Part shown: piece after piece, positions 1-64,000 of the stretch
Position numbering within the stretch: position 1 is the stretch's first letter
Layout of the letters: each line of letters opens with the position of its first letter
Made by a program: the position numbers and the translations under genes
Sequence record: NC_048668.1
DNA length: 64,000 nucleotides
Strand: one strand, 5' to 3'
The notes under the pieces: model-generated
What the model saw: only the letters and a program-made list of their open reading frames with translations
What the model was told of the DNA's origin: nothing
Databases searched by the model: none

Positions 1-1
1 C

Positions 2-538
2 TGTATCTTCGATAACTTCACTAACTACGTGAAGAACGTTCGTGTTACCGGCGGACACTGTAAAGGTAACTTCTCCTTCAACGCCTCTGGCGGTGGCGGC
101 GCAGTAATCGGTACAGTTATTGATGGTACGTTGAGCGTTGATACCAAATGGGGTATTGACTTCCGTCCATCTGGCGCAGTGATGAACCAGGTTTACTCAA
201 ATAACGCCCCTGCGGAACAAGCGCCTAACGGCACTCGTCCAAACGGTTCTATCTGGGTTAACAAGAACGTGGTTGCCAACGCACCTGACGGCACTCCTAT
301 CTCTTGGGTTAAAGATGCCGCCGGTAAATGGGTTCCGTTTGCATTCGTTGGTACCTTAGCTAACGGCGTGGTGGCGAAAGAATATACGTTCGCTAACTTA
401 CCAGGGGCATCTTTGGCTAAGCGTGCGATTGTTACCTGTACGGATACAGCGAAAACGCCTAAAGACCAACTGATCTATTCCGATGGGACTAACTGGCGTT
501 ACGTGTCCGATCCTGCCACTGTAGTAACTAAAGGCTAA
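2..538 (+). CDS. C-terminal part of a tail fibre/tailspike-like virion protein (5' end outside window)
   Basis: Frame is open from base 2 to TAA at 536-538. Gly/Asn-rich beta-strand sequence ending in LIYSDGTNWRY; followed by a hairpin and further tailspike genes. Confidence 0.6.
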   Translation, partial: CIFDNFTNYVKNVRVTGGHCKGNFSFNASGGGGAVIGTVIDGTLSVDTKWGIDFRPSGAVMNQVYSNNAPAEQAPNGTRPNGSIWVNKNVVANAPDGTPISWVKDAAGKWVPFAFVGTLANGVVAKEYTFANLPGASLAKRAIVTCTDTAKTPKDQLIYSDGTNWRYVSDPATVVTKG

Positions 539-546
539 TATAGACA

Positions 547-574
547 CCCTTGGCAGTACTAACGCTGCCAAGGG
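547..574 (+). terminator. Intrinsic terminator hairpin
   Basis: CCCTTGGCAG / CTGCCAAGGG stem just after the stop at 538. Confidence 0.7.
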
Positions 575-589
575 GTTTATGTCGTGTTT

Positions 590-595
590 CTATGA
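590..595 (+). promoter_or_regulatory. Late-promoter-like CTATGA site
   Basis: TCGTGTTTCTATGA, 37 nt before ATG 627. TATG is the known phiKZ late-promoter core. Confidence 0.5.
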
Positions 596-626
596 GATTT
601 CGAGCGTAATCAAAAGGTCCAGTATA

Positions 627-3130
627 ATGAACAACAATCAAACTAAAATCAGCGAGTTGCCTAAAGGTGCAAAACTCAAAGAGTCCAGTTTATTACCTGT
701 TGTCAGTAAGCTCAGACACCGCAATTGAAACAGAACGCTTTACTCTATCTGATTTCAGAAGCTGGGCTAACTACGACAATGCTTACTCAACTTTGGCTGA
801 CGGCATTAAAGACACTGAAGTGGGTAATACTTTCCTTGTTTACACCAGCGATAACAAATACTCCGTAGCAGAATACGTACGTCTCCCATCTGGAGCGAGT
901 CAGGTTATTGATGGTGAAGGCAATGCAATTTTTCATTTAACAGCTAAGGGTAGAATCCCCGTTAAGACAATAGCTGCATTACGTAATCGTGTCCCTACGT
1001 TAGAGGGCGAGCCGGTCTACGTTATTAGTTACGACGAAACTGTAACTACAGGCGGCGGTTGGTTCATCGCCAAGAAAGGGACTGTAGTCGACGATGGCGG
1101 TCACCTTATTTCCGTTAATGGATCATGGTATTGGGAACGATCTGCTAACGAGGTTAACCTATTAGACTACGGAATTAAAATCTCTTCTCGTGAAGCCGGG
1201 AAAGAAGTTTATTACGACGTCACGGATAAACTGCAGGCTGCGACTAAACGAGCCGGTGACAAAGGCTGTCCGTTAGTTTCCAGTGCTACGTTCCAGAACG
1301 ACCCAGGCAACGACGGTTATCCGCGTTGGGGTTATTTCATCACCAAAACGTGGGATATCACCGGACTTAAATATCTGAACGGTCAGTTTAACATCCTGGT
1401 TCGGGGCAATACATTTGCTACCACCGGGACAGTGCCAATGGGCGGAACTACTCCATACTGCATCACTGCACTTAACTGTAAGTGGGGTACGGACGGTAAG
1501 TTCTTCGGTACAACGTACGGTAACCTTGTCATCGATAAGTTGAATCTGTTCAACATGGACGGATATAACCCTAACGTTGCTCTTAACGGTATCTTGATGA
1601 TTGCATCGGGTTCTCGTTTTAACTTCATGATGGCAACTAACTTCAACGGCCGTGCTATCCATTTCGCCGACTCTTACGATAACGTAATGGGTGACATTCG
1701 AGTAATGTGGTCTGGGAACCAAAGCGCCTTTGCATTAGAAGTTGGTGCATGGAAAGCTGACAGTACGTCTAGTCGCGATGAATCTAACGCCAATACATTC
1801 TTGGCAGTAATGGCGCATAACTGCCGTGAGAAGTCGTGGTTGATTGCTGGTAGTAAAACCAACGTTGTCCGTATTCACGACGAGGCAATCTTGTCCACTA
1901 CGGCAACTCCGAGTAATCCTATCCGGGATTGAGTCACGAAATGGTTACGGGTATACCTCGTGCTACTTCTCTTCAATCGGCGGTCACTTAGGCGATGTCA
2001 GTTTCGCTACTTTCGACAAGGCGTCTACCGTTAAACCAGTATTGACGATTGGTTCTTCGGTCACTTGTAGTTGCGACAATATCGCTTCTGGTCGTGATGG
2101 TGCGAACGTTGCGGTTATCTCAGGTGATCCAGGTCCAAGTGGCGCTGGTACTATCGCATCTGTTACCTGTAATGAATTCCGTACACTGGCCAACGCCAGG
2201 ACTGCGACTACTGCGCTGGTTTGTAACAACGCAATACTCGTGGATCCTAGCTCCCCTATTTTGTCAGGGACGATCAACGGAGATTTAACGTTGATGTCTA
2301 GTGCTACTTGGATAGGTCTGAGTAATCTTCGCGTTGGCGGCGTGACCAATGTTGGGACACCTGCGATGTTTAGTAACTGTACGTTCAACGGTTTACTGAA
2401 TATCACGTTCGATAACTTCGGCACCATCCTTAACCGGATGCGCCATACGTTCGAACACTGTAAAATAAACGACGCCGTTAAGTCAGATACGTCGAAAGTC
2501 ATTTTCCGAGATTGCTCACTTATTTCGACTAAAGACTTTACTATTACGGGTGCGGGTGAAGGAGTACGCTTTGAGTCTAGTCGCATTAACATGAACGTCA
2601 TCATGGACAATAAAGCTAGTCTTGAATTCATCGACTCTGAGGCGAATGGGACTAACGTCGCTACCAGTTCTACCGGTACAATTTTAGTTTCTAACTCTAG
2701 CTGGTCGACCGGTGCAATTAATGCTACCGCAGCTACGCAAGTTATTATCCGTGAAGGTTCGGTAATGCAAGCCTTGAACGGTGTAGTTAATCTTAGAGTT
2801 ATCGACTCAATGGTTACTTCTCCGTTTACGTTGGGTAATAACGCTCGTGTTTGGTTGTCTAATGCAAATATGAATGATGTAACGATTTCCGGCACAGGTA
2901 TTAACTTGGATGCTGATAAAACGTTCTTCAACCGTTTCGTATTTGACAGCGGCAAAACCAATACCGGTGCGTGGCGTATCTCTCAAGATTGCGTAGCGTG
3001 GACAACTGCTAACTGGGTTGTTCCTACCGTTGTATCGGGCTACGGTGTACGTACTTACGATATATCTACTGGTACAATTTATAAGGTTGTCTCTGGAGCA
3101 TGGAAAGTAGTAACTGAAAGTACAGCGTAA
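627..3130 (+). CDS. Tailspike/depolymerase-like protein, about 833 aa, interrupted by two +1 frameshifts (about 690-725 and 1923-1927)
   Basis: ATG 627 gives MNNNQTKISELP, matching the KISQLP/KISNLP starts of the paralogues at 57522 and 59665. ORFs 667..1932 and 1844..3130 join on removing single bases. The body is beta-helix-like. Confidence 0.7.
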
Positions 3131-3137
3131 GATAAAT

Positions 3138-3167
3138 ACGATGGTCCGGATCTACTCCGGCCATCGT
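3138..3167 (+). terminator. Terminator-like hairpin
   Basis: ACGATGG-CCGGA / TCCGG-CCATCGT stem after the stop at 3130. Confidence 0.6.
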
Positions 3168-3171
3168 GTTC

Positions 3172-3177
3172 CTATGA
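3172..3177 (+). promoter_or_regulatory. Late-promoter-like CTATGA site
   Basis: TCGTGTTCCTATGA, 37 nt before ATG 3209; near-identical to the site at 590. Confidence 0.5.
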
Positions 3178-3208
3178 ATATCTACAGCCTTACAATAGGA
3201 CTAAACAC

Positions 3209-5026
3209 ATGGCAATCACTGGCATTGGGGCGGAGAACACCAGGACTTACCCTGTAGAGAATGTCACTGCATTACGTGCAGTTGTACCTCAAGCAGATGG
3301 TCAGTTATTTGAAATGGTCGGTGCTCCGATCGATAACGGTACAGGGCGTAACCAAAAAGGTGGCGTGTTCCGTTACTACGCAGATCTCAACATCGCCGAT
3401 TATCCAGATGACGGCGGTTACTTTATTAAACCGGGAGCAGGTACTGGTGTTCTGATTCGTCAGCACGAACCTAACGAGTTCTTTGTTGATTGGTGGATCA
3501 CTTCCCCAGATACAGACTTCGCGTTCGCTATGACTCGTCTACAGGCTTGTCTGGTTAAATTAAACTTAGACTACCCTGTATTGGTCAGAGCAACCGGCCC
3601 AACCTACAAGTTGGCTTCTACGTTGAACATCGACGTTACTTACGCCGACTATAACTTCGAAGATTGTAAATTCATCTGGACGACTAACCCAGCCGTTGCA
3701 GTGCAGTTCTCTGCATCTAAAGATGTCGGACCTAAACGCGTCATCGTTTCCCCACGTACCTATTTCCGGGGCGGTATCTTTGCAGGAGCAGGCGGGGTAG
3801 CTAAGGGAACTAACGTAGGGTTCGATTGTTCCTTTGCTCGCGGTAACATTGCAGGGGTAAACTTCGAGAACGTGACAATCACTGGATTTGACCGTACCGT
3901 TTCTTACGGTTCGAATGCGTACATGTATAGCTGGACCGGGTGTCGTTTCGGTGGTGGTGTTGCAATCCACACCAAAGCTAACGCCAGTAACTTCGGCGAA
4001 AACATGAACTACCATAACTGCGTATTCGGAGATATGTACCGATTCATGGATATGGATACGGGTGGTGGTTTCTACTTCCATAACTGTAGTTTCGACTATA
4101 GCGGGGAGAATGATGCTGCGGTTCCATTATTCCGGGTATCTGGTCAAATCAACTTCAATAGCTGTCACTTTGAATGGGGTAATGCCAACCGACCTAACTC
4201 CGGTAACTCGGTATTCCGTTTAGGCGGAGATTCCACTTACGTAGTTATTCGCGACGGTATTATCTTACTTAACGATAATGCGGCTACGGTGCATGACTAC
4301 TGGTTTAACTTTGGTAGCTCTGGCGCAGCAGCGGCGATCCTCGATACTTACGTTTACGGTGCGCGGTTTAGTAAGGCATGGGGTTCTCGTGATTTCGAGA
4401 TGAAGGTCAAGACTAATGGTAACGGGAATACACCTAACGTACCCGCTAACATTACGTCCAAACGTACGGAAGCCTCATTACTGATCGACCCAACCATGAA
4501 CGATGTAACCTTACCCGATTTCTGGACAGTGGGTGAATTCGATGGCACTGATCCCTCACGTACTCGTTTGAAATCGCCTAGTCGTCAAGTTGTAGCTAAC
4601 GGAGATGGTACTGTTACTTTCGTAGCATTAGCTAAGTCGAATGAACAGCCGGGTATGCTCTTCCCAGTAAAGGATTTAGAAGTACCGGTAATTAACTTCG
4701 ATTATAAAGTGAAACATACTCCTGCCAACTTCAACGCATTCGTTACGTGGTTCTGGACTCGAGTGGAAGGTGACACTCGTGGCTACCGAGTAGTGAAGCG
4801 AGTTCAGGCGACAATGCTTGGTCAGCAAACTTTGACACAGAACCCCGACTTCCAGCCAGCAGTCCCTACTTCGGCCTATACTTTCCGTTGGCCGATTAAA
4901 CCACGTTGGGCTACTCACATGGAGTTCAGGATTAACATGTCTCAGTTTGAAGCAGCTTCCGATGGAACACCTAACGGGGTAAGTATCCGGAACCTTTACC
5001 ACAACTACTTTAACAGCTCAATGTAG
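3209..5026 (+). CDS. Tailspike/depolymerase-like protein (pectin-lyase-like beta-helix), 605 aa
   Basis: N-terminal VTALR..P..DG...GG.F...DDGG module shared with the other tailspikes; repeated F.NC.F/FD beta-helix turns. Confidence 0.7.
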   Translation: MAITGIGAENTRTYPVENVTALRAVVPQADGQLFEMVGAPIDNGTGRNQKGGVFRYYADLNIADYPDDGGYFIKPGAGTGVLIRQHEPNEFFVDWWITSPDTDFAFAMTRLQACLVKLNLDYPVLVRATGPTYKLASTLNIDVTYADYNFEDCKFIWTTNPAVAVQFSASKDVGPKRVIVSPRTYFRGGIFAGAGGVAKGTNVGFDCSFARGNIAGVNFENVTITGFDRTVSYGSNAYMYSWTGCRFGGGVAIHTKANASNFGENMNYHNCVFGDMYRFMDMDTGGGFYFHNCSFDYSGENDAAVPLFRVSGQINFNSCHFEWGNANRPNSGNSVFRLGGDSTYVVIRDGIILLNDNAATVHDYWFNFGSSGAAAAILDTYVYGARFSKAWGSRDFEMKVKTNGNGNTPNVPANITSKRTEASLLIDPTMNDVTLPDFWTVGEFDGTDPSRTRLKSPSRQVVANGDGTVTFVALAKSNEQPGMLFPVKDLEVPVINFDYKVKHTPANFNAFVTWFWTRVEGDTRGYRVVKRVQATMLGQQTLTQNPDFQPAVPTSAYTFRWPIKPRWATHMEFRINMSQFEAASDGTPNGVSIRNLYHNYFNSSM

Positions 5027-5032
5027 TTTTGG

Positions 5033-5072
5033 CCATTTCCAAATAATTTGAGATCTATATACCCCGTGTGAA
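5033..5072 (+). promoter_or_regulatory. Early-promoter-like motif copy 1
   Basis: CCATTTCCAA-N12-CTATATACCCCGTGTGAA. Confidence 0.55.
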
Positions 5073-5160
5073 TAAGGAAATAAGACAACCATATTCATTC
5101 ACTTTAACTTAACAGTGTTAGGTCAACCTTCCGGAAAAAGCTAGACCAAAACATTATACG

Positions 5161-5184
5161 AGCAGGGGATTAATTTCCCCTGCT
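5161..5184 (+). terminator. Terminator hairpin with TTAATT loop
   Basis: AGCAGGGGA-TTAATT-TCCCCTGCT followed by a T-rich tract. Confidence 0.7.
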
Positions 5185-5216
5185 CTATTTTCCATTTTAA
5201 TAAAAAGGAGCAACAC

Positions 5217-5420
5217 TTGCAAACTCAAGCTATGTCATTTAACGACGCCTACAACATGCTGGCTAATACTTATCTTAAACGCGGCATTGATATCAGTCGC
5301 ACAATTAAATGTAACTGCGCCCATTGTGGCGAGGTTCACGACCGTCTCGCTACTGTGCCTTTGACCGGTAACGAGATTTGCTTCCAGTGCACTTATCGTA
5401 AACTGACAGAATCCAAATAG
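5217..5420 (+). CDS. Small putative zinc-finger protein
   Basis: AAGGAG RBS, TTG start; CNCAHC...CFQC. Confidence 0.55.
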   Translation: MQTQAMSFNDAYNMLANTYLKRGIDISRTIKCNCAHCGEVHDRLATVPLTGNEICFQCTYRKLTESK

Positions 5421-5428
5421 GAGATGTC

Positions 5429-5683
5429 ATGGATCTTAAAAACCATCCCAGACCTAATCAGAAAACGACTATCTGGGAAGCACCCGGTAAAATAAAAACC
5501 AAACTTCCTTACCCCCATACTCGTATAGAGCGATACCATGAACTTCGAGCTATGGCAGATGAAGCTGGGAACGATTATACTCTGAGGCAGTTCATCGGTT
5601 GTAAAATATTCGATTTATTGGCGATTACCGATGAGCAGTACCAGAGCAGGATCGAGTACGAACACAAATACCTCTCGCATTAA
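5429..5683 (+). CDS. Hypothetical protein (KLPYPHTR paralogue 1)
   Basis: AGGAG RBS; motif shared with the next gene. Confidence 0.7.
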   Translation: MDLKNHPRPNQKTTIWEAPGKIKTKLPYPHTRIERYHELRAMADEAGNDYTLRQFIGCKIFDLLAITDEQYQSRIEYEHKYLSH

Positions 5684-5717
5684 TAAACCAATTCCTAAAA
5701 CCTTTCAGGAGAATACC

Positions 5718-6074
5718 ATGAGCAACAATATCCGTCATTCGCAAGCTTATTACAGTTCCAAACACCATCCAGTAGTATTAGAGGCCCAACGGGAAGCTGG
5801 CACCAAACTCCCGTATCCGCATACGCGAGCCGAACGTATCGAAGAACTCAAGCTCCAACTTAGTACAGTTGAACCAGATACCTACTTGGAGCGTTTCGTT
5901 AAATCTTACCTCTACGAAGCAGAAAGCTTGTCTGATGAAGAGTATCGGGTAAAGATTGACGACAAAGCTAACTTTGACGCTTTAGTCAAAGAGGAAGAAG
6001 AAAAGGCCTTATCGCGAAAAACGGCAGCCGGAACAGTCACAGGTTTTGTGGGCGTTAAAGTTCGCGAAGATTAA
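5718..6074 (+). CDS. Hypothetical protein (KLPYPHTR paralogue 2)
   Basis: AGGAG RBS before ATG 5718; shared motif. Confidence 0.7.
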   Translation: MSNNIRHSQAYYSSKHHPVVLEAQREAGTKLPYPHTRAERIEELKLQLSTVEPDTYLERFVKSYLYEAESLSDEEYRVKIDDKANFDALVKEEEEKALSRKTAAGTVTGFVGVKVRED

Positions 6075-6129
6075 TCGTTAATAACCAGTTAAACTCTCTA
6101 AACCAAACTCAATTAACAAGGAATTAAAA

Positions 6130-6711
6130 ATGTCTACTATCATCAATACTCCAAACAACAAAACTGTTTCTAACCGCTTCTTCTACTACACCGTTGCAGC
6201 CTTCGCTGTCTTCGCAACCATCGTTGGCATATCCGAAAACGATACCGTCAACCTGATCGCTTGGGTTGTTCTCATGGTCGTCAACGTTAACCTGGCGCAT
6301 TGCGATAACGAAGAAGTAAAAGCTGCCGGTTACAAACCAACTACCGTCTGGCTGAATATGCTGCTCTCTCCTATCGGCTGGGGTATCGTTCGTGTTATCC
6401 GTACCCGTAACGGCGGCTTCCATAACTTCAAAGGCATCATCGGTTATGTTGTCGGTGTTCTGGCAGTATTGATGGTTCTGGGCCTGGCCACTGAGCCTAA
6501 CGAAGACGAAGCAATTGCAACCCGCACTTGTGAAATCATCAACGAACAAACTGAGCCATTCTTCCTGGAAGGCGTTAAATGCGATCACGCTGAGTTCGAC
6601 AGCAAACCAGGCAAATACACCTGGGTCATTAACGTGTACAAAACCGATGGTGACGTTACCATGGTAAACGCACGCTACGACGCTAAGAACGATATGATCA
6701 CCGTGTTCTAA
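6130..6711 (+). CDS. Membrane protein with soluble C-terminal domain
   Basis: AAGGA RBS; several hydrophobic segments; strong high-expression codon bias. Confidence 0.75.
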   Translation: MSTIINTPNNKTVSNRFFYYTVAAFAVFATIVGISENDTVNLIAWVVLMVVNVNLAHCDNEEVKAAGYKPTTVWLNMLLSPIGWGIVRVIRTRNGGFHNFKGIIGYVVGVLAVLMVLGLATEPNEDEAIATRTCEIINEQTEPFFLEGVKCDHAEFDSKPGKYTWVINVYKTDGDVTMVNARYDAKNDMITVF

Positions 6712-6775
6712 AGTCTTACGCTCCCTTGGTTACTATGGACATTATATCCGTTGTAGCTTAGGGAGCTAATAGACT

Positions 6776-6982
6776 ATGGGACGTTCTATTTTTGTTGAGT
6801 CTATCCATGAGGCGCTTTCTTTAGTGCCTGACGAGAATCTGCCACTGGCGCTGGAAGCGATTGAATTGCTCAGCGACCGCACACCTCCATGGGAAGACTT
6901 GACGCATGAGGAACAGCTGAAAGGCGTGTTGTCTCATGTTGTACCTTTCGGTTGGGTACAAGAAGAATTTGTACCGATGTAA
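6776..6982 (+). CDS. Hypothetical protein
   Basis: GGGAG RBS; 68-aa ORF ending before a palindromic terminator. Confidence 0.6.
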   Translation: MGRSIFVESIHEALSLVPDENLPLALEAIELLSDRTPPWEDLTHEEQLKGVLSHVVPFGWVQEEFVPM

Positions 6983-6990
6983 CAGCATAG

Positions 6991-7014
6991 GGAGAGTAGC
7001 CGCGGCTACTCTCC
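6991..7014. terminator. Bidirectional terminator (perfect 24-bp palindrome)
   Basis: GGAGAGTAGCCGCGGCTACTCTCC between convergent ORFs. Confidence 0.7.
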
Positions 7015-7025
7015 TTTATGTCGAC

Positions 7026-7229
7026 TTAGAGGCTATTGACTACCTGAGTAAAACCTTGAGTATCCTTAACCAAGAAGTCACCAACCTTAGGCTGATGTTT
7101 TTCCATGAACCATTTCATAAATGACTCTTTAGAGCCACCTTCGAAATGGAGAACCGTAAGTTCACGGCTAGTTTTGGACGGAGTAATGTTTTCAATTTTA
7201 CGTGCAGTTTCTACTACTAACTGATTCAT
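7026..7229 (-). CDS. Hypothetical protein (isolated minus-strand gene)
   Basis: AAGGT RBS; converges on the palindromic terminator; no competing + strand ORF. Confidence 0.55.
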   Translation of the reverse strand: MNQLVVETARKIENITPSKTSRELTVLHFEGGSKESFMKWFMEKHQPKVGDFLVKDTQGFTQVVNSL

Positions 7230-7331
7230 TGATCTGACCTTAATGGAAATTTTAATTTTGGGTAATTCATAAGATATGAGATTACATTCTCATTATGAAT
7301 TGAACCTGACATCATTATTGAGAGGTACCTA

Positions 7332-7493
7332 ATGGCCAGTAAGAGTAGAATAAAAAGGATCGAAAGTAAGAAGTTAAACGCAACGCCAAGAGCGCCTATA
7401 AAGGACTCTGTTGCACTCAACCCGGATGACATGGACAAGATGTCATCTAAAACAATTGCGCGCTTAGAAAGGCGTACAAAGCTTATTTATTGA
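7332..7493 (+). CDS. Small basic protein, 53 aa (not in ORF track)
   Basis: AGAGG RBS; MASKSRIKRIESKK...KLIY; abuts the next gene's RBS. Confidence 0.55.
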   Translation: MASKSRIKRIESKKLNATPRAPIKDSVALNPDDMDKMSSKTIARLERRTKLIY

Positions 7494-7505
7494 GGAATCA
7501 AAAAG

Positions 7506-7739
7506 ATGACCCGTAAAGCATTTTACATCATTGCAGCAATCATTTTGGTAATCGGCTGGGCAGTTGTAGGTTACTGTATCTACGACGCGTTCCATCAGGT
7601 TAGTGCCTGGTATATTTTCGGTAACGTGGCCTGCGCTATTATGGTCTTTATCTGGATGGGCGCGTTGATCGTTGCGGTTGGTATGCAAGTAAAACCAACT
7701 AAAATGGAACACGCCCATGACAAAGCCGGAAACTACTGA
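7506..7739 (+). CDS. Small two-TM membrane protein
   Basis: GAGGA RBS; two hydrophobic stretches. Confidence 0.7.
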   Translation: MTRKAFYIIAAIILVIGWAVVGYCIYDAFHQVSAWYIFGNVACAIMVFIWMGALIVAVGMQVKPTKMEHAHDKAGNY

Positions 7740-8037
7740 CCAAGCGATGGCGAAGCTGTTTGAAAGATGGCAGCGTAATCTTGAGACAGCAATCTACCAT
7801 GTGTACATTAAAGTCATCCCTTACGACTTTGATACACTTTGTACTTTAATGCACCGTGAGATGGGATTATCGGGTGGCGCTGGCGCCGATGTGGTCGATG
7901 GCCGCTACGTTAAAGTCTACGGTAAGTTTTACGAAGACAAATATCGGATCATGTTCAAAGTAGAACAAGATACGCCGATATACATGTTCTTCACGGAAGA
8001 TGATATTCGTGCAGTTTATAATCGTTTCGTCAAGTGA
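7717..8037 (+). CDS. Hypothetical protein
   Basis: 106-aa ORF followed by a terminator. Confidence 0.65.
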   Translation: MTKPETTDQAMAKLFERWQRNLETAIYHVYIKVIPYDFDTLCTLMHREMGLSGGAGADVVDGRYVKVYGKFYEDKYRIMFKVEQDTPIYMFFTEDDIRAVYNRFVK

Positions 8038-8040
8038 GTG

Positions 8041-8078
8041 CTAGAGCGGAAGTGTCCTTTATGGGCACTCCGCTCTAG
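8041..8078 (+). terminator. Terminator hairpin
   Basis: CTAGAGCGGA-AGTGTCC / GGGCACT-CCGCTCTAG. Confidence 0.65.
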
Positions 8079-8120
8079 TTATTTGTACCTGCCTTTTATT
8101 TTTTGACACTAGCTCGCTTA

Positions 8121-8126
8121 CTATGA
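8121..8126 (+). promoter_or_regulatory. Late-promoter-like CTATGA site
   Basis: TCGCTTACTATGA between the terminator and the virion gene at 8178. Confidence 0.45.
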
Positions 8127-8177
8127 CACCTTATAAAACCCCATTCCTGAGCATGTTACAGGAGAAGGAAACTTGCC

Positions 8178-10229
8178 ATGGTTGACTTAACCAAAGACGC
8201 TAAACTCATTGCGATTGACCTCATCAATGAAGCTAACGGAACTAACTTTACCGATAAAACTATCGCGTTGTCAGGGCCGGTTGTAAACAACTTCGTGTTG
8301 AACGGTCTGAATACGGAAGTTACTGCTTCGCCTAACGCAGGTGATAGCAATGACATTCCGGTAACTACTTATTATTCCCGTCTCCATCTGAACCATTTGC
8401 TGGAACGTCCTTACGCCGCCTTAGAGAACCAAGCACCTTCTCGCCTGGCTGGTTTACTTCCTTCTATCAACGCTAAGTATCGCCTCGGTCTGACCGCTGC
8501 AGATATCGTTGATGGCCCGTATCGTCCTGACGATGTAGCGACTGGTATTCGTCACGTTCAGATCGAAGCTAACCCGAACAGTTACGGTTACATCGGTAAG
8601 ACTGACATCTATCTGGGTGATAGCGCTCTGGTAGCCGATTGGTTTGAACGTCCTCATTATCAGTTCTCTCGTGACTTCGGCGCAGTTACCTTCATGGGCA
8701 ACAGCTATAACTTCCCTGATACCGATATCCGATTCGCTGGCCCTATTCAGACTATTACTCTCAATAGCCGGATCAAAGCTGTGAGCATCGATACTGACCG
8801 CCAATACCGTGCTTTCGAAAGCTACCCGGTAAACGGTACGTTGGTTGCGCACTTCAATAACGGCGTGATGAAAGAGATCGTTGGTAACCGTGGCGAAACG
8901 AGCTACGATGAAAACGGTATTCTTCTGGATATCATGCCGGATCTCCCTTCCTTCATGGACAACATCCACGAAGATGTACGCATCCTCAAATCGTACGGTA
9001 ACGGGAACATTACCTACAGCACCGACTACGACGTAGGTAAGCGCAAGGCAACTTCTGGCTTGACTTACTACGTTGATAACGTAGCGGGTAACGATCAGAA
9101 CGATGGTCAGTCGGAAGGTAAAGCATTCAAGTCGTTTAACCGCGCATTGATGGCAACTCCTGCTGCCCGTATCATCATGGTCAAAGGGACGGATGTTTAT
9201 TACGATGCCAACAACGGCTGGACGAGTTCAGTTAATAACCGTTCTCTGGACGTCATCGGCTTCGGCCCTAAAAAGCCTATCTTCACGGCGACCGTAAACG
9301 ACCTCACCTGGAAACAGCAAAGTGAGTCCATGTGGTATACCGACCGTATCCGTTTGGCTGCCTTCGTTGACATGAACAACGTAACGCTGGCCGCTGGCCC
9401 AGTCCGTATGACCGCTGCTAAGACGCTGGACGACTGCCGTATCAACCAGTCTACCTATTACTTCGACAACGTGTCTGGTCGTACTTACGTTCACTTGTTT
9501 GACGATCGTCAACCAGATGACAAAGTTCTGGGTATCATGGCAAGTAACTCTGGTCGTACCGAGAACGGGTCTACTGTTTACATGGAAAACCTTCAGTTCC
9601 AGTACACTTACCGTGGCTTCCAGACTGAAATCACTCAGGCTAAAGTAGTTGGGTATCTGTACGCTAAGAACTGCGACTTCGGCTGGAGCTGGACTGATGC
9701 TGGTCTTAACAGCTGGGGTACTAACGTTGTTACTCAGGGCTGTACCGCTCAGTGGTGTCAGCGTGGCGGTTTCCGTTATAACTCAGACCGCGTAACTCCA
9801 ACCATGGGTATCAAACCTTGGGTTGTTGAAATCGGCGCAGTTGTTAAGCAGTGCGGTTTTGACGGTACTGGTCAGGGCGTAGGTTCCGGTATCTCCGGTA
9901 ACGTAACTATCATGCGTATTGGCGGTAGCTATTCTGATTGCGAAGGTAACTTCGTTCAGGACACCGGTGACAATACCTACTCGCTCAACCTGAGTTTGAC
10001 TACGTTTAAATCTCGGTGGAATAACCCAGATGCGGCCGCGTACACTAACGGCCTGAACTCAGTGCGTGCAGCAGTTGCACATTACTGGAGCTGCACTATG
10101 GACAGCAGCGCTTTGTCTATCTATCCGAAAGGCAAAGGTCAAGCGTTCTTGCACAACACGTTAGTAGGTGCACGTCCCTGCTACCAGCGCGAAACGCCGT
10201 ATCGTTTTATTTACACTAAGAAAGGGTAA
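8178..10229 (+). CDS. Virion structural (tail/baseplate-associated) protein with C-terminal beta-helix, paralogue A, 683 aa
   Basis: N-terminal LIN.ANGT.F...Y.RL.L domain typical of phiKZ-like virion proteins; YYVDNVAGNDQNDG...AFKSFNRA motif that precedes pectin-lyase-like folds. Confidence 0.65.
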   Translation: MVDLTKDAKLIAIDLINEANGTNFTDKTIALSGPVVNNFVLNGLNTEVTASPNAGDSNDIPVTTYYSRLHLNHLLERPYAALENQAPSRLAGLLPSINAKYRLGLTAADIVDGPYRPDDVATGIRHVQIEANPNSYGYIGKTDIYLGDSALVADWFERPHYQFSRDFGAVTFMGNSYNFPDTDIRFAGPIQTITLNSRIKAVSIDTDRQYRAFESYPVNGTLVAHFNNGVMKEIVGNRGETSYDENGILLDIMPDLPSFMDNIHEDVRILKSYGNGNITYSTDYDVGKRKATSGLTYYVDNVAGNDQNDGQSEGKAFKSFNRALMATPAARIIMVKGTDVYYDANNGWTSSVNNRSLDVIGFGPKKPIFTATVNDLTWKQQSESMWYTDRIRLAAFVDMNNVTLAAGPVRMTAAKTLDDCRINQSTYYFDNVSGRTYVHLFDDRQPDDKVLGIMASNSGRTENGSTVYMENLQFQYTYRGFQTEITQAKVVGYLYAKNCDFGWSWTDAGLNSWGTNVVTQGCTAQWCQRGGFRYNSDRVTPTMGIKPWVVEIGAVVKQCGFDGTGQGVGSGISGNVTIMRIGGSYSDCEGNFVQDTGDNTYSLNLSLTTFKSRWNNPDAAAYTNGLNSVRAAVAHYWSCTMDSSALSIYPKGKGQAFLHNTLVGARPCYQRETPYRFIYTKKG

Positions 10230-10239
10230 GTGAACCAAT

Positions 10240-12306
10240 ATGAGTAATTACTCCCAACAAAGTAAGGTTCTGTTAGTTAGCGTAATTAACCAGGACAAAG
10301 GTACGTTCATTTCTCCTAATGACGTATACTTCATCGGACCAACCGCTAACGATCACCCCGACTACGATACGAAAGTCACCATGGTCGCCTTGGAGGATTC
10401 ACCTTATCGTGACTCCAAGGTTATCGAGTACAACAAAGTAGAGTTCTCGGGTATCTTCTCCGTACCGCTCATCTTTACTGCCGCAGGTAATATCCTGACT
10501 ACGTCTGACTTGATCAAACGTATCAACGAAGAATACGGTACTCAGTTAGATGATACCGACATCATCGTTGAACCAGTAACACCAGTGTTGCTGAGCAGTA
10601 CTGTGGCAATGGTGACGGTTCGTGCTGCGCCTAACGCACTGATCATCAAAGGTCAGTTGACGGTTTACTTCTCTGACACCGCATCCATTCGTAAGTGGAT
10701 TCGTAACGTAAGTACGGAGTATTCCAGTGACGGTAAAACTCTGCGTATCTCTGGCTCTAACCGCCGCGTAGATAAAAAGGTTGTCATCGGTAATGCTATC
10801 GATTATCTCCCGGCTACGAGCGCCATGGCGCTTTCTCTGGGGGCTGACGGTAAGTTCAACGAAGTAATGACTTTACCTACTCAGAGTCCGGTGAAGGTTC
10901 GCTTCCGTGAAGGTTCCCTGTTAGAAGTTGTGGGTCCGAGCGATGAGACTAGCTACGACCGTAATGGTAAGTTGCTTCGTATCTCTCCTCAGCTGCCACC
11001 GATCTTCGAAACTATCGGGAACCTGGCACAGATCAAAGCAACGTTCGACGATAACGGCCCAGACTTCAATCCGAACTATTCGATTAAAGTTAAACGGGCA
11101 CGTTCTGGTGTTGTCTACTACGTTGACTCTGTAAATGGCAATGACCTGAACGGTCAGGGTACCGAACAGTCCCCGTACAAGAGCTTCAACGCAGCGATCA
11201 CTCGTACTCCGCTGGCACGGACTATCGTCATCAAAGACGGTTCTTCGTTCAAGAGCGGAGAAGGCCCAAGTGCGCCAATCGAAGACCGTTCACTCGATAT
11301 CGTTACTTCCGGTACGAACAAGGTCACCCTGAGTGGTGCATGTAAGGTAAGCGCGTGGACTAAGTCGCCAGGTCAAGACAACGTCTACGTTGCAACCCTG
11401 ACTGATAAAGTGGGCGGTGTTGCTGACTACATCGCAGCCGGTACGTCTGGTCGAGCTACTCAGTTGACTGCCGTAGCATCTATTGCTGCTGCAGCTACAA
11501 CCAAAGGTAGTTACTACCCCGAAGAAGGAAAGGTCTACGTCCATACGCTGGATGATCGTGCACCGGATAATAAGTTGGTTGTTATCTCAGCCAACCCAGT
11601 AATCAGTGTAAAAGGTAACTCACAGGTTTACCTGGAGAACCTGATCATCGTCGATAGCATCAACGGTGTTGTAGTTGAAGCGACCAGTGTTGACAAAGTT
11701 CCTAACTTCTACGCAGTGAACTGCGAGTTTAAAAACTCAGCGGGCCGCGGTTTAAGTGGTTACGGTTCGACTGTTCAGACTGAAGGTTGTAAGTTCACGG
11801 CTAACGCCAGTAACGCAACCTACTACGATCTGGATCGTCAGTCTCCTGGTCTGGGTATCAAGTCCCGCTTCAGTGAGTCGAGTAACACCTTTGAGTGGAA
11901 CGGTACTGTCGATCCATTCACGGGCTCAACAACACTTGCTATTGCCGGTACAGTCGGTACACGTTGTAAGAACGTCTACTCCAACTGCTTCGGTCGCCCT
12001 ATCCTGGATTACGGTACAAATACCGCAACAGCCAACTACTCGTTGACTGTGGGTCAAAGTACGATTAACGATGTATTGAACGGTGCGCTGATTACTTCAG
12101 GTCACCCAGATACAAGTCGTTACGGTCGTGCGATGACGTTGGTGTTCTCGTCTAAACTGACTCAGCGCGATGGTGCATTTACCTTAGCGTCAATCGGTAA
12201 CGGTAACATCTACCTGTACGATACCCCGGTAGGTAAGATGGGCCAGTATGGATTGAGCGATCCGTACAAGTTCATCTACACCTCGAGCCAACGAGCTCAA
12301 CAGTGA
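10240..12306 (+). CDS. Virion structural protein with C-terminal beta-helix, paralogue B, 688 aa
   Basis: Colinear with 8178..10229 (ETSYD.NG.L, YYVD...GND..G, H..DDR.PD.K, P.Y.FIYT). Confidence 0.65.
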   Translation: MSNYSQQSKVLLVSVINQDKGTFISPNDVYFIGPTANDHPDYDTKVTMVALEDSPYRDSKVIEYNKVEFSGIFSVPLIFTAAGNILTTSDLIKRINEEYGTQLDDTDIIVEPVTPVLLSSTVAMVTVRAAPNALIIKGQLTVYFSDTASIRKWIRNVSTEYSSDGKTLRISGSNRRVDKKVVIGNAIDYLPATSAMALSLGADGKFNEVMTLPTQSPVKVRFREGSLLEVVGPSDETSYDRNGKLLRISPQLPPIFETIGNLAQIKATFDDNGPDFNPNYSIKVKRARSGVVYYVDSVNGNDLNGQGTEQSPYKSFNAAITRTPLARTIVIKDGSSFKSGEGPSAPIEDRSLDIVTSGTNKVTLSGACKVSAWTKSPGQDNVYVATLTDKVGGVADYIAAGTSGRATQLTAVASIAAAATTKGSYYPEEGKVYVHTLDDRAPDNKLVVISANPVISVKGNSQVYLENLIIVDSINGVVVEATSVDKVPNFYAVNCEFKNSAGRGLSGYGSTVQTEGCKFTANASNATYYDLDRQSPGLGIKSRFSESSNTFEWNGTVDPFTGSTTLAIAGTVGTRCKNVYSNCFGRPILDYGTNTATANYSLTVGQSTINDVLNGALITSGHPDTSRYGRAMTLVFSSKLTQRDGAFTLASIGNGNIYLYDTPVGKMGQYGLSDPYKFIYTSSQRAQQ

Positions 12307-12373
12307 TTATATGAGCGTCTGTAACATCGATGCTTCGTAAACGTTTTTGAGTTCTGATGGTTAATCCATATTG

Positions 12374-12404
12374 GGAGGAGGGCTTCGGCTCTCCTCCTTT
12401 TTTT
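12374..12404 (+). terminator. Terminator hairpin (TTCG loop)
   Basis: GGAGGAGGGC-TTCG-GCTCTCCTCC followed by T7. Confidence 0.8.
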
Positions 12405-12463
12405 ACGCCTCTTTGGAATTATTTGAAGAAGTACTCAAATTAACCCCATTGAAGGAAACACCT

Positions 12464-13606
12464 GTGAACGTAGAACTCAAACTGATCGACCCACGTTATA
12501 AATCCAGCGAGTGGGCAATCCCTGACTACAAAACCTCCGGTGCTGCAGCAATCGATGTATTGGCATGTGTCGATACCGAAATCGTTATTAACCCAGGCGA
12601 AGTCAAGATGATTCCTCTGGGTATCGCATTCCACCTGAACGACTCCGAAGTAGCAGCAATCCTGATGCCACGTTCTGGTCTGGGTTCTAAAGAAGGTGTG
12701 ATCCTGGGTAACACTCTGGGTCTGATCGACTCCGATTTCCAAGGTCAGGTACAGGCTCCTATCTGGAACCGTAACTTCGCCGATAAACAAATCCGTATCC
12801 AGCCGGGTGATCGCATTGCTCAGCTGATGTTCGTACCGGTAGTTCGCCCTACCTTTAAAGTAGTGGAAGAGTTCAGTGAAACTACTGAACGTGGTGAAGG
12901 CGGTTTCGGCTCCACTGGCGTAGCAACCAAATCGGTTGACGAAGTGATCGACGCTATCGTTGACTTTCACTCCGATGCCCTGGTAAAGAAAGGCCCGTAC
13001 GCATTGAAAGATGCAATGGCGATGCCGCGTGGTGAGCTGGCTGCTACGTTCAAGTATTTCCTGATCGAAGGCTGGGTTGGTAAGATCCAGGTAGAGTTCA
13101 AAGAGCTGATCGCGAAATACCCTGGTGTAGAAGTCCGTATGGCGTTGAAAGAACTGCCAGGTGAACATGTACAGGCTATCTACACCCGTCACTACAAAGA
13201 CGCGGTAGAATCTGCCAAGAAACCTATCTCCCCTGAACACCCACAGGCTGAACAAATCGGTAAACTGGGTTCGTACACCAATCAGGCAGTTGATCCAGCA
13301 ACCATGAGTAAGGAGGAGCTGATTGACGCGATCGTTGTCAAGCACACCGTGGATCTGTACGACACCAAAAAGGACGCCGTTGTCAAGAGTGACCTGGGTG
13401 GCTACGAAGAACTGAAACGCATTCTGGATAACACTATCCGCCAGCGTTCGATGATTTACGCCATTGCCCATTTCAAAGAGATCGTCCGTGGCTATACCGG
13501 CAGCGCTGTGGAGATGTTCCTGAACACGATGGATGAACGCACCATCTACAACATCTACATTCGCCACTACGGTAAGAAACCTCTTTCTGCGACATTCGGT
13601 AGCTAA
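12464..13606 (+). CDS. dut: dUTPase fused to two tandem 88-aa unknown domains, 380 aa
   Basis: Trimeric dUTPase motifs AAIDV, PRSGLG, GLIDSDFQG, AQL and RGEGGFGSTG; AAGGA RBS before GTG 12464. Confidence 0.9.
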   Translation: MNVELKLIDPRYKSSEWAIPDYKTSGAAAIDVLACVDTEIVINPGEVKMIPLGIAFHLNDSEVAAILMPRSGLGSKEGVILGNTLGLIDSDFQGQVQAPIWNRNFADKQIRIQPGDRIAQLMFVPVVRPTFKVVEEFSETTERGEGGFGSTGVATKSVDEVIDAIVDFHSDALVKKGPYALKDAMAMPRGELAATFKYFLIEGWVGKIQVEFKELIAKYPGVEVRMALKELPGEHVQAIYTRHYKDAVESAKKPISPEHPQAEQIGKLGSYTNQAVDPATMSKEELIDAIVVKHTVDLYDTKKDAVVKSDLGGYEELKRILDNTIRQRSMIYAIAHFKEIVRGYTGSAVEMFLNTMDERTIYNIYIRHYGKKPLSATFGS

Positions 13607-13619
13607 TAAGCGTCATAGC

Positions 13620-13643
13620 GGTGAGAGGGTAATTCCTCTCACC
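13620..13643 (+). terminator. Terminator hairpin (GTAATT loop)
   Basis: GGTGAGAGG / CCTCTCACC followed by TTATTTT. Confidence 0.7.
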
Positions 13644-13668
13644 TTATTTTACATCGGAAGGTATTATA

Positions 13669-14247
13669 ATGCCCAGCGGTAAATTCTTTTACGTTAAACC
13701 TCACGATAAAGGTTTTGTCGTTGTAAATGCAAACGGGTCAATTATGACAATAAATGATTTACCCCTTTGTCGCTCCATGAACGGTAAGCTCGTTGATGAA
13801 ATGGGTAACCCCAACTTTGTTGTTCACCGAACATCGGAAGGAGCCATTGCTAAGGCTGAGTGGCTAACTTCGGTAAACGTTAATGCTATCCTAGAAAGTA
13901 TAGATGACTCCGAGTACAAGTTAAAAGAGAAGCAACGCCTAGCGGATATGCGTGACAGGAGGCATTCGATATACTTCGCTGCACTGGCGGTTATATTCGC
14001 CATTGCTTACTTTACAGACTTCCGTCCAAGAGACACCAATAAGGAACCTTTATGGCAGACATTATTCTCGACCCCAACCAAGACGGAATCACCCACATCA
14101 ACATCTACTCCAAGTCCAGATGTATGCTCGGGAAGTTCCTGTCCCATTTCAGCAGAACCCCTTTCGAACACCCTAATCTGGGACGGTTCGAATCCATGGA
14201 AGCACTTTGGTATTATGCAAAGACGGGATACCAGCACGAAGAACTAA
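13669..14247 (+). CDS. Hypothetical protein with one TM segment; 3' end uncertain
   Basis: The first ~120 aa look coding; the last ~65 aa overlap the next gene out of frame and are S/T/P-rich. Confidence 0.55.
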   Translation: MPSGKFFYVKPHDKGFVVVNANGSIMTINDLPLCRSMNGKLVDEMGNPNFVVHRTSEGAIAKAEWLTSVNVNAILESIDDSEYKLKEKQRLADMRDRRHSIYFAALAVIFAIAYFTDFRPRDTNKEPLWQTLFSTPTKTESPTSTSTPSPDVCSGSSCPISAEPLSNTLIWDGSNPWKHFGIMQRRDTSTKN

Positions 14248-14552
14248 GAGGACTTTGGGGCTACGAAGCCAAACGACAAGGTCAGCAGTTCGCCACTGTT
14301 CATGATGACAATTTCCTCAAGGTCATTCATGAGGGCAACCGGGCTAAGATTGAAGCCTACCCTAGGCAGCTCGAAGCATTCAAAAAGAATAAGCTCCCGT
14401 TTACGCACTATTACGTATTTGGTAAAGCAACATGGGATAACGGTGTACCCACATGGATTGGTGAGTATAAAGTTCAGGATGCTTCTAATGGCTCAGCCCT
14501 AGTCTGTTTCTGGGAAACACTCAAGACAGAGTACGATTTCGAATCTATTTGA
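14052..14552 (+). CDS. NADAR/YbiA-like protein (putative ADP-ribose-processing enzyme)
   Basis: AAGGA RBS; FLSHF..TPF...G.F.SMEALW...K and GYEAKRQG resemble the NADAR LSNF..SPF...F.TVEH and AK..G motifs. Confidence 0.5.
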   Translation: MADIILDPNQDGITHINIYSKSRCMLGKFLSHFSRTPFEHPNLGRFESMEALWYYAKTGYQHEELRGLWGYEAKRQGQQFATVHDDNFLKVIHEGNRAKIEAYPRQLEAFKKNKLPFTHYYVFGKATWDNGVPTWIGEYKVQDASNGSALVCFWETLKTEYDFESI

Positions 14553-14573
14553 CAGCTATATTACTTATTTGAA
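14534..14573 (+). promoter_or_regulatory. Early-promoter-like motif copy 2
   Basis: CGATTTCGAA-N12-CTATATTACTTATTTGAA. Confidence 0.6.
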
Positions 14574-14615
14574 TAGGATACAAATCCTAATTAACCACTT
14601 TTAAGGAATCGATAG

Positions 14616-15020
14616 ATGAAATTAATGAAAAGTAGCTTCTCTGGTTTAGTGGCTCAAGCTCGTGCCGAATTCAATTGTCTGAATGACAACAAAGATCGAG
14701 AAGACTACCTTCATTTATTAGAAGGAAAGCTGTCTCGCTTTACCTGGTCTCATTTCGGTGAAAAGGAATTCACTAACCCAAAAAATAAAATCCGTGCTCG
14801 CCGTATTGCGTATCTGTCCAAAGTCTTCCTGTACGAGTTGGTTTTACTCGCCATTAAGAAAGATCCGAACAGAATCGCATTAGTCACTTATAGTCGCCAT
14901 ATTCGTCGTGATGCTAACGCCGCCTGGGTACGTTACGAAGCCGCCATTAACACTAACCAAGGCAGTTGGTGGCAGCAGATTAAATTCTACTTCGATGCCC
15001 GTAAATTCAACAGCCTTTAA
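14616..15020 (+). CDS. Hypothetical early protein
   Basis: AAGGA RBS; directly downstream of the promoter motif. Confidence 0.7.
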   Translation: MKLMKSSFSGLVAQARAEFNCLNDNKDREDYLHLLEGKLSRFTWSHFGEKEFTNPKNKIRARRIAYLSKVFLYELVLLAIKKDPNRIALVTYSRHIRRDANAAWVRYEAAINTNQGSWWQQIKFYFDARKFNSL

Positions 15021-15035
15021 TTAGAAGGAACCGTC

Positions 15036-15521
15036 ATGATCTGTGTTAACCAATATGTCTTCAACGCTTATTACTCTTACCTGTCAGAAAACGGCGATGG
15101 CCGTGTTCACATGTTCGTTATGAAAGAGGGGATCAAAAACCCTCGTCTGTTACCGTATGTCAATAAAGACTACCTGGTACTGAACATCTCCGGTCGTGCT
15201 TGCCCCGAGATGCGCGTGGAAGCTACCGGGATCAATTTCAAGGCCAGCTTCGGCGGCGTTCCTCTGACCGACTTCATTAGTTGGGATCATGTCGCATTCA
15301 TGGCTGCGCCAAATAACACGGAGCTGGGCATTCTCCCGTTACCTCACCCGGTTCAATGGGTTGATAACGAACCCGCTACCGAGTTGGGCGAGTTGGCTAA
15401 AAGCGAAACTGTGCCGACATCCGAGCTCAGTAAGATCAATAACTATGTCCCTATGGGGCGTAGTATCGAGCGCAAAGAGCGTCCAAATCCATTCTCTGTT
15501 ATTAAAGGCGGAAAGGAATGA
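15036..15521 (+). CDS. sspB: SspB-like ClpXP adaptor protein
   Basis: Y.FNAYYSY..EN, YV..D.LVLNIS, I.F.ASFGG.P....I.W and C-terminal RP.PFSVIKGG match SspB and its ClpX-binding tail. Confidence 0.75.
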   Translation: MICVNQYVFNAYYSYLSENGDGRVHMFVMKEGIKNPRLLPYVNKDYLVLNISGRACPEMRVEATGINFKASFGGVPLTDFISWDHVAFMAAPNNTELGILPLPHPVQWVDNEPATELGELAKSETVPTSELSKINNYVPMGRSIERKERPNPFSVIKGGKE

Positions 15522-15991
15522 CCCAGTTAGGTTGGTACCCGGATAATTTCGGCGAGCTTCCTTTGGAAGAAGCACTTCAGTATTCTGTCGACCTCGGTAA
15601 ACGGGCCTTGGACGATAAGGAAAAAGGCAACTTGAGCAAAGGGCTCTGCAAGCTGGCCCATCTTCCGGAAGTCTGCATCAAGCGTTGGGACCACGGCCCC
15701 ATTGTACAACGTCGTATTGTCTGTGCAGCTAATCGTTATACTGATCAACACGGTAAAGAGTACATCATTGCCGGTGCCCGGCATACGCAGATATTGATGC
15801 GGGAAATGGTCAAGACTTTAGGGGAACTCGGATTGGACCTAGCACATACACGTATGGACGACCAAGGGTTCATTGACCAGTTCGAAGAGTACCATACTCG
15901 CAAAGATGCACTGATCATTGCTGTACATGCTGGTCAAATGCGTGAGCCTGTTTTCTCTAGAGGCGAGCTGTTCTCCGAAAACCTTTACTAA
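15518..15991 (+). CDS. Conserved phage hypothetical protein
   Basis: RIVCAANR...GARH...QGFIDQF..Y.TR..AL.IA..AGQ...ELFSENLY pattern. Confidence 0.7.
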   Translation: MTQLGWYPDNFGELPLEEALQYSVDLGKRALDDKEKGNLSKGLCKLAHLPEVCIKRWDHGPIVQRRIVCAANRYTDQHGKEYIIAGARHTQILMREMVKTLGELGLDLAHTRMDDQGFIDQFEEYHTRKDALIIAVHAGQMREPVFSRGELFSENLY

Positions 15992-16006
15992 TAAGGATAA
16001 ACACTT

Positions 16007-16474
16007 ATGGCCAGTTTCGAAGTAAATGGCGAGGGAAATCACTTTAGTTTCGGTGACTCAGTTCTAGGGCAGTCTCTCGCCAGCACTTTGGGGGTCTTCG
16101 TGTTCCCCTGTGCGGAACTTAAGAACTTATCGTACGCGATCGGCGGAACCCCGGACATTATCCTTAACGACTACACGGATAAGTCCCGTAAAGCCAAAAT
16201 GGTTTACAAGGTTCCAGTCGACCCTTGGTACATCGACCGCCGAGTAAAACATCTTCGTCAGGATTATTTCAACGGCCTGGCAATCCCGCTTAAGATCGCC
16301 AGCAATAAGAGCGACACCATTAAAGAAATGCGTGTCGTTCTGGAAGATAACGGCGGTAATCGCTACCCGATCATTGCGCTACAAATTCGTTTCGACGAAC
16401 ATGGCGTATGGCATACCCTGAATAACTCAGAAGGTATTTCGGGTATTGTCAAGTTCGTTAAATCTCTCAACTAA
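16007..16474 (+). CDS. Hypothetical protein
   Basis: AAGGA RBS; 155 aa. Confidence 0.7.
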   Translation: MASFEVNGEGNHFSFGDSVLGQSLASTLGVFVFPCAELKNLSYAIGGTPDIILNDYTDKSRKAKMVYKVPVDPWYIDRRVKHLRQDYFNGLAIPLKIASNKSDTIKEMRVVLEDNGGNRYPIIALQIRFDEHGVWHTLNNSEGISGIVKFVKSLN

Positions 16475-16489
16475 CCCAGGAGGTTCCAA

Positions 16490-16621
16490 ATGGGGCCACT
16501 ATTGGAATTAGTTTCAAAAATTGTATTCTTCTCAATTCTCGCCAATATGGTAATCGGCGGGGTACAAAAGATTTCGTCTAAGGAAAAGAAAGATGGAAAA
16601 GTTTCTGATATCGATGGGTAA
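16490..16621 (+). CDS. Small membrane peptide, 43 aa (not in ORF track)
   Basis: AGGAGG RBS; hydrophobic N-terminus. Confidence 0.5.
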   Translation: MGPLLELVSKIVFFSILANMVIGGVQKISSKEKKDGKVSDIDG

Positions 16622-16742
16622 GGCCGTCGTCATTAAAGTCGCAAGTACACTGGCCATTCGCGGTACTCACTACGTTGTTAACTGGGCATCTAAACGTAAG
16701 GTGAAGAAGAATGAGCAAAGTACTCCTGAACTCGAGTCGTGA
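16593..16742 (+). CDS. Small protein, 49 aa (not in ORF track)
   Basis: AAGGA RBS; fills the gap between neighbouring genes. Confidence 0.45.
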   Translation: MEKFLISMGKAVVIKVASTLAIRGTHYVVNWASKRKVKKNEQSTPELES

Positions 16743-17061
16743 GTTACACGTAGATACGGTACAGGCGCTGTTCATGGCAGTCGTTATGCCGCTCCTGTTT
16801 CCGTTCTACGTTGTTTTAACGGGCAACTTCTGGTTTGCCCTAGGGTTCTTCCTCGTAGCCGCTGTGTTCACGCAGGGACTCGACTATTGGGAGTTACGAA
16901 GAGCTATCCGCCGCAAACATCTGTTTAGTCCATGGTGGATTCTGGCAATCTTCTTCTACTACCTCGTCCGGGATAAGTCTGGTTTCCCGAACTTCAAGTT
17001 ATTCTACATCAACGGTTTCATGGTAGCGATCTCTTTGTTCTTGGTCGCATTTATCATCTAA
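16711..17061 (+). CDS. Multi-pass membrane protein
   Basis: Three to four hydrophobic segments. Confidence 0.7.
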   Translation: MSKVLLNSSRELHVDTVQALFMAVVMPLLFPFYVVLTGNFWFALGFFLVAAVFTQGLDYWELRRAIRRKHLFSPWWILAIFFYYLVRDKSGFPNFKLFYINGFMVAISLFLVAFII

Positions 17062-17090
17062 CCAATCTTTCTGAATTAAGAGGCTTTTAA

Positions 17091-17415
17091 ATGAAAGGTG
17101 TAAAACTGATCCCTGTTCCGAAGGGCTTTCAAAGGTCTGAAAACTGGTGATCGCTTTATCCTCTCCGTAGAGAACAATGGCGAATACCGCGCTTTCTTTA
17201 CCGACTCTACTCGTAAAGAGTCTGACCTGGACCTGTTGGCTATTGCCGACAACAAAACGCACGACCCATTCAACCGGAAAGGCGTTAAGTTCTCGGCGCA
17301 TGAAGTCCATGCTAAAACGCAGGACAGCATCACAATCCGTCCGGTATTGATCGGTAGCGCTGAGCCTGTTACTCAGTCTTACAAGCTCTCTCCGAAAAAC
17401 CTGCTGTCAGCCTAA
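17091..17415 (+). CDS. Hypothetical protein, about 107 aa, +1 frameshift at TTT 17127-17129 (absent from ORF track)
   Basis: AAGAGG RBS and ATG 17091 give only 19 codons. Removing one T opens an 88-codon frame to TAA 17415 with typical codon usage. Confidence 0.65.
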
Positions 17416-17428
17416 CTGGAGCTACACG

Positions 17429-17818
17429 ATGGCTGTTAAGAAAGTCAAGCACACCAGCGAAATAGCTAACTTCGCTGATATTGAGGCAGTGGCGTTCAAA
17501 ACTTCCCTGGATATCCTTAAGGCGTTGAATCGCAATAAGGGCGATACTATCCTGGTTTCCAGTGAAAAGATCTTCATCGAAGTTAAGGCCTTCATTAGCT
17601 CTTGTACGGGCGGCGAAGAAATGATGAAGCGTCTGATCCACGTGGCACTTGGAACGATACCTCTCGCCTTAGAGGAACGTTTACGCGGTATCCGTGGTAG
17701 TAACATGTACGTTGTCATGGAACAGAAGCGTTTCGCTACCTTCCATCCGGTAATTTGGAAATACGCTGATTTGCCGAAAATCAATAGCCACATTTCAGTT
17801 TACCGTATCCAGGAGTAA
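17429..17818 (+). CDS. Hypothetical protein
   Basis: GGAG RBS; 129 aa. Confidence 0.7.
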   Translation: MAVKKVKHTSEIANFADIEAVAFKTSLDILKALNRNKGDTILVSSEKIFIEVKAFISSCTGGEEMMKRLIHVALGTIPLALEERLRGIRGSNMYVVMEQKRFATFHPVIWKYADLPKINSHISVYRIQE

Positions 17819-17822
17819 TCCG

Positions 17823-18062
17823 ATGGGTCTGAAAGTTATTACCAAGGAAGAAGAGGAACAACGTATCCTCGAAACCGCTCATGAACTCATTGATGGCACT
17901 AGTGAGTGGATCAACTACCTTGACGGCGACAGCACGCAAGTTCAGTTGGACGGGTATTTCAATCTGGAAGAACTGGAAGCTATCTGTGCTGTCAAACGTA
18001 AAGCGCTGGGTGCAGAAGCTACTGGTCTGAAGGAAGCAGTTGATCTCAAGTACAATTCGTAA
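17823..18062 (+). CDS. Hypothetical protein
   Basis: AGGAG RBS; followed by a terminator. Confidence 0.7.
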   Translation: MGLKVITKEEEEQRILETAHELIDGTSEWINYLDGDSTQVQLDGYFNLEELEAICAVKRKALGAEATGLKEAVDLKYNS

Positions 18063-18068
18063 ACACAG

Positions 18069-18092
18069 GCGAGAGGGTTAATTCCCTCTCGC
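18069..18092 (+). terminator. Terminator hairpin (TTAATT loop)
   Basis: GCGAGAGGG-TTAATT-CCCTCTCGC followed by TTATTTT. Confidence 0.75.
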
Positions 18093-18144
18093 TTATTTTA
18101 CGCTCTAGTGATTTCTTTTTGATTAAAGTAAGGGGAGTTGAAGA

Positions 18145-18495
18145 ATGAAAACTACTGATGTAACTAAGATTGAAGATGGACTGATGTCTGTAAAGGAAGG
18201 GGATCGTATCCTGCTCGCTATGGATAACAAAGAAGAAGACCAAGAGAATTGGTTGTTCGTCTACAATCCAGGCTCAGGCTGCACTAGTAATCGCGAAGTC
18301 TACGCAGCTGCAATTGCATTCAACGACAAAATAAAACCATTGGAGCCTACTTCCATTGTCGTTCCCGTTTATATCTCCTGGGCTGATGAAAGCTACGTCC
18401 AGGGGATGCTCATTAGTCACGACGGTTCTATCGTTGCACCTATTCGTTTCCATCGCAGCGTAGATCGCGTCCTCATTGATCGGAGTACCCAGTAA
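18145..18495 (+). CDS. Hypothetical protein
   Basis: GGGGAG RBS; TAATG coupling to the next gene. Confidence 0.7.
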   Translation: MKTTDVTKIEDGLMSVKEGDRILLAMDNKEEDQENWLFVYNPGSGCTSNREVYAAAIAFNDKIKPLEPTSIVVPVYISWADESYVQGMLISHDGSIVAPIRFHRSVDRVLIDRSTQ

Positions 18496-18974
18496 TGAAA
18501 GGTTTGAAACATCACGAATATTCTCTGGCGATTGAACGTTTCCGTAAGTGGAAGAAAGAGGGGTTTAAAGGTGCTGACGCCGGGTTACCGGAACTACTGG
18601 AAGAGCTTAATAACATCCCTCAGGTAATTCCGTTGTGGTCATGCATCGGCCACCCTGACCGCCCAGGGAGTCAGCCCTACATTACCTTTGGCGTGAAGAA
18701 CGGAGATGCACCTGGTCGATACGCCGATGAGATCATGGACGAGATCTTCGTCTCTGGTATTCTCAAGTTCGAATACGGTCTGATGGTGGCTCCTTGGCAT
18801 GAGGATGAAGATTACATCATGACTGAAGATATGTTGGAGTTCACCATCCCAACCTTCACCATTCGCGGTACTGTAATGGGCAATGATGTTGAACAGAACA
18901 AAATGGCGAAAGAGCTGTTTATCTCCAACATCCAATCTATCATCATGAAGTTAGAGGCGTATACTGGATCATGA
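18495..18974 (+). CDS. Hypothetical protein with D..L.ELL..LN....WSC.GH motif
   Basis: Translationally coupled ORF, 159 aa. Confidence 0.7.
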   Translation: MKGLKHHEYSLAIERFRKWKKEGFKGADAGLPELLEELNNIPQVIPLWSCIGHPDRPGSQPYITFGVKNGDAPGRYADEIMDEIFVSGILKFEYGLMVAPWHEDEDYIMTEDMLEFTIPTFTIRGTVMGNDVEQNKMAKELFISNIQSIIMKLEAYTGS

Positions 18975-19453
18975 GTATTAAGAAACAGATCTTACAGGTT
19001 CTGACTAACTCCACTATGTCGGATAGCGATAAAATTACCGCTGTTCGGGAATTAGTTGACACGATTCCACCTGGGACAAAAGATACAGTAGCCATCATGG
19101 TCGCTCCTAATTGCGTCCATAAGCTATTCCGTTTAACCAACTTTAGAGAACTTGAAGAGATCGTCATCGATAACATTATCGTAGACGGGCACTCTTTAGG
19201 TGCCATGGTTCCTGTCGTGTTTAACTCAGTTACTCACGCCTCTGGTATCCATACGCAACGTATCACTGTCCAAACTCTGAAATACGGGCAGATTGCAGTA
19301 AGGGTATCGGTGGGGTTACAACGCGGTATCGTAAACGTCAAAGTCGAGCGTACTCCTACTGCAGTCGTTAATAACTATCTCGGATTAGATTCCACTCAGG
19401 ATGTTTCCGAGTTACCGGTATCGGCTCTGTTGAAAATCACCGGATTCCGTTGA
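18971..19453 (+). CDS. Hypothetical protein
   Basis: ATGA overlap with the previous gene; 160 aa. Confidence 0.7.
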   Translation: MSIKKQILQVLTNSTMSDSDKITAVRELVDTIPPGTKDTVAIMVAPNCVHKLFRLTNFRELEEIVIDNIIVDGHSLGAMVPVVFNSVTHASGIHTQRITVQTLKYGQIAVRVSVGLQRGIVNVKVERTPTAVVNNYLGLDSTQDVSELPVSALLKITGFR

Positions 19454-19461
19454 GGTAAAGA

Positions 19462-19746
19462 ATGGCAACTTATAGCAACACTTTCTCCGTATCCTTCGAG
19501 TTCAAAGACTACAAGTCTAATACTCGGGATATCTACGTAGAGCACCTGGTAATGGACTGGGGCGTTCCAAAACGTAAACTGGACCGAATGTCTGTCCGTC
19601 AACTTAAATCGCTCTACGAGCGTCTGAAGACCGGTTATAAGGCTAAGACGAAAACGCGTAGTGCGGTTAAACAATACGGTCGTAACGCTGACGTCGTAGT
19701 CATGGGCAAATACATGGATACGGGGATGACAAATGGCTTTTGTTAA
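19462..19746 (+). CDS. Hypothetical basic protein
   Basis: GAGG RBS; 94 aa. Confidence 0.65.
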   Translation: MATYSNTFSVSFEFKDYKSNTRDIYVEHLVMDWGVPKRKLDRMSVRQLKSLYERLKTGYKAKTKTRSAVKQYGRNADVVVMGKYMDTGMTNGFC

Positions 19747-20141
19747 CGTCGTGAAGGTAAAGTCACCACCGGTCAAAAAGGAACGGAAAGAACCAGTACC
19801 GTTCCTCCGTATCAGCGCTAAACAGGGGACCTGTATGTTATCCCCTGAATTCTTGGCGTCGTTTGAAGAAGAGTTTGATAGCATTAATTTCTAATTTCGA
19901 CGAGTGGACTAACGAGTTTCGTTTCAAGTTAGGGACGGGTCTACTCACGAGGATTAAAGCCGGTGGCAACTTCTACATCCCGTCTAAGATATCTCGTGAT
20001 ATTAACGGTAAACACACTCGCTACCCGGAAAGTCATTACGGGTATCGTGGGTGGTGTCGGTCGTTTTATTACAAACTATCTCTGAAAGATGACGGGTATT
20101 GGTACGGCGAATATATCGGTCGCCATAACCCTAACAAGTAA
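19733..20141 (+). CDS. Hypothetical protein, about 135 aa, +1 frameshift near 19886-19890
   Basis: ATG 19733 (GGGGA RBS) stops at 19894. The +1 frame continues as ORF 19863..20141, which has no RBS of its own. Confidence 0.5.
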
Positions 20142-20150
20142 GGAAATGGA

Positions 20151-21032
20151 GTGGAAAGTATTAAAGTTAATTACGGTACCCCGGATGTTTTAATTCCGCT
20201 TTGGGAAACCCCAGAGTTGTCAATTACTGAAGCCATGGGGGAAGATTCATTAATCGTACTCAATGGCGTGGAAACAGAATTAGGTTCTGTACGCGACTAC
20301 TTAGCATTTGAACGCTTGGGGTTTTGCGGCTGCGGTCTACCTGATGAGGTGGACCGATTTTGGGTAGATCAAATAGTCTCAATCGATAGCGATCAGGAAA
20401 CGATCGATTACATTGGTTACGCTGGCGGGTTGGAATACTTTATCCAAACTGCAATTCGGCATAAAGCACTTGATGATAAATTAAAATTAACCCCGTTTGG
20501 TAAGTTGTTAGTTCTGATCATCCGAGCGCATTATGATCAGACCGTAGATGAAGAAGACCAGGAACCTACTCCTGTGATTACGCACGTAGTCAGTAAAGCC
20601 GATTCGTTCGAGAATGTTCAGGACAAAATCGACTACTTCTTACTCCGTGCGTTGGTAGTTCCTGGGATCATTCGTAACATGGAATTACCTAACGATAGTT
20701 GGTCGAAAACCTATGAGCAGCGCCAAGGTTCGGATCCAATGAATCTTTCTGACGGTGTTTATTACTGGGTATTTCATTCGTTAGGGGACTTAGGATGGGA
20801 GGAACATGGGGGATCTGCTCCAGGCTGGCTTACTTCAGACGGGGAGGATAAGTTGTGCGAACTTATCCGTCGTTTTGGTATTGATGAACTCTCTATTTTT
20901 TCACTTATTGAAAAGGGTTTTACTTTCAGAGAGCATCGATCAGATTACCTGACCCAATTCATACCTGAGTTTGAAAAGAAATACCCTAATGTAGACTGGA
21001 AATATATTTATCGCTTAAAAGATAAATTATAA
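20151..21032 (+). CDS. Conserved phage hypothetical protein (LGFCGCG.P and EHGGS.PGWLT..G motifs)
   Basis: AAGGA RBS, GTG start; 293 aa. Confidence 0.7.
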   Translation: MESIKVNYGTPDVLIPLWETPELSITEAMGEDSLIVLNGVETELGSVRDYLAFERLGFCGCGLPDEVDRFWVDQIVSIDSDQETIDYIGYAGGLEYFIQTAIRHKALDDKLKLTPFGKLLVLIIRAHYDQTVDEEDQEPTPVITHVVSKADSFENVQDKIDYFLLRALVVPGIIRNMELPNDSWSKTYEQRQGSDPMNLSDGVYYWVFHSLGDLGWEEHGGSAPGWLTSDGEDKLCELIRRFGIDELSIFSLIEKGFTFREHRSDYLTQFIPEFEKKYPNVDWKYIYRLKDKL

Positions 21033-21080
21033 ACCCTAGTTAAATCTAAGAAACCTGAATAACTTATAAGGAATACCATA

Positions 21081-21659
21081 ATGTTTGACAAAACCAAGCT
21101 CCACCCTAAACCAATTCATCGTGGCACTAACAACTTTTACCTGCACTGGCGTTATGGTATTCCTCACCATACTCGCACCGGGGTAAAAATAAATAACGGC
21201 GATGTTATCGACGGAGTCGAGTTCCGTGTCACGATAAACGATGATGGCAGCTATTCATCGGCAGGTCCGATAATTGATGGTATGGTTCATGGCGAATGCT
21301 GTCCGGTTGTAGAGGATGCATTTGTTGTAACTACTTACAACTATAGCCATGATACCGACCTTAGTCTGGAAAGGACAGTTGACTTACTCCAGTACAGCAA
21401 ACGTACTATCATCGTTGGTTACAGCTCTGAGATCGCTAAGTTGAAATCAATGCTTTCTCCAGAACAATTTAAGTTGGCAACGTTCCACGTCATTCATGAC
21501 ATGTGTACTGTAGACGACTTCAGAAGGGGTGTGAAGCGGGCCTGTAACAATCCAGGCAAACACCCAATGGTCTTCCTGGGATGTCTTCAAGAGGCAGTTG
21601 GTGCCGCTATGGCCGGTATCTCCGATATCGAGAACGAACACTACATCTTCATCTGGTAA
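21081..21659 (+). CDS. Hypothetical protein
   Basis: AAGGA RBS; followed by a terminator. Confidence 0.7.
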   Translation: MFDKTKLHPKPIHRGTNNFYLHWRYGIPHHTRTGVKINNGDVIDGVEFRVTINDDGSYSSAGPIIDGMVHGECCPVVEDAFVVTTYNYSHDTDLSLERTVDLLQYSKRTIIVGYSSEIAKLKSMLSPEQFKLATFHVIHDMCTVDDFRRGVKRACNNPGKHPMVFLGCLQEAVGAAMAGISDIENEHYIFIW

Positions 21660-21667
21660 CAGCCAGG

Positions 21668-21689
21668 GCCAGGGGTTAATTCCCCTGGC
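21668..21689 (+). terminator. Terminator hairpin (TTAATT loop)
   Basis: GCCAGGGG-TTAATT-CCCCTGGC followed by a long T tract. Confidence 0.75.
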
Positions 21690-21751
21690 TTTATTTTTTT
21701 GTACGTACCGAACACTATTTATAGTTAACTTAATTAACCGAGGTAAGTTAA

Positions 21752-22145
21752 ATGAGCCTTGTATTGAAATTAGCTACTCTACCTAAACCTGACCTGAATA
21801 ACATCACTCGTCAGTGGATTAATATCTCGAAAGAGTTCGATGCCGGGATGATTTAGCGATGAGCTTTTCTACCATCGCTTCGAAGAGGTAGCTACGGCCA
21901 AAACACCAGATTTCCTTTTGTTCATCCAGGACTGCTATTCTAAATTCCACAACGAGTCGTATGCGTCCATACCGGACGGAAATGGTTTTGCTGTTCACCC
22001 AGACTTACTGAAAGCATTGGGCGATTTGGAAGCGAACGGTATTACTGCTATTGCCGACCAGGAGTTCATGAACGCCATTAAGAAGTTGGCTAATGAAGTA
22101 GACCACAGCAAGACCTGGGTATTCTTCTACGTCGAGAAGAAATAG
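21752..22145 (+). CDS. Hypothetical protein, about 130 aa, +1 frameshift at TTT 21852-21854
   Basis: GAGG RBS and ATG 21752 stop at 21856. Removing one T joins the frame to ORF 21918..22145. Confidence 0.6.
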
Positions 22146-22146
22146 A

Positions 22147-22416
22147 ATGCGTACTCTCTCTTATTACTCCGCTATGGATCAGTCCCCCGCCAAGTTTAAA
22201 CGAGCTAGTCATACACTCTCTTTCCTTTCTTTTAAGACAACGGTTCCGTTCAGAATCATTAATCGGCTCACGCTGAAGAACGCGATTAAGTTGGCTAAGA
22301 AAGAGGGTTATAACTCGGATAAGGATTGGCGAGAGTATCCGTGTAAATGGCACCTGCGTCCAGATTACGAACTGGAGCAGTGTGCATGTGAACCACCATG
22401 TAAAGGTACAAAATGA
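22147..22416 (+). CDS. Hypothetical protein
   Basis: 89-aa ORF within the operon. Confidence 0.55.
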   Translation: MRTLSYYSAMDQSPAKFKRASHTLSFLSFKTTVPFRIINRLTLKNAIKLAKKEGYNSDKDWREYPCKWHLRPDYELEQCACEPPCKGTK

Positions 22417-22838
22417 TGAAAAGTAAAGTAATCTCCGGATTCCCTGGCGTAGGTAAAAGTACCCTGTTCAACACTGGGTTAAACTGCTCGGACTCAGATT
22501 CCTCTAAGTTCGATAAGAGCCTATTCCCTGGTAATTACATTTCCCATATTCAGAAACTATTAAACTCAGGGGAGCTGGACTTTGTCTTTGTGTCTTCACA
22601 TGAGATCGTTCGCGATGCACTTATTTCGGCAGAGATTCCGTTTACTCTCGTTTATCCGTGCCTAGAGGCAAAAGCGGACTTCATCGAGCGTTATAAGTCT
22701 CGCGGATCGCCAGAAGGTTTTATCAATCTTTTGGACAATAACTTCGAATCGTGGGTTCGGGAGTGCCAAGCGCTTAATCACCCGTTAGTCACAAAGATCG
22801 AGCTAGCGCCGGGTCAATTTTTATCCGATGTTATTTAA
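22413..22838 (+). CDS. Small P-loop NTPase/kinase-like protein
   Basis: N-terminal VISGFPGVGKST Walker A; sits directly upstream of thyA. Confidence 0.7.
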   Translation: MMKSKVISGFPGVGKSTLFNTGLNCSDSDSSKFDKSLFPGNYISHIQKLLNSGELDFVFVSSHEIVRDALISAEIPFTLVYPCLEAKADFIERYKSRGSPEGFINLLDNNFESWVRECQALNHPLVTKIELAPGQFLSDVI

Positions 22839-22850
22839 CAGGGGAAAGAG

Positions 22851-23705
22851 ATGCAGCAGTATTCTGATTTAGGTAACCGCATCATCAACGAAGGTATTTG
22901 GATTGAGAACCCACGTACCGGCGTTAAATGTAAAACTGTACTGAACCACACGTTCGTCTATGACGTCGGTAACTGTGAAGTTCCGGTGGTCACTACGCGT
23001 AAGGTTCCTTACCGTGGCGCGTTCGGTGAGTTCATCGGTTATCTTCAGGGTAAAGACAGCGCAGCCGATCTGCGTGAACTGGGTAGCAAAACCTGGGATG
23101 GTAATGCTAACGAAAACAAATCGTGGTTAGCTAACCCTAACCGTAAAGGTGAAGATGACCTCGGTCGTATCTATGGCGTCCAAATGAGGGACTGGGTTAA
23201 CCAATTTGGTGAGCATTTCGATCAGTTGAAGAAAGTCATCAATAACCTGAAACAAGGCATTGACGACCGGGGTGAAGTCGTGACGTTCTGGAACCCAGGC
23301 GAATTCGACTACGGCTGTCTGCGCCCCTGTATGCACACGCATACCTTCTCTATCTTCGACGGTAAACTGCACATGACTTCAGTCAGTCGCTCAGTGGACG
23401 TTCCGCTGGGCTTACCGGCTAACATGATGCAGTGTTACTTCTTCCTGGATCTGGTTGCCCGTCTGACCGGCCTGGTTCCTGGTAAGGTAACTCACCACAT
23501 GATCAACGTCCATGTCTACGAGAACCAGTACGATCTGTTCGTTGAAGAAATGAAACGTCCGGTCATGGAATCCAACGCTACTCTGTGGCTAGATCCTCGG
23601 TTACTTCTGGCGGGGATTGATGGTATCGATACGCTGACCAAAGAGTCTGTCGTATTAGAAGACTACTCAGCTCATCCACCGATCAAATATCCTTTCACCG
23701 TTTAA
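22851..23705 (+). CDS. thyA: Thymidylate synthase
   Basis: PVVTTRKV, LGRIYGVQMR, LRPCM (catalytic Cys), RSVDVPLGLPAN and HVYENQ motifs. Confidence 0.95.
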   Translation: MQQYSDLGNRIINEGIWIENPRTGVKCKTVLNHTFVYDVGNCEVPVVTTRKVPYRGAFGEFIGYLQGKDSAADLRELGSKTWDGNANENKSWLANPNRKGEDDLGRIYGVQMRDWVNQFGEHFDQLKKVINNLKQGIDDRGEVVTFWNPGEFDYGCLRPCMHTHTFSIFDGKLHMTSVSRSVDVPLGLPANMMQCYFFLDLVARLTGLVPGKVTHHMINVHVYENQYDLFVEEMKRPVMESNATLWLDPRLLLAGIDGIDTLTKESVVLEDYSAHPPIKYPFTV

Positions 23706-23715
23706 CTGTCATATT

Positions 23716-23740
23716 CCGTAGGGGTATTTAGCCCCTACGG
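23716..23740 (+). terminator. Terminator hairpin
   Basis: CCGTAGGGG / CCCCTACGG. Confidence 0.65.
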
Positions 23741-23765
23741 TTACTGTCTTAATAGGGAGTACATT

Positions 23766-24497
23766 ATGGGCGCAGTATTCGATATTAGTTTCAATCAGGA
23801 TACCGTTGTTCAAGGTATTAAGATTAATAAGGGCTACGACCAAGTTCGCCATGACTTAGGTTTCGGTTTGATTACTCTGGATGCTACCGGTAAAATAACC
23901 GGCGGTTATGGTGAATGCGTTACTGAGGAAACTCTGACTAAAATGACCGGTGTCCTCGATTGTACCGATCGTCAGTATTTCTTCTACAAGGGTCAATTGT
24001 TGTTCCCGCAAGCAATTGTCTCTTCGGAGTTCTCTAGACTGTTCGACACGTTTTACAGAGACTTCGGTCCGTGTGTACACGATGGTAAAATCATCACTAT
24101 GTCGGAAGACGGTGCTGAGTATTTCCTCAGTGCTCTGAACCACTACCGTAAAGCTCTGAGCACCGATTACAAAGTGAAAGGTACTTTCGAGCTCTACTTC
24201 CAAAAAGATAACCCGTACTTCAACACCGGGTTCTTTGGACGTGCTCCTATCGAAGAGTATTTGGAAGATCTCGATAAGTTAAGGGAATATTACCAGACCG
24301 GCACCGAGAATTGGCGCATCGGCACGGTAGTTAAAGAACACACCGTTGAAGAGATGTTTGAGTTGCTTCGTCAGAAGTGGGGCGATGCTGATGTCAACAC
24401 GACTAAAGTCAAAGCGATTGGCGGCGGGTTCTGGGAGCTCATGCGCTCGGAAGGCATTCCGGAATTCTCATTTGACGGCGAAATTAAATTATATTGA
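23766..24497 (+). CDS. Hypothetical protein
   Basis: GGGAG RBS; 243 aa. Confidence 0.75.
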   Translation: MGAVFDISFNQDTVVQGIKINKGYDQVRHDLGFGLITLDATGKITGGYGECVTEETLTKMTGVLDCTDRQYFFYKGQLLFPQAIVSSEFSRLFDTFYRDFGPCVHDGKIITMSEDGAEYFLSALNHYRKALSTDYKVKGTFELYFQKDNPYFNTGFFGRAPIEEYLEDLDKLREYYQTGTENWRIGTVVKEHTVEEMFELLRQKWGDADVNTTKVKAIGGGFWELMRSEGIPEFSFDGEIKLY

Positions 24498-24573
24498 CCT
24501 GGTCGACAGTCTGTTTATCAAACAGACCGAACTATGATGCGATCATCGCTTACTAAAAAATAGGAAGTGTGTA

Positions 24574-25434
24574 ATGAAATACAGAATCGATACCAATATC
24601 CACAACCCGGCCCAACCAATTTCCATCATCGTGGATCATGGCGATAAGGACTGGCGCAAGAAGGCTTTCAATACCCTGGTGGAAAAATACGAACTGCAGG
24701 ACGTAGACGTCAGGGATGCAATTAATCCGATTCTCACAATGTGCGAAGACGGTAACAGCTGTTCTGGTCACATTGCTTTTGCGCCAAGTGGATGGAACAT
24801 GGCGTACACGATCACTCGTCTCTTGGGTGAAGAAGGTTGGAACAATCTGCTCAACGCCATCTCAGCTGAACCAGCACCAACTGATGAACTGAAGGAACTG
24901 ATGAGTAGCCCTCGTCGTTACGTTAGACACGATCCTAAAGTAGTGACTATCGAAATCACTGGTCAAGCACGCGCCGGTAAAACATCGGTCGCTGCTATCT
25001 TGTATCGCTTACTGGAAAGCGCCGGGGTTTCAACTACCCTGCAGTCCGATGATCTGTCAGTTGTCAGTGAAACACCAGACATCATGGCAGCTGTAGCTCG
25101 CTTGAAGGCGACTGGGTCTAAGGTAGTGATCAAAGACCTGCCAAGTACTGGCGATGCTCTTAAGATGGTATATACCGTCCCTGAGCTGATCCAAATGCTT
25201 CGTGAACTTGAAGGTGGCGCCAGTCTACTGATCCGCGTAGCTGAGAACGGCACCCTCTATCGTGAAGAGTACGAGTATACCCCGGTAGAAACGTTCAATG
25301 CGCTTCTCGACCTGTCGCTGATCGGTTACGCCGGTAACCCGCACCATGGTTCCGTTGAACTCACTTCACTGGGTCAAGTTGTATTCGATCAGTACACTGC
25401 GTTTATCGCCGATGAAGAAGACGAAGAAGTATAA
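24574..25434 (+). CDS. Hypothetical protein with internal P-loop
   Basis: IEITGQARAGKTS Walker A-like motif; CTATGA at 24532-24537 upstream. Confidence 0.65.
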   Translation: MKYRIDTNIHNPAQPISIIVDHGDKDWRKKAFNTLVEKYELQDVDVRDAINPILTMCEDGNSCSGHIAFAPSGWNMAYTITRLLGEEGWNNLLNAISAEPAPTDELKELMSSPRRYVRHDPKVVTIEITGQARAGKTSVAAILYRLLESAGVSTTLQSDDLSVVSETPDIMAAVARLKATGSKVVIKDLPSTGDALKMVYTVPELIQMLRELEGGASLLIRVAENGTLYREEYEYTPVETFNALLDLSLIGYAGNPHHGSVELTSLGQVVFDQYTAFIADEEDEEV

Positions 25435-25442
25435 GTCATAAC

Positions 25443-25464
25443 AGCTAGGGGTTTTCCCCTAGCT
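25443..25464 (+). terminator. Terminator hairpin
   Basis: AGCTAGGGG / CCCCTAGCT followed by a T tract. Confidence 0.75.
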
Positions 25465-25485
25465 TTTTATTTTTTGGAGCAATGT

Positions 25486-25929
25486 ATGTTTGAATGGTTA
25501 AAACGTTTGATTCAAAAGGATTATTACCAACGTAAGTTAGAGATGAATATCCGACTTTGGACACTGCATTTACGTGACCACAGAGGAACGGACTGTTATA
25601 CGTTCACAACGAGATTGGATGCCAATCCTCGGTTCCACAAGTACGGTGAGAATCATACTCGTAACTATTATTACAACCTGGCGTTAGATGCATTTACCCG
25701 GATGCGGGACAACGGTAGGTTGAAAGAATTCAAGTTAACGGAGAGCTCTGATTACATTCGCTGCTACTACCGTTTTCCCACTAAGTCAGGTACAGTACAT
25801 CACCACTACATCTCGCTCGCTTACTTTGACGTCGTTGATTTTGCAGTTGAGATGGATGCAATCATGGATTTCAGTAGGGTCACCAAACGTAACGTCAGAT
25901 TCGGTTACCTTAGCACGAGGTATTTTTAA
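25486..25929 (+). CDS. Hypothetical protein
   Basis: GGAG RBS before ATG 25486. Confidence 0.65.
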   Translation: MFEWLKRLIQKDYYQRKLEMNIRLWTLHLRDHRGTDCYTFTTRLDANPRFHKYGENHTRNYYYNLALDAFTRMRDNGRLKEFKLTESSDYIRCYYRFPTKSGTVHHHYISLAYFDVVDFAVEMDAIMDFSRVTKRNVRFGYLSTRYF

Positions 25930-26123
25930 ACTCTCGTTAAGTAAATCGTAAAACTAACTTTTTGCATCTTTGTTTGGGTTGTATTTCAACATGGCTAACC
26001 CTTCGGTTTAAGATAAGTCATCATAGAACAGGTCGGAGTCTGATTATTTTTTACGGGTCTAATGGTAGTATGAAGCTAACCCTCAAACCGTTAGCCGTGG
26101 GGAGAATAGTTGGAGTGGTTAAC

Positions 26124-26163
26124 CCCACTCCAACCTATTTAACGTCTATATTACCTTTTTGAA
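26124..26163 (+). promoter_or_regulatory. Early-promoter-like motif copy 3
   Basis: CCCACTCCAA-N12-CTATATTACCTTTTTGAA, overlapping an upstream hairpin. Confidence 0.55.
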
Positions 26164-26199
26164 TAGCAGTTCAAATTAACCTAAATAAGGAACACTAAA

Positions 26200-26707
26200 A
26201 TGACTACTCTAGAATCCCGTAAAGAAGCTCTGAAACACTTCATCCAGTCTCCAGCTACCGCTGAAGCCATCAGTGAATTCCGTCGCGATGAAGATCGTAA
26301 AGTTGGTAAGTTTATCGATACCGTTATGGGTGATGTGGAACGTGCGATGGGAGTCATGTTTACTGACCTGGCTTCGATCTCCGCTACAGCCTGCCTGGCT
26401 GACAAATGGGCGGTTCACTCAAACCAAGGTGGCGAATCCTATTTCAGCTACAAAGCAGAAGTGGCGGGTTACACTGTCATCGGTACTATTTGAAGTTAAC
26501 TCTACTGTTACCTTCAGAATCAAATACAACGAAGAAGATTACAGTCGTATTACTTCCGGTGTATGTTTCTGCGCTATGCATCGTACCGAAGTTATCAAGC
26601 AACTCGAAGCTCTCCTCACACTGCATTATCCGGATATCGCAGTAATGGTAGATACGCCAAAGATCGACTTCACTAACGAAGCCATGAACAAAACCATCCG
26701 TCAATAA
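26200..26707 (+). CDS. Hypothetical early protein, about 168 aa, +1 frameshift at TTT 26489-26491
   Basis: ORF 26200..26493 stops at ATT TGA. Removing one T continues as EVNSTVTFRIKY to 26707; the downstream part has no start or RBS of its own. Confidence 0.6.
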
Positions 26708-26720
26708 TTCTAAGGAGAAA

Positions 26721-27254
26721 ATGATGGGAACTTATATTTACGCAGAGTCACAATGTAAGAAAGGTAAGACCTGGGTTGATACTTACAGCTCCTTCGGTCC
26801 TTTAAAAAGTAGCGAGCTTAGCCAACTATTTGGTTGGGGTAAATCAAATTACCTGGCCGATGAGGTAGGCTTTATCCTTTCTAAACACAACGGTGCGCCG
26901 GAGGTTTTATTCTCATCTGAGTTTGAGTGGGATTACGACTACGCTCGTAACTGGTTTATGGGCTCTGAATTAATTGCTCTGATGGATTCGGGTAAGACCA
27001 TTCCTCGTCGCGGTTATCTTTCCCGTAAGGAATTCTTGACCTGGGACGGGAAAAGTGAATTGGATAGCTACTCAGGCAACGCTTGGGGCAAAACCGTCCA
27101 TATGGCTGCGGCGAATAAAGTGGATGATTACGATTGCGTTCTGGTTACCTGGGAAAGTACGCTTAGTTCGGTGTTAGGCACCTTCGGCACTTTTGTACGT
27201 GAAGAAGTTGCTGAGCATGGCGATGTTCGTATCGTTTATGGTTTCGATCAATAA
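26721..27254 (+). CDS. Hypothetical protein
   Basis: AAGGAG RBS; 177 aa. Confidence 0.75.
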   Translation: MMGTYIYAESQCKKGKTWVDTYSSFGPLKSSELSQLFGWGKSNYLADEVGFILSKHNGAPEVLFSSEFEWDYDYARNWFMGSELIALMDSGKTIPRRGYLSRKEFLTWDGKSELDSYSGNAWGKTVHMAAANKVDDYDCVLVTWESTLSSVLGTFGTFVREEVAEHGDVRIVYGFDQ

Positions 27255-27269
27255 CTCCAAGGAGGAGAC

Positions 27270-27710
27270 ATGACCCTTTTAGCGCGCTACATTAAAGCTA
27301 ACGAACCGGCACCTAAAGTGGATAAGGATGAGGAGTTTATCGAGAAGGTAAAACTAAACGCCTCGCTGGTAGTTATTGGGTACGTAACTGATATCTACGA
27401 GTCGGCCAAGAAACTCATCGATGAGAAGTCCAATCCGCTTTATTGGACAATGTCCGTCAATGAGGAGAAAAACGAACTCACGGCGAAGAGTCGTAATACT
27501 TTCAAACGCGAAGGTATTACTTTCGATGTTGAGATAATTATCGTATCCCAGCCCGATAAAGAAAGTCTCATTGTCAAGTACGGCTTTGATGATGAGAAAG
27601 TCAAGTACATCGTTCAATACTACAGCGCTGACATAGAGGCGCTGATTGAATCGACCTTGGCGATGTCGAACTATAATTTCAGTAACGTGGAAATCGAGTT
27701 CCCTTCTTAG
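27270..27710 (+). CDS. Hypothetical protein
   Basis: AAGGAGG RBS; 146 aa. Confidence 0.75.
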   Translation: MTLLARYIKANEPAPKVDKDEEFIEKVKLNASLVVIGYVTDIYESAKKLIDEKSNPLYWTMSVNEEKNELTAKSRNTFKREGITFDVEIIIVSQPDKESLIVKYGFDDEKVKYIVQYYSADIEALIESTLAMSNYNFSNVEIEFPS

Positions 27711-27726
27711 GGTGGAGGATAATAGC

Positions 27727-28122
27727 ATGGGTTTAGATATTGATTTTTGCAAAGTACCAAAAAGTGCAGTTGATCCCAAAGTCGTGGAAGTACACGAACG
27801 TTTCGGTGCACTCAGTGAAAATGGCTGTAGTTACATGATAGATTACCCTCGTTTGTCCGATAACCCGGAGAAAGAAGAGATTCAATATTACCGCAAGTGG
27901 CACGACGTTAGAAATACCATGGCGGGATTGTTTGATGCTACCAACCAATGCGACTACTATTTATTGACTAAGGAAGATGTCGCACTACTACTTGAGAACG
28001 TTGAGAATAGCGACGGATGGTTGCTTGAATCCGAGCGAGTTGAGTTTATCGCCATGATCAAGTCTAAGCTCATCGACTTCCCATTCGATACTCATTATCT
28101 GACATACTCCTGGATTTCTTGA
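27727..28122 (+). CDS. Conserved phage hypothetical protein (MGLD...YYRKWH...C motif)
   Basis: GGAGG RBS before ATG 27727. Confidence 0.75.
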   Translation: MGLDIDFCKVPKSAVDPKVVEVHERFGALSENGCSYMIDYPRLSDNPEKEEIQYYRKWHDVRNTMAGLFDATNQCDYYLLTKEDVALLLENVENSDGWLLESERVEFIAMIKSKLIDFPFDTHYLTYSWIS

Positions 28123-28151
28123 TTTAATCGTAAATAGGCAAAGGTCTTAAA

Positions 28152-28436
28152 ATGGCAAGGTCAGTTCTCTTTATCGCAATTCCGGTTATCATTGTCACCG
28201 CTGTTGGTTATTACCAAAACCTCACTGCAAACGCCAAGATCGCATCGGAGATCGAATCGATGGGTTACAAAGGCATTAACTTGATGCAGCGTACCATGGA
28301 CTGCTCAAGAGGTTATAGCGGGGAGATCTTCACCGGGACTAGCGAAAAGAACGAACGTGTCTATGCAGCTTTCTGCACAGCAGATAACCAACCTCCGTTC
28401 ATCGAGGTGATTCGTAACTCTGGAGAAATAAAGTGA
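28152..28436 (+). CDS. Exported/membrane-anchored protein
   Basis: N-terminal hydrophobic segment; two Cys. Confidence 0.65.
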   Translation: MARSVLFIAIPVIIVTAVGYYQNLTANAKIASEIESMGYKGINLMQRTMDCSRGYSGEIFTGTSEKNERVYAAFCTADNQPPFIEVIRNSGEIK

Positions 28437-28717
28437 AGAAGATTTTAGTTCTGTTATCGTTAGCATTCTTGACTGCCTGTAACCCTGACCCTACTCAGAC
28501 AATGGCAGTAGTTCCTGCATCCGAGTTTACCAAGGATGGTATCGCTGTCGTTCAGGTCGGCATCTTTAAAGATGAGCTGGCTTACGGTAATCGCCGTGGT
28601 GTTTACCGGATAAAGGACCAACGTACCGGTAAAGAGTACATCGGCGTATCCGGAATTGGTATCAGTGAAGTCAGTAACCACAGCAACGGCAAACAGTCCA
28701 TTGAGGATGAACGTTAA
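28433..28717 (+). CDS. Putative lipoprotein
   Basis: MKKILVLLSLAFLTAC lipobox. Confidence 0.7.
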   Translation: MKKILVLLSLAFLTACNPDPTQTMAVVPASEFTKDGIAVVQVGIFKDELAYGNRRGVYRIKDQRTGKEYIGVSGIGISEVSNHSNGKQSIEDER

Positions 28718-29397
28718 TGAAAACTGTAGAGAAGAAGATTCGATCAGAACTTCAAATTGCAAACTACGAACGTTACTTCGGTGACCATTCCGTAGAACAT
28801 GCACGTAAGGTCGCAGAGCTGGCTACTCAGTTAGCTGAATTCCGCTGGACTGGACATTGCCCGGAACGCGTAATTTCTCAATATCGTTCATCTGATTATT
28901 GGGAGCGTCTGCTGGATATCAACTACAAAACGTATTGTCGTCTGGTTTCCAGTGACCATTACAAATTCATCATGGACTATCTGTTCAAGATGGAGAACGC
29001 AGCCGGGAACTATCGCGAAGCTACCAAAACGGCGATCAAAGTCTTCTACGCCATCTCCGGATATTCTCAGTTCGAAGACCTGACGGATGTCGAGAAAGCA
29101 TCGATTCCGTTCATTGTCAATATGGATATCTGGCGCCGGAACATCATTGCAAGCGATTTCAGTTTCTCCGCTGAATCGGCCGAGTTCCTGGAAACATTTG
29201 TAGATCCCATCTACGTCGGCATGGATACGTTCCAGTTCGATGAAGACAACGACGATGAGTCGTGGGGTATCGCCAAGGTAACTACCGCTAAAGAGCTACT
29301 GAGCCTGATGGTTGCGGTTAGTCGTTTCATCCTCAAACAGGATGAGGCGGAAGCGCAGGAACTCAACGGTCACGGGTTCCCTGATCGCATTGGTTGA
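28717..29397 (+). CDS. Hypothetical protein
   Basis: TAATG coupling; 226 aa. Confidence 0.75.
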   Translation: MKTVEKKIRSELQIANYERYFGDHSVEHARKVAELATQLAEFRWTGHCPERVISQYRSSDYWERLLDINYKTYCRLVSSDHYKFIMDYLFKMENAAGNYREATKTAIKVFYAISGYSQFEDLTDVEKASIPFIVNMDIWRRNIIASDFSFSAESAEFLETFVDPIYVGMDTFQFDEDNDDESWGIAKVTTAKELLSLMVAVSRFILKQDEAEAQELNGHGFPDRIG

Positions 29398-29411
29398 TTA
29401 AAACGTCATAG

Positions 29412-29434
29412 CCCAGGGGAATAACTCCCCTGGG
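29412..29434 (+). terminator. Terminator hairpin
   Basis: CCCAGGGGA / TCCCCTGGG. Confidence 0.65.
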
Positions 29435-29464
29435 AATTATTCACTTTGTTTAGTAAGGGACAAC

Positions 29465-29944
29465 ATGAACAGCAAGCTTTTGAATCCTGTAAAATCTGGG
29501 TTATTAATCCTGATCTCCGCATTGGTCGTCAACTTCTTTAGTGAGGGAGACTCATTCTACAACTTCCTTAAAATAATCGCCCTTTATACAGTTCTGGAAA
29601 TTGCCAGTCTGTATATCGGCGGCGCTATAAATAATAAAACCTTAGGTAACCCTAAGAAAGTTTACAGCAACAGTAAATATTACGTAGAGGCTAATAAAAG
29701 TCTCAACCATTTCTTCCTGGTAGACAAAACGCCGTACAGCAACATTAACCGGACTATCATCGAAGTCTCTGAGGCGACTGAAGAAAGGCTCAATGATAAA
29801 TCGCCGTTAATCAAAGCGTTCGTCATTACAATCCTGGAATCCCAAAACTGGTCAATGAAGGATATCCTCGAAGCCGAGTTATTCATCGAGCAATATCCGG
29901 AAGAAATGAAATCAGCTCGTGACTTTGTAGAGACCATCGGCTAA
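29465..29944 (+). CDS. Membrane-anchored hypothetical protein
   Basis: AAGGGA RBS; two N-terminal hydrophobic segments. Confidence 0.65.
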   Translation: MNSKLLNPVKSGLLILISALVVNFFSEGDSFYNFLKIIALYTVLEIASLYIGGAINNKTLGNPKKVYSNSKYYVEANKSLNHFFLVDKTPYSNINRTIIEVSEATEERLNDKSPLIKAFVITILESQNWSMKDILEAELFIEQYPEEMKSARDFVETIG

Positions 29945-29962
29945 TTAAAAAGGAAAAGAAAA

Positions 29963-30487
29963 ATGATCGTAAGCATGATTTTAGCACTGGACAAAAACAT
30001 GTTGGTTGGTAAGGATGATACCTTGCCATGGAACGAACCTATCGACATGCAGTGGTTCAAACGCAAGACTCGGCACAAAGCCATTCTCATGGGCTACCGT
30101 ACCTACATGGGCATCGGTAAACCTTTACCTGGTCGTTTGAATCTGGTGATGGCCAGCAGCGAACCAGAAGTCCCTGGTGCCACGGTAGTACCTGACCTGT
30201 ACGATGCTACTCAGGCCGCTAAGAAACACCACTACAACGAGCTGGTGATCTGTGGAGGCCCTAGTTTATACAACCGTTACATTCTCTCGGTAGATAAGAT
30301 CTATCTGACCGTATTAGAGAATGAGTACGAAGGTAATGTCTACCTGAAGAACGATGTCATCGCAGAACTAATGTCTATTAAGTCTAAAGAGACGCTGACT
30401 GAGTCGGGTTTTGTTTTGGAAGATATCCGCACCGTTGAAGGTGTTGGTCAATTCAAAATCTTTACACGTGTCCGTCGTCCGCTTTAA
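29963..30487 (+). CDS. folA: Dihydrofolate reductase
   Basis: IVSMILA.D...VG..D.LPW...DMQWFK..T, LMG..TY..IGKPLPGR.N.V and ICGG..LY motifs. Confidence 0.92.
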   Translation: MIVSMILALDKNMLVGKDDTLPWNEPIDMQWFKRKTRHKAILMGYRTYMGIGKPLPGRLNLVMASSEPEVPGATVVPDLYDATQAAKKHHYNELVICGGPSLYNRYILSVDKIYLTVLENEYEGNVYLKNDVIAELMSIKSKETLTESGFVLEDIRTVEGVGQFKIFTRVRRPL

Positions 30488-30506
30488 ATAATCCCTGGAG
30501 AAAAGA

Positions 30507-30839
30507 ATGAAGGCAACAACCCGTACCTACGACCGGGATACGATCGAATATATCGATGCCCTGTTGTTCGAAGGTAAGAAAGGTACCCTGGTGCAACGCG
30601 ACGGTAAGATGTACTTCTACTGCGACGACATGCGCTTGGACTGCGGTGAGGTAGAAAGGACTAAACCCGTTGCTAACGACTCAACGGAAAACCTACTCTT
30701 TACCACGGCACCGAATGAAGAGTATGGTAAGGAGTTCAAGGAAAATGGTGACTTCATCATTCTTCGTGAGAACACCCATTACGGTCTGGTATTCCGTGGC
30801 AAGAAAATTCGCCCACTTAAATTTGCGGAGATGGCATGA
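30507..30839 (+). CDS. Hypothetical protein
   Basis: GGAG RBS; 110 aa. Confidence 0.7.
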   Translation: MKATTRTYDRDTIEYIDALLFEGKKGTLVQRDGKMYFYCDDMRLDCGEVERTKPVANDSTENLLFTTAPNEEYGKEFKENGDFIILRENTHYGLVFRGKKIRPLKFAEMA

Positions 30840-31802
30840 TTAATTTCTTTAAGAAGTGGTTCGCTAAGAGCGAAGAAGCTCCAAAAGACACTACTTCTGA
30901 ATCTAAGGTGTCAGCTGACGAAATCGTCAGTGTTGTTAAGATGATAACTATTTGTTGAAGACACCAATAAGGTTATCGACTATTGCGCAGATAAATTACT
31001 CTACGTCATCACATCGAGTGACGAATTCTTCACTCGTACTTTGTCGGCAAATATTCTCCGTCTGCACAATGGGGTGATCAATATTGCCTACCGGAATACC
31101 CCAGTTGATTTACACGGCTATAACGGTGCAAGGGAATGGCTGAATAATAACGGTCATGAGGTTAAGAGTATAGACCAAGTCTTTAGGGACAAAATTGACC
31201 AACTTATGGCTGAGCGCGGTTATTACCCAACCCATGCTAAGCAGATATTCTCCCTTAACGTAAGTAGCTTGAATAACCCATACGCTACTGATTCTTTTGA
31301 CCATCTCTGTATTGGGATGGAACGTAGCTACGTCAAGGATTCGGTCGACTTGACGCTAAAGGGATTCGACGACTACGCGCGCGACTTCGATGCAGCTAAG
31401 TCGTGGTTAGCTAAAAGCCATTTCGCTGATCGGTTTGCGCCAGTCTTAGAGCACTTACTGAAAGTTCAGGAAACCACAGTAAGTTCCCAAGAGCCGGTTA
31501 AAGAAAACCCTCTTGGCCGTGACGGAATGATTACTGTCAGAAAGGACGAGAGATTAGAAGAGTTGGTGCTTAGTACCGGCCTGTCTTTAGGGGCAATCCG
31601 TTGTTCTAAGGATAAGGTTGAAATTCCGTTCCGGCTGGACGAAATGGATCATGAATTTATCTACCGTGTTCATGACCCTCGGGCAGTCGTCACCTTCCTT
31701 TGGGAAGCGCTAGATCCGTTGGTAACTAAGGGTAAGATGACGGTGTCTAATCGCAACTACTACGGTGACGATAGCGCTTACGTTATCACTTTAACAATTT
31801 AA
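30836..31802 (+). CDS. Hypothetical protein, about 321 aa, +1 frameshift at TTT 30951-30953
   Basis: ATG 30836 (ATGA overlap) stops at 30958. The +1 frame is open from 30948 through ORF 31041..31802. Confidence 0.6.
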
Positions 31803-31809
31803 TTTAACG

Positions 31810-31835
31810 CCTTCCTCTATTCAGATAGAGGAAGG
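31810..31835 (+). terminator. Terminator hairpin
   Basis: CCTTCCTCTAT / ATAGAGGAAGG. Confidence 0.65.
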
Positions 31836-31860
31836 TTCTATTCTGCCCTAGGAGATAACC

Positions 31861-32319
31861 ATGCTTGCAACGTTAGTAGATATCATCCGTACTTACGAAA
31901 AAGAAGTGAAACGTTACATTACCCTGCACTTCTCTGCTAACCCGAACGATTTGGCGTTTGGTTTTGGTAAACTGTATCCGGGTAAAGGTCACTTCGTCTC
32001 TCTGGCACGAGAGAACCCTAACACGATCATTGTCGATGGTCAGTTCCGTTGTGTCTGGATCGACAACGACGTCGACTTCGAAACACTCTTCCATGAGATT
32101 CGGGCTACAGAATTGCCTGTCCACGTATTCGGTTCCGGTAGTGTAAGGATGCCTGAGGATTTAGGTCCTGAGCGCATGAACTACGGGTTCCCTGTAAAAA
32201 TGGTATTCGTTGCACATGTGGCAATTGAGTACCTCCGTGGCCACGGGGTAATTGAGGTAGTCTTGGTGCGAGACATCCGTCAGCCTTCTCGCGTCTCTCA
32301 AACTTTCGAGATTGAATAA
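31861..32319 (+). CDS. Hypothetical protein
   Basis: AGGAG RBS; 152 aa. Confidence 0.7.
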   Translation: MLATLVDIIRTYEKEVKRYITLHFSANPNDLAFGFGKLYPGKGHFVSLARENPNTIIVDGQFRCVWIDNDVDFETLFHEIRATELPVHVFGSGSVRMPEDLGPERMNYGFPVKMVFVAHVAIEYLRGHGVIEVVLVRDIRQPSRVSQTFEIE

Positions 32320-32705
32320 TGAGCGACAAAATCGTTCGGGTCTATTCTGGGTCACTTACCCCGGCCCTCAGCGCAGTCCTGTTGGAATATAACACCAACC
32401 AAAGCGCTATCCTTCAAGCGGCTAATAAACCCGGTGAGTTCATCCTGGGGAAAAGCGGTTTCCATTTCCTCATGGTAGACGATACCGTTGGAACGGAACG
32501 GATGAAGTTTCTTTCCGATCGAAATAACTACCCAGATGCCACCGTTGTCATTAGTTGTATTTCTACGAAATTCAGCGACCTGGTCGCACTAGGTTACATT
32601 AGTTCATCCCACATGACCATAGATGTTATTGATGGTGAACTCTGTGCTACCGTCAACCGTAGCAACTATTTATCAATGGGGACCGTGATACGCATATGTT
32701 ACTGA
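32319..32705 (+). CDS. Hypothetical protein
   Basis: TAATG coupling; 128 aa. Confidence 0.65.
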   Translation: MSDKIVRVYSGSLTPALSAVLLEYNTNQSAILQAANKPGEFILGKSGFHFLMVDDTVGTERMKFLSDRNNYPDATVVISCISTKFSDLVALGYISSSHMTIDVIDGELCATVNRSNYLSMGTVIRICY

Positions 32706-32803
32706 TCGACGAACCTGAAGACCGTGGAGCATTTCAGCAGGAAGACCCCTCTGACTTCACCGGCAACCAACCCGTAAACTCTTAATCGAAAGGTAGATAA
32801 TAA

Positions 32804-34462
32804 ATGGAACAGATTCAAAACGCAGGTACTGAACACGAAGCTGGTAAATCTCAATTCGACTTCGACCTGTTGGTTGAAGTAGTAAAAGAAAACATCAAAC
32901 TCAACAGTAGCGCACCTAACCTCCGTTTCGGCGAAAGCTCGTTCTTCCCACTCTTCCGCGTCAACGTGGCGCACGCTAACTCGAGCAAATCTCTGTACGA
33001 CATTTACCTGGACTCCTTCGGTGAACAGGATCGCAAAGAGCTGACCTGCCGGACCTGTAAGCGTTGGTTGGAAGCTAACGGCAATCTCGTTACCATCGGT
33101 GCCGGCGGAGAAGTTTCATCTGTCGCTTTTAATACCGAGACTGGTAAGTTGGCCGAACTGCCAGTGGAAGTCTCTAACCTGCTTCTGAAGCTCCAGAGTG
33201 CAGTTGAGCGTTCTCCGGTTAATGGTTACCGTACACTTAGCCGCGGTAGCGATACTGCAGTACCTAACGATGGTCGGTGGCTGCACTTCCACGGTACCCT
33301 GGGTTCTATTCCTCTGAACCCGGTCAAAGTTAACTACGCAGGTGAAGAGAATGCGGCGGCTGAGAAAGTATTGGTAATGCGCAATGCGCTGAACCGTTGG
33401 TCTCTGGATATTCTGTCTCATGCAAAAGCGCTGGCTACCTACGGTGCTCTGCGCAATCACCGCCATCGTAACCGCATCAAGCAGTACGTCGATAACGCTA
33501 AGCTGTACCATGCGATTAAAGACAACCGTAAGCGTGATGCACTGGTTTGGCTGTGGGCTAATACCCTGACTCCAGATCAGACTAACGTAGTCGGTACATC
33601 CCTGGGCATGTTGTTCGACGCCCTGGTGGAAGGCGGTGAGGATCTGGCACTGACTCGTTATATCCGTGAAACTGACGGTGTTAACTATCAGCGGCCGACT
33701 GAAGAGCCTACAGTACGTGAGCTCGATGAAGCACAAGAGCTGGTGTCTAAGAACGGTTGGGATCGTTCGTTCCACCGTACCGCTGCTAAGCTGGAAGACA
33801 TCCAGTACCTGTTCTGGGTACCGGGTGAAACTAAGCAGGAAGAAGGTCGCCAGGGTGTATTCAGCCAGGTGAAAACCAAGGATGCGCAACCTGAGAAGGC
33901 GGCAGTTGAAGGTGGCCGTATCTCGATTCTGGACTTCATGTCTAAAGTCGTACCTAACGCTACTTCTATCCAGTTCAAGTTCAATCCTCGCGGCGTGTTT
34001 AACTTCCTGTTCTACACGAAAGCCGAATTCGCCGATGCACCTCCTATCCTGAAGTGGGATCGCGAAGACCGCCGTAATACCGTTTCCGGTTACCAGTATA
34101 GCCAGTCAATCTATCCTGAGTATGCCGGTATCGATTCTCCACGTGTCGACGTCATTGGGATTACGGTTCCGCCTGAAACCTGGGCTAACCCAGAGATGGA
34201 GTACGGTACACTGAAGGACCCAGTGTTCTTGCTTAAAGGTGCGTACGATATCCGTAACAGCCAGAGCGCTTTGTTCCCTGAGAACATGCGTCATGAGCTG
34301 CACGGTTCCCGTCGCGTTATTGAAGCGTTCTCTTCCAGCACACCGCTGGCTGATAAAGTCGGCGTAACAGGTATTACTCCGATCAACTTCCCGCAATTGA
34401 CCGCGGAAGTAGTTACTAAAGACGGCGAGAAAGTGAGCTACTCGTTTATCGGTAATCACTAA
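32804..34462 (+). CDS. Large conserved phage hypothetical protein with CxxC motif, 552 aa
   Basis: YLDSF....R.ELTCRTCKRW...GNLV and LFPE.MRHELH..R.VIEA motifs; strong codon bias. Confidence 0.8.
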   Translation: MEQIQNAGTEHEAGKSQFDFDLLVEVVKENIKLNSSAPNLRFGESSFFPLFRVNVAHANSSKSLYDIYLDSFGEQDRKELTCRTCKRWLEANGNLVTIGAGGEVSSVAFNTETGKLAELPVEVSNLLLKLQSAVERSPVNGYRTLSRGSDTAVPNDGRWLHFHGTLGSIPLNPVKVNYAGEENAAAEKVLVMRNALNRWSLDILSHAKALATYGALRNHRHRNRIKQYVDNAKLYHAIKDNRKRDALVWLWANTLTPDQTNVVGTSLGMLFDALVEGGEDLALTRYIRETDGVNYQRPTEEPTVRELDEAQELVSKNGWDRSFHRTAAKLEDIQYLFWVPGETKQEEGRQGVFSQVKTKDAQPEKAAVEGGRISILDFMSKVVPNATSIQFKFNPRGVFNFLFYTKAEFADAPPILKWDREDRRNTVSGYQYSQSIYPEYAGIDSPRVDVIGITVPPETWANPEMEYGTLKDPVFLLKGAYDIRNSQSALFPENMRHELHGSRRVIEAFSSSTPLADKVGVTGITPINFPQLTAEVVTKDGEKVSYSFIGNH

Positions 34463-34476
34463 TCGTTGTTCATATC

Positions 34477-34495
34477 GGCGGGGATTTTCCCCGCC
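34477..34495 (+). terminator. Terminator hairpin
   Basis: GGCGGGGA / TCCCCGCC followed by a T tract. Confidence 0.75.
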
Positions 34496-34508
34496 TTTAT
34501 TTTTTGTT

Positions 34509-34548
34509 TGAATCTAAACTTTTTTGAAGCCTATATTACTTTATTGAG
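34509..34548 (+). promoter_or_regulatory. Early-promoter-like motif copy 4
   Basis: CTATATTACTTTATTGAG at 34531-34548; the upstream box is weak. Confidence 0.5.
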
Positions 34549-34579
34549 GATAGAATTCCAATTTAGCGGAGAAACTTTT

Positions 34580-35134
34580 ATGGAGTATCAAGTATATCGA
34601 GGCTTAGTTCGTAAAGCACCTATCACTGAATCAGTTCATCCATCCATAACCTTTGCTGGTAATAAAGCAACGGCTGAGTATTACGCCCACAATCCAAACA
34701 ACGCTGACCTGAAGGGTAATTGCCCTACGGTCTACTCGGCGACGATTGAGATCAATAACCCTTTCATTGTCGATAAGGATTACTCCGGCATCGAGTTCAA
34801 ACAACTCCTTCGTGTTATGAGTAAGGTCGAGGTTTATAAGCTGATCTTAGAACACGAAGAATATGTCAAAGGGACTTACCTTTATCAGGAGTTCGTAAGG
34901 GAAGGCGCGTTGAGTAGTAACTACGTTCTGGAGTGTATCGGGAGAACCCCGTCTCTTCTGGAAGTGGCTTTACCTGCGTATGTGTTCCTGGATAATCCTG
35001 ATATCATCTCGAGACTTATTCGTTCAGGTTTTGACGGATCGATACATCGCGGTACGGGTGTCTCTATGGATGACGTCGAATATCGGATCTGGCTGAGTCA
35101 CTCCCAGATAAAGAAGCATTGTTGCTGTAATTAG
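34580..35134 (+). CDS. ADP-ribosyltransferase-fold (ART-PolyVal-like) protein; C-terminus possibly frameshifted at AAA 35110-35112 (true end 35156)
   Basis: VYRG, ITF....A..YA, I.INNPF, L..SGFDG.I and EYRIW...QI motif order matches ART-PolyVal-type domains; GGAG RBS before ATG 34580. Confidence 0.55.
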   Translation: MEYQVYRGLVRKAPITESVHPSITFAGNKATAEYYAHNPNNADLKGNCPTVYSATIEINNPFIVDKDYSGIEFKQLLRVMSKVEVYKLILEHEEYVKGTYLYQEFVREGALSSNYVLECIGRTPSLLEVALPAYVFLDNPDIISRLIRSGFDGSIHRGTGVSMDDVEYRIWLSHSQIKKHCCCN

Positions 35135-35142
35135 GAGGAGTT

Positions 35143-35532
35143 ATGAAACCTATTGAGCCTGGTTGTATGGCGGTTATAATTTCCCAGACCAAAGAAGAAG
35201 GTCGTAACGAAGTCGGTAAGGTAGTAAGAGTAGTTGGACTTGTTCCTGATGGGGAGAGTCTCTATTCTTTGGAAGGAGTGACTACGTGTACTGGGGAGTC
35301 GATTAAATCAACTGGGGCATTCATACCGGATGTTAGAAGTTGGGTAGTTCTTGGTGACATCGTGGTCGCTAAACTTACCACGGATAAGTACGGTACCATC
35401 TTTGCTAAAGGTGAAATCACAATCGGTGGTTTTACTGGTAACGGGATGGTTGCCGAACATCGTTTAATGCGTATCGATGGTTTTGAGGACGAAGACAAAA
35501 CCAAAGAAAAAGATTTACTGCTTACGGAGTAG
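35143..35532 (+). CDS. Hypothetical protein
   Basis: AGGAGG RBS; GCMAVII...NEVGKVV.V...RLMRIDG pattern. Confidence 0.7.
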   Translation: MKPIEPGCMAVIISQTKEEGRNEVGKVVRVVGLVPDGESLYSLEGVTTCTGESIKSTGAFIPDVRSWVVLGDIVVAKLTTDKYGTIFAKGEITIGGFTGNGMVAEHRLMRIDGFEDEDKTKEKDLLLTE

Positions 35533-35538
35533 AAAAAC

Positions 35539-35979
35539 ATGTACCTCCCAATTACTTTTGACCTGCTGCGAGAGAAATCAACGGGAACGATCGTTGAAGT
35601 AACTTCTTCTGATGCGGAACAGTCTACCATCAGTTTTGTTCCAGTGATCGATAAAGAGGGTAATGTCATTACATCAGGCGTTACCGATATCCTCTCTCTG
35701 GAAGAGATGGTTAAGCAGTTCGAACTACTGGAGAACCTGTCTTACTTCAACGTACGTGAAGAAGGTCAGATGGACTTTGGTAGCATGGTAGTCGTTAAGG
35801 ATAACGATGAAGTTAACAAGCTGATGCTTGCCTACTACGAATACATGGATCAACCGATGATGCTCCAGTATCTCGAGATCGATGTAGAGTGGCCGGCATT
35901 GGCTGTAGTAATGAACCAGGCTCTCTTTGTAGAGTCGGTAAACAAAGTCAGTAAAATCATTCAAACTGTTAAAGGTTAA
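35539..35979 (+). CDS. Hypothetical protein
   Basis: GGAG RBS; 146 aa. Confidence 0.7.
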   Translation: MYLPITFDLLREKSTGTIVEVTSSDAEQSTISFVPVIDKEGNVITSGVTDILSLEEMVKQFELLENLSYFNVREEGQMDFGSMVVVKDNDEVNKLMLAYYEYMDQPMMLQYLEIDVEWPALAVVMNQALFVESVNKVSKIIQTVKG

Positions 35980-35989
35980 GGAAAGTCAA

Positions 35990-36445
35990 ATGTCCGATAA
36001 AACTATTGCTCGTCGTGTCTTCATCGCATCTTCCGATCTGGTTAACAAAATCGGCTATACGGCCTTTAACCAGGTCTTGCTGAACGCCAAACATATTCAG
36101 TGTGCATTCGGGTTACCTTACCCGGACGCAGGCTCTGCTAAGCTGGCAGAACCGTATTCCTATTCCCCGCTGCCAAACAACGGTTACGATACCGTAGAGA
36201 ACCCGGTAGCTTATCTGCACGATTTCCGCCGTACTCCTTCTGGTATCTACGCACTGATCTCCCCGATGGAAGGTTGCACTAACAAAACCTTCCTGAAGGC
36301 GCTGGCAGGTACGCAGCAGACGTTCAAGTTCGTTCCACGCGTCATCCTGAAGAAAGCGAAGCTCAAGTCAGTGAACAACTTCCACCTGCAGGCAGCCAAC
36401 CGGGACTTCCACGAGATCATCACTTTTGACATGATCTGGAAATAA
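35990..36445 (+). CDS. Hypothetical protein (possible degenerate prohead-protease fold)
   Basis: AAGGA RBS; F.FVPR...IITFD end motif. Confidence 0.7.
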   Translation: MSDKTIARRVFIASSDLVNKIGYTAFNQVLLNAKHIQCAFGLPYPDAGSAKLAEPYSYSPLPNNGYDTVENPVAYLHDFRRTPSGIYALISPMEGCTNKTFLKALAGTQQTFKFVPRVILKKAKLKSVNNFHLQAANRDFHEIITFDMIWK

Positions 36446-36456
36446 CTAATCATAGC

Positions 36457-36476
36457 GGGTAGGGATTTCCCTACCC
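36457..36476 (+). terminator. Terminator hairpin
   Basis: GGGTAGGG / CCCTACCC. Confidence 0.7.
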
Positions 36477-36510
36477 TTTATACTCCCATTTAATTAAGTA
36501 AGGAAATGTC

Positions 36511-36964
36511 ATGAAAGGTATTAGCGATTATTTGTTATCCATGTTGATTGAAGAAGGTACTGTTACTCGTGCTGAGATTAAGGACTTTATCCGTATCATC
36601 AAGGAGCCTTCTTCTTACGCGACGATTCGCATCGTAGTTCCTAAAGACGCCGGGATTGCTTTCCTGAAAGATCATATTCAGGCCGATGAGATCAAAGCAA
36701 TGAAGTTCCGTTCGGGTTCGCATTGTTGATGCGCAGTGGCGAGTTGGCGAAACGCTGGTTAACTTGGGCGATAATAAGCCTGGTTTCATCTACCGTGAAG
36801 ACTCCCACTCTACGTTCCACCTGGATCAGGTGGTAGGTTATCGCGACCTGGGCCTACGGTTCTCATTTAAGGCAGATACCCTTGCGAGCGGTTTTACTCG
36901 TGATGTTTTCTTCCGTCAGCCTGACTGGGTGGAATTAGAATTCGCTGGGGTATTACTGAAATGA
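36511..36964 (+). CDS. Hypothetical protein, about 150 aa, +1 frameshift near 36706-36720
   Basis: ORF 36511..36729 ends abnormally (SGSHC). The +1 frame is open from 36704 and reads VRVRIVDAQWRVGE into ORF 36764..36964. Confidence 0.55.
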
Positions 36965-37465
36965 TTACAACACTCATCACCTACCGTAAGGGCAGTGGGA
37001 TGAATCAGATACGTAAGCAACTGCCAATTAAACACAATGCAGTTGTGTCTGAATCCACTGTCTCGATTGTCTACGCTAAATGGGCGAGTGGTGTAGAGAT
37101 GACCAACCCTGATGTCGAAGTCAAAGATGGAGGGTAAGTTACTTTCCTTCTCCATGATCCCTCCTGTTGTCGTTGATGACAATGAAGGGATTGAGCTCTT
37201 CGTCAACGATCGTTGGTTAGTTGATCTGAGTAAGATTACTACTGTCGATCAACCGGAGATCATCATCTTCGAGATCGAAACGGGAATTAAGTCGGCCAGT
37301 CTCTATCGTCACCACTCGGGTAAGATCTATCAGGTTATTACTTTAAGTAACATGAAGGTAACCAAACCCGAGTACAAAGAGACTGTGACTTATCGGGATA
37401 TCGAGAGCGGCACGACCTACAGTCGTCCCCTTGAAGAATTCACTAAGAGCTTTACAGCTCTCTAA
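36961..37465 (+). CDS. Protein with C-terminal DUF1653-like domain, about 167 aa, probable +1 frameshift at GGG 37132-37134
   Basis: ATG 36961 stops at 37137 and the +1 frame is ORF 37112..37465. YRHHSGKIYQV...ETVTY...YSRPLEEF resembles DUF1653. Confidence 0.55.
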
Positions 37466-37480
37466 AAAGGTAACGGGGAA

Positions 37481-38723
37481 ATGTTAGAGTCAATAATGAC
37501 TGTGCTTGAGAAATTCAACCACATTGCAAAAGACAACATGTTACTTAGCGTGTTGTTTGGCGGCTCTGGGGTGATGTTGATTACAGCGGTGGTGAAGGGC
37601 TTACCATCTAAGTTATTCAACTTCTTCTTACACCACCTCACTACACGCATCAACATGGAGACAATCTTCAACTATACGCACTTTTCTAACTTTGAAGAGT
37701 GGTTCTCCAGTAGTAAGTGGGTTCGCTACGTACGTTCGGTACAGCCGTCAGTAACGGGTAACGGCAAACAGTCAGCCGGGATGGGGACTCATTGGTTCTT
37801 CTATAAATGCAGACCTGTTAAGTTCACTAAGAAGATGGTGCAGAGCAATGGGTCGTAATGATGGGTCAATGGATATGGAATTCCGATTCTTTACCCGTAA
37901 CCATGCACTCATTGATCAGTTCTTTGCCGAGATATCTCGGTCGCCAGATCGTAACACGCACACGTTCATCTCAGAACAAGGTGCAGGTGCCTCGGTTAAG
38001 ATACCCAGTCGAGATCTCGATACGGTAGTTATCGATGCTGAGACTAAATCGAAGATCATCACTACAATTGATAACTTCAGGAAGAACCGTCAGTGGTACT
38101 ACGACCGTGGTATTCCTTATAAGTTAGTCATCCTTCTTCACGGTTTGCCTGGTACGGGTAAGACGTCATTGATCCGTAGTATCGCAGGTTATCTGAAGAT
38201 GGATATCATGGTGTTCGACCCACGTCGCGACCCTTACAACATTGGCGCCAATCTACGCGGATTGTGGCCAGGGTACATTGGAGTTATCGAGGACATTAAC
38301 GCCAAACCAATGTCTAAGGACTTAGCGATTGAGCGGGAACCAGATCCTTTCTCTCCAGTAAACTCCCCTGCATCCAATAAGCCGCCTATCAACGAAGTTG
38401 ACATGAAGTCCATGTTGAACGCGTTGGACGGGCCAGTGCCGTTGGACGATAAGATCATCTTCATTACGTCTAACCACGTAGAGGAGTTGGATCCTACCTT
38501 TATTCGGCCAGGTCGTATTGATCTTTCCATCGAGATCAAACCACTGACCTACAAGGAAGTTAATGAGTTCAGTATCCTTAATTACGGCCGTGGCATTTCT
38601 GATGATGAGTCATATGGTACAATCACCGGTGCTGCACTTCAACAGATCATGTTGGATAACATCGGTGATTTCGATGGCTTCTACAAAACACTTAAAACAA
38701 AACTTTCCGAAGAGGTAGCGTAA
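37481..38723 (+). CDS. BCS1-like AAA+ ATPase with N-terminal membrane anchor, about 413 aa, split at GGG 37850-37852
   Basis: 5' part has a TM segment and GMGTHWFFYK.R (BCS1_N-like). 3' part has WYYDRGIPYK..ILLHGLPGTGKTS, EDI, LNALDG and ITSNH.E.LDP..IRPGRID. Confidence 0.8.
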
Positions 38724-39157
38724 TGTTTTCACCCATGTTCGAGATGATCGGTAACTTCCTCAACGGTTGTCCTCGGTCTTTCATCACTACCGACGGTTCA
38801 GTGACGCTGGAAGAAATGAAAGGGTGGTTTGGTAACGGTTACAATATCGTTGTTTTTACTCCCCCGGAAGATACTTCCAAATCACGTTCTTACCTCGCTA
38901 AGATGTTTGAGCAGGACGCCGCTGAATTAGAAAGCGAAGAAGGTGAGAATAAGATTTACTTCTACGAGTCAGAGGAAACCGACAGCTATCTGGATATGGC
39001 TATTCTGGTTTCCACCGACGCGTTGGTTGAGTTCTCTCGTTACATTGATGTTGACGACAAGAATTTCAGCTACATCAACGCTACCATCAAAAAGTGCCGT
39101 GGTTACGAATCTTACGGTAAAGTCACGCTACAACTACCAATGGGGTATCCGCTGTGA
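38723..39157 (+). CDS. Hypothetical protein
   Basis: TAATG coupling; 144 aa. Confidence 0.7.
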   Translation: MFSPMFEMIGNFLNGCPRSFITTDGSVTLEEMKGWFGNGYNIVVFTPPEDTSKSRSYLAKMFEQDAAELESEEGENKIYFYESEETDSYLDMAILVSTDALVEFSRYIDVDDKNFSYINATIKKCRGYESYGKVTLQLPMGYPL

Positions 39158-39546
39158 TCGAATACGTTATCTCAGAAACACATATCACTGACAAGACAAA
39201 GAAACGCCTGAGTGAACAACTCGGCGAAGGTCGGGAGATTACTGCGGTTCTCTCCTTCGATCAGTCTTACGTCATGGAACGTAAAGGCCCTGACTTTTCT
39301 GGTCTGCTGGTAATCACCGGGCCACTGCTGGAATACCATATCTTCCGTAAGGTCGGTATGAAGTTCGTTCATGCAGGAGCCATGAAAACCTCCATTTCAA
39401 CCGTGTCGCTCAGCGATGATAACTACAACGCGATGGCCGGTCTGGGAGTGGAGGATAAACTCACCGCTCTTTCCCATAAGGTCAAAGAGCTCCACCCACA
39501 TATCCTCGCTTACTTTAAGACGGAGGAAATGAAAGGAGTACTCTGA
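39154..39546 (+). CDS. Hypothetical protein
   Basis: GTGA overlap; 130 aa. Confidence 0.65.
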   Translation: MIEYVISETHITDKTKKRLSEQLGEGREITAVLSFDQSYVMERKGPDFSGLLVITGPLLEYHIFRKVGMKFVHAGAMKTSISTVSLSDDNYNAMAGLGVEDKLTALSHKVKELHPHILAYFKTEEMKGVL

Positions 39547-39935
39547 TGAAGAAGTTGATCATCGGCGTTGTTGCGTTGATGCTGGCGGTTTCGTTCAGCA
39601 TCTCGTTTAGCTACGCAAAAGATCCGGTCGTGTTCCGTGAGGGCTATATCTTCGAAGCTATATTCACGGGTGACGTAGTCCACGTTAAAACTTTTGACTC
39701 CGGGGTTAATTGTACTTACGATAGTCGGGTTGATAACGTAGATGAGTTCGAAGGTAAATACTACACGATGCGGTACAGCTGCTGGATCATTCCTGCCAAG
39801 CACTTTAACAGCGTTCATCTGACTTACTACTACGACTCGGACACCTTTAATCTGATCTATCGGAGAAACTCGAAAGGAGAGATCATTTACGAAGGGATTT
39901 GGGACGCTAAGGATGTGCTCGATGTACGCCAGTAA
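39546..39935 (+). CDS. Secreted two-cysteine protein (paralogue family member 1)
   Basis: Sec signal ending SYA; NC...GKYY..RYSC. Confidence 0.7.
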   Translation: MKKLIIGVVALMLAVSFSISFSYAKDPVVFREGYIFEAIFTGDVVHVKTFDSGVNCTYDSRVDNVDEFEGKYYTMRYSCWIIPAKHFNSVHLTYYYDSDTFNLIYRRNSKGEIIYEGIWDAKDVLDVRQ

Positions 39936-40308
39936 AGCCCTCCTTGATCTGGAAGGGATACAGGTGCTGCAGGTTGACAAGGAAGTCAATCTACGTACGC
40001 TAGTGAGCTATTACCCCGTACCTGACGCTCGGGATATTCTCCGCGCAATAGGTCACCCTTGGGTGGAAATAAAGAGCGACTATCGATCCATCTTCTACTG
40101 CACGCTACGCAAAGGTACAGACCAGAAGCGGTCGTTCATGGATTCGGCTAAGGTGAATAGTTTCTTGAGCAAAGCCAAGGTCGAGGGTAAGGGTGCATTA
40201 CTCATCGTCCGCGGTTCACTGGTCTATTCAGAGGCCAAGGAAGGCGTTAAACGTAAAGTGCGAGTCTACCGTAATCAACTGGGAAATATAACGGAAGTGC
40301 TATTGTGA
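39922..40308 (+). CDS. Hypothetical protein
   Basis: AAGGA RBS before ATG 39922. Confidence 0.65.
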   Translation: MYASKALLDLEGIQVLQVDKEVNLRTLVSYYPVPDARDILRAIGHPWVEIKSDYRSIFYCTLRKGTDQKRSFMDSAKVNSFLSKAKVEGKGALLIVRGSLVYSEAKEGVKRKVRVYRNQLGNITEVLL

Positions 40309-40577
40309 TGAAACCTTCAAGTAAGAGTATTATCATTTCGTGGGTGGTGGCGATCATGTATATTCTTTACATCGTTGCCCTGATGGTATCGCCATTACAT
40401 TGGCTACCGTGGATCATCGTTGTTCGAGTGACTCCTTTTATTGGTATTTGGCTCTACGATCGTTACAAGGGAAACAAATCCCACGGGTTCTTCTCATACG
40501 TGCTTATGCCGCAAGGTATACTGTCCATAGCGATCTTAAACTTCAAACATGATGTCAAGTACGTCTTTGGCAAATAA
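40305..40577 (+). CDS. Membrane protein
   Basis: Three hydrophobic segments. Confidence 0.65.
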   Translation: MMKPSSKSIIISWVVAIMYILYIVALMVSPLHWLPWIIVVRVTPFIGIWLYDRYKGNKSHGFFSYVLMPQGILSIAILNFKHDVKYVFGK

Positions 40578-40588
40578 ACGCACAGAAG

Positions 40589-40616
40589 CTCTCCTAGGGA
40601 TCATTCCCTAGGAGAG
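40589..40616 (+). terminator. Terminator hairpin
   Basis: CTCTCCTAGGGA / TCCCTAGGAGAG. Confidence 0.7.
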
Positions 40617-40627
40617 TCCTATTATAT

Positions 40628-40659
40628 CCATTTCCAATTTTTTTGGTGTCTATATAACC
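40628..40659 (+). repeat. 32-bp exact repeat copy A = early-promoter-like motif copy 5
   Basis: CCATTTCCAATTTTTTTGGTGTCTATATAACC, identical to 62496-62527. Confidence 0.9.
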
Positions 40660-40715
40660 AGCGCGAAGGTCTATAGTAAAGCCTTCTTTTCAAAACATTA
40701 CAAAAGGGAAAACTT

Positions 40716-41234
40716 ATGTTAAAGCGAGTAAAGTCCTATTTACTTGGGGTTATCAACAACTACCGAGTAGATAAGGCTATGAAGGAGGACATGGACGGGA
40801 GGGCGTGTTACGTGGTAGGTATCACGTTAGATCGTTTTTGGGAGGAGCCTGAGTTAAAGTTGTTTAATAAAATACATTTAGACGACTTAACCATGACCAT
40901 CAAAGATCTGTCTCCTGAGGAGATCGTAGATAAATCCATGTTTCTCTATAACCTATTCTCTAAAGCCTACCAAAGCAACTTTGTGAAGCTTCTGGCAATA
41001 GGTACTATCATCTACACTTTCCCGAAACAGTCACTTATTCTACTAATACTTTCAGCGTTGATTTCATTCTACATAATGCTGGTTAAGGAACGTAGATTGA
41101 TCACTATCGACTTAGTCATGAAACACGAGCATAAAGAGTTGGACGACCTAACTCGTCCAACTCTGGTTATGTGCTTTAAATCACTAGTCGTTCGGTTACT
41201 ACCTAAGATAAAGCGGAGGTTAAACATCAGTTAA
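40716..41234 (+). CDS. AT-rich hypothetical protein with hydrophobic segment
   Basis: AAAGGG RBS; directly behind the 32-bp repeat; many TTA/CTA/ATA codons. Confidence 0.65.
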   Translation: MLKRVKSYLLGVINNYRVDKAMKEDMDGRACYVVGITLDRFWEEPELKLFNKIHLDDLTMTIKDLSPEEIVDKSMFLYNLFSKAYQSNFVKLLAIGTIIYTFPKQSLILLILSALISFYIMLVKERRLITIDLVMKHEHKELDDLTRPTLVMCFKSLVVRLLPKIKRRLNIS

Positions 41235-41326
41235 ACCAACAAGGGGAGCTTAGGGAATCGGAAGTTTCTTAGGCTCTCCTCATAACAATACTTTATACCT
41301 AAAATTTTACAAATGGAGATCTAATA

Positions 41327-41647
41327 ATGAAAACAATCATTACCGTACTAACTACTGTTCTTATTGCAACTGTACCTTTCCTTCCTAAAGCGGAAGCAAG
41401 CAACGTCTACCATACCGACAAGGGCGTTACATTCACCATTGATGGTAAGTTAGCAGAAATCGAGCAGAATGGTAAAGTCACCAAGTGCGCTTTGGTAATC
41501 AGTAAAGATGCTACCTCTGCCTGGAAATGCAGCAACGGCAAGCAGCTCTGGATTCGTAACAAGCCGGAAAGTGAACTGATCACGTTCGCTATCTTCGATC
41601 AGAAAGACGACTACCCGGACTTCATTGATTCGGTTCTGAAGAAATAA
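41327..41647 (+). CDS. Secreted two-cysteine protein (member 2)
   Basis: Signal peptide ending AEA; KC...WKC. Confidence 0.7.
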   Translation: MKTIITVLTTVLIATVPFLPKAEASNVYHTDKGVTFTIDGKLAEIEQNGKVTKCALVISKDATSAWKCSNGKQLWIRNKPESELITFAIFDQKDDYPDFIDSVLKK

Positions 41648-41658
41648 CCAAAAAATAC

Positions 41659-41676
41659 GGAGGGGAAATCCCCTCC
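41659..41676 (+). terminator. Terminator hairpin
   Basis: GGAGGGG-AAAT-CCCCTCC. Confidence 0.7.
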
Positions 41677-41722
41677 TTTAATAACTAAATACAAACACTT
41701 TAAACTTAAAAAGGAAATAACA

Positions 41723-42175
41723 ATGAACCCGATCCAACACCTCAAGAAATTCGTTAAGTCAGACGTAGAAGGTCATGCTTTCATCGCGCTGTCTGATTCA
41801 CCTTTCCAGACCGCAATTGTAAAATGCATTCTTGGGAACGAATTCGGCGAAGCGTTTGAATTGGCCAAGGCTAATAAAAACTCATTCAAATTCTTCGAAA
41901 TAAAAGAACAGAAATATGCCGTAGTGGTGGCCAACGAATACGACTTCACAACCTACATGGACTTACCTGGACTAGTGAACCTGGAAACTGAACTGGGAAC
42001 TCGCGTAATCGTCTTTGGAGAGTATGCCCAAGGCGAAGTGCTGGGTAACCTGTTAATCGCTGTTGGGGCTTCCTGGTACGGTTTTACGGCGCCATGGAAA
42101 CATCACAACGATGCTCTCCATTATGTCACTTCCAGATATGCCGGTTGTGAAATGGCTCAGTGCAAAATTGCTTAA
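41723..42175 (+). CDS. Hypothetical protein
   Basis: AAGGA RBS; 150 aa. Confidence 0.7.
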   Translation: MNPIQHLKKFVKSDVEGHAFIALSDSPFQTAIVKCILGNEFGEAFELAKANKNSFKFFEIKEQKYAVVVANEYDFTTYMDLPGLVNLETELGTRVIVFGEYAQGEVLGNLLIAVGASWYGFTAPWKHHNDALHYVTSRYAGCEMAQCKIA

Positions 42176-42183
42176 CAAACTTT

Positions 42184-42206
42184 ACTAGGGGACATGTTCC
42201 CCTAGT
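42184..42206 (+). terminator. Terminator hairpin
   Basis: ACTAGGGGA / TCCCCTAGT. Confidence 0.65.
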
Positions 42207-42244
42207 TTATTCTCACTTGTCCCAATCTTAATTAGGAAAACCAA

Positions 42245-42604
42245 ATGAAACTCATCCACGCTATCTTCGCTATCGCTCTTCTGACTTTTGCTGGTTCTGC
42301 TTATGCTAACAACTATCGTCTGTACGATGACTACAGCAATGAGATTACTCTTCGCGGTAACCTGCTGAAAATTAAGAACGACGCACACGGCGGTGTTACT
42401 CGTTGTACCTTCAACGAAAACATCACGGGTAAAGAAAGTGATGGTACAACTTACCGTGGCGCTAACTACCTTTGTGGCGGTAAGATGTGGGCTACCTTCA
42501 CCACTAACCAAGAACGTCACACTGTAGAGGTTAGCGTCTTCCTGTACAAAGATACTCTCTACACCAAAGAACTGCCGCTGGCTGCTCTTGAACTCATCGA
42601 CTAA
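42245..42604 (+). CDS. Secreted two-cysteine protein (member 3)
   Basis: Signal peptide ending AYA; RC...YLC. Confidence 0.75.
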   Translation: MKLIHAIFAIALLTFAGSAYANNYRLYDDYSNEITLRGNLLKIKNDAHGGVTRCTFNENITGKESDGTTYRGANYLCGGKMWATFTTNQERHTVEVSVFLYKDTLYTKELPLAALELID

Positions 42605-42622
42605 TCAATAAGGCAATCTGAC

Positions 42623-42964
42623 ATGAACCGTTTTATCATCGTATTACTGGCTTTGATTTCTTTTAGCGCTTATGCTGACACCACGACCCTTAGTGAGGGA
42701 ACTGACTTTAATGCCGTGATCGGTGATAAAACCTCAGTCGTTAATTACGACGACCAGACCCTGTATTGTGAATTAGAGAAGACCAGCCGGGAACTCGATT
42801 CAGAATACGGCAAGTATCAACTGAAACTCTATAGCTGTGGCGCCAACATCATGTTCGCCCACAAGACCTACGACAGCCAACCTTTCACGCAAGCTATCAT
42901 CGGTGACAAGGCAACCAATGTAGTTTACTACAGCAACTACTTCAATAAGGAAACAACTAAATGA
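42623..42964 (+). CDS. Secreted two-cysteine protein (member 4)
   Basis: Signal peptide ending AYA; YC...GKY..KLYSC. Confidence 0.75.
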   Translation: MNRFIIVLLALISFSAYADTTTLSEGTDFNAVIGDKTSVVNYDDQTLYCELEKTSRELDSEYGKYQLKLYSCGANIMFAHKTYDSQPFTQAIIGDKATNVVYYSNYFNKETTK

Positions 42965-43326
42965 AATTCGTTATCGCGTTATTCGTAGCCGTACTGTCCC
43001 TGGCGTCTTTCTCTGCCAATGCAAGTCTGATCCATATGAGCGATGCACCTGAATACGATTTCGTAGTAGGTGACACTACTGCTCGGGTCAAAAACCTGCA
43101 AACCAATAAAACCTCTCGCTGTACGCTGATGTACAATGACAACGGTATCGATAAAGATAACCTAGTCTACGTCGTTAGCTTCTTCCAATGCGATGCAGGA
43201 TTCGAGCTGATGGCCAAGATCACAACCGAGAACGGCAACATCATCGTAGCCATGATTCGTAACGGTGCCAATAAAGAGTTCTATCGCAAGTACGCTCCTA
43301 AAGGTACTTGGGTTGTCATGAACTAA
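42961..43326 (+). CDS. Secreted two-cysteine protein (member 5)
   Basis: Signal peptide ending ANA; RC...FQC. Confidence 0.75.
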   Translation: MKFVIALFVAVLSLASFSANASLIHMSDAPEYDFVVGDTTARVKNLQTNKTSRCTLMYNDNGIDKDNLVYVVSFFQCDAGFELMAKITTENGNIIVAMIRNGANKEFYRKYAPKGTWVVMN

Positions 43327-43330
43327 ACCG

Positions 43331-43358
43331 ATCCCTCTACCTATCCGGGTAGGGGGAT
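43331..43358 (+). terminator. Terminator hairpin
   Basis: ATCCCTCTACC / GGTAGGGGGAT followed by TTATTTT. Confidence 0.65.
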
Positions 43359-43454
43359 TATTTTACGTATTACTCTTTTATTTTTTATGAACGCGAAACG
43401 TTTCTGAACTCCCCCGTTTCAGAAACCTCTTAATCTCCCGCTAAGGTGGTACAG

Positions 43455-44231
43455 ATGGGTCGTCAAAAAGCCGCGACAGTTAAACGTCGCGATGTTCGTA
43501 AAGCAAAAAGACAAAACAACCGTGGCATTGATAATCTGGTAGAGTTCCCGACTGCCGGTGGTCACGACGTTATCGGCATGGCTAAAGAGAAGCGCGATAC
43601 AAGCCCTCTGGAGCCACGTAACGATAACCAAGCGCAATACCTTAACGCTTTAGAACTAAGCAACATCGTCGTTTCTACGGGCTCCGCTGGTGCAGGTAAA
43701 ACCTATATCTGCGCTGCCTGGGCAGCTGATCGTCTTCTGGCAAAAGAGACTGATCGGATTATCGTAACGCGTCCTGTGTTGACTGCTGAAGAAGATCTGG
43801 GTTTCTTGCCCGGTGACATCTCCGAAAAATTCCGCCCGTTCTTCCGTCCAGTTTACGACGTGTTGCGTAAACGCCTGGGTAATAGCTTCCTCGAGTATTG
43901 CCTGAAACCGATGATCGAGAAAGTCGAGATTGCACCTTTCGCTTATATGCGTGGTCGTACATTCGATGATGCGGTTGTCATTCTGGACGAAGCTCAGAAC
44001 GTTACTGTCAACCAGATGCGTCTCTTCATTACGCGTATCGGCATGAACTCCACTGTAATTATCAATGGCGACATTGAGCAGTGCGATCTGCCAAACAAAA
44101 ACGATTCAGGTCTGCTTGATCTGATTCGTCGTATTGAAGAACGGGATATTGACATTCCCGTAATCAAGTTCGTTAAGGATGACTGCGTGCGTTCACCGAT
44201 CTGTCAGCTGGGTCTGGAGATTTATTCGTAA
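43455..44231 (+). CDS. phoH: PhoH-family ATPase
   Basis: MGRQKA start, G.AG.GKT, RIIVTRP, LGFLPGD..EKF, AYMRGRTF, ILDEAQN and GD..QCDL motifs. Confidence 0.95.
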   Translation: MGRQKAATVKRRDVRKAKRQNNRGIDNLVEFPTAGGHDVIGMAKEKRDTSPLEPRNDNQAQYLNALELSNIVVSTGSAGAGKTYICAAWAADRLLAKETDRIIVTRPVLTAEEDLGFLPGDISEKFRPFFRPVYDVLRKRLGNSFLEYCLKPMIEKVEIAPFAYMRGRTFDDAVVILDEAQNVTVNQMRLFITRIGMNSTVIINGDIEQCDLPNKNDSGLLDLIRRIEERDIDIPVIKFVKDDCVRSPICQLGLEIYS

Positions 44232-44237
44232 CCATTG

Positions 44238-44261
44238 GGTAGAGGGCTTCGGCTCTCTACC
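44238..44261 (+). terminator. Terminator hairpin (TTCG loop)
   Basis: GGTAGAGGGC-TTCG-GCTCTCTACC. Confidence 0.75.
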
Positions 44262-44300
44262 TTATTCGAATTCTTTTCAGAACTATATCACTTATTTGAA
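44261..44300 (+). promoter_or_regulatory. Early-promoter-like motif copy 6
   Basis: CTTATTCGAA-N12-CTATATCACTTATTTGAA. Confidence 0.6.
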
Positions 44301-44335
44301 TGAACATTTAATAAAACATATTGGAGTTTTTAAAG

Positions 44336-44452
44336 ATGGGTGATTTCTTGGACTTTATCATGGGTGCTATTCTTTGTTCTGCTGCTGCGGGGGAATTGGA
44401 CGAAGAAGAGGAAGAGCTGGAAGTTGAAGAAGTAGAGGATGAAGACGATTAA
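44336..44452 (+). CDS. Highly acidic 38-aa peptide (not in ORF track)
   Basis: GGAG RBS; MGDFLDFIMGAILCSAAAGELDEEEEELEVEEVEDEDD; lies between a promoter and a terminator. Confidence 0.6.
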   Translation: MGDFLDFIMGAILCSAAAGELDEEEEELEVEEVEDEDD

Positions 44453-44463
44453 GTTCGTTCTTC

Positions 44464-44483
44464 GGCAGGGGTAGTTCCCTGCC
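44464..44483 (+). terminator. Terminator hairpin
   Basis: GGCAGGG / CCCTGCC followed by a T tract. Confidence 0.7.
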
Positions 44484-44519
44484 CTCTATTTTTTGTTTTG
44501 TCTAATAAGGAGATTCGTT

Positions 44520-44804
44520 GTGCCCCGTTTACTTACGTTGATTGTTCCGATTTATGCTGCTGCACTTACTTATATTTTCTCAGTGATCTACAAAGACCTC
44601 AGTGAAGATACACTCATGGTTATTACTACGCTGGGTTTCTCCGGAGTAGTCGTTTGCATTATGCTTTATAGCTACGGTATCTTCCGTAGTACGAATCGCC
44701 TCAAGGCGTGGCTGGAGAAAGGGTACTTGGATTACCTGTCGATGATCCCAAGTATTTCATTCGCCGTTTCATTAACGATCCTTTTCTACATCATGGACAT
44801 TTAA
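44520..44804 (+). CDS. Membrane protein
   Basis: AAGGAG RBS, GTG start; three TM segments. Confidence 0.65.
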   Translation: MPRLLTLIVPIYAAALTYIFSVIYKDLSEDTLMVITTLGFSGVVVCIMLYSYGIFRSTNRLKAWLEKGYLDYLSMIPSISFAVSLTILFYIMDI

Positions 44805-44805
44805 A

Positions 44806-45135
44806 ATGATAGAGTATATTCGTTCTGAGAATTTCCTGTCTGGCTTTTACTTCGTTCTCTTCGTGGTGTCAACCTTCACGTTCATCGGGATTCGTCACTC
44901 TGAAGTCATTGGTCAGTTGACTAGAGCGACGACTTGGGTGTTGGTCGCAGCTGGTCTTATGACTATCTTTGGTTTTGTGGTTATCGCACCTATTACTAAA
45001 GACTGGAGTCATCTCGGCTTCCTGCCCTTCACTTCGTTCCTCGGTTACGTTGTAGCCAGGATCACTACGTCGATGGAGAACGAGAGAGTCGATAACAAGT
45101 CTAAACGACGGAGCATTCACCATGCTAAAGACTGA
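44806..45135 (+). CDS. Membrane protein
   Basis: Three TM segments. Confidence 0.65.
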   Translation: MIEYIRSENFLSGFYFVLFVVSTFTFIGIRHSEVIGQLTRATTWVLVAAGLMTIFGFVVIAPITKDWSHLGFLPFTSFLGYVVARITTSMENERVDNKSKRRSIHHAKD

Positions 45136-45421
45136 CCAAAAATACCCGCGTCGTGGCGGGGCGGTAGAGAACTTAATCTACCTCGTGCAATTCGTGGTGG
45201 TTGTCTTTGGGTACTTCCAGTTCTTGGTTGAGTCTGAAGACATTTACAACCAACTGGTCTTTATTTTCATTGCGTCGATTATCATTGAGAATCTGGCAGT
45301 ACTGTGGATTCTCCGTGCTAAGATCGTTACCTCGGTCACTAATGCAGTTATCTGGTGTGCATTGGGATCGGTACTGGGTTGCGTTATTACAGCCTGGTAC
45401 TTTGAGGTATTCACGCTTTAA
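45122..45421 (+). CDS. Membrane protein
   Basis: GGAG RBS; three TM segments. Confidence 0.65.
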   Translation: MLKTDQKYPRRGGAVENLIYLVQFVVVVFGYFQFLVESEDIYNQLVFIFIASIIIENLAVLWILRAKIVTSVTNAVIWCALGSVLGCVITAWYFEVFTL

Positions 45422-45433
45422 AGGAATCGCTAG

Positions 45434-46015
45434 ATGTCAAATCTTTACTTCTACTACGCTTCCATGAACTCAGGGAAATCGACCACGCTTATTCAGTCGG
45501 CTTACAACTACCGTGAACGCCGTATGCGTCCTCTGGTAATGAAGCCTGCAATCGATACGCGTGACTCTGAGCAAGAAGTCGTCAGTCGAATCGGCCTTCA
45601 CGTTGAAGCTGTCATCATCCGTGAAGAGATGGATCTTCCGAGCTATATCCGTAACGACATTTTGTTAAACGGAAAGCTGGATTGTATCCTGGTTGATGAG
45701 GCTCAATTCCTCACTGCTGCTCAAGTAAGTCAGTTAGCCTTCATTGTAGACGCTATGGATATCCCAGTGCTCTGCTATGGGCTGCGTAACGACTTCTGTG
45801 GCGAAGCGTTCCCTGGTTCTGCTCGACTGTTAGCAATGGCTGATAAGTTGGTAGAAATCAAATCGATCTGTTGGTGCGGTTCTAAATCTACTCACGTTCT
45901 CCGTTTGGATGGCGACGGTAAGGTTCTGCGTTCTGGCCCACAGGTTCAGATTGGGGGTAACGATAGCTACGTAGCTGTCTGCCGTAAACATTGGCGGGAG
46001 GGGAAATATGAGTAG
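45434..46015 (+). CDS. tdk: Thymidine kinase
   Basis: LYFYYASMNSGKST, ILVDEAQF, CYGLRNDF, C.CG.K and IGG..SY..VCR.H motifs. Confidence 0.95.
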   Translation: MSNLYFYYASMNSGKSTTLIQSAYNYRERRMRPLVMKPAIDTRDSEQEVVSRIGLHVEAVIIREEMDLPSYIRNDILLNGKLDCILVDEAQFLTAAQVSQLAFIVDAMDIPVLCYGLRNDFCGEAFPGSARLLAMADKLVEIKSICWCGSKSTHVLRLDGDGKVLRSGPQVQIGGNDSYVAVCRKHWREGKYE

Positions 46016-46256
46016 TGCGTGTAAGGTTGCCATTGCCGTTACACTGGCATGTTTGACGGTGTTAACTTTGGCACTCGCCGTTCCTAACTTTCACGATGTC
46101 GTTCCTTTCTGGATCGCACCTATCGCTTCGATCGTTTCTTTCATTGTAGCGGTCGGACTCTTCGTTAGTAAATACCGCGAGGTCAAATGGGCTATTATCG
46201 TCCAGTACGTTTCGCTGTACGTCTATATCGTGTCAGTTATCTGTATCAGTAACTAA
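46008..46256 (+). CDS. Membrane protein
   Basis: GGAGG RBS; three TM segments. Confidence 0.65.
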   Translation: MSSACKVAIAVTLACLTVLTLALAVPNFHDVVPFWIAPIASIVSFIVAVGLFVSKYREVKWAIIVQYVSLYVYIVSVICISN

Positions 46257-46260
46257 GCGT

Positions 46261-46284
46261 AGGGAGGGGTTAATTCCTCTCCCT
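46261..46284 (+). terminator. Terminator hairpin (TTAATT loop)
   Basis: AGGGAGGGG-TTAATT-CCTCTCCCT followed by TATTTTT. Confidence 0.75.
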
Positions 46285-46354
46285 TATTTTTAACCTAAAG
46301 GGAACGTATTATGAATAATGCGCATTTCTCCTGGCCTGATGAGTGGTACTGTTA

Positions 46355-46795
46355 ATGTCTGAACATTCGCGCGTAGTTAACGAAGATGGCACCATTACTA
46401 TCTTCGTAAGTAAGTTAGGTGTCCCGTCTAAAATCGACGGACGGATCTATAACGCTTCGGAAGAAGTAATCGATAAGTTCACTAAGGACAACATCGGTAA
46501 AGTCGTAGGTACGTTTGGGCACCCGGACATGACCGGCTTTGTCGACGTCGCCAATTACTTCAAACGACTCGAAGCAAAAGATCTGTTTAACAGCATCGGG
46601 ATCTTGGTAGACGCCAACCTTAAGGTAGACGAGCCGTATCTCGTAATCGAACCGAGCAAGCGCCTCAAAAAGATGGTTGACGATAACGTACCATTTGGGC
46701 TGGGTATACGCGCTATTGTGATCGCGCATTCTCTTGAGTCGAACAATGTTCTGACTATTGAAAAACTCATCGGCTACGATGTCGTCACTAAGTAA
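46355..46795 (+). CDS. Hypothetical protein resembling a prohead-protease domain (likely inactive)
   Basis: DGRIY, GTFGHP, Y.KRL and F.LGIR...GYD motifs. Confidence 0.6.
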   Translation: MSEHSRVVNEDGTITIFVSKLGVPSKIDGRIYNASEEVIDKFTKDNIGKVVGTFGHPDMTGFVDVANYFKRLEAKDLFNSIGILVDANLKVDEPYLVIEPSKRLKKMVDDNVPFGLGIRAIVIAHSLESNNVLTIEKLIGYDVVTK

Positions 46796-46805
46796 CTAAA
46801 AACAT

Positions 46806-46821
46806 GAGGGCTTCGGCCCTC
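46806..46821 (+). terminator. Terminator hairpin (TTCG loop)
   Basis: GAGGGC-TTCG-GCCCTC. Confidence 0.65.
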
Positions 46822-46845
46822 TATTATTTTTGTCAGGAGATCACC

Positions 46846-47397
46846 ATGGCTAACAAAACGAGAGAACAGCTGCTCGAAGAATTGAAAGTAGCAATTAACG
46901 CAAACGTCCAACATTGCTCCCGCATCGCAAAAACAAAAGAAGAAGCGGCCGTCATGGTCGCCGGGTCTATCCTCCGTATTCTGGACGGGGTAACTTCTTC
47001 TTTCCCTCACGCAGTTAACCTGGTGGCTAACGCGAACACGAAAGAGGATAAAGATTATCTTCGCTCAACTAACCGTGATTGGCTGAGTGAGGACACCGAC
47101 TTTACTCCGATGGATTATATCTATAAAACGATAACGATCGATTACCAGCCTGCAGATTTCTTCCCGTCTTTAGTTAAGCGCTATAAAGACATGGCTATGT
47201 CGCTTAATCTGGAAGACCCTACTATGACAGGTAGTCATTTGGTCTGGATGTTAGAAGAGCTGGCTTCTAATGAGGATCAGTCCGATACCAAGAAACATCG
47301 TTGGTTAGGTTACATCCAGGGCATCCTTATTGCGCACGGCGTAACTACCGTCGATAAAGAACGTAACTTTACTCGGAGGATCTTCAATGGTGCGTAA
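46846..47397 (+). CDS. Hypothetical protein (K.HRWLGYIQG.L C-terminal motif)
   Basis: AGGAG RBS before ATG 46846. Confidence 0.7.
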   Translation: MANKTREQLLEELKVAINANVQHCSRIAKTKEEAAVMVAGSILRILDGVTSSFPHAVNLVANANTKEDKDYLRSTNRDWLSEDTDFTPMDYIYKTITIDYQPADFFPSLVKRYKDMAMSLNLEDPTMTGSHLVWMLEELASNEDQSDTKKHRWLGYIQGILIAHGVTTVDKERNFTRRIFNGA

Positions 47398-47512
47398 GGT
47401 TTGGGAACGTCGATTAGAGATCATTATCGTTTTGGTCTTTGTTGTTTGTATCCCAGCCGCAGTGGTTGCGGCATTGATGTTCCTTCTGGAAATGAACGGT
47501 AGCCTTAAATGA
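47387..47512 (+). CDS. 41-aa single-TM peptide (not in ORF track)
   Basis: GGAGG RBS; hydrophobic core. Confidence 0.5.
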   Translation: MVRKVWERRLEIIIVLVFVVCIPAAVVAALMFLLEMNGSLK

Positions 47513-47634
47513 ATTCTAAAGAAAACTTCATTTCGTGGATTAACTCGATAGTAACCGCTGCGGTAATTGCGCTGCCGGTACTAATCTCGATGATCTTACT
47601 CCTTTACTTTTCTACTGGTGGGGAAGTCTACTGA
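47509..47634 (+). CDS. 41-aa single-TM peptide (not in ORF track)
   Basis: ATGA overlap at its start and TGATG overlap at its end. Confidence 0.5.
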   Translation: MNSKENFISWINSIVTAAVIALPVLISMILLLYFSTGGEVY

Positions 47635-48095
47635 TGTTCCTTGAAACGTATCGTGATATGTGGAGATCCTTCTATACTCGCTACCGTTACGAAGGGGCAA
47701 AAGGAAAGGTCTTTAAATTCGCCGTATCTGAAGACGTGGCCGATACCTTAGATAAACGCATGGCGGTAATATTCCTAAAAGAGCCTGGTCAAGAACCTAA
47801 GCTCCTTTGGGTCTATTACAACGAACCCATTTACCCTACAGTTTTCATCAGAGCGCTGAAGGCTGCGGGCGTTATTAAAGAGGGTATCGGTTACGAACAC
47901 GGCTGTGCCGCCAATCTCAGCGTGTCTAGACACTCTCGTAGCGATGTCTGGCAGATCTACACGGGTTCGCGGCCATTGTTGAAAGTAGGGTTGTTTAGCT
48001 CTACGTTCTACGCCAAAGCTATCGATCATGTCGGCTTCTTGGTAAATGACCATAAAGCCTTTCTCAAATTCTGTACTAATAAGGGTCTAAAATGA
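47634..48095 (+). CDS. Hypothetical protein
   Basis: Translationally coupled ORF, 153 aa. Confidence 0.7.
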   Translation: MFLETYRDMWRSFYTRYRYEGAKGKVFKFAVSEDVADTLDKRMAVIFLKEPGQEPKLLWVYYNEPIYPTVFIRALKAAGVIKEGIGYEHGCAANLSVSRHSRSDVWQIYTGSRPLLKVGLFSSTFYAKAIDHVGFLVNDHKAFLKFCTNKGLK

Positions 48096-49162
48096 GCATT
48101 GCTACATTAGAGAAATATAAAAAAGGTTTCCATGAATCTAAGCGCTTTACTCCTTGGATGGTTAACTTTGCCGAGGGTTTCATCGACCTATTCCTCGTAG
48201 CAGATGGGGAGTACTCTTATTTGTTGAGTAGTCGTTTTACGTTACACGAGCTGAGTGGTCACATCTCCGACCAACCTGCGTTACTCGCAGCGGTCACGGC
48301 CATATGGCAGTCAAATCCTAATCTGGTTCGCGTCGTACTGCGCGTTTGTGATCTTTTACAAAACGGTCATCAACTCGACGTACTAGAAGAGATCGATCCA
48401 AGTAAGGTTAAGTACGACCAGATGTCGGACGTAACCTATTACGAAGGTTACGATATCGTTAAACAGGGTGATGAGTGGCTGGCGGTCTATCGTTCGAGAG
48501 TCCATCCTAGCGATACTTACAGCACCTGGCAAAGTTTCGGGGAACGTACTCCGGTTAAGTTCCCATACGACCCGCTGGATGAAGCGGAGAAGACTTACTA
48601 CACGACCCCGTATATCTCTCTTCCGTCGGGCGGTGAGGAACTGGAGTATACGGCTATTCCTAAAGGGACGGATGTTGATCTTTGGTTAGCTGAACAGGCA
48701 ACTAAGTACTACTACGGCGTTAAGTATACCGAATATGGCAGTACTGTCTGTTTCCTTACTGCGGAGCAAGTAACTGCAGTTGCTGAATTGTGGGTAGGTA
48801 AACTCTCCACTGATGCGTTGGTTAAATCGTTAGAAGCAAAAGATCCGATGCTAGCTCACCAGATCTTACAGCTCTACGGCATGATCTATATTCCGTCTAT
48901 CCATCTCCCGCCGCTCTACGTAGGTCATGTGCATACTCACCTGCCGGGTATCATGTCACCTGCGCCTAAGTACGACAGTTTTGTACTGGCTGTCGATCCG
49001 GATAAGGTTCCAGCCTTCCTGGATAAAATGGGTACGCGTTACGAGGCGTTCTTTGCTCGTGACGAAAAAGGAAACTACCAACCTGCTAAAGTCAAGCATC
49101 TCAAAATGACTGAGGTTGACATCGGTAGCCTGAAGTTGAAGACCTTCCCTTCTAAACTTTAA
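48092..49162 (+). CDS. Hypothetical protein
   Basis: ATGA overlap; 356 aa. Confidence 0.75.
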   Translation: MSIATLEKYKKGFHESKRFTPWMVNFAEGFIDLFLVADGEYSYLLSSRFTLHELSGHISDQPALLAAVTAIWQSNPNLVRVVLRVCDLLQNGHQLDVLEEIDPSKVKYDQMSDVTYYEGYDIVKQGDEWLAVYRSRVHPSDTYSTWQSFGERTPVKFPYDPLDEAEKTYYTTPYISLPSGGEELEYTAIPKGTDVDLWLAEQATKYYYGVKYTEYGSTVCFLTAEQVTAVAELWVGKLSTDALVKSLEAKDPMLAHQILQLYGMIYIPSIHLPPLYVGHVHTHLPGIMSPAPKYDSFVLAVDPDKVPAFLDKMGTRYEAFFARDEKGNYQPAKVKHLKMTEVDIGSLKLKTFPSKL

Positions 49163-49170
49163 AACATAGA

Positions 49171-49192
49171 CGAGTAGGGGAAACCCTACTCG
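49171..49192 (+). terminator. Terminator hairpin (GAAA loop)
   Basis: CGAGTAGGG-GAAA-CCCTACTCG followed by CTTTT. Confidence 0.75.
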
Positions 49193-49230
49193 CTTTTAAC
49201 GTATCGCCGACTACTATAGAGAGGTGTTAC

Positions 49231-49917
49231 ATGGAACAATTAATTGAGTTTGCTAAGACGTTCGCAATCGCTGCTCATTCTGCAATCGGGCAAAAGAGAA
49301 AGGGTAGCGACATCCCTTACTGGAGACATCCAGAGCAAGTCGCCAATATCGTAAGTCGTTACCATCCGATTCCTTCGCTCATCGCGGCAGCGTGGCTCCA
49401 CGACGTATTGGAGGATACTCAGTCGGAGAAGCGGGACATTGCTTATGCGTTCTTGAATTCAAGGACGTTGCTGGATAAGGCAAGTAGTGAGATGACGATG
49501 GCTATGAATATACTGACTGAACTTACCGATGAGTTCAAGGGTACTCCTGGCGTTAATCGTCTGTACCGTGTTTCAGCAGAAATCCTTCGCCATTCTCGTT
49601 GCGACCTGGATGGATTTTGGGTCGTTAAGATTGGGGACGTACTCTCTAATCTTTCGTGTAAGGATACCGTAGATCTTTCTTTCCTTCCGGTGTTCTTGTC
49701 AGAGACGTATACGTTAATGACTATGGCGCCGGAGCGCATCAAGGCTTTACCTATTTATCTCGATCTCATGACCGAGTTCGATAAGTATGAAGAAGAGGTT
49801 CAATTCAAAGAATCGCTTCGAACCGCTACTTACCGTGTAGCGATAAAAACGCTTAACGCTAAATTCCCAAAACCTTTTACTCAGGAGCAACTCCGTGACT
49901 ACTTCACTTCGAAATGA
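49231..49917 (+). CDS. HD-domain hydrolase of Mesh1/SpoT (small alarmone hydrolase) type
   Basis: A..FA..AH..Q.RK....PY..HP..VA, AAWLHDVLEDT and VKIGD.LSN motifs. Confidence 0.8.
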   Translation: MEQLIEFAKTFAIAAHSAIGQKRKGSDIPYWRHPEQVANIVSRYHPIPSLIAAAWLHDVLEDTQSEKRDIAYAFLNSRTLLDKASSEMTMAMNILTELTDEFKGTPGVNRLYRVSAEILRHSRCDLDGFWVVKIGDVLSNLSCKDTVDLSFLPVFLSETYTLMTMAPERIKALPIYLDLMTEFDKYEEEVQFKESLRTATYRVAIKTLNAKFPKPFTQEQLRDYFTSK

Positions 49918-50341
49918 TTTCCCACAAGTTCACTTTAACCTGCTGTCTTCTTACGGTCTGGCAGAAGCTTCGGTCGGCTTCATCGACGGTCAACTGAAAC
50001 GTAACAACGGCTCTCTGATGGCGCTTAAAGCGAACATGGTAACTAACGTTGCCCGTGCGCTGTATCACAGCGACTATCGCCAGGAACGTACCATCGGGGA
50101 AATCAAAGAGCAACTTCGCTCTATGAGTCTTTACGAGCTGGGTGTGTTGGGCTATGCGATGACTATCGGGGAAGATAACTTCACCTTTGGTTATATCCAG
50201 AACGACGAAGCGCCAACTGCGACTACCGTTGCCGAGCTGCTGCGCGAAATCCAATCTGCGTTCACCGAGCGCGGTAACACCGTAGCCGATAATATCCTGG
50301 CTGCACTCGTAACCGAATATGACAACAAGGCCCTCAACTGA
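49895..50341 (+). CDS. Hypothetical protein
   Basis: AGGAG RBS, GTG start; strong codon bias. Confidence 0.7.
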   Translation: MTTSLRNDFPQVHFNLLSSYGLAEASVGFIDGQLKRNNGSLMALKANMVTNVARALYHSDYRQERTIGEIKEQLRSMSLYELGVLGYAMTIGEDNFTFGYIQNDEAPTATTVAELLREIQSAFTERGNTVADNILAALVTEYDNKALN

Positions 50342-50691
50342 TGTCTACGCCATACGAGCAGTTAGTTGTAAACAGAGCGGCCGGGGTTTCTATCCGCTAC
50401 TCCAACTTCAAGGACGACCAAAGCCTGGATCATTGCAAAATGGTAAACCGGGCTTACCATAGCTCGGATGAGGACATCGTTGTAGGTGACTTCAAAGAGG
50501 GTGATATTATCGTAGCGCTGAGTGTCAGGATGAATCAACCTGAACCAAAGAAGAACACTTGGAGCACTCAGTACTACCGCACCTTTATGCTGCGTGTGTT
50601 CGCTAAAACAAACAGCGAAGCATTCAAAGCTGCAAACAAATATCTGGATGAACATCCGGAGCTGATTAAAACCATCCCGCAAGGAGAGTAA
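50341..50691 (+). CDS. Hypothetical protein
   Basis: TGATG coupling; 116 aa. Confidence 0.7.
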   Translation: MSTPYEQLVVNRAAGVSIRYSNFKDDQSLDHCKMVNRAYHSSDEDIVVGDFKEGDIIVALSVRMNQPEPKKNTWSTQYYRTFMLRVFAKTNSEAFKAANKYLDEHPELIKTIPQGE

Positions 50692-50852
50692 TATGGACGA
50701 AGGCCAAGATACCAACTCAGGAATAATTTGGGGTGTTGGGTTAATCCTGGCGTCCTTATTCATCATCTTTACTCTGGTCTGCGCTATAATCTGGAGAGCC
50801 GTTGGTTCCCTGGGCAGCGCAACCATCACATTCATCAAACGGGGTACTCGTT

Positions 50853-51170
50853 ATGTACTACGACGGTAATGAGTTACGTGAGCGTTTCGTTGCTGATATC
50901 AAAAAGATCGCTGATGAAGTTCGTGAAGGGACAAGTCACGATAAAGTCGGCCAAGTAGTCAAAGAGCTACTTGAATACATGGACGGTACTCACAAGCTCA
51001 GTGTCAATCCGATGCTCCTCTACGTTGATGCCATGGAGCAAGATAAGATCAATAAGTTAATGATGGCTGGTGATCAGATTATTGAAGATCCTATCTGCAT
51101 TAACACGGGCGAATATCTCGCCCCTCACTTTAAGGTGAAGCGCGATGACCCAAAGTCGATACACGAGTAA
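50853..51170 (+). CDS. Hypothetical protein
   Basis: GGGG RBS before ATG 50853. Confidence 0.65.
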   Translation: MYYDGNELRERFVADIKKIADEVREGTSHDKVGQVVKELLEYMDGTHKLSVNPMLLYVDAMEQDKINKLMMAGDQIIEDPICINTGEYLAPHFKVKRDDPKSIHE

Positions 51171-51486
51171 AGACCTCAATATGGAAGTCTTTGCTCAGGA
51201 ACTGGAGCAGGGCTATCTGCACGAAGATATAGCGTACCGCTACGATGTTCCGGTAAGTGACATTGAACGGATGCATAAACTCATACGGTTGACCGAGTAT
51301 TCCGCCCGTACTGGGAATGCTATTTGCTTCCCGTTGCCATCGTTCGCATTTCCTGCCGATGAGTCTACTGCGGATCTTTTGCGCTATACTCCACGCAGCC
51401 CAAGGATGGACTCGGTTAATTTGAATCTCACCATGGATGAAATCCTCGACGATCGTTGTCCGGGTGAGATCTATCTGGAGAAGTAA
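51145..51486 (+). CDS. Hypothetical protein with HTH-like segment
   Basis: LEQGYLHEDIAYRYDVPVSDIE. Confidence 0.6.
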   Translation: MTQSRYTSKDLNMEVFAQELEQGYLHEDIAYRYDVPVSDIERMHKLIRLTEYSARTGNAICFPLPSFAFPADESTADLLRYTPRSPRMDSVNLNLTMDEILDDRCPGEIYLEK

Positions 51487-51487
51487 A

Positions 51488-51946
51488 ATGAAATTTGCTT
51501 TCTACAAGGGTCAGCGAGGTAAGTTTACTAAGGCTAACCGCGCATTGACTTCAATGGCTAATATCAAGGTCGGTGTCTCTGCTAGTCTGGGTTTCAACAA
51601 CACAGTGATCTATACTGACGGCGGTACACTTAATGTCTTGATGCTTGGCGATCGGATGTTACGCACCTCGGTGATTTATGTCAAGTCACTCAAACCGAAA
51701 CGCATCCCTGGCAAAGACGGGAATGTGACATTCACTTCGGTTAGTATCGATACGGATATCGTAGGTTACGGTGATCTTGGCCTGACTTCTGGTTTCCGTG
51801 TATTGGGTGAGCGTATCGTCAATGAGATTAATCGTGGTACCTTCGACGTGGCGAAACTTATTTACTGTCGCGACCATGGTCACTCTACCGTAACTGAAGG
51901 CTTGGCTGAAACAGAGCCAGGCGAAGAGTTTTACGTTAAGGCGTAA
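51488..51946 (+). CDS. Hypothetical protein
   Basis: GGAG RBS before ATG 51488. Confidence 0.7.
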   Translation: MKFAFYKGQRGKFTKANRALTSMANIKVGVSASLGFNNTVIYTDGGTLNVLMLGDRMLRTSVIYVKSLKPKRIPGKDGNVTFTSVSIDTDIVGYGDLGLTSGFRVLGERIVNEINRGTFDVAKLIYCRDHGHSTVTEGLAETEPGEEFYVKA

Positions 51947-52054
51947 TTAAATGTCAACTAACCGTTCTCGCCAGCGGGCGAATACTTATTCCGAAAAACT
52001 ACCTAGCCCTAGGGGATAGTCTTCTAGGGCTGATGGTTATTTGGAATATCAATA

Positions 52055-52300
52055 ATGTCAAATCGTACTCGTGCTTTCCGTCGTTACAAACGTGAACTTA
52101 AGAAACAAGCTGTTCGTCGCTATGGCGTTGCTGGTTACTGGTTCAATGGCGATAATCCCGTTAGTGACAAAGTCGTTATCGGTAAGGTTGCTACGACACC
52201 TAAAGCATGTAGTTGCTGGATGTGCGCCAATCACGGTAAGGTATTCGGTGAGCGTTTCTCCGATACTCGTCGTAAGTTGAAGCACACCGGCGGTGAGTAA
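52055..52300 (+). CDS. Small basic protein with CSCWMC motif
   Basis: Arg/Lys-rich; Cys cluster. Confidence 0.7.
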   Translation: MSNRTRAFRRYKRELKKQAVRRYGVAGYWFNGDNPVSDKVVIGKVATTPKACSCWMCANHGKVFGERFSDTRRKLKHTGGE

Positions 52301-52307
52301 TCATAAC

Positions 52308-52329
52308 GGCTAGGGGAAATCCCCTAGCC
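52308..52329 (+). terminator. Terminator hairpin
   Basis: GGCTAGGGG-AAAT-CCCCTAGCC. Confidence 0.7.
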
Positions 52330-52349
52330 TATTTCTGGAGTTATACAAG

Positions 52350-52655
52350 ATGGTCATGATGTCTTTACCTACCGCAATCGTTGCTGCAAGTGACATGGAA
52401 GAAACCTTTGGTGAAACCGTTACTCATGGCGGATTCTCCGATAACGGTATGTTCCTTCTGTCTAACGACGGTAAGTTCCGTAACATCGTAGGGAGTAGCG
52501 ATGACGGCCGTAAGCTCTGGGCTGAATTAACTAAAGCCCGTACCTCTGGTAAACCTATCCTCTGGGGTACAGGTTTATTCAGTGACGAGTTAGTACTGAA
52601 AGGGTTCGGTGAGGAACTCGATAAGTCTTACCGTAAAAGTTACCAAATGAAATAA
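52350..52655 (+). CDS. Hypothetical protein
   Basis: GGAG RBS; 101 aa. Confidence 0.65.
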   Translation: MVMMSLPTAIVAASDMEETFGETVTHGGFSDNGMFLLSNDGKFRNIVGSSDDGRKLWAELTKARTSGKPILWGTGLFSDELVLKGFGEELDKSYRKSYQMK

Positions 52656-52682
52656 ATCTCACATCTATATCACTCTATTGAT
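52643..52682 (+). promoter_or_regulatory. Early-promoter-like motif copy 7
   Basis: CTATATCACTCTATTGAT at 52665-52682; the upstream box is partial. Confidence 0.5.
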
Positions 52683-52748
52683 AACGAATCAAATAAATGT
52701 TTTCGTTATCAATAACCATTCATTCAAACTGCAAAATAGGAGACTAAC

Positions 52749-53096
52749 ATGTCTAATGCAAACCAAACTAAAACCACCTTCTCTCTCGCTGATATCGAAG
52801 CTCAGGTCATGGAACTCGAAGGTATCCGTATCGTCTTCCACGCTCCATCTCGCTTGAAACTTACCGGCGTTTCCTACGCTGATAAATACAGCAACAAAGT
52901 TGCCCATAACGGTAATGCGACTTTGCTCATCAACCGCGTGAAAGCAGTTATCAAAGGCGCTGTGAACGGTAACCAGCGCGGCTGGCTTTCCACCTACCCA
53001 ATCACCGAAATCGATTTCGTTATCGTCGACGGTACCGGTAACGTACCTAACGGCGGCACGCACATCAAAACCATCCGTGATTCTTACTCTAAGTAA
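52749..53096 (+). CDS. Conserved phage hypothetical protein in a monocistronic early unit
   Basis: AGGAG RBS; E..V.ELEGIRIV...IVDG.G..P.G.T.I.TIRDSY; very strong codon bias. Confidence 0.8.
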   Translation: MSNANQTKTTFSLADIEAQVMELEGIRIVFHAPSRLKLTGVSYADKYSNKVAHNGNATLLINRVKAVIKGAVNGNQRGWLSTYPITEIDFVIVDGTGNVPNGGTHIKTIRDSYSK

Positions 53097-53109
53097 TAAT
53101 CAATAAATA

Positions 53110-53127
53110 AAGGGGCTTCGGCTCCTT
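53110..53127 (+). terminator. Terminator hairpin (TTCG loop)
   Basis: AAGGGGC-TTCG-GCTCCTT followed by a T tract. Confidence 0.75.
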
Positions 53128-53155
53128 TATTTTTTTGTTCAATTTGGAGATACTC

Positions 53156-53590
53156 ATGGCTTTAGCAAATGAACCGGCTGGGGAAGTTGTACTCGTCAGC
53201 TGCAAGGTTAAGTCTCTCGGACTAGAGTTCATCTCCGAGTTGACTTACAAAATGGAAGAAGACGTTTCAGTTATCGCTGGGCAATCTGTTCAGCGTTTAT
53301 TGAACGAGGTACGTAAGTTAGCTGCTAGCGTTAACAAACGAACTTTCTTTCTGATCTACCCATGGGAGTTCCTGAAGGTTTCTTGCGAATCAGATATCGA
53401 TTATATCTCCTTATTCGAGGAGGCTATAAAAGATACTCTGGTTACCCTCTTGATCTTCCACAAACCGTCCACATTCAAATATAACGACGGTACCCATCCA
53501 AAGTTACGGGGTAAAATTAAAACCTCGTACAGGCTCTCTAAGACAGAATTCTCACGCACCATCGTAAAGGTAAAAGGAAAATTATGTTGA
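53156..53590 (+). CDS. Hypothetical protein
   Basis: GGAG RBS before ATG 53156. Confidence 0.65.
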   Translation: MALANEPAGEVVLVSCKVKSLGLEFISELTYKMEEDVSVIAGQSVQRLLNEVRKLAASVNKRTFFLIYPWEFLKVSCESDIDYISLFEEAIKDTLVTLLIFHKPSTFKYNDGTHPKLRGKIKTSYRLSKTEFSRTIVKVKGKLC

Positions 53591-53952
53591 CTCGCTATGA
53601 ACGTATTGAGTTTCTCCTTAAGTCAACGGGCTCGGATATTAAGGTAGTTCGCCGGAACCTACCAAAGATCAGCGATCAGCTTCGTAAGAAGTGGAATACT
53701 CGCGGTCTGATATTTGATGCCATTGATTCTAATGGCCGTGCATTAGAGATGCGCCTGCTTCTTATCTACTTCAGAATCCCTGAAGGTAAGCTGTTGAAGT
53801 TAAACTGGCGTAAGTTTAAGAAATCTGTATCCAAGGAACTAGGTCAGGAATTCGTCCAATGTTTCAATCGCCCCAAACCGCATTGGATCGTTTCAAAGAT
53901 CTCTGAGGATCGCGACTACTTTAATGTCTGGGTTTCAGATAAAAAACCATAG
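53584..53952 (+). CDS. Hypothetical basic protein
   Basis: AAGGA RBS; 122 aa. Confidence 0.65.
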   Translation: MLTRYERIEFLLKSTGSDIKVVRRNLPKISDQLRKKWNTRGLIFDAIDSNGRALEMRLLLIYFRIPEGKLLKLNWRKFKKSVSKELGQEFVQCFNRPKPHWIVSKISEDRDYFNVWVSDKKP

Positions 53953-54000
53953 TGCCTCCGAAAGGACGGCACAAAAGAAAGGGCCGAAGCCCTTTCTTTT
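53952..54000. terminator. Double hairpin, bidirectional terminator at the strand switch
   Basis: GTGCC-TCC-GAAA-GGA-C-GGCAC, then AAAAGAAAGGGC-CGAA-GCCCTTTCTTTT. Confidence 0.8.
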
Positions 54001-54018
54001 TTTTGCTTTTTTGATGAC

Positions 54019-55290
54019 TTAGTCGATGCACTTCTCGATCAGGTCAAGTTCTGCGTTAGCCACTTTGAAGAAGTGACTGGTGTACGCAGCTACCGGGCCG
54101 GTGTAGCAACGAGTGTACATGCGAGACATGGAGTTAACCAGAGCCCACATGGAACGAGTGTCTTCGCCTTCCAGGATCCAGGTGATAACACCAGACAGTT
54201 CAGCAGATGCCCAGTCGATGTTTGCCATGGCGTTGGTTTTGGAGAAGGTTGCCAGGGTACCTGATGCAGTTTTCAGTTTACGGATGATGCCAGTTGCACT
54301 GGACTTATCCATGCCCTTGAACTTAACGGCGGAAGAGTGGTCGTTACTGGCCGGTCCGATATCAACCAGAGTCTTCTTAGCTGCGTTAGGGATCTGGTTA
54401 GCTTCAGTTACCTGAGTACCGAAGTTAGAACCCACGTAGAAAGAACCCAGCTCTTTGGAGTTTTCACCGTACAGGCCTTTGGCTTGTTTCTGGAAGTCGT
54501 TGAACAACTTAACCAGTTTGCCACGCAGGTCATCGCGCAGACGGTCATTGTCTTTACCGCGACCAGAGTTACGAGCAGCCTGGACTACTACTTCCAGGAA
54601 TTTGTCGTATTCACCAGCGGTCAGTTTGGACAGACCTACACCTTTACCCTGGACATTACGGATGAAGGTTTCCACAGCAGAGTTCAGAGCAGCGGCGTTA
54701 TCGATCTGATCGTTACCTACGGTCAGGGCGCGTTTAGCCAGAGCTTTAGGAACGTCGACTTCTTCTTTGAATTCGCCGGAACCTACTTTACTTTCTACTT
54801 CCTGAATACGTTTCTTCAGAGCACCCAGGCGAGTGAAGGTTGATTTCATGAAGTCGGTGAAGGCATCTTTCGCAGATTCTACCAGATCACCAACGGCGCC
54901 GACCAGGGCTTTGATTTTGTCCTGGAAGCCTTCCAGGGAAACGGTGGAGTCTACATACGCTTCCATTGAAGGCATGACTTCTTCCACTTCGATACCGGTG
55001 CCGTCCAGGTTAGCGGCGGTCGCTTGTTCGATCAGCGCAACTTCGTTGATCGGGGTATTTTGGTTTGGGTTGATTTCGCTTTCGATGAACTCGCACATGT
55101 CGGTCATGCGATCGGCGCGGTCGGTCAGATTCTCTGACTCATCCAGGCGGTCAGCGATACCGTTGCGGCCTTCTTCCAATTCAACTGCCAGTTCGGCGTC
55201 ATCGACATAATCAGGGATGTCGATTGATTCAAACGCTGGGCAGGAGAATTCTTCGCGTTTCTGTTGGATGATATTCCGGGTGTGTTTCAT
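54019..55290 (-). CDS. phiKZ-type internal head (ejection) protein, 423 aa
   Basis: Acidic N-terminal propeptide with AFES, AVE and VSLEG prohead-protease-type cleavage motifs, followed by a helical K/E-rich segment and a globular C-terminal domain. Confidence 0.75.
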   Translation of the reverse strand: MKHTRNIIQQKREEFSCPAFESIDIPDYVDDAELAVELEEGRNGIADRLDESENLTDRADRMTDMCEFIESEINPNQNTPINEVALIEQATAANLDGTGIEVEEVMPSMEAYVDSTVSLEGFQDKIKALVGAVGDLVESAKDAFTDFMKSTFTRLGALKKRIQEVESKVGSGEFKEEVDVPKALAKRALTVGNDQIDNAAALNSAVETFIRNVQGKGVGLSKLTAGEYDKFLEVVVQAARNSGRGKDNDRLRDDLRGKLVKLFNDFQKQAKGLYGENSKELGSFYVGSNFGTQVTEANQIPNAAKKTLVDIGPASNDHSSAVKFKGMDKSSATGIIRKLKTASGTLATFSKTNAMANIDWASAELSGVITWILEGEDTRSMWALVNSMSRMYTRCYTGPVAAYTSHFFKVANAELDLIEKCID

Positions 55291-55322
55291 GGTAGTCTCT
55301 AGTCCTTGGATACGGATAAAAA

Positions 55323-55338
55323 GGCCGGTAAACCGGCC
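55323..55338 (-). terminator. Terminator hairpin
   Basis: GGCCGG / CCGGCC followed by T5 on the minus strand. Confidence 0.65.
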
Positions 55339-55343
55339 ATTTG

Positions 55344-57522
55344 TTAAATTTGCCTCATATAGATACTGTTGATCCGATGAGCCATGTTCATTGGTGCCCG
55401 AGTGATGTCAATCATGAACGCTGCATGGGACGCCCAGTCAGGAATCGCAGTAAAGGAAAGCGGTTGTCCGTCGTAACCTTGGATGTTAAGCGGAGTCTCG
55501 TAAGTCTTGATAGAGGACCCTGGTCCGTTCAACTGAAGGTCGTAACCGCCACCAACTACCGACTTGTAAACGATAGGTGAACGCTCATCATCTGGGCCGA
55601 AGAACTCGGCTGCCATGTAGACTACGCGAATACTAATCGTACCAGAAGATGCCCAGCTACTTAGGTTGACACGAGCGATTACCGGACCGTTACCTTTGAG
55701 AGGCATAGAACCGATATAGAGTTGATACGTCCCGTCTTTAGGTACAGTGTTGGTACCTACCTGCATGTAACCGTTAAGGCGCTGGATGGAGAAGTTAGTA
55801 GACCCGGCAGTACCCCAGCCCACTCGGTTCTTACGAATCTCACAACCCGTACCGCCCGGAGATGGGATCCAAACTTCGTGTGCGTAGTGAGACACATCGC
55901 TAAAGATCTCTGAACGGATGTAGTTCTCTTCAGGGACTTCAGGTTGAATCGAGGTCAATGCCAACGGCGGGCCGTTATGCGGCAACTTACTATCGCGGAA
56001 GGTAACTGTACCTTTACCCGATACCCAACCAGTAATTGCAGGGTCGTCGTTACTAATACCCAGGTTACTGAAGTAGCATTTATCGAACGACATCACACAG
56101 CGATCACCTGCAAAGAAGACGTTACTCTTAGCCTTCGTATTGGATGCGCGGAAAATGAAGTTAACGCCGTTGAACACGATATTGGCATTGAGTCCGTCTT
56201 TCACTTCGAAAGCATACTCGTAAGGACCCTCGCCTTCGAACCATCCATCATTAAAGATCAAACGAGCCGAACCACTGTCTACTAAGACGTAACGTTTGTA
56301 CGCATAGTCGAAAGAACAGTTGTCAAAGATCGTGTGTGCTTTGTTAACGTTGATGAAGTAATTCGACTGGGAGAAGATACAGGAGATGAAGTGGATCTGT
56401 TCCCCGGAGTTAGTCATTGTAGCATTGTTGGTGTAGCAGATGTTACAATGGTTGAACTGGTAGTTGAAGAACTTGACGTAGTACGTATTGGAGCTATAGG
56501 TAAACCCAGTGGAGAACAGATCGCAACCGCCACCCATAAAGCACATGGAGTTCTGTGCCCAGAAATAAGCGAAGGTGTCGTTCATTCCCATGAAGTGTAC
56601 GTACTTATCCATCCCAGGGCCGACCGCACGGAGATTACGACACTCCATGGTACCTTGGGTATAACCTCGCAAGTTAACCCAGCTAATGCCGTATACAGGC
56701 GCTGCTGCAGTGCCTGGGGTCATCAGGGTAAAGTCGAGGATGGCTCCAGAGAAATCGTAATCGATTGTCTTGGTCTGAAGCGTAATCGTAGTCTTGATAA
56801 AGTACCGACCAGGATTACATTCCATCTTAATGTTACCGTTAATCGAACGAGTCGTATCGTTAGTAAACGGAACAGTCTCAGACCACTTGGACATCCGGGT
56901 AAATGCAGGGCCAGAGTCGATGCTGTTGTCGTTAGGCGCAGCGCCCCAGAACGTAGGGTTGATTACACCAGCGTTATCAAATACACGTTTCCAGCGACTG
57001 CCATCTGTGGCAACAATAGTTGCACCGCCGTCATCGGTAGAAGTTTTGTCCGCCTTAATAAAGGCAAACTTACCGCCACCGATACCTGAACCTGCACGAT
57101 AACTTTTAACTTCAATAACTTCGTTATCCGAAAATAGGTTTAGTAGTACGGAGATCAGAGACGCTCTCAACCGTACGTAATACTTTGGCGTACTGGAGTG
57201 CTTCGTTGGTGATGAGGCGTTTAATCTTACCCTGTTCGTTCAGAGTAGCTACTGCGCCAGCATCGTTACGAGTATATTCGTTAACGTAGAAGTGACGGCT
57301 ATCTTCGTAGGTAAAGAAAATATCGCCGACTTTAGTTGCTGCGATCCCTTTCTCAAGAGAATCAAACGCGGAATGATAATCAAGTTGTTTACGCAGATCG
57401 TTCAAGTCCAATACTGCGGTTTCCAATACACCTTGTTCATTCACCGTGTTGAATGGGAAATAGTCGTTTTCTTTTGGTGTAGACGACGAAGGTAATTGAG
57501 ATATCTTTTGGCCATTAATCAT
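55344..57522 (-). CDS. Tailspike/depolymerase-like protein, about 725 aa, +1 frameshift at 57131-57134
   Basis: ORF 57124..57522 (anchor domain) and ORF 55344..57170 join as ESVSDLRTTKPISDNEVIEVKSY, colinear with KTIAALRNRVPTLEGEPVYVISY of the 627 gene. Confidence 0.75.
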
Positions 57523-57550
57523 GAGATAACCTTATCTGTATTTGGTCAAT

Positions 57551-57556
57551 TCATAG
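57551..57556 (-). promoter_or_regulatory. Late-promoter-like CTATGA site
   Basis: Minus-strand TTCCTATGAA, 34 nt before ATG 57522 and just after a terminator. Confidence 0.5.
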
Positions 57557-57566
57557 GAAGTTGCAT

Positions 57567-57596
57567 AATAGAGTGGAGGTAATCCCCCACTCTATT
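57567..57596 (-). terminator. Terminator hairpin
   Basis: AATAGAGTGGAGG / CCCCCACTCTATT. Confidence 0.65.
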
Positions 57597-57598
57597 TA

Positions 57599-59665
57599 TT
57601 ACGCCATAACTAGTTTAGACCATTTAGCCGCAGCGCCTACTCCGGCAGTATTACAAATCCACATGGAGTCCGTAGCGGTTCCGTCGTATGCGATTGCTAC
57701 CTGTCCCTTACGTACTGTTCCGGAAATTTCTGACGGGGATGTTTTAACGGATATCACGTTAGGTGACTGAACGTGGATACCCATTACGAAGTTACTCGGT
57801 TGTGATGGGACGGATACTGTTCCTAGGATAGTGTTCCCAAGTACTGTACAGTTGCCGTTACCCAAGGTCACATCTCCGAGAACGTGACAACCGAGTAGTG
57901 TTATTCGCTGACTGTTCGCGTCTCCTGTTACGCTTCCTTGAATTACCGTATTTACCATCCTTATCCCCGATGCAGACTGTAGTATAGAACCACTACCGGC
58001 CACGATGTCAACATTACCTAAAACCAAGCAATTAGTTATTGCAACCTGACCTGATACAACCGGGAGTCTAAGGCTAGCAAATTGGGTATTTACGAATCGG
58101 AAATCGGTTTCAATGGATCCGGTGAAATAGGCATCGCCAATAAATGAGTTGGTGATGTTAAGTCTTACTTTACCTTTAGCCGATGGGTTAATCAGACTTA
58201 TACCGCCGCTAAAACGAGGACAATCATTAATCTGGACGTTAGCGTACGGACCTAATGCGACCGATTGACTGAAGTTACTAATGCCGCATTGAGTAAACCA
58301 AACTTCACCTTGTACTTGAGCAAACGTACCGGTAGGTAGAGAACCGGTCATCCCACTTCCGCGCCCAGGTCTCTCTGAGTGTAAGTTGGTAAAGTGTATC
58401 TGAATACCCCCATCTACCTTAAGGAACGGCGTGCAGTTATTGAGTTCGAAACTACCGCCATACCAGCTCAGGAAGTTAGAGGCATCTCCCTGTCTTGAGG
58501 AAGTGACCCATACTGGAGGGAACGCTTGGTTGGCCGGGTCGCCGATATCGACGTAACTCATATAGTCTTTACCGTCGTTTAAACGACCAGAAGCAAAGAC
58601 ACCGACGCGGTTAAAGGTATTGTCAAAGGCGTTGTCGAGATAAAGGCCGGATCCTCTAAAGTTCTGGATGACTACGTCTTCCCAAAGAGAGCCTGTGGTT
58701 CGACATTTAACTCCGTGACAAAAGGCGAATCCTACCTCGTCACCTGGGTTCGCTATCTTTGTAGATATCCCCTCGACGCATAACCTACATAGAGTCAGTG
58801 AGTTAAACTTGAACTCAGAACCCCAATTATCAATCGCTCCGACGTTGTCCCATCCGTTAGCTAGCGCTGTCGAACGAGGAATATTGAACGATAGCACCGT
58901 ACCGTTGTCCGGAGCTGAGCCTGCGCCTTCCAGGAACCAACTACATTTAGCTCCCTTATTAAAGTATGGTAGAATGACGGGCTTGGTAAGGACGATCTTC
59001 ATGGCAGGTAAAAATACCTTTCCAGCATTACTGGTGAACTTAGTACGGTATTTGATTAGTCCGTCAAATGCATCATCCCAGCTATTACTCTCACTTTTGA
59101 ACCAGACCAGTTCCATATTGCCGTCTTCAATAACTCGAGACAATCGGACACCTGAGTTAGTGACTAGATTAACACCGCCGTCATCTTCTGTAGTTTTATC
59201 GGTTAAGTCTACAATGAACGTTCCGCGGTTATAGACCCTGGCGTTAAGTTCAATCGTTAACTCTACCTTCTGCTTATCCCTCAGATTCTTCAAACCCTTG
59301 ATGTCACTGAACGAAGATACCTGGATAGGCTGACTTATTTGGAAACGGTTGGTGGTGTAAAGAATAGGTGCGTTATTTTCGTCGACGTAGACGACTGACC
59401 CAGAACCCACTTTTCGGTACCTTAGCGCTAACTCTTTACGATTCTCATCAGTGTAGACAAAGAAGTCCTCATTAACAATGGTCTTAGACATCCCTTCTTC
59501 AATGGTGCTAAACGCATTAGAAAGATCGAGTACCTCTCTCAAAGTACCGATAGAAACTTTACCGGTCTCATTACCAGCCGAATCTACCGTAGGAAATACC
59601 GATCCTTCCGATAGAGTATCTTTATTTGGTAAATTAGATATTTTAATTGGGTCGCTAAAAGACAT
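57599..59665 (-). CDS. Tailspike/depolymerase-like protein, 688 aa
   Basis: KISNLP anchor, NAFSTIEEG..FFVYTD and DDGG module shared with paralogues; beta-helix body. Confidence 0.75.
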   Translation of the reverse strand: MSFSDPIKISNLPNKDTLSEGSVFPTVDSAGNETGKVSIGTLREVLDLSNAFSTIEEGMSKTIVNEDFFVYTDENRKELALRYRKVGSGSVVYVDENNAPILYTTNRFQISQPIQVSSFSDIKGLKNLRDKQKVELTIELNARVYNRGTFIVDLTDKTTEDDGGVNLVTNSGVRLSRVIEDGNMELVWFKSESNSWDDAFDGLIKYRTKFTSNAGKVFLPAMKIVLTKPVILPYFNKGAKCSWFLEGAGSAPDNGTVLSFNIPRSTALANGWDNVGAIDNWGSEFKFNSLTLCRLCVEGISTKIANPGDEVGFAFCHGVKCRTTGSLWEDVVIQNFRGSGLYLDNAFDNTFNRVGVFASGRLNDGKDYMSYVDIGDPANQAFPPVWVTSSRQGDASNFLSWYGGSFELNNCTPFLKVDGGIQIHFTNLHSERPGRGSGMTGSLPTGTFAQVQGEVWFTQCGISNFSQSVALGPYANVQINDCPRFSGGISLINPSAKGKVRLNITNSFIGDAYFTGSIETDFRFVNTQFASLRLPVVSGQVAITNCLVLGNVDIVAGSGSILQSASGIRMVNTVIQGSVTGDANSQRITLLGCHVLGDVTLGNGNCTVLGNTILGTVSVPSQPSNFVMGIHVQSPNVISVKTSPSEISGTVRKGQVAIAYDGTATDSMWICNTAGVGAAAKWSKLVMA

Positions 59666-59674
59666 CGAATACCT

Positions 59675-60215
59675 CTATTGACTTTTGAATGGGTTGAATT
59701 GAACCGCTAACTGATACGTATCGAAATTCTCGGTCTTCAACTTCCAACCCAAGTAGATTTTGATACGTTTACCTTTAATGAAGCTAGGACCCATGTAATA
59801 GATCATCCAGTAGTGGTCTTTGTATATTCCTGTCTGATTGTTCCAAGCCGGACCTTTTACAGTCGGTTTGACTGAAGACTTAGGTGCGCCCAAGAACCGG
59901 ATACTGAAGTTATAGAGCGGGTTCCGATAAAGCCAAAGGACTCGGCAAATGTACTGCGCTGTTTTTGGCGGTAGGTTCTTTCTCCAGAGCGTATGCTCTG
60001 TCTTCCAGCCGTTATCGCCATCCAAATCGTTTATCTGGCATCATGAACCAATCGAGCCATTTAGGAAGACGTGCATCCTTAGTTGCAAAGATTGGGAGGA
60101 ATGGCGTCACTACTGCGGCAACTGCCAAAGTCAGTAGGTAAACAACCAACAACAAACACCAATGGATAAATCCCTTCAAGGGAACAGGTGTACTGAACAC
60201 CGTAATTGTTTTCAT
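59675..60215 (-). CDS. Membrane-anchored phage protein, about 179 aa, +1 frameshift at 60030-60032
   Basis: Removing one A gives LPKWLDWFMMPDNDLDGDNGW...WLYRNPLYNF, a phage motif family usually found beside tail-fibre genes. Confidence 0.7.
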
Positions 60216-60238
60216 CTTGAGTCACTCTAGGTTAAAGG

Positions 60239-60278
60239 TCATATCAAACTTAATTTACGCCTATATCACAATTATGAA
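60239..60278 (+). promoter_or_regulatory. Early-promoter-like motif copy 8, overlapping a divergent minus-strand TATGA
   Basis: TCATATCAAA-N12-CTATATCACAATTATGAA. Confidence 0.55.
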
Positions 60279-60307
60279 TAGGATAAATTAATCTGAGGGC
60301 TTTGTGC

Positions 60308-60829
60308 ATGAACATTGAAAACTTCAAGAAAGACTTTGCTGAAATCGCTGACAAATTCAAAGTGATGTACGGTCACTTCAATCCAGAGAAGACTCGTCCA
60401 GATCTGGATATCAACAACGGTGACTGTGGCGTATTCGCACTGACTGTCGGTGCAGTACTCCAGAACAAAGGTTACAGTATCCAGTACGTAGATAACCTCA
60501 ACCATGGCTTCATTCGTCTTTACGACGTCGATGAAGACCTCTGCTTCGACAGCAACAACTACGAAGGTTGTTCCACTGCCGACATGAACGAGCGTTGGAG
60601 TTCGGATGAAATCAATCCGCTTGACTACAACGGCATGTGCGATGCGTTTGTCCCTTACGATGTTAAGGGTGCGTACATGATCAAAACTATCCTGGATCAT
60701 TACTCGGTCCCATTGCCAGAGTATATCCAGAACGTACTCAAAGAAGAACTCGAATACGAGATCACCGAGTACGTTGAGAAATACCAAGCGTTCATGGCTC
60801 GGTCTATCGAAGAACTGAACGCAGCGTAA
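60308..60829 (+). CDS. Hypothetical early protein (INNGDCGVFA motif)
   Basis: GAGG RBS; strong codon bias. Confidence 0.75.
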   Translation: MNIENFKKDFAEIADKFKVMYGHFNPEKTRPDLDINNGDCGVFALTVGAVLQNKGYSIQYVDNLNHGFIRLYDVDEDLCFDSNNYEGCSTADMNERWSSDEINPLDYNGMCDAFVPYDVKGAYMIKTILDHYSVPLPEYIQNVLKEELEYEITEYVEKYQAFMARSIEELNAA

Positions 60830-60920
60830 CCCTGAGCAATTCCGCTCGACACCCCGGCCGTAGATCTCACAGGTCAATAGCGACACTCGTAGAGGCTACG
60901 GTTTTTAGGAGAGTAGTACG

Positions 60921-61787
60921 ATGAAAACAACTGTAAAAGTATTAATGAAAAATGTCTATCTGGTCACCTTCGATCTGTTCGAGGCCAGTAAAATGATGAA
61001 CATGTCCTACTCGGATATGCAATCGTTATTCTGCCAACTCCGTAACATGAACGTCGGTAAAGATGACATGTATGGCCGGGTTATTAATAACCACCAACGT
61101 GCTCAGTACAACGGCCATGACCACTACGACTTCACTTGCTCACCGGACTTCATAATCCGGACAAGTGGTATTCGCATGGATAGCGAAGAGGCTATTGTCT
61201 CTATCAAGTTGGAAGTGCTCAACGAAGACATGTTCCCTACCTCTGCTGCTGAATTCGCTACCTACTTTAATGAGTACGGTTGGCGCTTCGTACCACGTTG
61301 CTTCTGCGTGAACTACGAAGTCGAGGATGCTAAGTTTGAAAACCCAATTCGCTCTTACGTCGGTCAGCCTAAAGAACTGACCAAAGGCTGGGTTAGGGAC
61401 GAAAGCGTCAACTATAGAACTATCGACATTTGGATTGATGACGAAACTGGTACTGAGCTTGGCGAGAATCCAGAGGAAGATATCGGCGTGTCGGATTCCG
61501 ATGAACGTAACCCGGTAATCATCGTCAATCAGGCTCATTCTGAAATCATCAAAATGATGCTCTGCTCAGGTTACAATTTCTCTACTGTCATCGACGGTAA
61601 AGAAGTTCATTTCGAAATCACCGGACCTAAGGACAATTCAAATAATCCTTACGCAGCTAAGTTGGATGAGCACTGTAAAGATCTGAAAGGTTCCTTCAAA
61701 CAGAAGGAAGGTTATAACGGCGCAACTTTTACGCCGGAGCAACCTGGTTGCGAGTATGATAACCAGCTTATGTGGGGGCCAGAATAA
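60921..61787 (+). CDS. Hypothetical protein
   Basis: AGGAG RBS; 288 aa. Confidence 0.75.
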   Translation: MKTTVKVLMKNVYLVTFDLFEASKMMNMSYSDMQSLFCQLRNMNVGKDDMYGRVINNHQRAQYNGHDHYDFTCSPDFIIRTSGIRMDSEEAIVSIKLEVLNEDMFPTSAAEFATYFNEYGWRFVPRCFCVNYEVEDAKFENPIRSYVGQPKELTKGWVRDESVNYRTIDIWIDDETGTELGENPEEDIGVSDSDERNPVIIVNQAHSEIIKMMLCSGYNFSTVIDGKEVHFEITGPKDNSNNPYAAKLDEHCKDLKGSFKQKEGYNGATFTPEQPGCEYDNQLMWGPE

Positions 61788-61797
61788 AAGAGGGTGT

Positions 61798-62224
61798 ATG
61801 GAAAAAGAAACCAAGAAAGAGAAGCGACCGGCAACGGTGCGGGAGGTTATTGAGAATATCCTCGAACTCCAGCCTTCCATTGATCCGAAGTATCTGAAAG
61901 GGTTCCATACCTTATCGGAACCCACGGATGACAACGGGAGGGTTTGTCGTGAATTCCTTCGCTGGTAAACTCGCAATTGAAGGATCTTTCTTAGCCGATG
62001 AATTAGAGCTATCGGTGAGGGAACAAGATCATCACTTCGAAGAATACCGTAGACATAATGCTGATGTTAACGTTCTGGCTAACCGCCAACGGGAAATAAT
62101 GCATTTACACGGTATTGCTGAATGTCTGGATCGTGGGGTATTGGCTGAGGAAATAGCCTACTACCTGGACGCTCCAGTATCAGAGATCGAAGAGAAGATT
62201 GAGAAGATCAAGTCGTTTAAGTAA
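61798..62224 (+). CDS. Hypothetical protein, about 141 aa, probable +1 frameshift near 61936-61945; C-terminal HTH-like segment
   Basis: ATG 61798 (GAGG RBS) stops at 61968; the +1 frame is ORF 61928..62224. Confidence 0.5.
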
Positions 62225-62231
62225 ATAAATG

Positions 62232-62253
62232 AGGTAGGGTTAATTCCCTACCT
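62232..62253 (+). terminator. Terminator hairpin (TTAATT loop)
   Basis: AGGTAGGG-TTAATT-CCCTACCT followed by TTATT. Confidence 0.75.
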
Positions 62254-62285
62254 TTATTCTGTCTTATCATAAAGGGTAATTGTAA

Positions 62286-62447
62286 ATGCATATTTTAATT
62301 CTGTTGGTTCTCTGGGTTATCGGCTCTTATGTTGTTGCTAATCGTGCGCAGTCTAAGGGCGGTAATTTCAAAACGTGATTCTGGATCTCTATGATCTTCG
62401 ATCCACTCGGTGGCTACGTGATCTATAAGCTCCTGTTACGCAAATAA
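62286..62447 (+). pseudogene. 53-codon membrane peptide with in-frame TGA at 62376-62378
   Basis: MHILILLVLWVIGSYVVANRAQSKGGNFKT*FWISMIFDPLGGYVIYKLLLRK. Confidence 0.55.
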
Positions 62448-62457
62448 ACATAACACT

Positions 62458-62487
62458 CCCTCAGTAGACCTAATGGTCTACTGAGGG
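62458..62487 (+). terminator. Terminator hairpin
   Basis: CCCTCAGTAGACC-TAAT-GGTCTACTGAGGG. Confidence 0.7.
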
Positions 62488-62495
62488 GATTGTAC

Positions 62496-62527
62496 CCATT
62501 TCCAATTTTTTTGGTGTCTATATAACC
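62496..62527 (+). repeat. 32-bp exact repeat copy B = early-promoter-like motif copy 9
   Basis: Identical to 40628-40659. Confidence 0.9.
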
Positions 62528-62655
62528 GTGGCGCAAGGGTAGAAGTAATACCTTTGTTAAAATCACAAACCTGCCTCTAAAGGGGAAATACTGTAATCAG
62601 ATAGAAACCATATACTCCTATTGAAGTACTTAACCAGTTTTGACTTACGGACTAC

Positions 62656-63330
62656 GTGAGTCGAAGAGCGTGTACAATCGTACACGTTAAACTGAGTTCC
62701 GGAACATTCGTCCGGAATAGGAGCACTACCATGGAAATCGACTACGATTTCAAAACACCTAGTTTATGGATTGACAAAGGTGTTGTCGAAGACGCTAAGA
62801 GATTTAAGTCTCTTAATAAATCCGGCAAGAAAAAGTTCATTGAAGAACTAAACGACTACGCCAGTAAAATGGACGCGACTGACTACTCTAGTGATGGATT
62901 GAATCTACTTTGTACTCTTCTTGATAATATCGAGAAGGGATATGACGTAGAGGCATCTAAGGTGGTTATCTACTGCTTGTTGAAGCGCGTTGGTTTCAAT
63001 GAGCTCGCCGAGAAGTTAGAGTCAGCTACTATGGAATCGTTATTAGTTAAAACGATTTTGAAGAAAGCGGCTCGTACGTTGTTATTCTTTATCTGTACAA
63101 CATACTTAAAGTCCTTTTCGATATCAGCTTTCATAGCTAAGTTTGCTTATGAATTCATGATACTAGTCGAAAAACGACTGGCGTTGATTAAAGCTGTTTT
63201 TAGATACTTTACCGTTAAAGGACATAAAGAGAAGACTGGGGACAACCAGTCTTCTCTGATTTACGGTCTTGGTACTAAGATCAGTTTGGTTTTCACTTTC
63301 TTAAAAAAGGAAGTGGAGGAATATCTATAA
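62656..63330 (+). CDS. AT-rich hypothetical protein; 5' end uncertain (GTG 62656 or ATG 62731)
   Basis: Long ORF behind the repeat; AGGAG RBS before 62731. Confidence 0.6.
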   Translation: MSRRACTIVHVKLSSGTFVRNRSTTMEIDYDFKTPSLWIDKGVVEDAKRFKSLNKSGKKKFIEELNDYASKMDATDYSSDGLNLLCTLLDNIEKGYDVEASKVVIYCLLKRVGFNELAEKLESATMESLLVKTILKKAARTLLFFICTTYLKSFSISAFIAKFAYEFMILVEKRLALIKAVFRYFTVKGHKEKTGDNQSSLIYGLGTKISLVFTFLKKEVEEYL

Positions 63331-63416
63331 GATACTGAGGAGATAAACTACCACTAGGCCCGTGTTACCGCAACGGGCCAATACCCTTTTCATAAAAAGA
63401 AAAGGTACGTAAAAAT

Positions 63417-63456
63417 TGATTTCCATTACTTTTCAAGTCTATATAACCTAGGCGAA
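63417..63456 (+). promoter_or_regulatory. Early-promoter-like motif copy 10
   Basis: TGATTTCCAT-N12-CTATATAACCTAGGCGAA. Confidence 0.6.
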
Positions 63457-63505
63457 TATCCAGAGTAATCTGGTCTTTTATCATACTTTATTTAGGAAAA
63501 TCACC

Positions 63506-63841
63506 ATGTTCAACAAACTGAAATCTCACCCAATCGTAAACCGCATCAAAGCTATCGCTCAGAAAGTTCCAGTGATCAAAGTAGAGATCATGACTATCTC
63601 TGAAAACGATTCCGCTCTGCAGGTTGAAGTGAAACAGACTCTGAACTTCGGTCTGTCTGTAATCATGACCATCGCTCTGCTGGTAACTCTGGCAAACCTG
63701 ATCGCAGTCACTTGGCCTATCCTGGCGTTCTACTCTGTTGTTCGTCTGTGCAACCGTGCTAGCCAAGCGTACAACAACTGGGCAGCTAAGCGTAAGGAAA
63801 CCGAAACTCAAACCCCTGAAGCAGAACCAGTAACTGCGTAA
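63506..63841 (+). CDS. Hypothetical early membrane-associated protein
   Basis: AGGA RBS; strong codon bias; hydrophobic C-terminal half. Confidence 0.75.
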   Translation: MFNKLKSHPIVNRIKAIAQKVPVIKVEIMTISENDSALQVEVKQTLNFGLSVIMTIALLVTLANLIAVTWPILAFYSVVRLCNRASQAYNNWAAKRKETETQTPEAEPVTA

Positions 63842-63937
63842 TAGCTCGATAACCCAAACTGTCGCGACCAGTGAGGGATCATCGAGGATCGTTCTATCAC
63901 AAACTCCAATCCATCATCTAATATTGAGGAAAACATT

Positions 63938-64000
63938 ATGTTTCACTAAAGCTAAATCTTTCATCCGTAATATCGTCTCTCGTGCTAAAGCTGAGAAAAT
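63938..64000 (+). CDS. Start of a gene running off the window; +1 frameshift at TTT 63941-63943
   Basis: GAGGA RBS and ATG TTT CAC TAA. Removing one T gives MFTKAKSFIRNIVSRAKAEK, resembling MFNKLKSH..NRIKA of the previous gene. Confidence 0.6.

Follow-up and report, generated by a model that had tools for sequence, protein, structure and literature searches.

The window analysed here, 64,000 nucleotides from sequence record NC_048668.1, comes from Serratia phage vB_SmaM_2050HW (hereafter 2050HW), a Moabitevirus jumbo phage whose 276-kb genome encodes PhuZ and split RNA polymerases. The five open reading frames that the original prediction had singled out are all present on the + strand, and two terminator-like stem-loops flank the last three of them:

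39546..39935, + strand: paralogue 1, HWB23_gp195, 129 aa; putative signal peptide at about 39546-39617, cleavage motif S-Y-A
41327..41647, + strand: paralogue 2, HWB23_gp199, 106 aa, the shortest member; putative signal peptide at about 41327-41398, cleavage motif A-E-A
42184..42206, + strand: terminator-like stem-loop, nine-pair stem, just 5' of a three-gene unit (42245, 42623, 42961); a Moabite terminator is annotated at the equivalent place
42245..42604, + strand: paralogue 3, HWB23_gp201, 119 aa; putative signal peptide at about 42245-42307, cleavage motif A-Y-A; opens the three-gene tandem unit
42623..42964, + strand: paralogue 4, HWB23_gp202, 113 aa; putative signal peptide at about 42623-42676, cleavage motif A-Y-A; its stop overlaps the start of paralogue 5
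42961..43326, + strand: paralogue 5, HWB23_gp203, 121 aa; putative signal peptide at about 42961-43023, cleavage motif A-N-A
43330..43359, + strand: terminator-like stem-loop, thirteen-pair stem, directly 3' of paralogue 5, ending the three-gene unit before PhoH; a Moabite terminator is annotated at the equivalent place

The genes lie in a long run of small genes on one strand, which includes those for thymidylate synthase, DHFR, PhoH and thymidine kinase, rather than among virion genes. Sigma-70-like sites are not enriched, and the same-strand neighbours of the family genes are nucleotide-metabolism genes.

All five proteins begin with an n-region containing Lys or Arg, a hydrophobic core and a small-x-small cleavage motif, and there are exactly two Cys in each mature part, with an aromatic residue at position -2 from the second. 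The Sec signal and Cys pair claimed for these proteins are thus seen in all five sequences, and the same combination recurs in 23 of the 23 family members that were collected, none of which, the five window proteins included, carries a lipobox. From the signal-peptide-like N-termini we infer that the proteins are exported, and the conservation of the two Cys suggests that they form a disulfide. Paralogue 1 is of a long-hairpin type (C-x22-C), with a few additional residues C-terminal to the second Cys, and paralogue 2 is of a short-hairpin type (C-x13-C).

One family, confined to phages

Pairwise phmmer comparison of the mature parts alone, against a background of 281 ORFs, linked paralogues 1 and 4 (4e-4), 4 and 5 (3e-4), and 5 and 3 (9e-3). 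Paralogue 2 showed no such link to the other four (E ~0.7); when the profile of its subfamily was aligned with that of the others by hhalign, again using mature parts, the two matched with prob 92.5 and E 4.7e-7, whereas a reversed control gave prob 0.3. A family HMM, a step that had been suggested, recovered the five window genes and no others among all 1188 ORFs that the six frames of the 276-kb genome contain, with E-values of 1.9e-32 for paralogue 1, 1.9e-31 for paralogue 3 and 9e-41 for paralogue 5. The single paralogous family that had been proposed is therefore upheld, by phmmer for four members and by profile and HMM for all five. PHROG family phrog_5474, which has no function assigned, was matched by four of the five (E 3.9e-7 to 7.5e-3; paralogue 4 at 3.9e-7, paralogue 1 at 4.7e-5), and its HMM did not match paralogue 2.

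Across the five genes, 2050HW and Moabite differ at 38 synonymous and 8 non-synonymous positions, and the five are therefore real, constrained coding genes. That the likeness arose by chance, or that some of these frames are annotation artefacts or not genes, would fit the lack of a significant pairwise match between paralogue 2 and the other four, but is refuted by the family HMM, by the profile match set against its reversed control and by the synonymous excess. Orthologues have moreover been kept in at least nine genomes, and the structural models of two members (below) are confident and concordant; we give this explanation practically no credence.

The family is rare, with about ten true matches among 1.8 billion representative proteins. 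Its hosts are Moabitevirus and Siatvirus jumbo phages, with 2-6 copies each, and two unrelated lambda-like metagenomic phages, each with one copy on the opposite strand, a lone cargo gene with promoter-like and terminator-like sites of its own. No bacterial homologue was found in the 1.8 billion representative proteins or in word-indexed searches, and searches with the lambda-like copies against one genome per GTDB species returned no relative. Every genomic context recovered for the family is that of a phage.

The original prediction took this array to suggest diversifying selection and had proposed dN/dS across relatives. Among close relatives pN/pS is 0.06-0.14, equal to that of the flanking genes, and all five genes are under purifying, not positive, selection. 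What survives of the claim concerns long range only: among distant relatives three of the five have diverged far beyond the genes around them, and the number of copies varies through turnover. Paralogue 5 is the most conserved member, with 69% identity to its Totoro counterpart; the orthologues of paralogue 1 in Totoro and L009 are 50% and 54% identical to it, and the nearest paralogue of paralogue 3 is an extra Moabite copy, gp271 (3e-5).

Predicted structure and likeness to lysozyme inhibitors

AlphaFold2 models, covering two of the five members, were obtained for paralogue 2 (pLDDT 94.5, pTM 0.81) and paralogue 4 (pLDDT 81.8, pTM 0.76). Both are all-beta, in keeping with the beta-rich mature parts that had been claimed, and both have eight strands. 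The original prediction had named differing folds as evidence against it; the two models show the same barrel, and the predicted fold of the family is a compact, up-and-down antiparallel beta-barrel of eight strands. In both, the Cys pair sits in strands 4 and 5, at the foot of the hairpin that these strands form. In long-hairpin members this hairpin carries a signature of Cys, Gly, Asp, Tyr, Tyr/Phe and Cys at fixed spacing, while the barrel surface outside it differs from copy to copy. No conserved His or other catalytic-looking residue occurs among the aligned columns of the family. In BFVD, the model of paralogue 4 matched Moabite gp271 (TMq 0.86) and, at TMq 0.68-0.75, uncharacterised proteins of Escherichia phages Mt1B1_P17 and nieznany, Klebsiella phage Menlow and Erwinia phage Frozen.

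The scaffold, a small barrel of eight strands, is widespread and serves many functions. In Foldseek searches of the PDB every E-value for either model was 0.14 or above and thus non-significant. Within that limit, the best full-length matches of the paralogue 2 model are three lysozyme inhibitors, namely Neisseria Nm-ACP (5my7; TMq 0.59, prob 0.99, non-significant E of 0.19), Ng-ACP (6gq4; TMq 0.57, prob 0.97, E-value not significant) and Brucella PliC (4mir, 4mir_C; TMq 0.54, E-value not significant), and this is the member nearest to ACP and PliC. The best 50 PDB matches of the paralogue 4 model include no ACP, MliC or PliC; among the matches listed are YodA/ZinT, FABP and a Bacteroides protein of unknown function.

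The same likeness has left traces in annotation. Two family members in the GenBank record of Moabite carry the label 'putative lysozyme inhibitor', given on the basis of HHpred hits to 5MY7, one being the orthologue of paralogue 2 and the other the extra paralogue, which fits the fold of the paralogue 4 model at TM 0.86. The orthologue of paralogue 2 has that label in BUCT660 too, and is a 'putative lysosome inhibitor' in Yaphecito. The remaining four window genes are labelled 'hypothetical' everywhere, and our literature search found no paper discussing the labelled members. The description of the system as undescribed is only half right, given the existing labels.

ACP (5MY7, 6GQ4) resembles the phage proteins in being a small protein with a signal peptide, an eight-stranded antiparallel barrel and a single disulfide, and in lacking the MliC/PliC motifs. 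Its disulfide, however, is of the Cys38-Cys121 type and joins strands 1 and 8 (PMC5507604), whereas the phage Cys lie in strands 4 and 5, and ACP is a bacterial surface protein acting against host c-type lysozyme, whereas an inhibitor role for the phage proteins is only proposed. MliC and PliC are likewise periplasmic eight-stranded barrels, and the loop between their strands 4 and 5, where the phage family has its conserved hairpin, holds a functional motif, SxSGAxY (defined in PMC5507604); in known inhibitors this loop 4 enters the lysozyme active site (PMC5507604). Regular-expression searches found neither SxSGAxY nor the strand 6 motif YxxxTKG in any of 23 members. With E values of up to 5 admitted, Pfam MliC matched none of 25 sequences, the family sequences have no match to Pfam families, and searches of all PDB sequences with phmmer and two profiles, at E up to 10, found nothing, ACP included. 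The disulfide again lies at strands 4-5 rather than 1-8, and MliC is a lipoprotein, unlike these lipobox-free proteins. Membership in MliC, PliC or ACP is therefore rejected, on motifs, on Pfam and PDB sequence matches and on disulfide position. Of the MliC/Pli-type likeness first suggested there remain the best structural match to ACP and PliC and the Moabite labels, but not the defining features of MliC, PliC or PliI.

A proposed role in the periplasm

We tentatively propose, with a confidence somewhat short of even, that the proteins of this family inhibit peptidoglycan hydrolases in the periplasm, doing the work of T4 Spackle with a PliC-like scaffold, and would thereby guard the wall of the infected cell against the lytic enzymes of rivals. 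The proteins would leave the cytoplasm by Sec, be oxidised by the host Dsb system and remain soluble in the periplasm, where they would bind tightly to, and inhibit, peptidoglycan-cleaving enzymes entering the infected cell. Candidate targets are the tail lysozymes of superinfecting phages or the muramidase-type effectors of neighbouring bacteria, and each paralogue may be directed at an enzyme of its own. The proposed binding element is the conserved hairpin between strands 4 and 5, whose topological position is that of the active-site loop of MliC, PliC, PliI and PliG; the short-hairpin paralogue 2, which does not have the hairpin motif, would bind differently.

T4 Spackle (gp61.3) gives a precedent for a small, disulfide-bonded lysozyme inhibitor exported by a lytic phage (PMC7677548). 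Like it, the family comprises small proteins encoded by a lytic phage and predicted from sequence to have a signal sequence and one Cys pair, and the job of Spackle, inhibition of the tail lysozyme of superinfecting phages (PMC7677548), is the role proposed here. Spackle differs in being an alpha-helical bundle and single-copy, whereas the modelled phage proteins are all-beta and multi-copy; no homology to gp61.3 was found, and PDB sequence searches gave no match. If the proposed role is true, the problem that Spackle solves for T4 would have a second solution, unrelated to it in structure and the first to be multi-copy. Virulent phages would then be diversifying their periplasmic inhibitors in much the way that bacteria accumulate orphan immunity genes, lysozyme-inhibitor scaffolds would gain a new motif class, and 'hypothetical' genes in phages of Serratia, Klebsiella, Pectobacterium, Escherichia and Erwinia considered for therapy or biocontrol would gain names. 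Should the role be otherwise, the family would remain a phage-restricted, predicted-secreted and confidently modelled fold with no function assigned.

Other roles have to be weighed against inhibition. The proteins might instead bind a component of the host envelope, such as a receptor in the outer membrane, a porin or an element of the route by which DNA enters, and so exclude superinfecting phages or keep progeny from adsorbing to debris, leaving lytic enzymes untouched. Signal peptides, copy-number variation and the lone-cargo position in lambda-like phages all fit such a role, a conserved hairpin on a variable barrel surface would suit any binder, and the fold support for lysozyme inhibition is weak. 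Known receptor-masking proteins such as T5 Llp are lipoproteins, however, whereas a lipobox is absent from all 23 members, and lysozyme inhibitors are the only named structural neighbours with full-length coverage of the protein; we consider envelope binding rather unlikely. A carrier of a small ligand or metal, lipocalin-like in the manner of YodA/ZinT or FABP and scavenging or sequestering a periplasmic compound, is suggested by the YodA/ZinT, FABP, avidin-like and lipocalin entries among the top Foldseek rows of both models. Normalised to those larger targets, though, the TM-scores are only 0.2-0.3; conservation is limited to the hairpin Cys, Gly, Asp, Tyr and Tyr/Phe, with no His or metal-ligand column; and barrels of 78-119 mature residues fall below typical ligand-binding calycins, which makes a carrier very improbable.

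The proteins could also regulate muralytic enzymes that the phage itself exports, keeping a signal-peptide transglycosylase inactive in the periplasm until lysis. Outside the window, 2050HW does encode an SLT-like transglycosylase whose N-terminus resembles a signal sequence (gp285/286; weak SLT match, E 0.0056) and a second 'transglycosylase' (gp265), and spanins lie within the window at 28152-28717. The muralytic genes are nevertheless tens of kb from the family genes, it would be unparsimonious to keep 5-6 diverged inhibitors for just one or two enzymes of the phage itself, and the single opposite-strand cargo copy in lambda-like phages suggests that the function is independent of the Moabitevirus lysis machinery; this role, too, is improbable.

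Returning to the inhibition of incoming hydrolases, a more elaborate version, which we regard as unlikely in its entirety, would make the five genes an orphan-immunity-like periplasmic array in a jumbo phage. The proteins would form a new class of inhibitors that shares the PliC/ACP scaffold and has its strand 4-5 hairpin, where Gly-x-Asp...Tyr replaces SxSGAxY, stapled by the disulfide. They would shield the wall during a long infection from several classes of peptidoglycan-degrading weapon, namely the tail enzymes of rival phages and the effectors of bacterial secretion systems; phage lineages would gain, lose and replace copies as their local enemies change. The simpler proposal of periplasmic inhibition also has a bacterial parallel in its favour: in Pantoea, ACP-like and LprI proteins with signal peptides occur in orphan immunity arrays directed against peptidoglycan-hydrolase effectors (PMC9796082). 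Those T6SS-island arrays are, by description, comparable to the phage array, being tandem genes for small signal-peptide proteins, some ACP-like by HHpred, that are proposed to neutralise effectors (PMC9796082). They differ in that the family genes, in the contexts recovered, never lie directly downstream of a cognate effector gene; no target enzyme is encoded beside them, which counts against inhibition. Inhibition is favoured by one of the two lambda-like phages, in which the family member adjoins a protein with an LprI lysozyme-inhibitor domain, which scores above the Pfam cut-off.

Five paralogous signal-peptide proteins in a jumbo phage

Serratia phage vB_SmaM_2050HW (NC_048668 / MF285618, 276,025 bp, Moabitevirus) matches the 5.3-kb slice around the family genes at 100% identity, window position 39000 corresponding to position 163000 of NC_048668. 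As the 2050HW genome encodes the tubulin PhuZ and carries many split RNA-polymerase subunit genes, it belongs to a phiKZ-like, nucleus-forming jumbo phage. The family genes belong to a long series of small + strand genes, among which thymidylate synthase, dihydrofolate reductase, PhoH and thymidine kinase are scattered. The five open reading frames of the original prediction are present at exactly the positions it gave, and RefSeq annotates all of them as 'hypothetical protein'.

Family genes, named by their start in the window
39546, + strand: gp195
41327, + strand: gp199
42245, + strand: gp201
42623, + strand: gp202
42961, + strand: gp203

These five genes form a paralogous, constrained and phage-restricted family whose products have signal peptides and a conserved cysteine pair. 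Each protein starts with a basic n-region, a hydrophobic core of 10-15 residues and a small-x-small site, and none of the five has a lipobox; the mature parts have pI values of 4.6 to 6.8 and, as predicted, exactly two cysteines each. With signal peptides removed and a background of 281 sequences, phmmer linked 39546 to 42623, 42623 to 42961, and 42961 to 42245 (E 3e-4 to 9e-3), and gave 41327 no pairwise link to the other four. Two family profiles were then built from diverged orthologues of relatives. The profile of 19 full-length sequences not of the 41327 type recovered 41327 itself (3.5e-6) and its orthologues (3e-8 to 8e-5), the next unrelated open reading frame scoring 0.24, and profile-profile comparison of the mature parts, 41327 type against the rest, gave a probability of 92.5 (E 4.7e-7, 67 columns), against 0.3 for the reversed-sequence control. 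Searched against all 1188 six-frame open reading frames of the whole genome, both profiles found the five and none besides. The profile matches and the genome-wide scan thus establish a real family with a membership of exactly five in 2050HW, and together with the phmmer links they bear out the single family originally proposed.

Stem-loops divide the region as follows, at positions that agree with the terminators annotated in the relative Moabite.

Stem-loops around the family genes
42184-42206: terminator-like, 5' edge of the three tandem genes (42245, 42623 and 42961)
43330-43359: terminator-like, 3' edge of the three tandem genes
40588-40617: further stem-loop
near 41659-41676: further stem-loop

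Sigma-70-like sites are not enriched (8 found, 9.6 expected), as would be expected of a phage that has its own polymerases.

Conservation, selection and distribution

The spacing between the two cysteines is C-x22-C in 18 of the collected members, C-x13-C (the 41327 type) in four, and x23 and x25 in one each. The 41327 orthologue of the metagenomic relative L009 is of the long type, which means that hairpin length changed within the 41327 lineage. Across the 18 long-type proteins, the hairpin bracketed by the cysteines is the most conserved segment, with Cys31 and Cys54 (18/18), Tyr/Phe52 (18/18), Asp41 and Tyr47 (16/18 each) and Gly39 (14/18; mature numbering of 42623), and strands 1, 3 and 6 vary most. 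The idea of a hypervariable hairpin was for this reason rejected. No histidine or other catalytic-looking column is conserved.

Diversifying selection, part of the original prediction, is not seen among close relatives: against five of them, pN/pS is 0.06-0.14 for the family genes, no different from the 0.05-0.15 of the flanking genes, so that selection at this range is purifying, not positive. Against the more distant phage Totoro, flanking genes have 45-80% amino-acid identity, and the family genes have 21% (42623), 29% (42245), 36% (41327), 50% (39546) and 69% (42961). Part of the array is fast-evolving or replaced at long range.

Copies of the family gene per genome
2050HW, BUCT660, Yaphecito, Kodama, ParM-25: 5 each
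Moabite: 6, the additional one inserted between the 42245 and 42623 orthologues
Totoro: 6
Metagenomic relatives L007 and L009: 4 each
L008: at least 4
Klebsiella Siatvirus KpLz-2_45: 2

Neither of two genes neighbouring the Siatvirus copies (L011:4988-5287 and 6092-6433) has a signal peptide or the cysteine pair, and both were rejected as members. When 1.84 billion representative proteins were searched exhaustively with a profile, only 17 matches came back at E up to 1e-3, about ten of them true members, in phage contexts in every case; long multi-stretch matches were set aside as low-complexity repeats. Word-indexed protein searches returned phage relatives and nothing else, a scan of IMG/VR returned 2050HW itself only, and GTDB genomes gave no match to the lambda-like copies.

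Those copies come from two metagenomic phages of lambda-like type (GpA terminase, portal_2), each with a single one on the opposite strand, flanked by the terminase on one side and by variable cargo on the other; by blastn against known phages, the lambda-like contig had no match. In the one scanned (L003), promoter-like and terminator-like sites of its own accompany the family gene, whose neighbour is a protein that carries an LprI lysozyme-inhibitor domain (28.3 bits, cut-off 22); in the other (L005) the neighbour is an LRAT/NlpC-P60-type protein. The cargo beside the family copy comprises the LprI-domain protein and an alpha/beta hydrolase at L003:8928-9692, and the LRAT/NlpC-P60-type protein at L005:8438-9043.

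A predicted barrel and its candidate structural neighbours

The mature proteins 42623 and 41327 were modelled with AlphaFold2 from a 12-sequence family alignment (mean pLDDT 81.8 and 94.5, pTM 0.76 and 0.81, respectively). Each model is helix-free and has eight beta-strands, in an order common to the two, with one cysteine in strand 4 and the other at the end of strand 5, and they confidently predict an eight-stranded barrel as the family fold. The fold comparison proposed at the outset as a check gave one barrel for both modelled members. No PDB match of either model reaches significance in its E-value. For 41327, the PDB rows that lead in probability and in TM-score over the whole length are all lysozyme inhibitors, namely the ACPs of N. 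meningitidis (5my7; probability 0.99, TMq 0.59, TMt 0.53) and N. gonorrhoeae (6gq4; 0.57) and the Brucella PliC (4mir; 0.54); the remaining rows are portions of larger calycin-type barrels. For 42623, the list consists of YodA/ZinT, FABP, Tp0751 and a functionally uncharacterised Bacteroides protein (TMq 0.45-0.59), and ACP is not among the best 50. Among predicted viral structures (BFVD), 42623 matches the extra Moabite paralogue gp271 (TMq 0.86) and uncharacterised proteins of Escherichia phages Mt1B1_P17 and nieznany, Klebsiella phage Menlow and Erwinia phage Frozen (TMq 0.68-0.75), so that the fold is wider among virulent Enterobacterales phages than the sequence family.

MliC/PliC inhibitors are eight-stranded barrels with a disulfide between strands 1 and 8, the motif SxSGAxY in the loop that joins strands 4 and 5 and the motif YxxxTKG in strand 6, and ACP retains the fold and disulfide but not the motifs (PMC5507604). 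The phage family shares the eight-stranded barrel in its predicted fold; both motifs are missing from all 23 members, whose sole cysteine pair falls in strands 4 and 5. With the E-value limit set at 5, Pfam MliC matches no member, and one protein and two profiles found no match among all PDB chains at E up to 10. Because motifs, cysteine placement and these sequence tests all fail, we treat the family as distinct from MliC/PliC and from ACP, with a scaffold similar to theirs. Scanning the five proteins and all family members against Pfam, NCBIfam and PADLOC yielded noise only, the weak NCBIfam rows for the extra Moabite copy (13 bits, cut-offs 165-494) being signal-peptide noise.

For two members, GenBank already carried a flag: in Moabite, gp268 (the orthologue of 41327) and the additional copy gp271 are annotated as 'putative lysozyme inhibitor', with HHpred to 5MY7 given as the source. 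The same annotation appears in BUCT660, and Yaphecito reads 'putative lysosome inhibitor'. The genome announcement of Moabite is silent on the family genes (PMC6639629), and a literature search found no paper on them or the family.

Proposed function

We infer that the proteins are exported, cleaved at the signal, disulfide-bonded and soluble in the periplasm. We tentatively suggest, as a serious possibility that falls somewhat short of an even chance, that they bind and inhibit peptidoglycan hydrolases entering the periplasm of the infected cell. This suggestion draws on the structural neighbours of the models, the T4 Spackle precedent (PMC7677548), the LprI protein beside the family gene in one lambda-like phage, and a parallel with the T6SS islands of Pantoea, where orphan immunity genes of the ACP-like and LprI kinds form arrays (PMC9796082). 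In such inhibition, the conserved strand 4-5 hairpin would be the part that inserts, and specificity would come from the variable surface of the barrel. Less probable rivals to this reading are that the proteins bind host envelope components, regulate 2050HW's own exported transglycosylase or carry ligands. What survives of the original interpretation, which is supported in part, is a family of putative, inhibitor-like periplasmic barrels, as the best structural neighbours of 41327 suggest, and not positive selection among close relatives.

Neighbouring genes

Directly upstream of 41327, a 172-aa membrane protein (40716-41234) has 38% identity between 2050HW and Moabite, against 95-100% for the flanking genes, and ParM-25 has no CDS annotated at its counterpart; within the family cluster, this locus is a hot spot of allele replacement. 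Between 41327 and the tandem trio, a 150-aa cytoplasmic-looking protein (41723-42175) without a family match is kept in every Moabitevirus-like relative (43-92% identity) and, with 15 non-synonymous and 14 synonymous differences from Moabite, has the top non-synonymous share in the region. After PhoH, a short open reading frame (44321-44452), annotated as a 38-aa protein in relatives, ends in a Glu/Asp-rich acidic run.

At 28152-28717, two adjacent 94-aa open reading frames, both annotated 'hypothetical' in 2050HW, look like an i-spanin/o-spanin pair, the first with an N-terminal membrane anchor and the second with a lipobox (L-T-A-C) after a signal peptide; spanins have been called in Moabite only (PMC6639629). 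The AAA ATPase at 37481-38723 is one open reading frame in Moabite and Totoro and two overlapping ones in different frames in 2050HW, a difference of one frameshift that may be real or a sequencing error. Outside the window, an SLT-type transglycosylase with a signal-like N-terminus (NC_048668 218535-219204; L015:31535-32204) is annotated as two consecutive CDS (gp285, gp286) and may be split across them; DNA ligase, DnaB and SbcC are also annotated in pieces in this record.

Follow-up and report, generated by a model that had tools for sequence, protein, structure and literature searches.

An exact 32-bp repeat in Serratia phage 2050HW as a probable phiKZ-like early promoter

The longest exact direct repeat in the 276,025-bp genome of Serratia phage 2050HW, a jumbo phage of the genus Moabitevirus, is a 32-mer (CCATTTCCAATTTTTTTGGTGTCTATATAACC) that in our judgement is probably a complete phiKZ-like early promoter of a nucleus-forming-type jumbo phage, its two copies being homogenised by gene conversion and providing a homology arm for the first genes behind them. 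This explanation envisages 25 promoters, all on the plus strand and each at the head of an early transcription unit, among which the two exact copies and two further sites would form a subfamily of paralogous intergenic cassettes. Each cassette would open with a stable hairpin that terminates the upstream unit, continue with the promoter and a hairpin placed at the extreme 5′ terminus, which probably shields the transcript from 5′-end-dependent RNA decay, and lead into a first gene that at three of the four sites would encode a small membrane protein. Selection on the promoter, probably together with occasional gene conversion between the two loci, would keep the copies identical, and as a side effect the conserved promoter-leader may serve as a homology arm for the exchange or gain of first genes among related phages.

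Results

The window, a stretch of 64,000 nucleotides, corresponds to bases 124001-188000 of the 2050HW genome. A repeat search of the window bore out the 32-bp exact identity that had been claimed in the original prediction: there are exactly two copies, at 40628-40659 and 62496-62527, both on the plus strand, with no further copies in the window even when three mismatches are allowed and no chance matches in 100 shuffles. The repeat comprises an ATTTCCA element, a T-tract and the core TATATAAC, which together make up one whole promoter. The cassette sequence flanking the 32-mer is strongly diverged between the two copies. The features of the three sites within the window are as follows.

40588-40617, plus strand: site 1 upstream hairpin with a 13-bp stem and the tail CCTATTATAT; terminator-like, about -28 kcal/mol
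40628-40659, plus strand: site 1 promoter, 32-mer copy 1; ATTTCCA at 40630-40636, T-tract, core TATATAAC at 40651-40658
40665-40686, plus strand: site 1 predicted start G (40665, the family's invariant G) and, from that base on, leader hairpin GAAGG(U)CU-AUAGUAA-AGCCUUC
40716-41234, plus strand: gp198, first gene behind site 1; 172-aa predicted membrane protein of no known family, GC 39.5%
62458-62487, plus strand: site 2 upstream hairpin with a 13-14-bp stem; no plus-strand T-run, about -28 kcal/mol
62496-62527, plus strand: site 2 promoter, 32-mer copy 2; core TATATAAC at 62519-62526
62533-62557, plus strand: site 2 predicted start G (62533) and leader hairpin GCAAGGGUA-GAAGUAA-UACCUUUGU
62558-62730, plus strand: remainder of the gp238 5′ UTR (about 197 nt in total), containing AAAGGGGAAA with no start codon behind it and, immediately ahead of the AGGAG ribosome-binding site (RBS), three conserved hairpins
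62731-63330, plus strand: gp238, sole gene between sites 2 and 3, with its own AGGAG; 199-aa predicted membrane protein of no known family, GC 37.5%
63357-63405, plus strand: two hairpins between gp238 and site 3, GGCCCGUG...CGGGCC (63357-63379) and CCUUUUC...GAAAAGG (63385-63405)
63418-63448, plus strand: site 3 putative early promoter; GATTTCCA, then TTTTCAAGTC, then TATATAAC at 63440-63447
63454-63473, plus strand: site 3 predicted start G (63454) and leader hairpin CCAGA-GUAA-UCUGG (63460-63473)
63506-63841, plus strand: gp239, first gene after site 3; predicted small membrane protein of 111 aa, GC 47.0%

A weight matrix scan placed the repeat in a family of 25 sites in 2050HW, all on the plus strand and none on the minus strand, and found 28 sites in Totoro and a constant 25 in every one of four close relatives, where the promoter positions are syntenic. 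In family members an ATTTCnA element lies upstream, followed by a T-rich spacer that ends in (C)AnGT and then by the core TATAT[T/A/C]AC; the 25 sites share aTTTcAnGTc-TATAT[T/A/C]AC, and about half of the 32 positions of the repeat vary freely in the other members. Across the 17 seed sites a G is invariant 14 nt beyond the core's first base, and it likely marks the transcription start. At 23 of the 25 sites an open reading frame with a Shine-Dalgarno sequence begins 26-123 nt past this predicted start, giving predicted 5′ UTRs that mostly fall in the same range, and one family member directly precedes a gene for an RNA polymerase beta subunit.

The promoter assignment made in the original prediction held, as the core matches the published early core of phiKZ, TATATTAC; together with the TTTCA element upstream, it also agrees with the published early promoters of OBP and N1M2, TTTCARRYAKATATTAT, and of 201phi2-1, TTTRARR_BTATATTACDWHDGTG (PMC7058600 Table 2). 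Motifs of this type lie at about -10 of early genes that the virion polymerase transcribes (reviewed in PMC7598289; PMC8244752). The identification of a phiKZ-like phage was likewise upheld, because 2050HW carries RNA polymerase beta and beta′-like genes in addition to a promoter core equal to that of phiKZ: with the virion and non-virion sets of polymerase genes taken together, there is a PF00562 match above the curated cut-off, a weak PF00623 match and a phrog_3295 RNA polymerase beta match with E = 5e-238. By analogy, the most likely reader of the family is the multisubunit RNA polymerase that the phage itself packages in its virion, and the transcripts would be early. We found no earlier description of the Moabitevirus promoter family in the literature examined; judged by its sequence, it belongs to a known kind of promoter.

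Four of the 25 sites, those containing TATATAACC, are the most alike of the family at non-consensus columns and form a subfamily, with cores at 40651, 62519 and 63440 in the window and a fourth at about 213825 in the genome, outside the window. They have in common TCTATATAACC and a 5′-terminal leader hairpin, and all four are syntenic in five relatives. The third element that had been proposed at 63439, with its CCAGA-GTAA-TCTGG hairpin (63460-63473), proved real, and the terminator-promoter-hairpin layout is not only real but common across the 25-member family. Of the proposed upstream terminators, the hairpin at site 1, which closes an operon ending with gp197, is terminator-like, whereas that at site 2 exists but lacks a plus-strand T-run. 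In the distant relative Totoro, the upstream hairpins, like the leader hairpins, are kept by compensatory changes: two pairs are changed on both sides of the site 1 stem with pairing kept, three pairs covary on both sides at site 2, and the two hairpins ahead of site 3 contain one covarying pair.

Three of the four sites are followed by a first gene for a predicted small membrane protein. The description of these genes as AT-rich fits gp198 and gp238 but not gp239, when their GC contents are set against the genome value of 46.8%. There is a weak profile match between gp238 and gp198, and gp239 has a weak match to DUF4870 under the curated cut-off. The AAAGGGGAAA behind copy 2, proposed to be an RBS, is followed by no start codon in six of six genomes, and the gene instead starts about 197 nt downstream. 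The intervening gp238 5′ UTR is highly structured (minimum free energy -61.3 kcal/mol, z -4.4), its 3′ half, proximal to the start codon, is nearly invariant in Totoro, and a comparison with Rfam gave no match.

Gene variation behind the promoters

Gene content varies behind some of these elements, as had been anticipated, but the 21.9-kb interval between the exact copies is retained in all relatives. At site 1 the relatives show gp198 in two alleles that are 38% identical, a 394-bp deletion and, in Totoro, no gp198, and the left boundary of the allele swap lies within the site 1 leader. Moabite carries a 930-bp insert at site 4, where Totoro has an additional ORF of 46 codons. The upstream half of the Moabite site 4 promoter is joined to a site 2-type leader, the junction between the two sites' sequences falling inside the common GTCTATATAACCGTGGCG, within the promoter. 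In total, 4 of the 25 promoter-to-first-gene stretches are polymorphic among seven genomes, two of these in the subfamily. Of the 29 indel events, 6 have one breakpoint between a promoter and the first start codon behind it, a modest enrichment (p = 0.013-0.055); the majority of indels in the genus fall at other gene boundaries, and first genes are lost no more frequently than other genes. No indel among the 29 is bounded by two promoter copies and no insert carries a promoter; inserted genes belong to no known family or contain an HTH domain and are not homing endonucleases. The variation hints, without proving it, that such cassettes are also places at which related phages exchange accessory genes.

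A bolder extension of our explanation, which we regard as tentative, is that in nucleus-forming jumbo phages the early promoter-leader modules of the virion polymerase double as portable recombination linkers, the copies 22 kb apart being homogenised by conversion and the position behind the promoter offering a preferred landing site, by a mechanism that resembles that of promoter-early stem-loop (PeSL) cassettes but had an origin independent of sigma-70 promoters. Accessory genes of no known family could thereby be gained, swapped between lineages and expressed at once.

It is unlikely that the elements are true analogues of PeSLs, whose copies would recombine within a genome to excise or insert promoter-flanked cassettes, possibly as mini-circles, and so drive the shuffling of early genes. 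The PeSLs of T4-type phages are composite modules of an early promoter and a stem-loop, with strong sigma-70 promoters, and the events that they mediate are bounded by two elements and alter element number (Arbiol 2010, PMC2839356; Comeau 2014, PMC4122927). The composite hairpin-promoter-hairpin layout resembles theirs, gp238 sits between two subfamily promoters 921 bp apart, and the polymorphic first-gene stretches, the nature of the inserted genes and the Moabite junction, which falls within the common 18-mer, all accord with this idea. However, each close relative has its 25 promoters in syntenic positions, none of the indels has the two-copy boundaries that such shuffling would leave and inserts arrive without a promoter, both gp238 and the 21.9-kb interval are found in every relative, and the defining sigma-70 promoter is missing. 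Breaks in contigs at site 1 are explained by repetition alone, since the sequence is repeated, and rare junctions are not visible in assembled contigs. The shuffling that had been put forward in the original prediction is therefore reduced to a modest hint of PeSL-like behaviour: some first genes vary and one junction lies inside a promoter, but element count and positions are constant, there are no two-copy-bounded indels and the promoters are not of the sigma-70 kind.

Identity of the two copies

In Totoro, both copies of the 32-mer read GGCA where 2050HW reads GGTG, the same two adjacent changes having occurred in each. This shared change points to concerted evolution of the copies, the comparison resting on two adjacent positions in one genome, and lineage-specific contact under selection could also produce it. 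We think it quite unlikely that identity reflects purifying selection only, acting on an exceptionally constrained promoter and perhaps an operator such as CCAA-N5-TTGG, with neither recombination nor conversion and with the nearby variation being ordinary gene-boundary mosaicism. That the 32-mer covers promoter positions only and is flanked by strongly diverged cassette sequence is what such selection would leave, and the enrichment of breakpoints near promoters is marginal, with most indels in the genus at other gene boundaries. Nevertheless, about half of the 32 positions are free to vary in other family members, the double substitution shared by the Totoro copies is not readily accounted for unless conversion or a co-evolving factor is invoked, and the Moabite junction shows directly that exchange is able to take place within the element.

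Role of the leader hairpins

Leader hairpins with an AGTAA loop, as originally described, are present at 40665-40686 and 62534-62556. The site 1 hairpin folds with -6.1 kcal/mol and has one pair that covaries in Totoro. That of site 2 (CAAGGGTA-GAAGTAA-TACCTTTG in the DNA, 62534-62556) folds with -9.8 kcal/mol (z -3.5) and persists in Totoro, where A-U replaces a G.U pair and a bulge is present, and the Totoro site 3 leader has a CUAGA/UCUAG stem, a compensatory change, with the loop GUAG. Compared with random windows, the 25 leaders show more structure (mean z -1.70 versus -0.29, p = 7e-6), and their hairpins, which begin 0-6 nt from the predicted 5′ end, are general to the whole family although unrelated in sequence.

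A regulatory rather than stabilising function, in which the hairpins would be promoter-proximal attenuators or would bind, via the (GA)AGUAA loop, a phage RNA-binding protein and so place the four transcripts under joint control, seems improbable to us. T-runs follow the site 1 and site 3 hairpins, site 3 is flagged as terminator-like, and the GAAGUAA loop is identical at sites 2 and 4 and kept in Totoro. Yet the T-runs are lost in Totoro and do not occur at sites 2 and 4, and 5′ hairpins of unrelated sequence are common to all 25 leaders. In addition, the Totoro loop has become GAUAGAAA at site 1 and GUAG at site 3, and since AGUAA is thus lost at both, a specific role of the loop is doubtful.

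Finally, it is scarcely credible that these are host sigma-70 promoters as in T4-type PeSLs, read by the Serratia RNA polymerase right after infection: the TATA-rich box, the T-rich upstream region and the match of main-class TATATT to TATAAT at five of six positions recall such promoters, but the 32-mer is not sigma-70-like, in that a sigma-70 consensus scan flagged neither copy nor site 3, every candidate -10 hexamer in TATATAAC lacks the final T and ATTTCnA is poor as a -35 element, and the motif is instead that of the phiKZ-type early promoters, in phages whose transcription is reported to be independent of the host polymerase (PMC7598289).

Discussion

The 25-site map locates the predicted early promoters of the Moabitevirus jumbo phages together with putative transcription starts, which are open to direct testing. 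It thereby helps in delimiting the set of early genes, the majority of which lack an assigned function and may act in host takeover or anti-defence. If conversion and promoter-linked exchange do take place, regulatory cassettes would steer genome mosaicism in phiKZ-like phages, just as happens in T4-like phages. Knowing this would help both to understand where these genomes can accommodate new genes and to engineer such placements.

Early promoters of the phiKZ type combine a strongly conserved AT-rich core of about 8-10 nt with a T-rich or TTTCA element ahead of it, stand at operon heads in a few dozen copies per genome, and direct rifampicin-resistant transcription in the first minutes of infection, which starts about 10 nt past the centre of the core. 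The Moabitevirus family resembles them in its 8-mer core with a choice of T, A or C at position 6, in the TTTCA-type element immediately upstream, in the conserved G at the same downstream offset and in the number of copies, some 25-32 per genome, all oriented along the early operons; 2050HW also encodes split RNA polymerase beta and beta′ genes, as phiKZ-type phages do. It differs in having an extra upstream ATTTCnA element, a four-member subfamily with common leader sequence and two copies identical over 32 nt.

Stem-loops at the 5′ terminus stabilise bacterial and phage mRNAs, the ompA 5′ UTR being an example. The Moabitevirus hairpins are similar in beginning 0-6 nt from the predicted 5′ end, in their family-wide occurrence and in their compensatory conservation, whereas in a phage forming a nucleus-like compartment mRNAs may be exposed to the host degradosome to a different degree.

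As in PeSLs, composite modules of promoter and stem-loop separate small genes that belong to no known family, the promoter is coupled to a stable stem-loop or terminator (about -28 kcal/mol at sites 1 and 2, together with the leader hairpins), some differences between close relatives abut the module and one two-site junction falls inside it. Unlike PeSLs, the Moabitevirus elements are not sigma-70 promoters (0 of 3 sites flagged; -10 candidates without the final T), they stay the same in number and position, and none of the events has a copy at both ends. The morons of lambdoid phages, each a gene with its own promoter and terminator, offer a further parallel, in that accessory genes are inserted between existing transcription signals; in contrast to morons, the Moabitevirus inserts bring no promoter and use the resident phage promoter ahead of them.

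A 32-bp exact repeat and its distribution

The original prediction of two exact copies of a 32-bp sequence (the 32-mer) was confirmed by a search of the window, which recovered both on the + strand at the predicted positions (starts 40628 and 62496); no third match with up to three mismatches was found in the window, and none in shuffled sequence. The window matches bases 124001-188000 (+ strand) of the 276,025-bp genome of Serratia phage vB_SmaM_2050HW (NC_048668.1, genus Moabitevirus) at 100% identity. No exact direct repeat in this genome is longer than the 32-mer, and the shorter TCTATATAACC is present in four genomic copies, all on the + strand (window 40649, 62517 and 63438; genome 213823). 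Next in length among the exact repeats comes the 31-bp AAAGAAAGGGCATTGCGCCCTTTCTTTTTTT, with copies beyond the window at genome 81919 and 212471; it forms a palindromic, terminator-like hairpin bordered by A and T runs. The features discussed below are as follows.

Window 40628-40659, + strand: first copy of the 32-mer (site 1, promoter at 40651)
Window 62496-62527, + strand: second copy of the 32-mer (site 2, promoter at 62519)
Window 63440, + strand: promoter site 3, followed by gp239
Genome 213825 (outside the window), + strand: promoter site 4
Window 40716-41234: gp198, first gene behind site 1
Window 62731: start of gp238, first gene behind site 2, after a 197-nt leader

The hairpins previously named around these copies are present in the sequence, while AAAGGGGAAA, proposed as the ribosome-binding site after copy 2, has no start codon behind it in any of six genomes. 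The description of the genes behind these elements as AT-rich holds for gp198 (39.5% GC) and gp238 (37.5%) against a genome value of 46.8%, but not for gp239.

The known relatives comprise Kodama, Yaphecito, Moabite, Haymo, BUCT660 and Pectobacterium phage ParM-25, which share 96-99.9% identity with 2050HW, and the more distant Totoro (about 80-83%). Scanning IMG/VR with GTCTATATAACCNNNGCG gave 11 matches, all unrelated and lacking promoter context, and neither the site 2 leader in IMG/VR nor the 32-mer in JGI metagenomes returned a match, so that no additional relatives or donors came from these collections.

The repeat belongs to a family of phiKZ-type early promoters

The wider promoter family was first revealed by a search for TATAT[A/T]AC, and a weight matrix derived from this family was used for genome-wide promoter scans. 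Exactly 25 sites stand out well from background in 2050HW, every one of them on the + strand; the same matrix finds 25 sites each in Moabite, Kodama, ParM-25 and Yaphecito, and 28 in Totoro. The family consensus consists of gATTTCnA, about 7 nt, aTTTcAnGTc, TATATTAC, 5 nt and TGAatAGg, and all 17 seed sites have a G 14 nt past the first base of the core. Because the 32-mer reaches from the upstream element through to the core, it represents a full-length promoter.

Predicted early promoters have the sequence TATATTAC in phiKZ, TTTRARR_BTATATTACDWHDGTG in 201phi2-1 and TTTCARRYAKATATTAT in OBP and N1M2 (PMC7058600). According to a review, such an AT-rich early motif, centred at about -10 and read by the virion polymerase, is found in all jumbo phages with their own RNA polymerases (PMC7598289), and phiKZ has about 28-32 of these promoters (PMC8244752). 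The 2050HW genome carries genes of the RNAP beta and beta'-like kinds, and the gene immediately behind one of the 25 promoters is an RNAP beta (phrog_3295, E = 5e-238). A sigma-70 consensus scan gave no call at any of the three window sites. We conclude that the 25 sites are phiKZ-type early promoters; by analogy, we infer the polymerase that would read them, their probable timing and their presumed start site.

Within the 32-mer, CCAATTTTTTTGG (window 40634-40646 and 62502-62514) forms a small inverted repeat, CCAA-N5-TTGG, which is kept in Totoro and absent from the other 23 promoters, and could be an operator particular to these two. Further intergenic motifs, CTCTC..ATTTTTTACGT and (T)AAAAAATAAAAGAG, recur outside the window (genome 258633, 262143 and about 217080), with AAAAAATAAAAGAG-type repeats also inside it, for example at 43372. 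Some indel breakpoints adjoin these motifs, which may mark other promoter classes, middle or late.

Hairpins flank many of the promoters

A strong hairpin lies upstream of many of the 25 promoters, and many predicted transcripts also start with one. The first 40 nt of the leaders show more structure than windows drawn at random from the genome (mean z -1.70 vs -0.29, n = 25, Mann-Whitney p = 7e-6). In Totoro, upstream hairpins are retained by double-sided changes, two at site 1 and three at site 2, and at site 3 the leader stem reads CUAGA/UCUAG instead of CCAGA/UCUGG. The AGUAA loop motif is lost at sites 1 and 3 in this phage and we therefore assign it no specific role. A function of the leader hairpins as attenuators was rejected since the T-runs behind them are not conserved; we prefer to regard them as probable 5'-terminal protective hairpins.

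No Rfam family reached the gathering score anywhere in the window, with only noise around sites 2 and 3. The gp238 leader (about 197 nt, the remainder occupying window 62558-62730) is strongly structured (MFE -61.3 kcal/mol, z -4.4), is single-copy by sequence and lacks an Rfam match. The 110 nt at its 3' end, next to the start codon, fold into three hairpins ending at an AGGAG RBS and are nearly invariant in Totoro despite ~80% genome identity; this leader may be a regulatory RNA element. Upstream of site 2, a small ORF (window 62286-62378) is annotated with 30 aa in 2050HW; in Moabite and Kodama it has 53 aa and stops immediately short of the hairpin of site 2, and a frameshift may have occurred in 2050HW.

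Four related promoters, with a concerted change at two of them

Ranking of all 300 promoter pairs by similarity in non-consensus columns places the top three among sites 1-4. These sites are syntenic in five relatives, Totoro included, so their arrangement is stable and of long standing. Between sites 1 and 2, the intergenic regions can be aligned over ~170 nt, with strong divergence outside the promoter. Both Totoro copies of the 32-mer carry GGCA where all other genomes have GGTG, and they are identical to each other across 32 nt at loci 24 kb apart. As judged from these sequences, the matching double change suggests gene conversion; alternatively, GGCA at both copies could reflect a co-evolving contact.

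At site 4 of Moabite, the site's own upstream promoter half is joined to a site 2-type leader, followed by Moabite-only DNA; the junction falls within the 18-mer GTCTATATAACCGTGGCG, common to sites 2 and 4. Both this junction and the concerted change in Totoro deserve pursuit. The ORFs of the 930-bp insert behind the junction (L031:4634-5563, a Moabite sequence) are all short (80 and 90 aa) and match no family, and a search for the insert's source in the phage collection returned Moabite records only. The insert ends in a hairpin pair resembling that preceding site 3, and the gene downstream starts with GTG in place of ATG.

Promoter-leader modules as possible boundaries of genetic exchange

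The promoter-early stem-loop (PeSL) cassettes of T4-type phages combine sigma-70 promoters with stem-loops, and pairs of them bound indels and can form mini-circles (PMC2839356, PMC4122927). The original prediction proposed analogous gene shuffling here. Whole-genome comparison of 2050HW with four close relatives gave 29 indel or replacement events; in six of them, at four promoters, a breakpoint lies in the stretch from the promoter to its first start codon. This enrichment has p = 0.013 under a model that places events at gene junctions at random and p = 0.055 under one that spreads them evenly over non-coding DNA. Totoro contributes further events at site 1, site 4 and 258877.

Events with a breakpoint between promoter and first start codon
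Promoter 65121: extra 1114 bp in Kodama
Site 1: sequence replaced in Moabite, 394 bp deleted in ParM-25
Site 4: extra 930 bp in Moabite
Promoter 258877: differing inserts in Kodama and Moabite

The gene gp198 has two alleles with 38% amino-acid identity, one in 2050HW, Kodama and Yaphecito and the other in Moabite, Haymo and BUCT660, a distribution that cuts across species labels. Its 5' part has a 394-395-bp deletion in ParM-25 and two other public runs, and the gene is absent from Totoro; beyond the genomes compared, four public runs show either the deletion or a replacement. A paralogous relationship between gp198 and gp238 is no more than a hint (no BLASTP match; profile comparison E = 0.0014, 17% probability). 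Genes inserted next to promoters either encode an HTH protein or belong to no known family, and homing endonucleases were discarded as the cause because no endonuclease family matched any of these ORFs. The tailspike/depolymerase block on the minus strand (gp232 region) also differs: in place of a 2.1-kb stretch (window 57579-59682), Kodama and Moabite have ~36 bp, and their tailspikes are arranged differently. This swap of a host-range module has no connection with the promoters.

Evidence against the PeSL model comes from the constant number and position of promoters among close relatives and from the events themselves, none of the 29 being bounded by two promoters and the inserts carrying none. 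First genes of 2050HW are not preferentially lost (1 of 23 in Totoro, against 7.4% of others), and both gp238, located between two subfamily promoters, and the 21.9-kb interval between the exact copies are retained everywhere. Among public sequencing runs, no RNA run was found to contain the phage. An apparent circle in the DNA runs was dismissed, its 'goes back' joint being a contig bounded by both copies; contigs in these runs break at the 32/39-mer because the sequence is repeated. Unlike PeSL pairs, the copies are not supported as recombining with each other to move cassettes, whereas a role of promoter-leader modules as exchange boundaries is partly supported. The repeat is a duplicated early promoter of the phiKZ type, a kind of promoter already known, set in a conserved hairpin-promoter-hairpin cassette.
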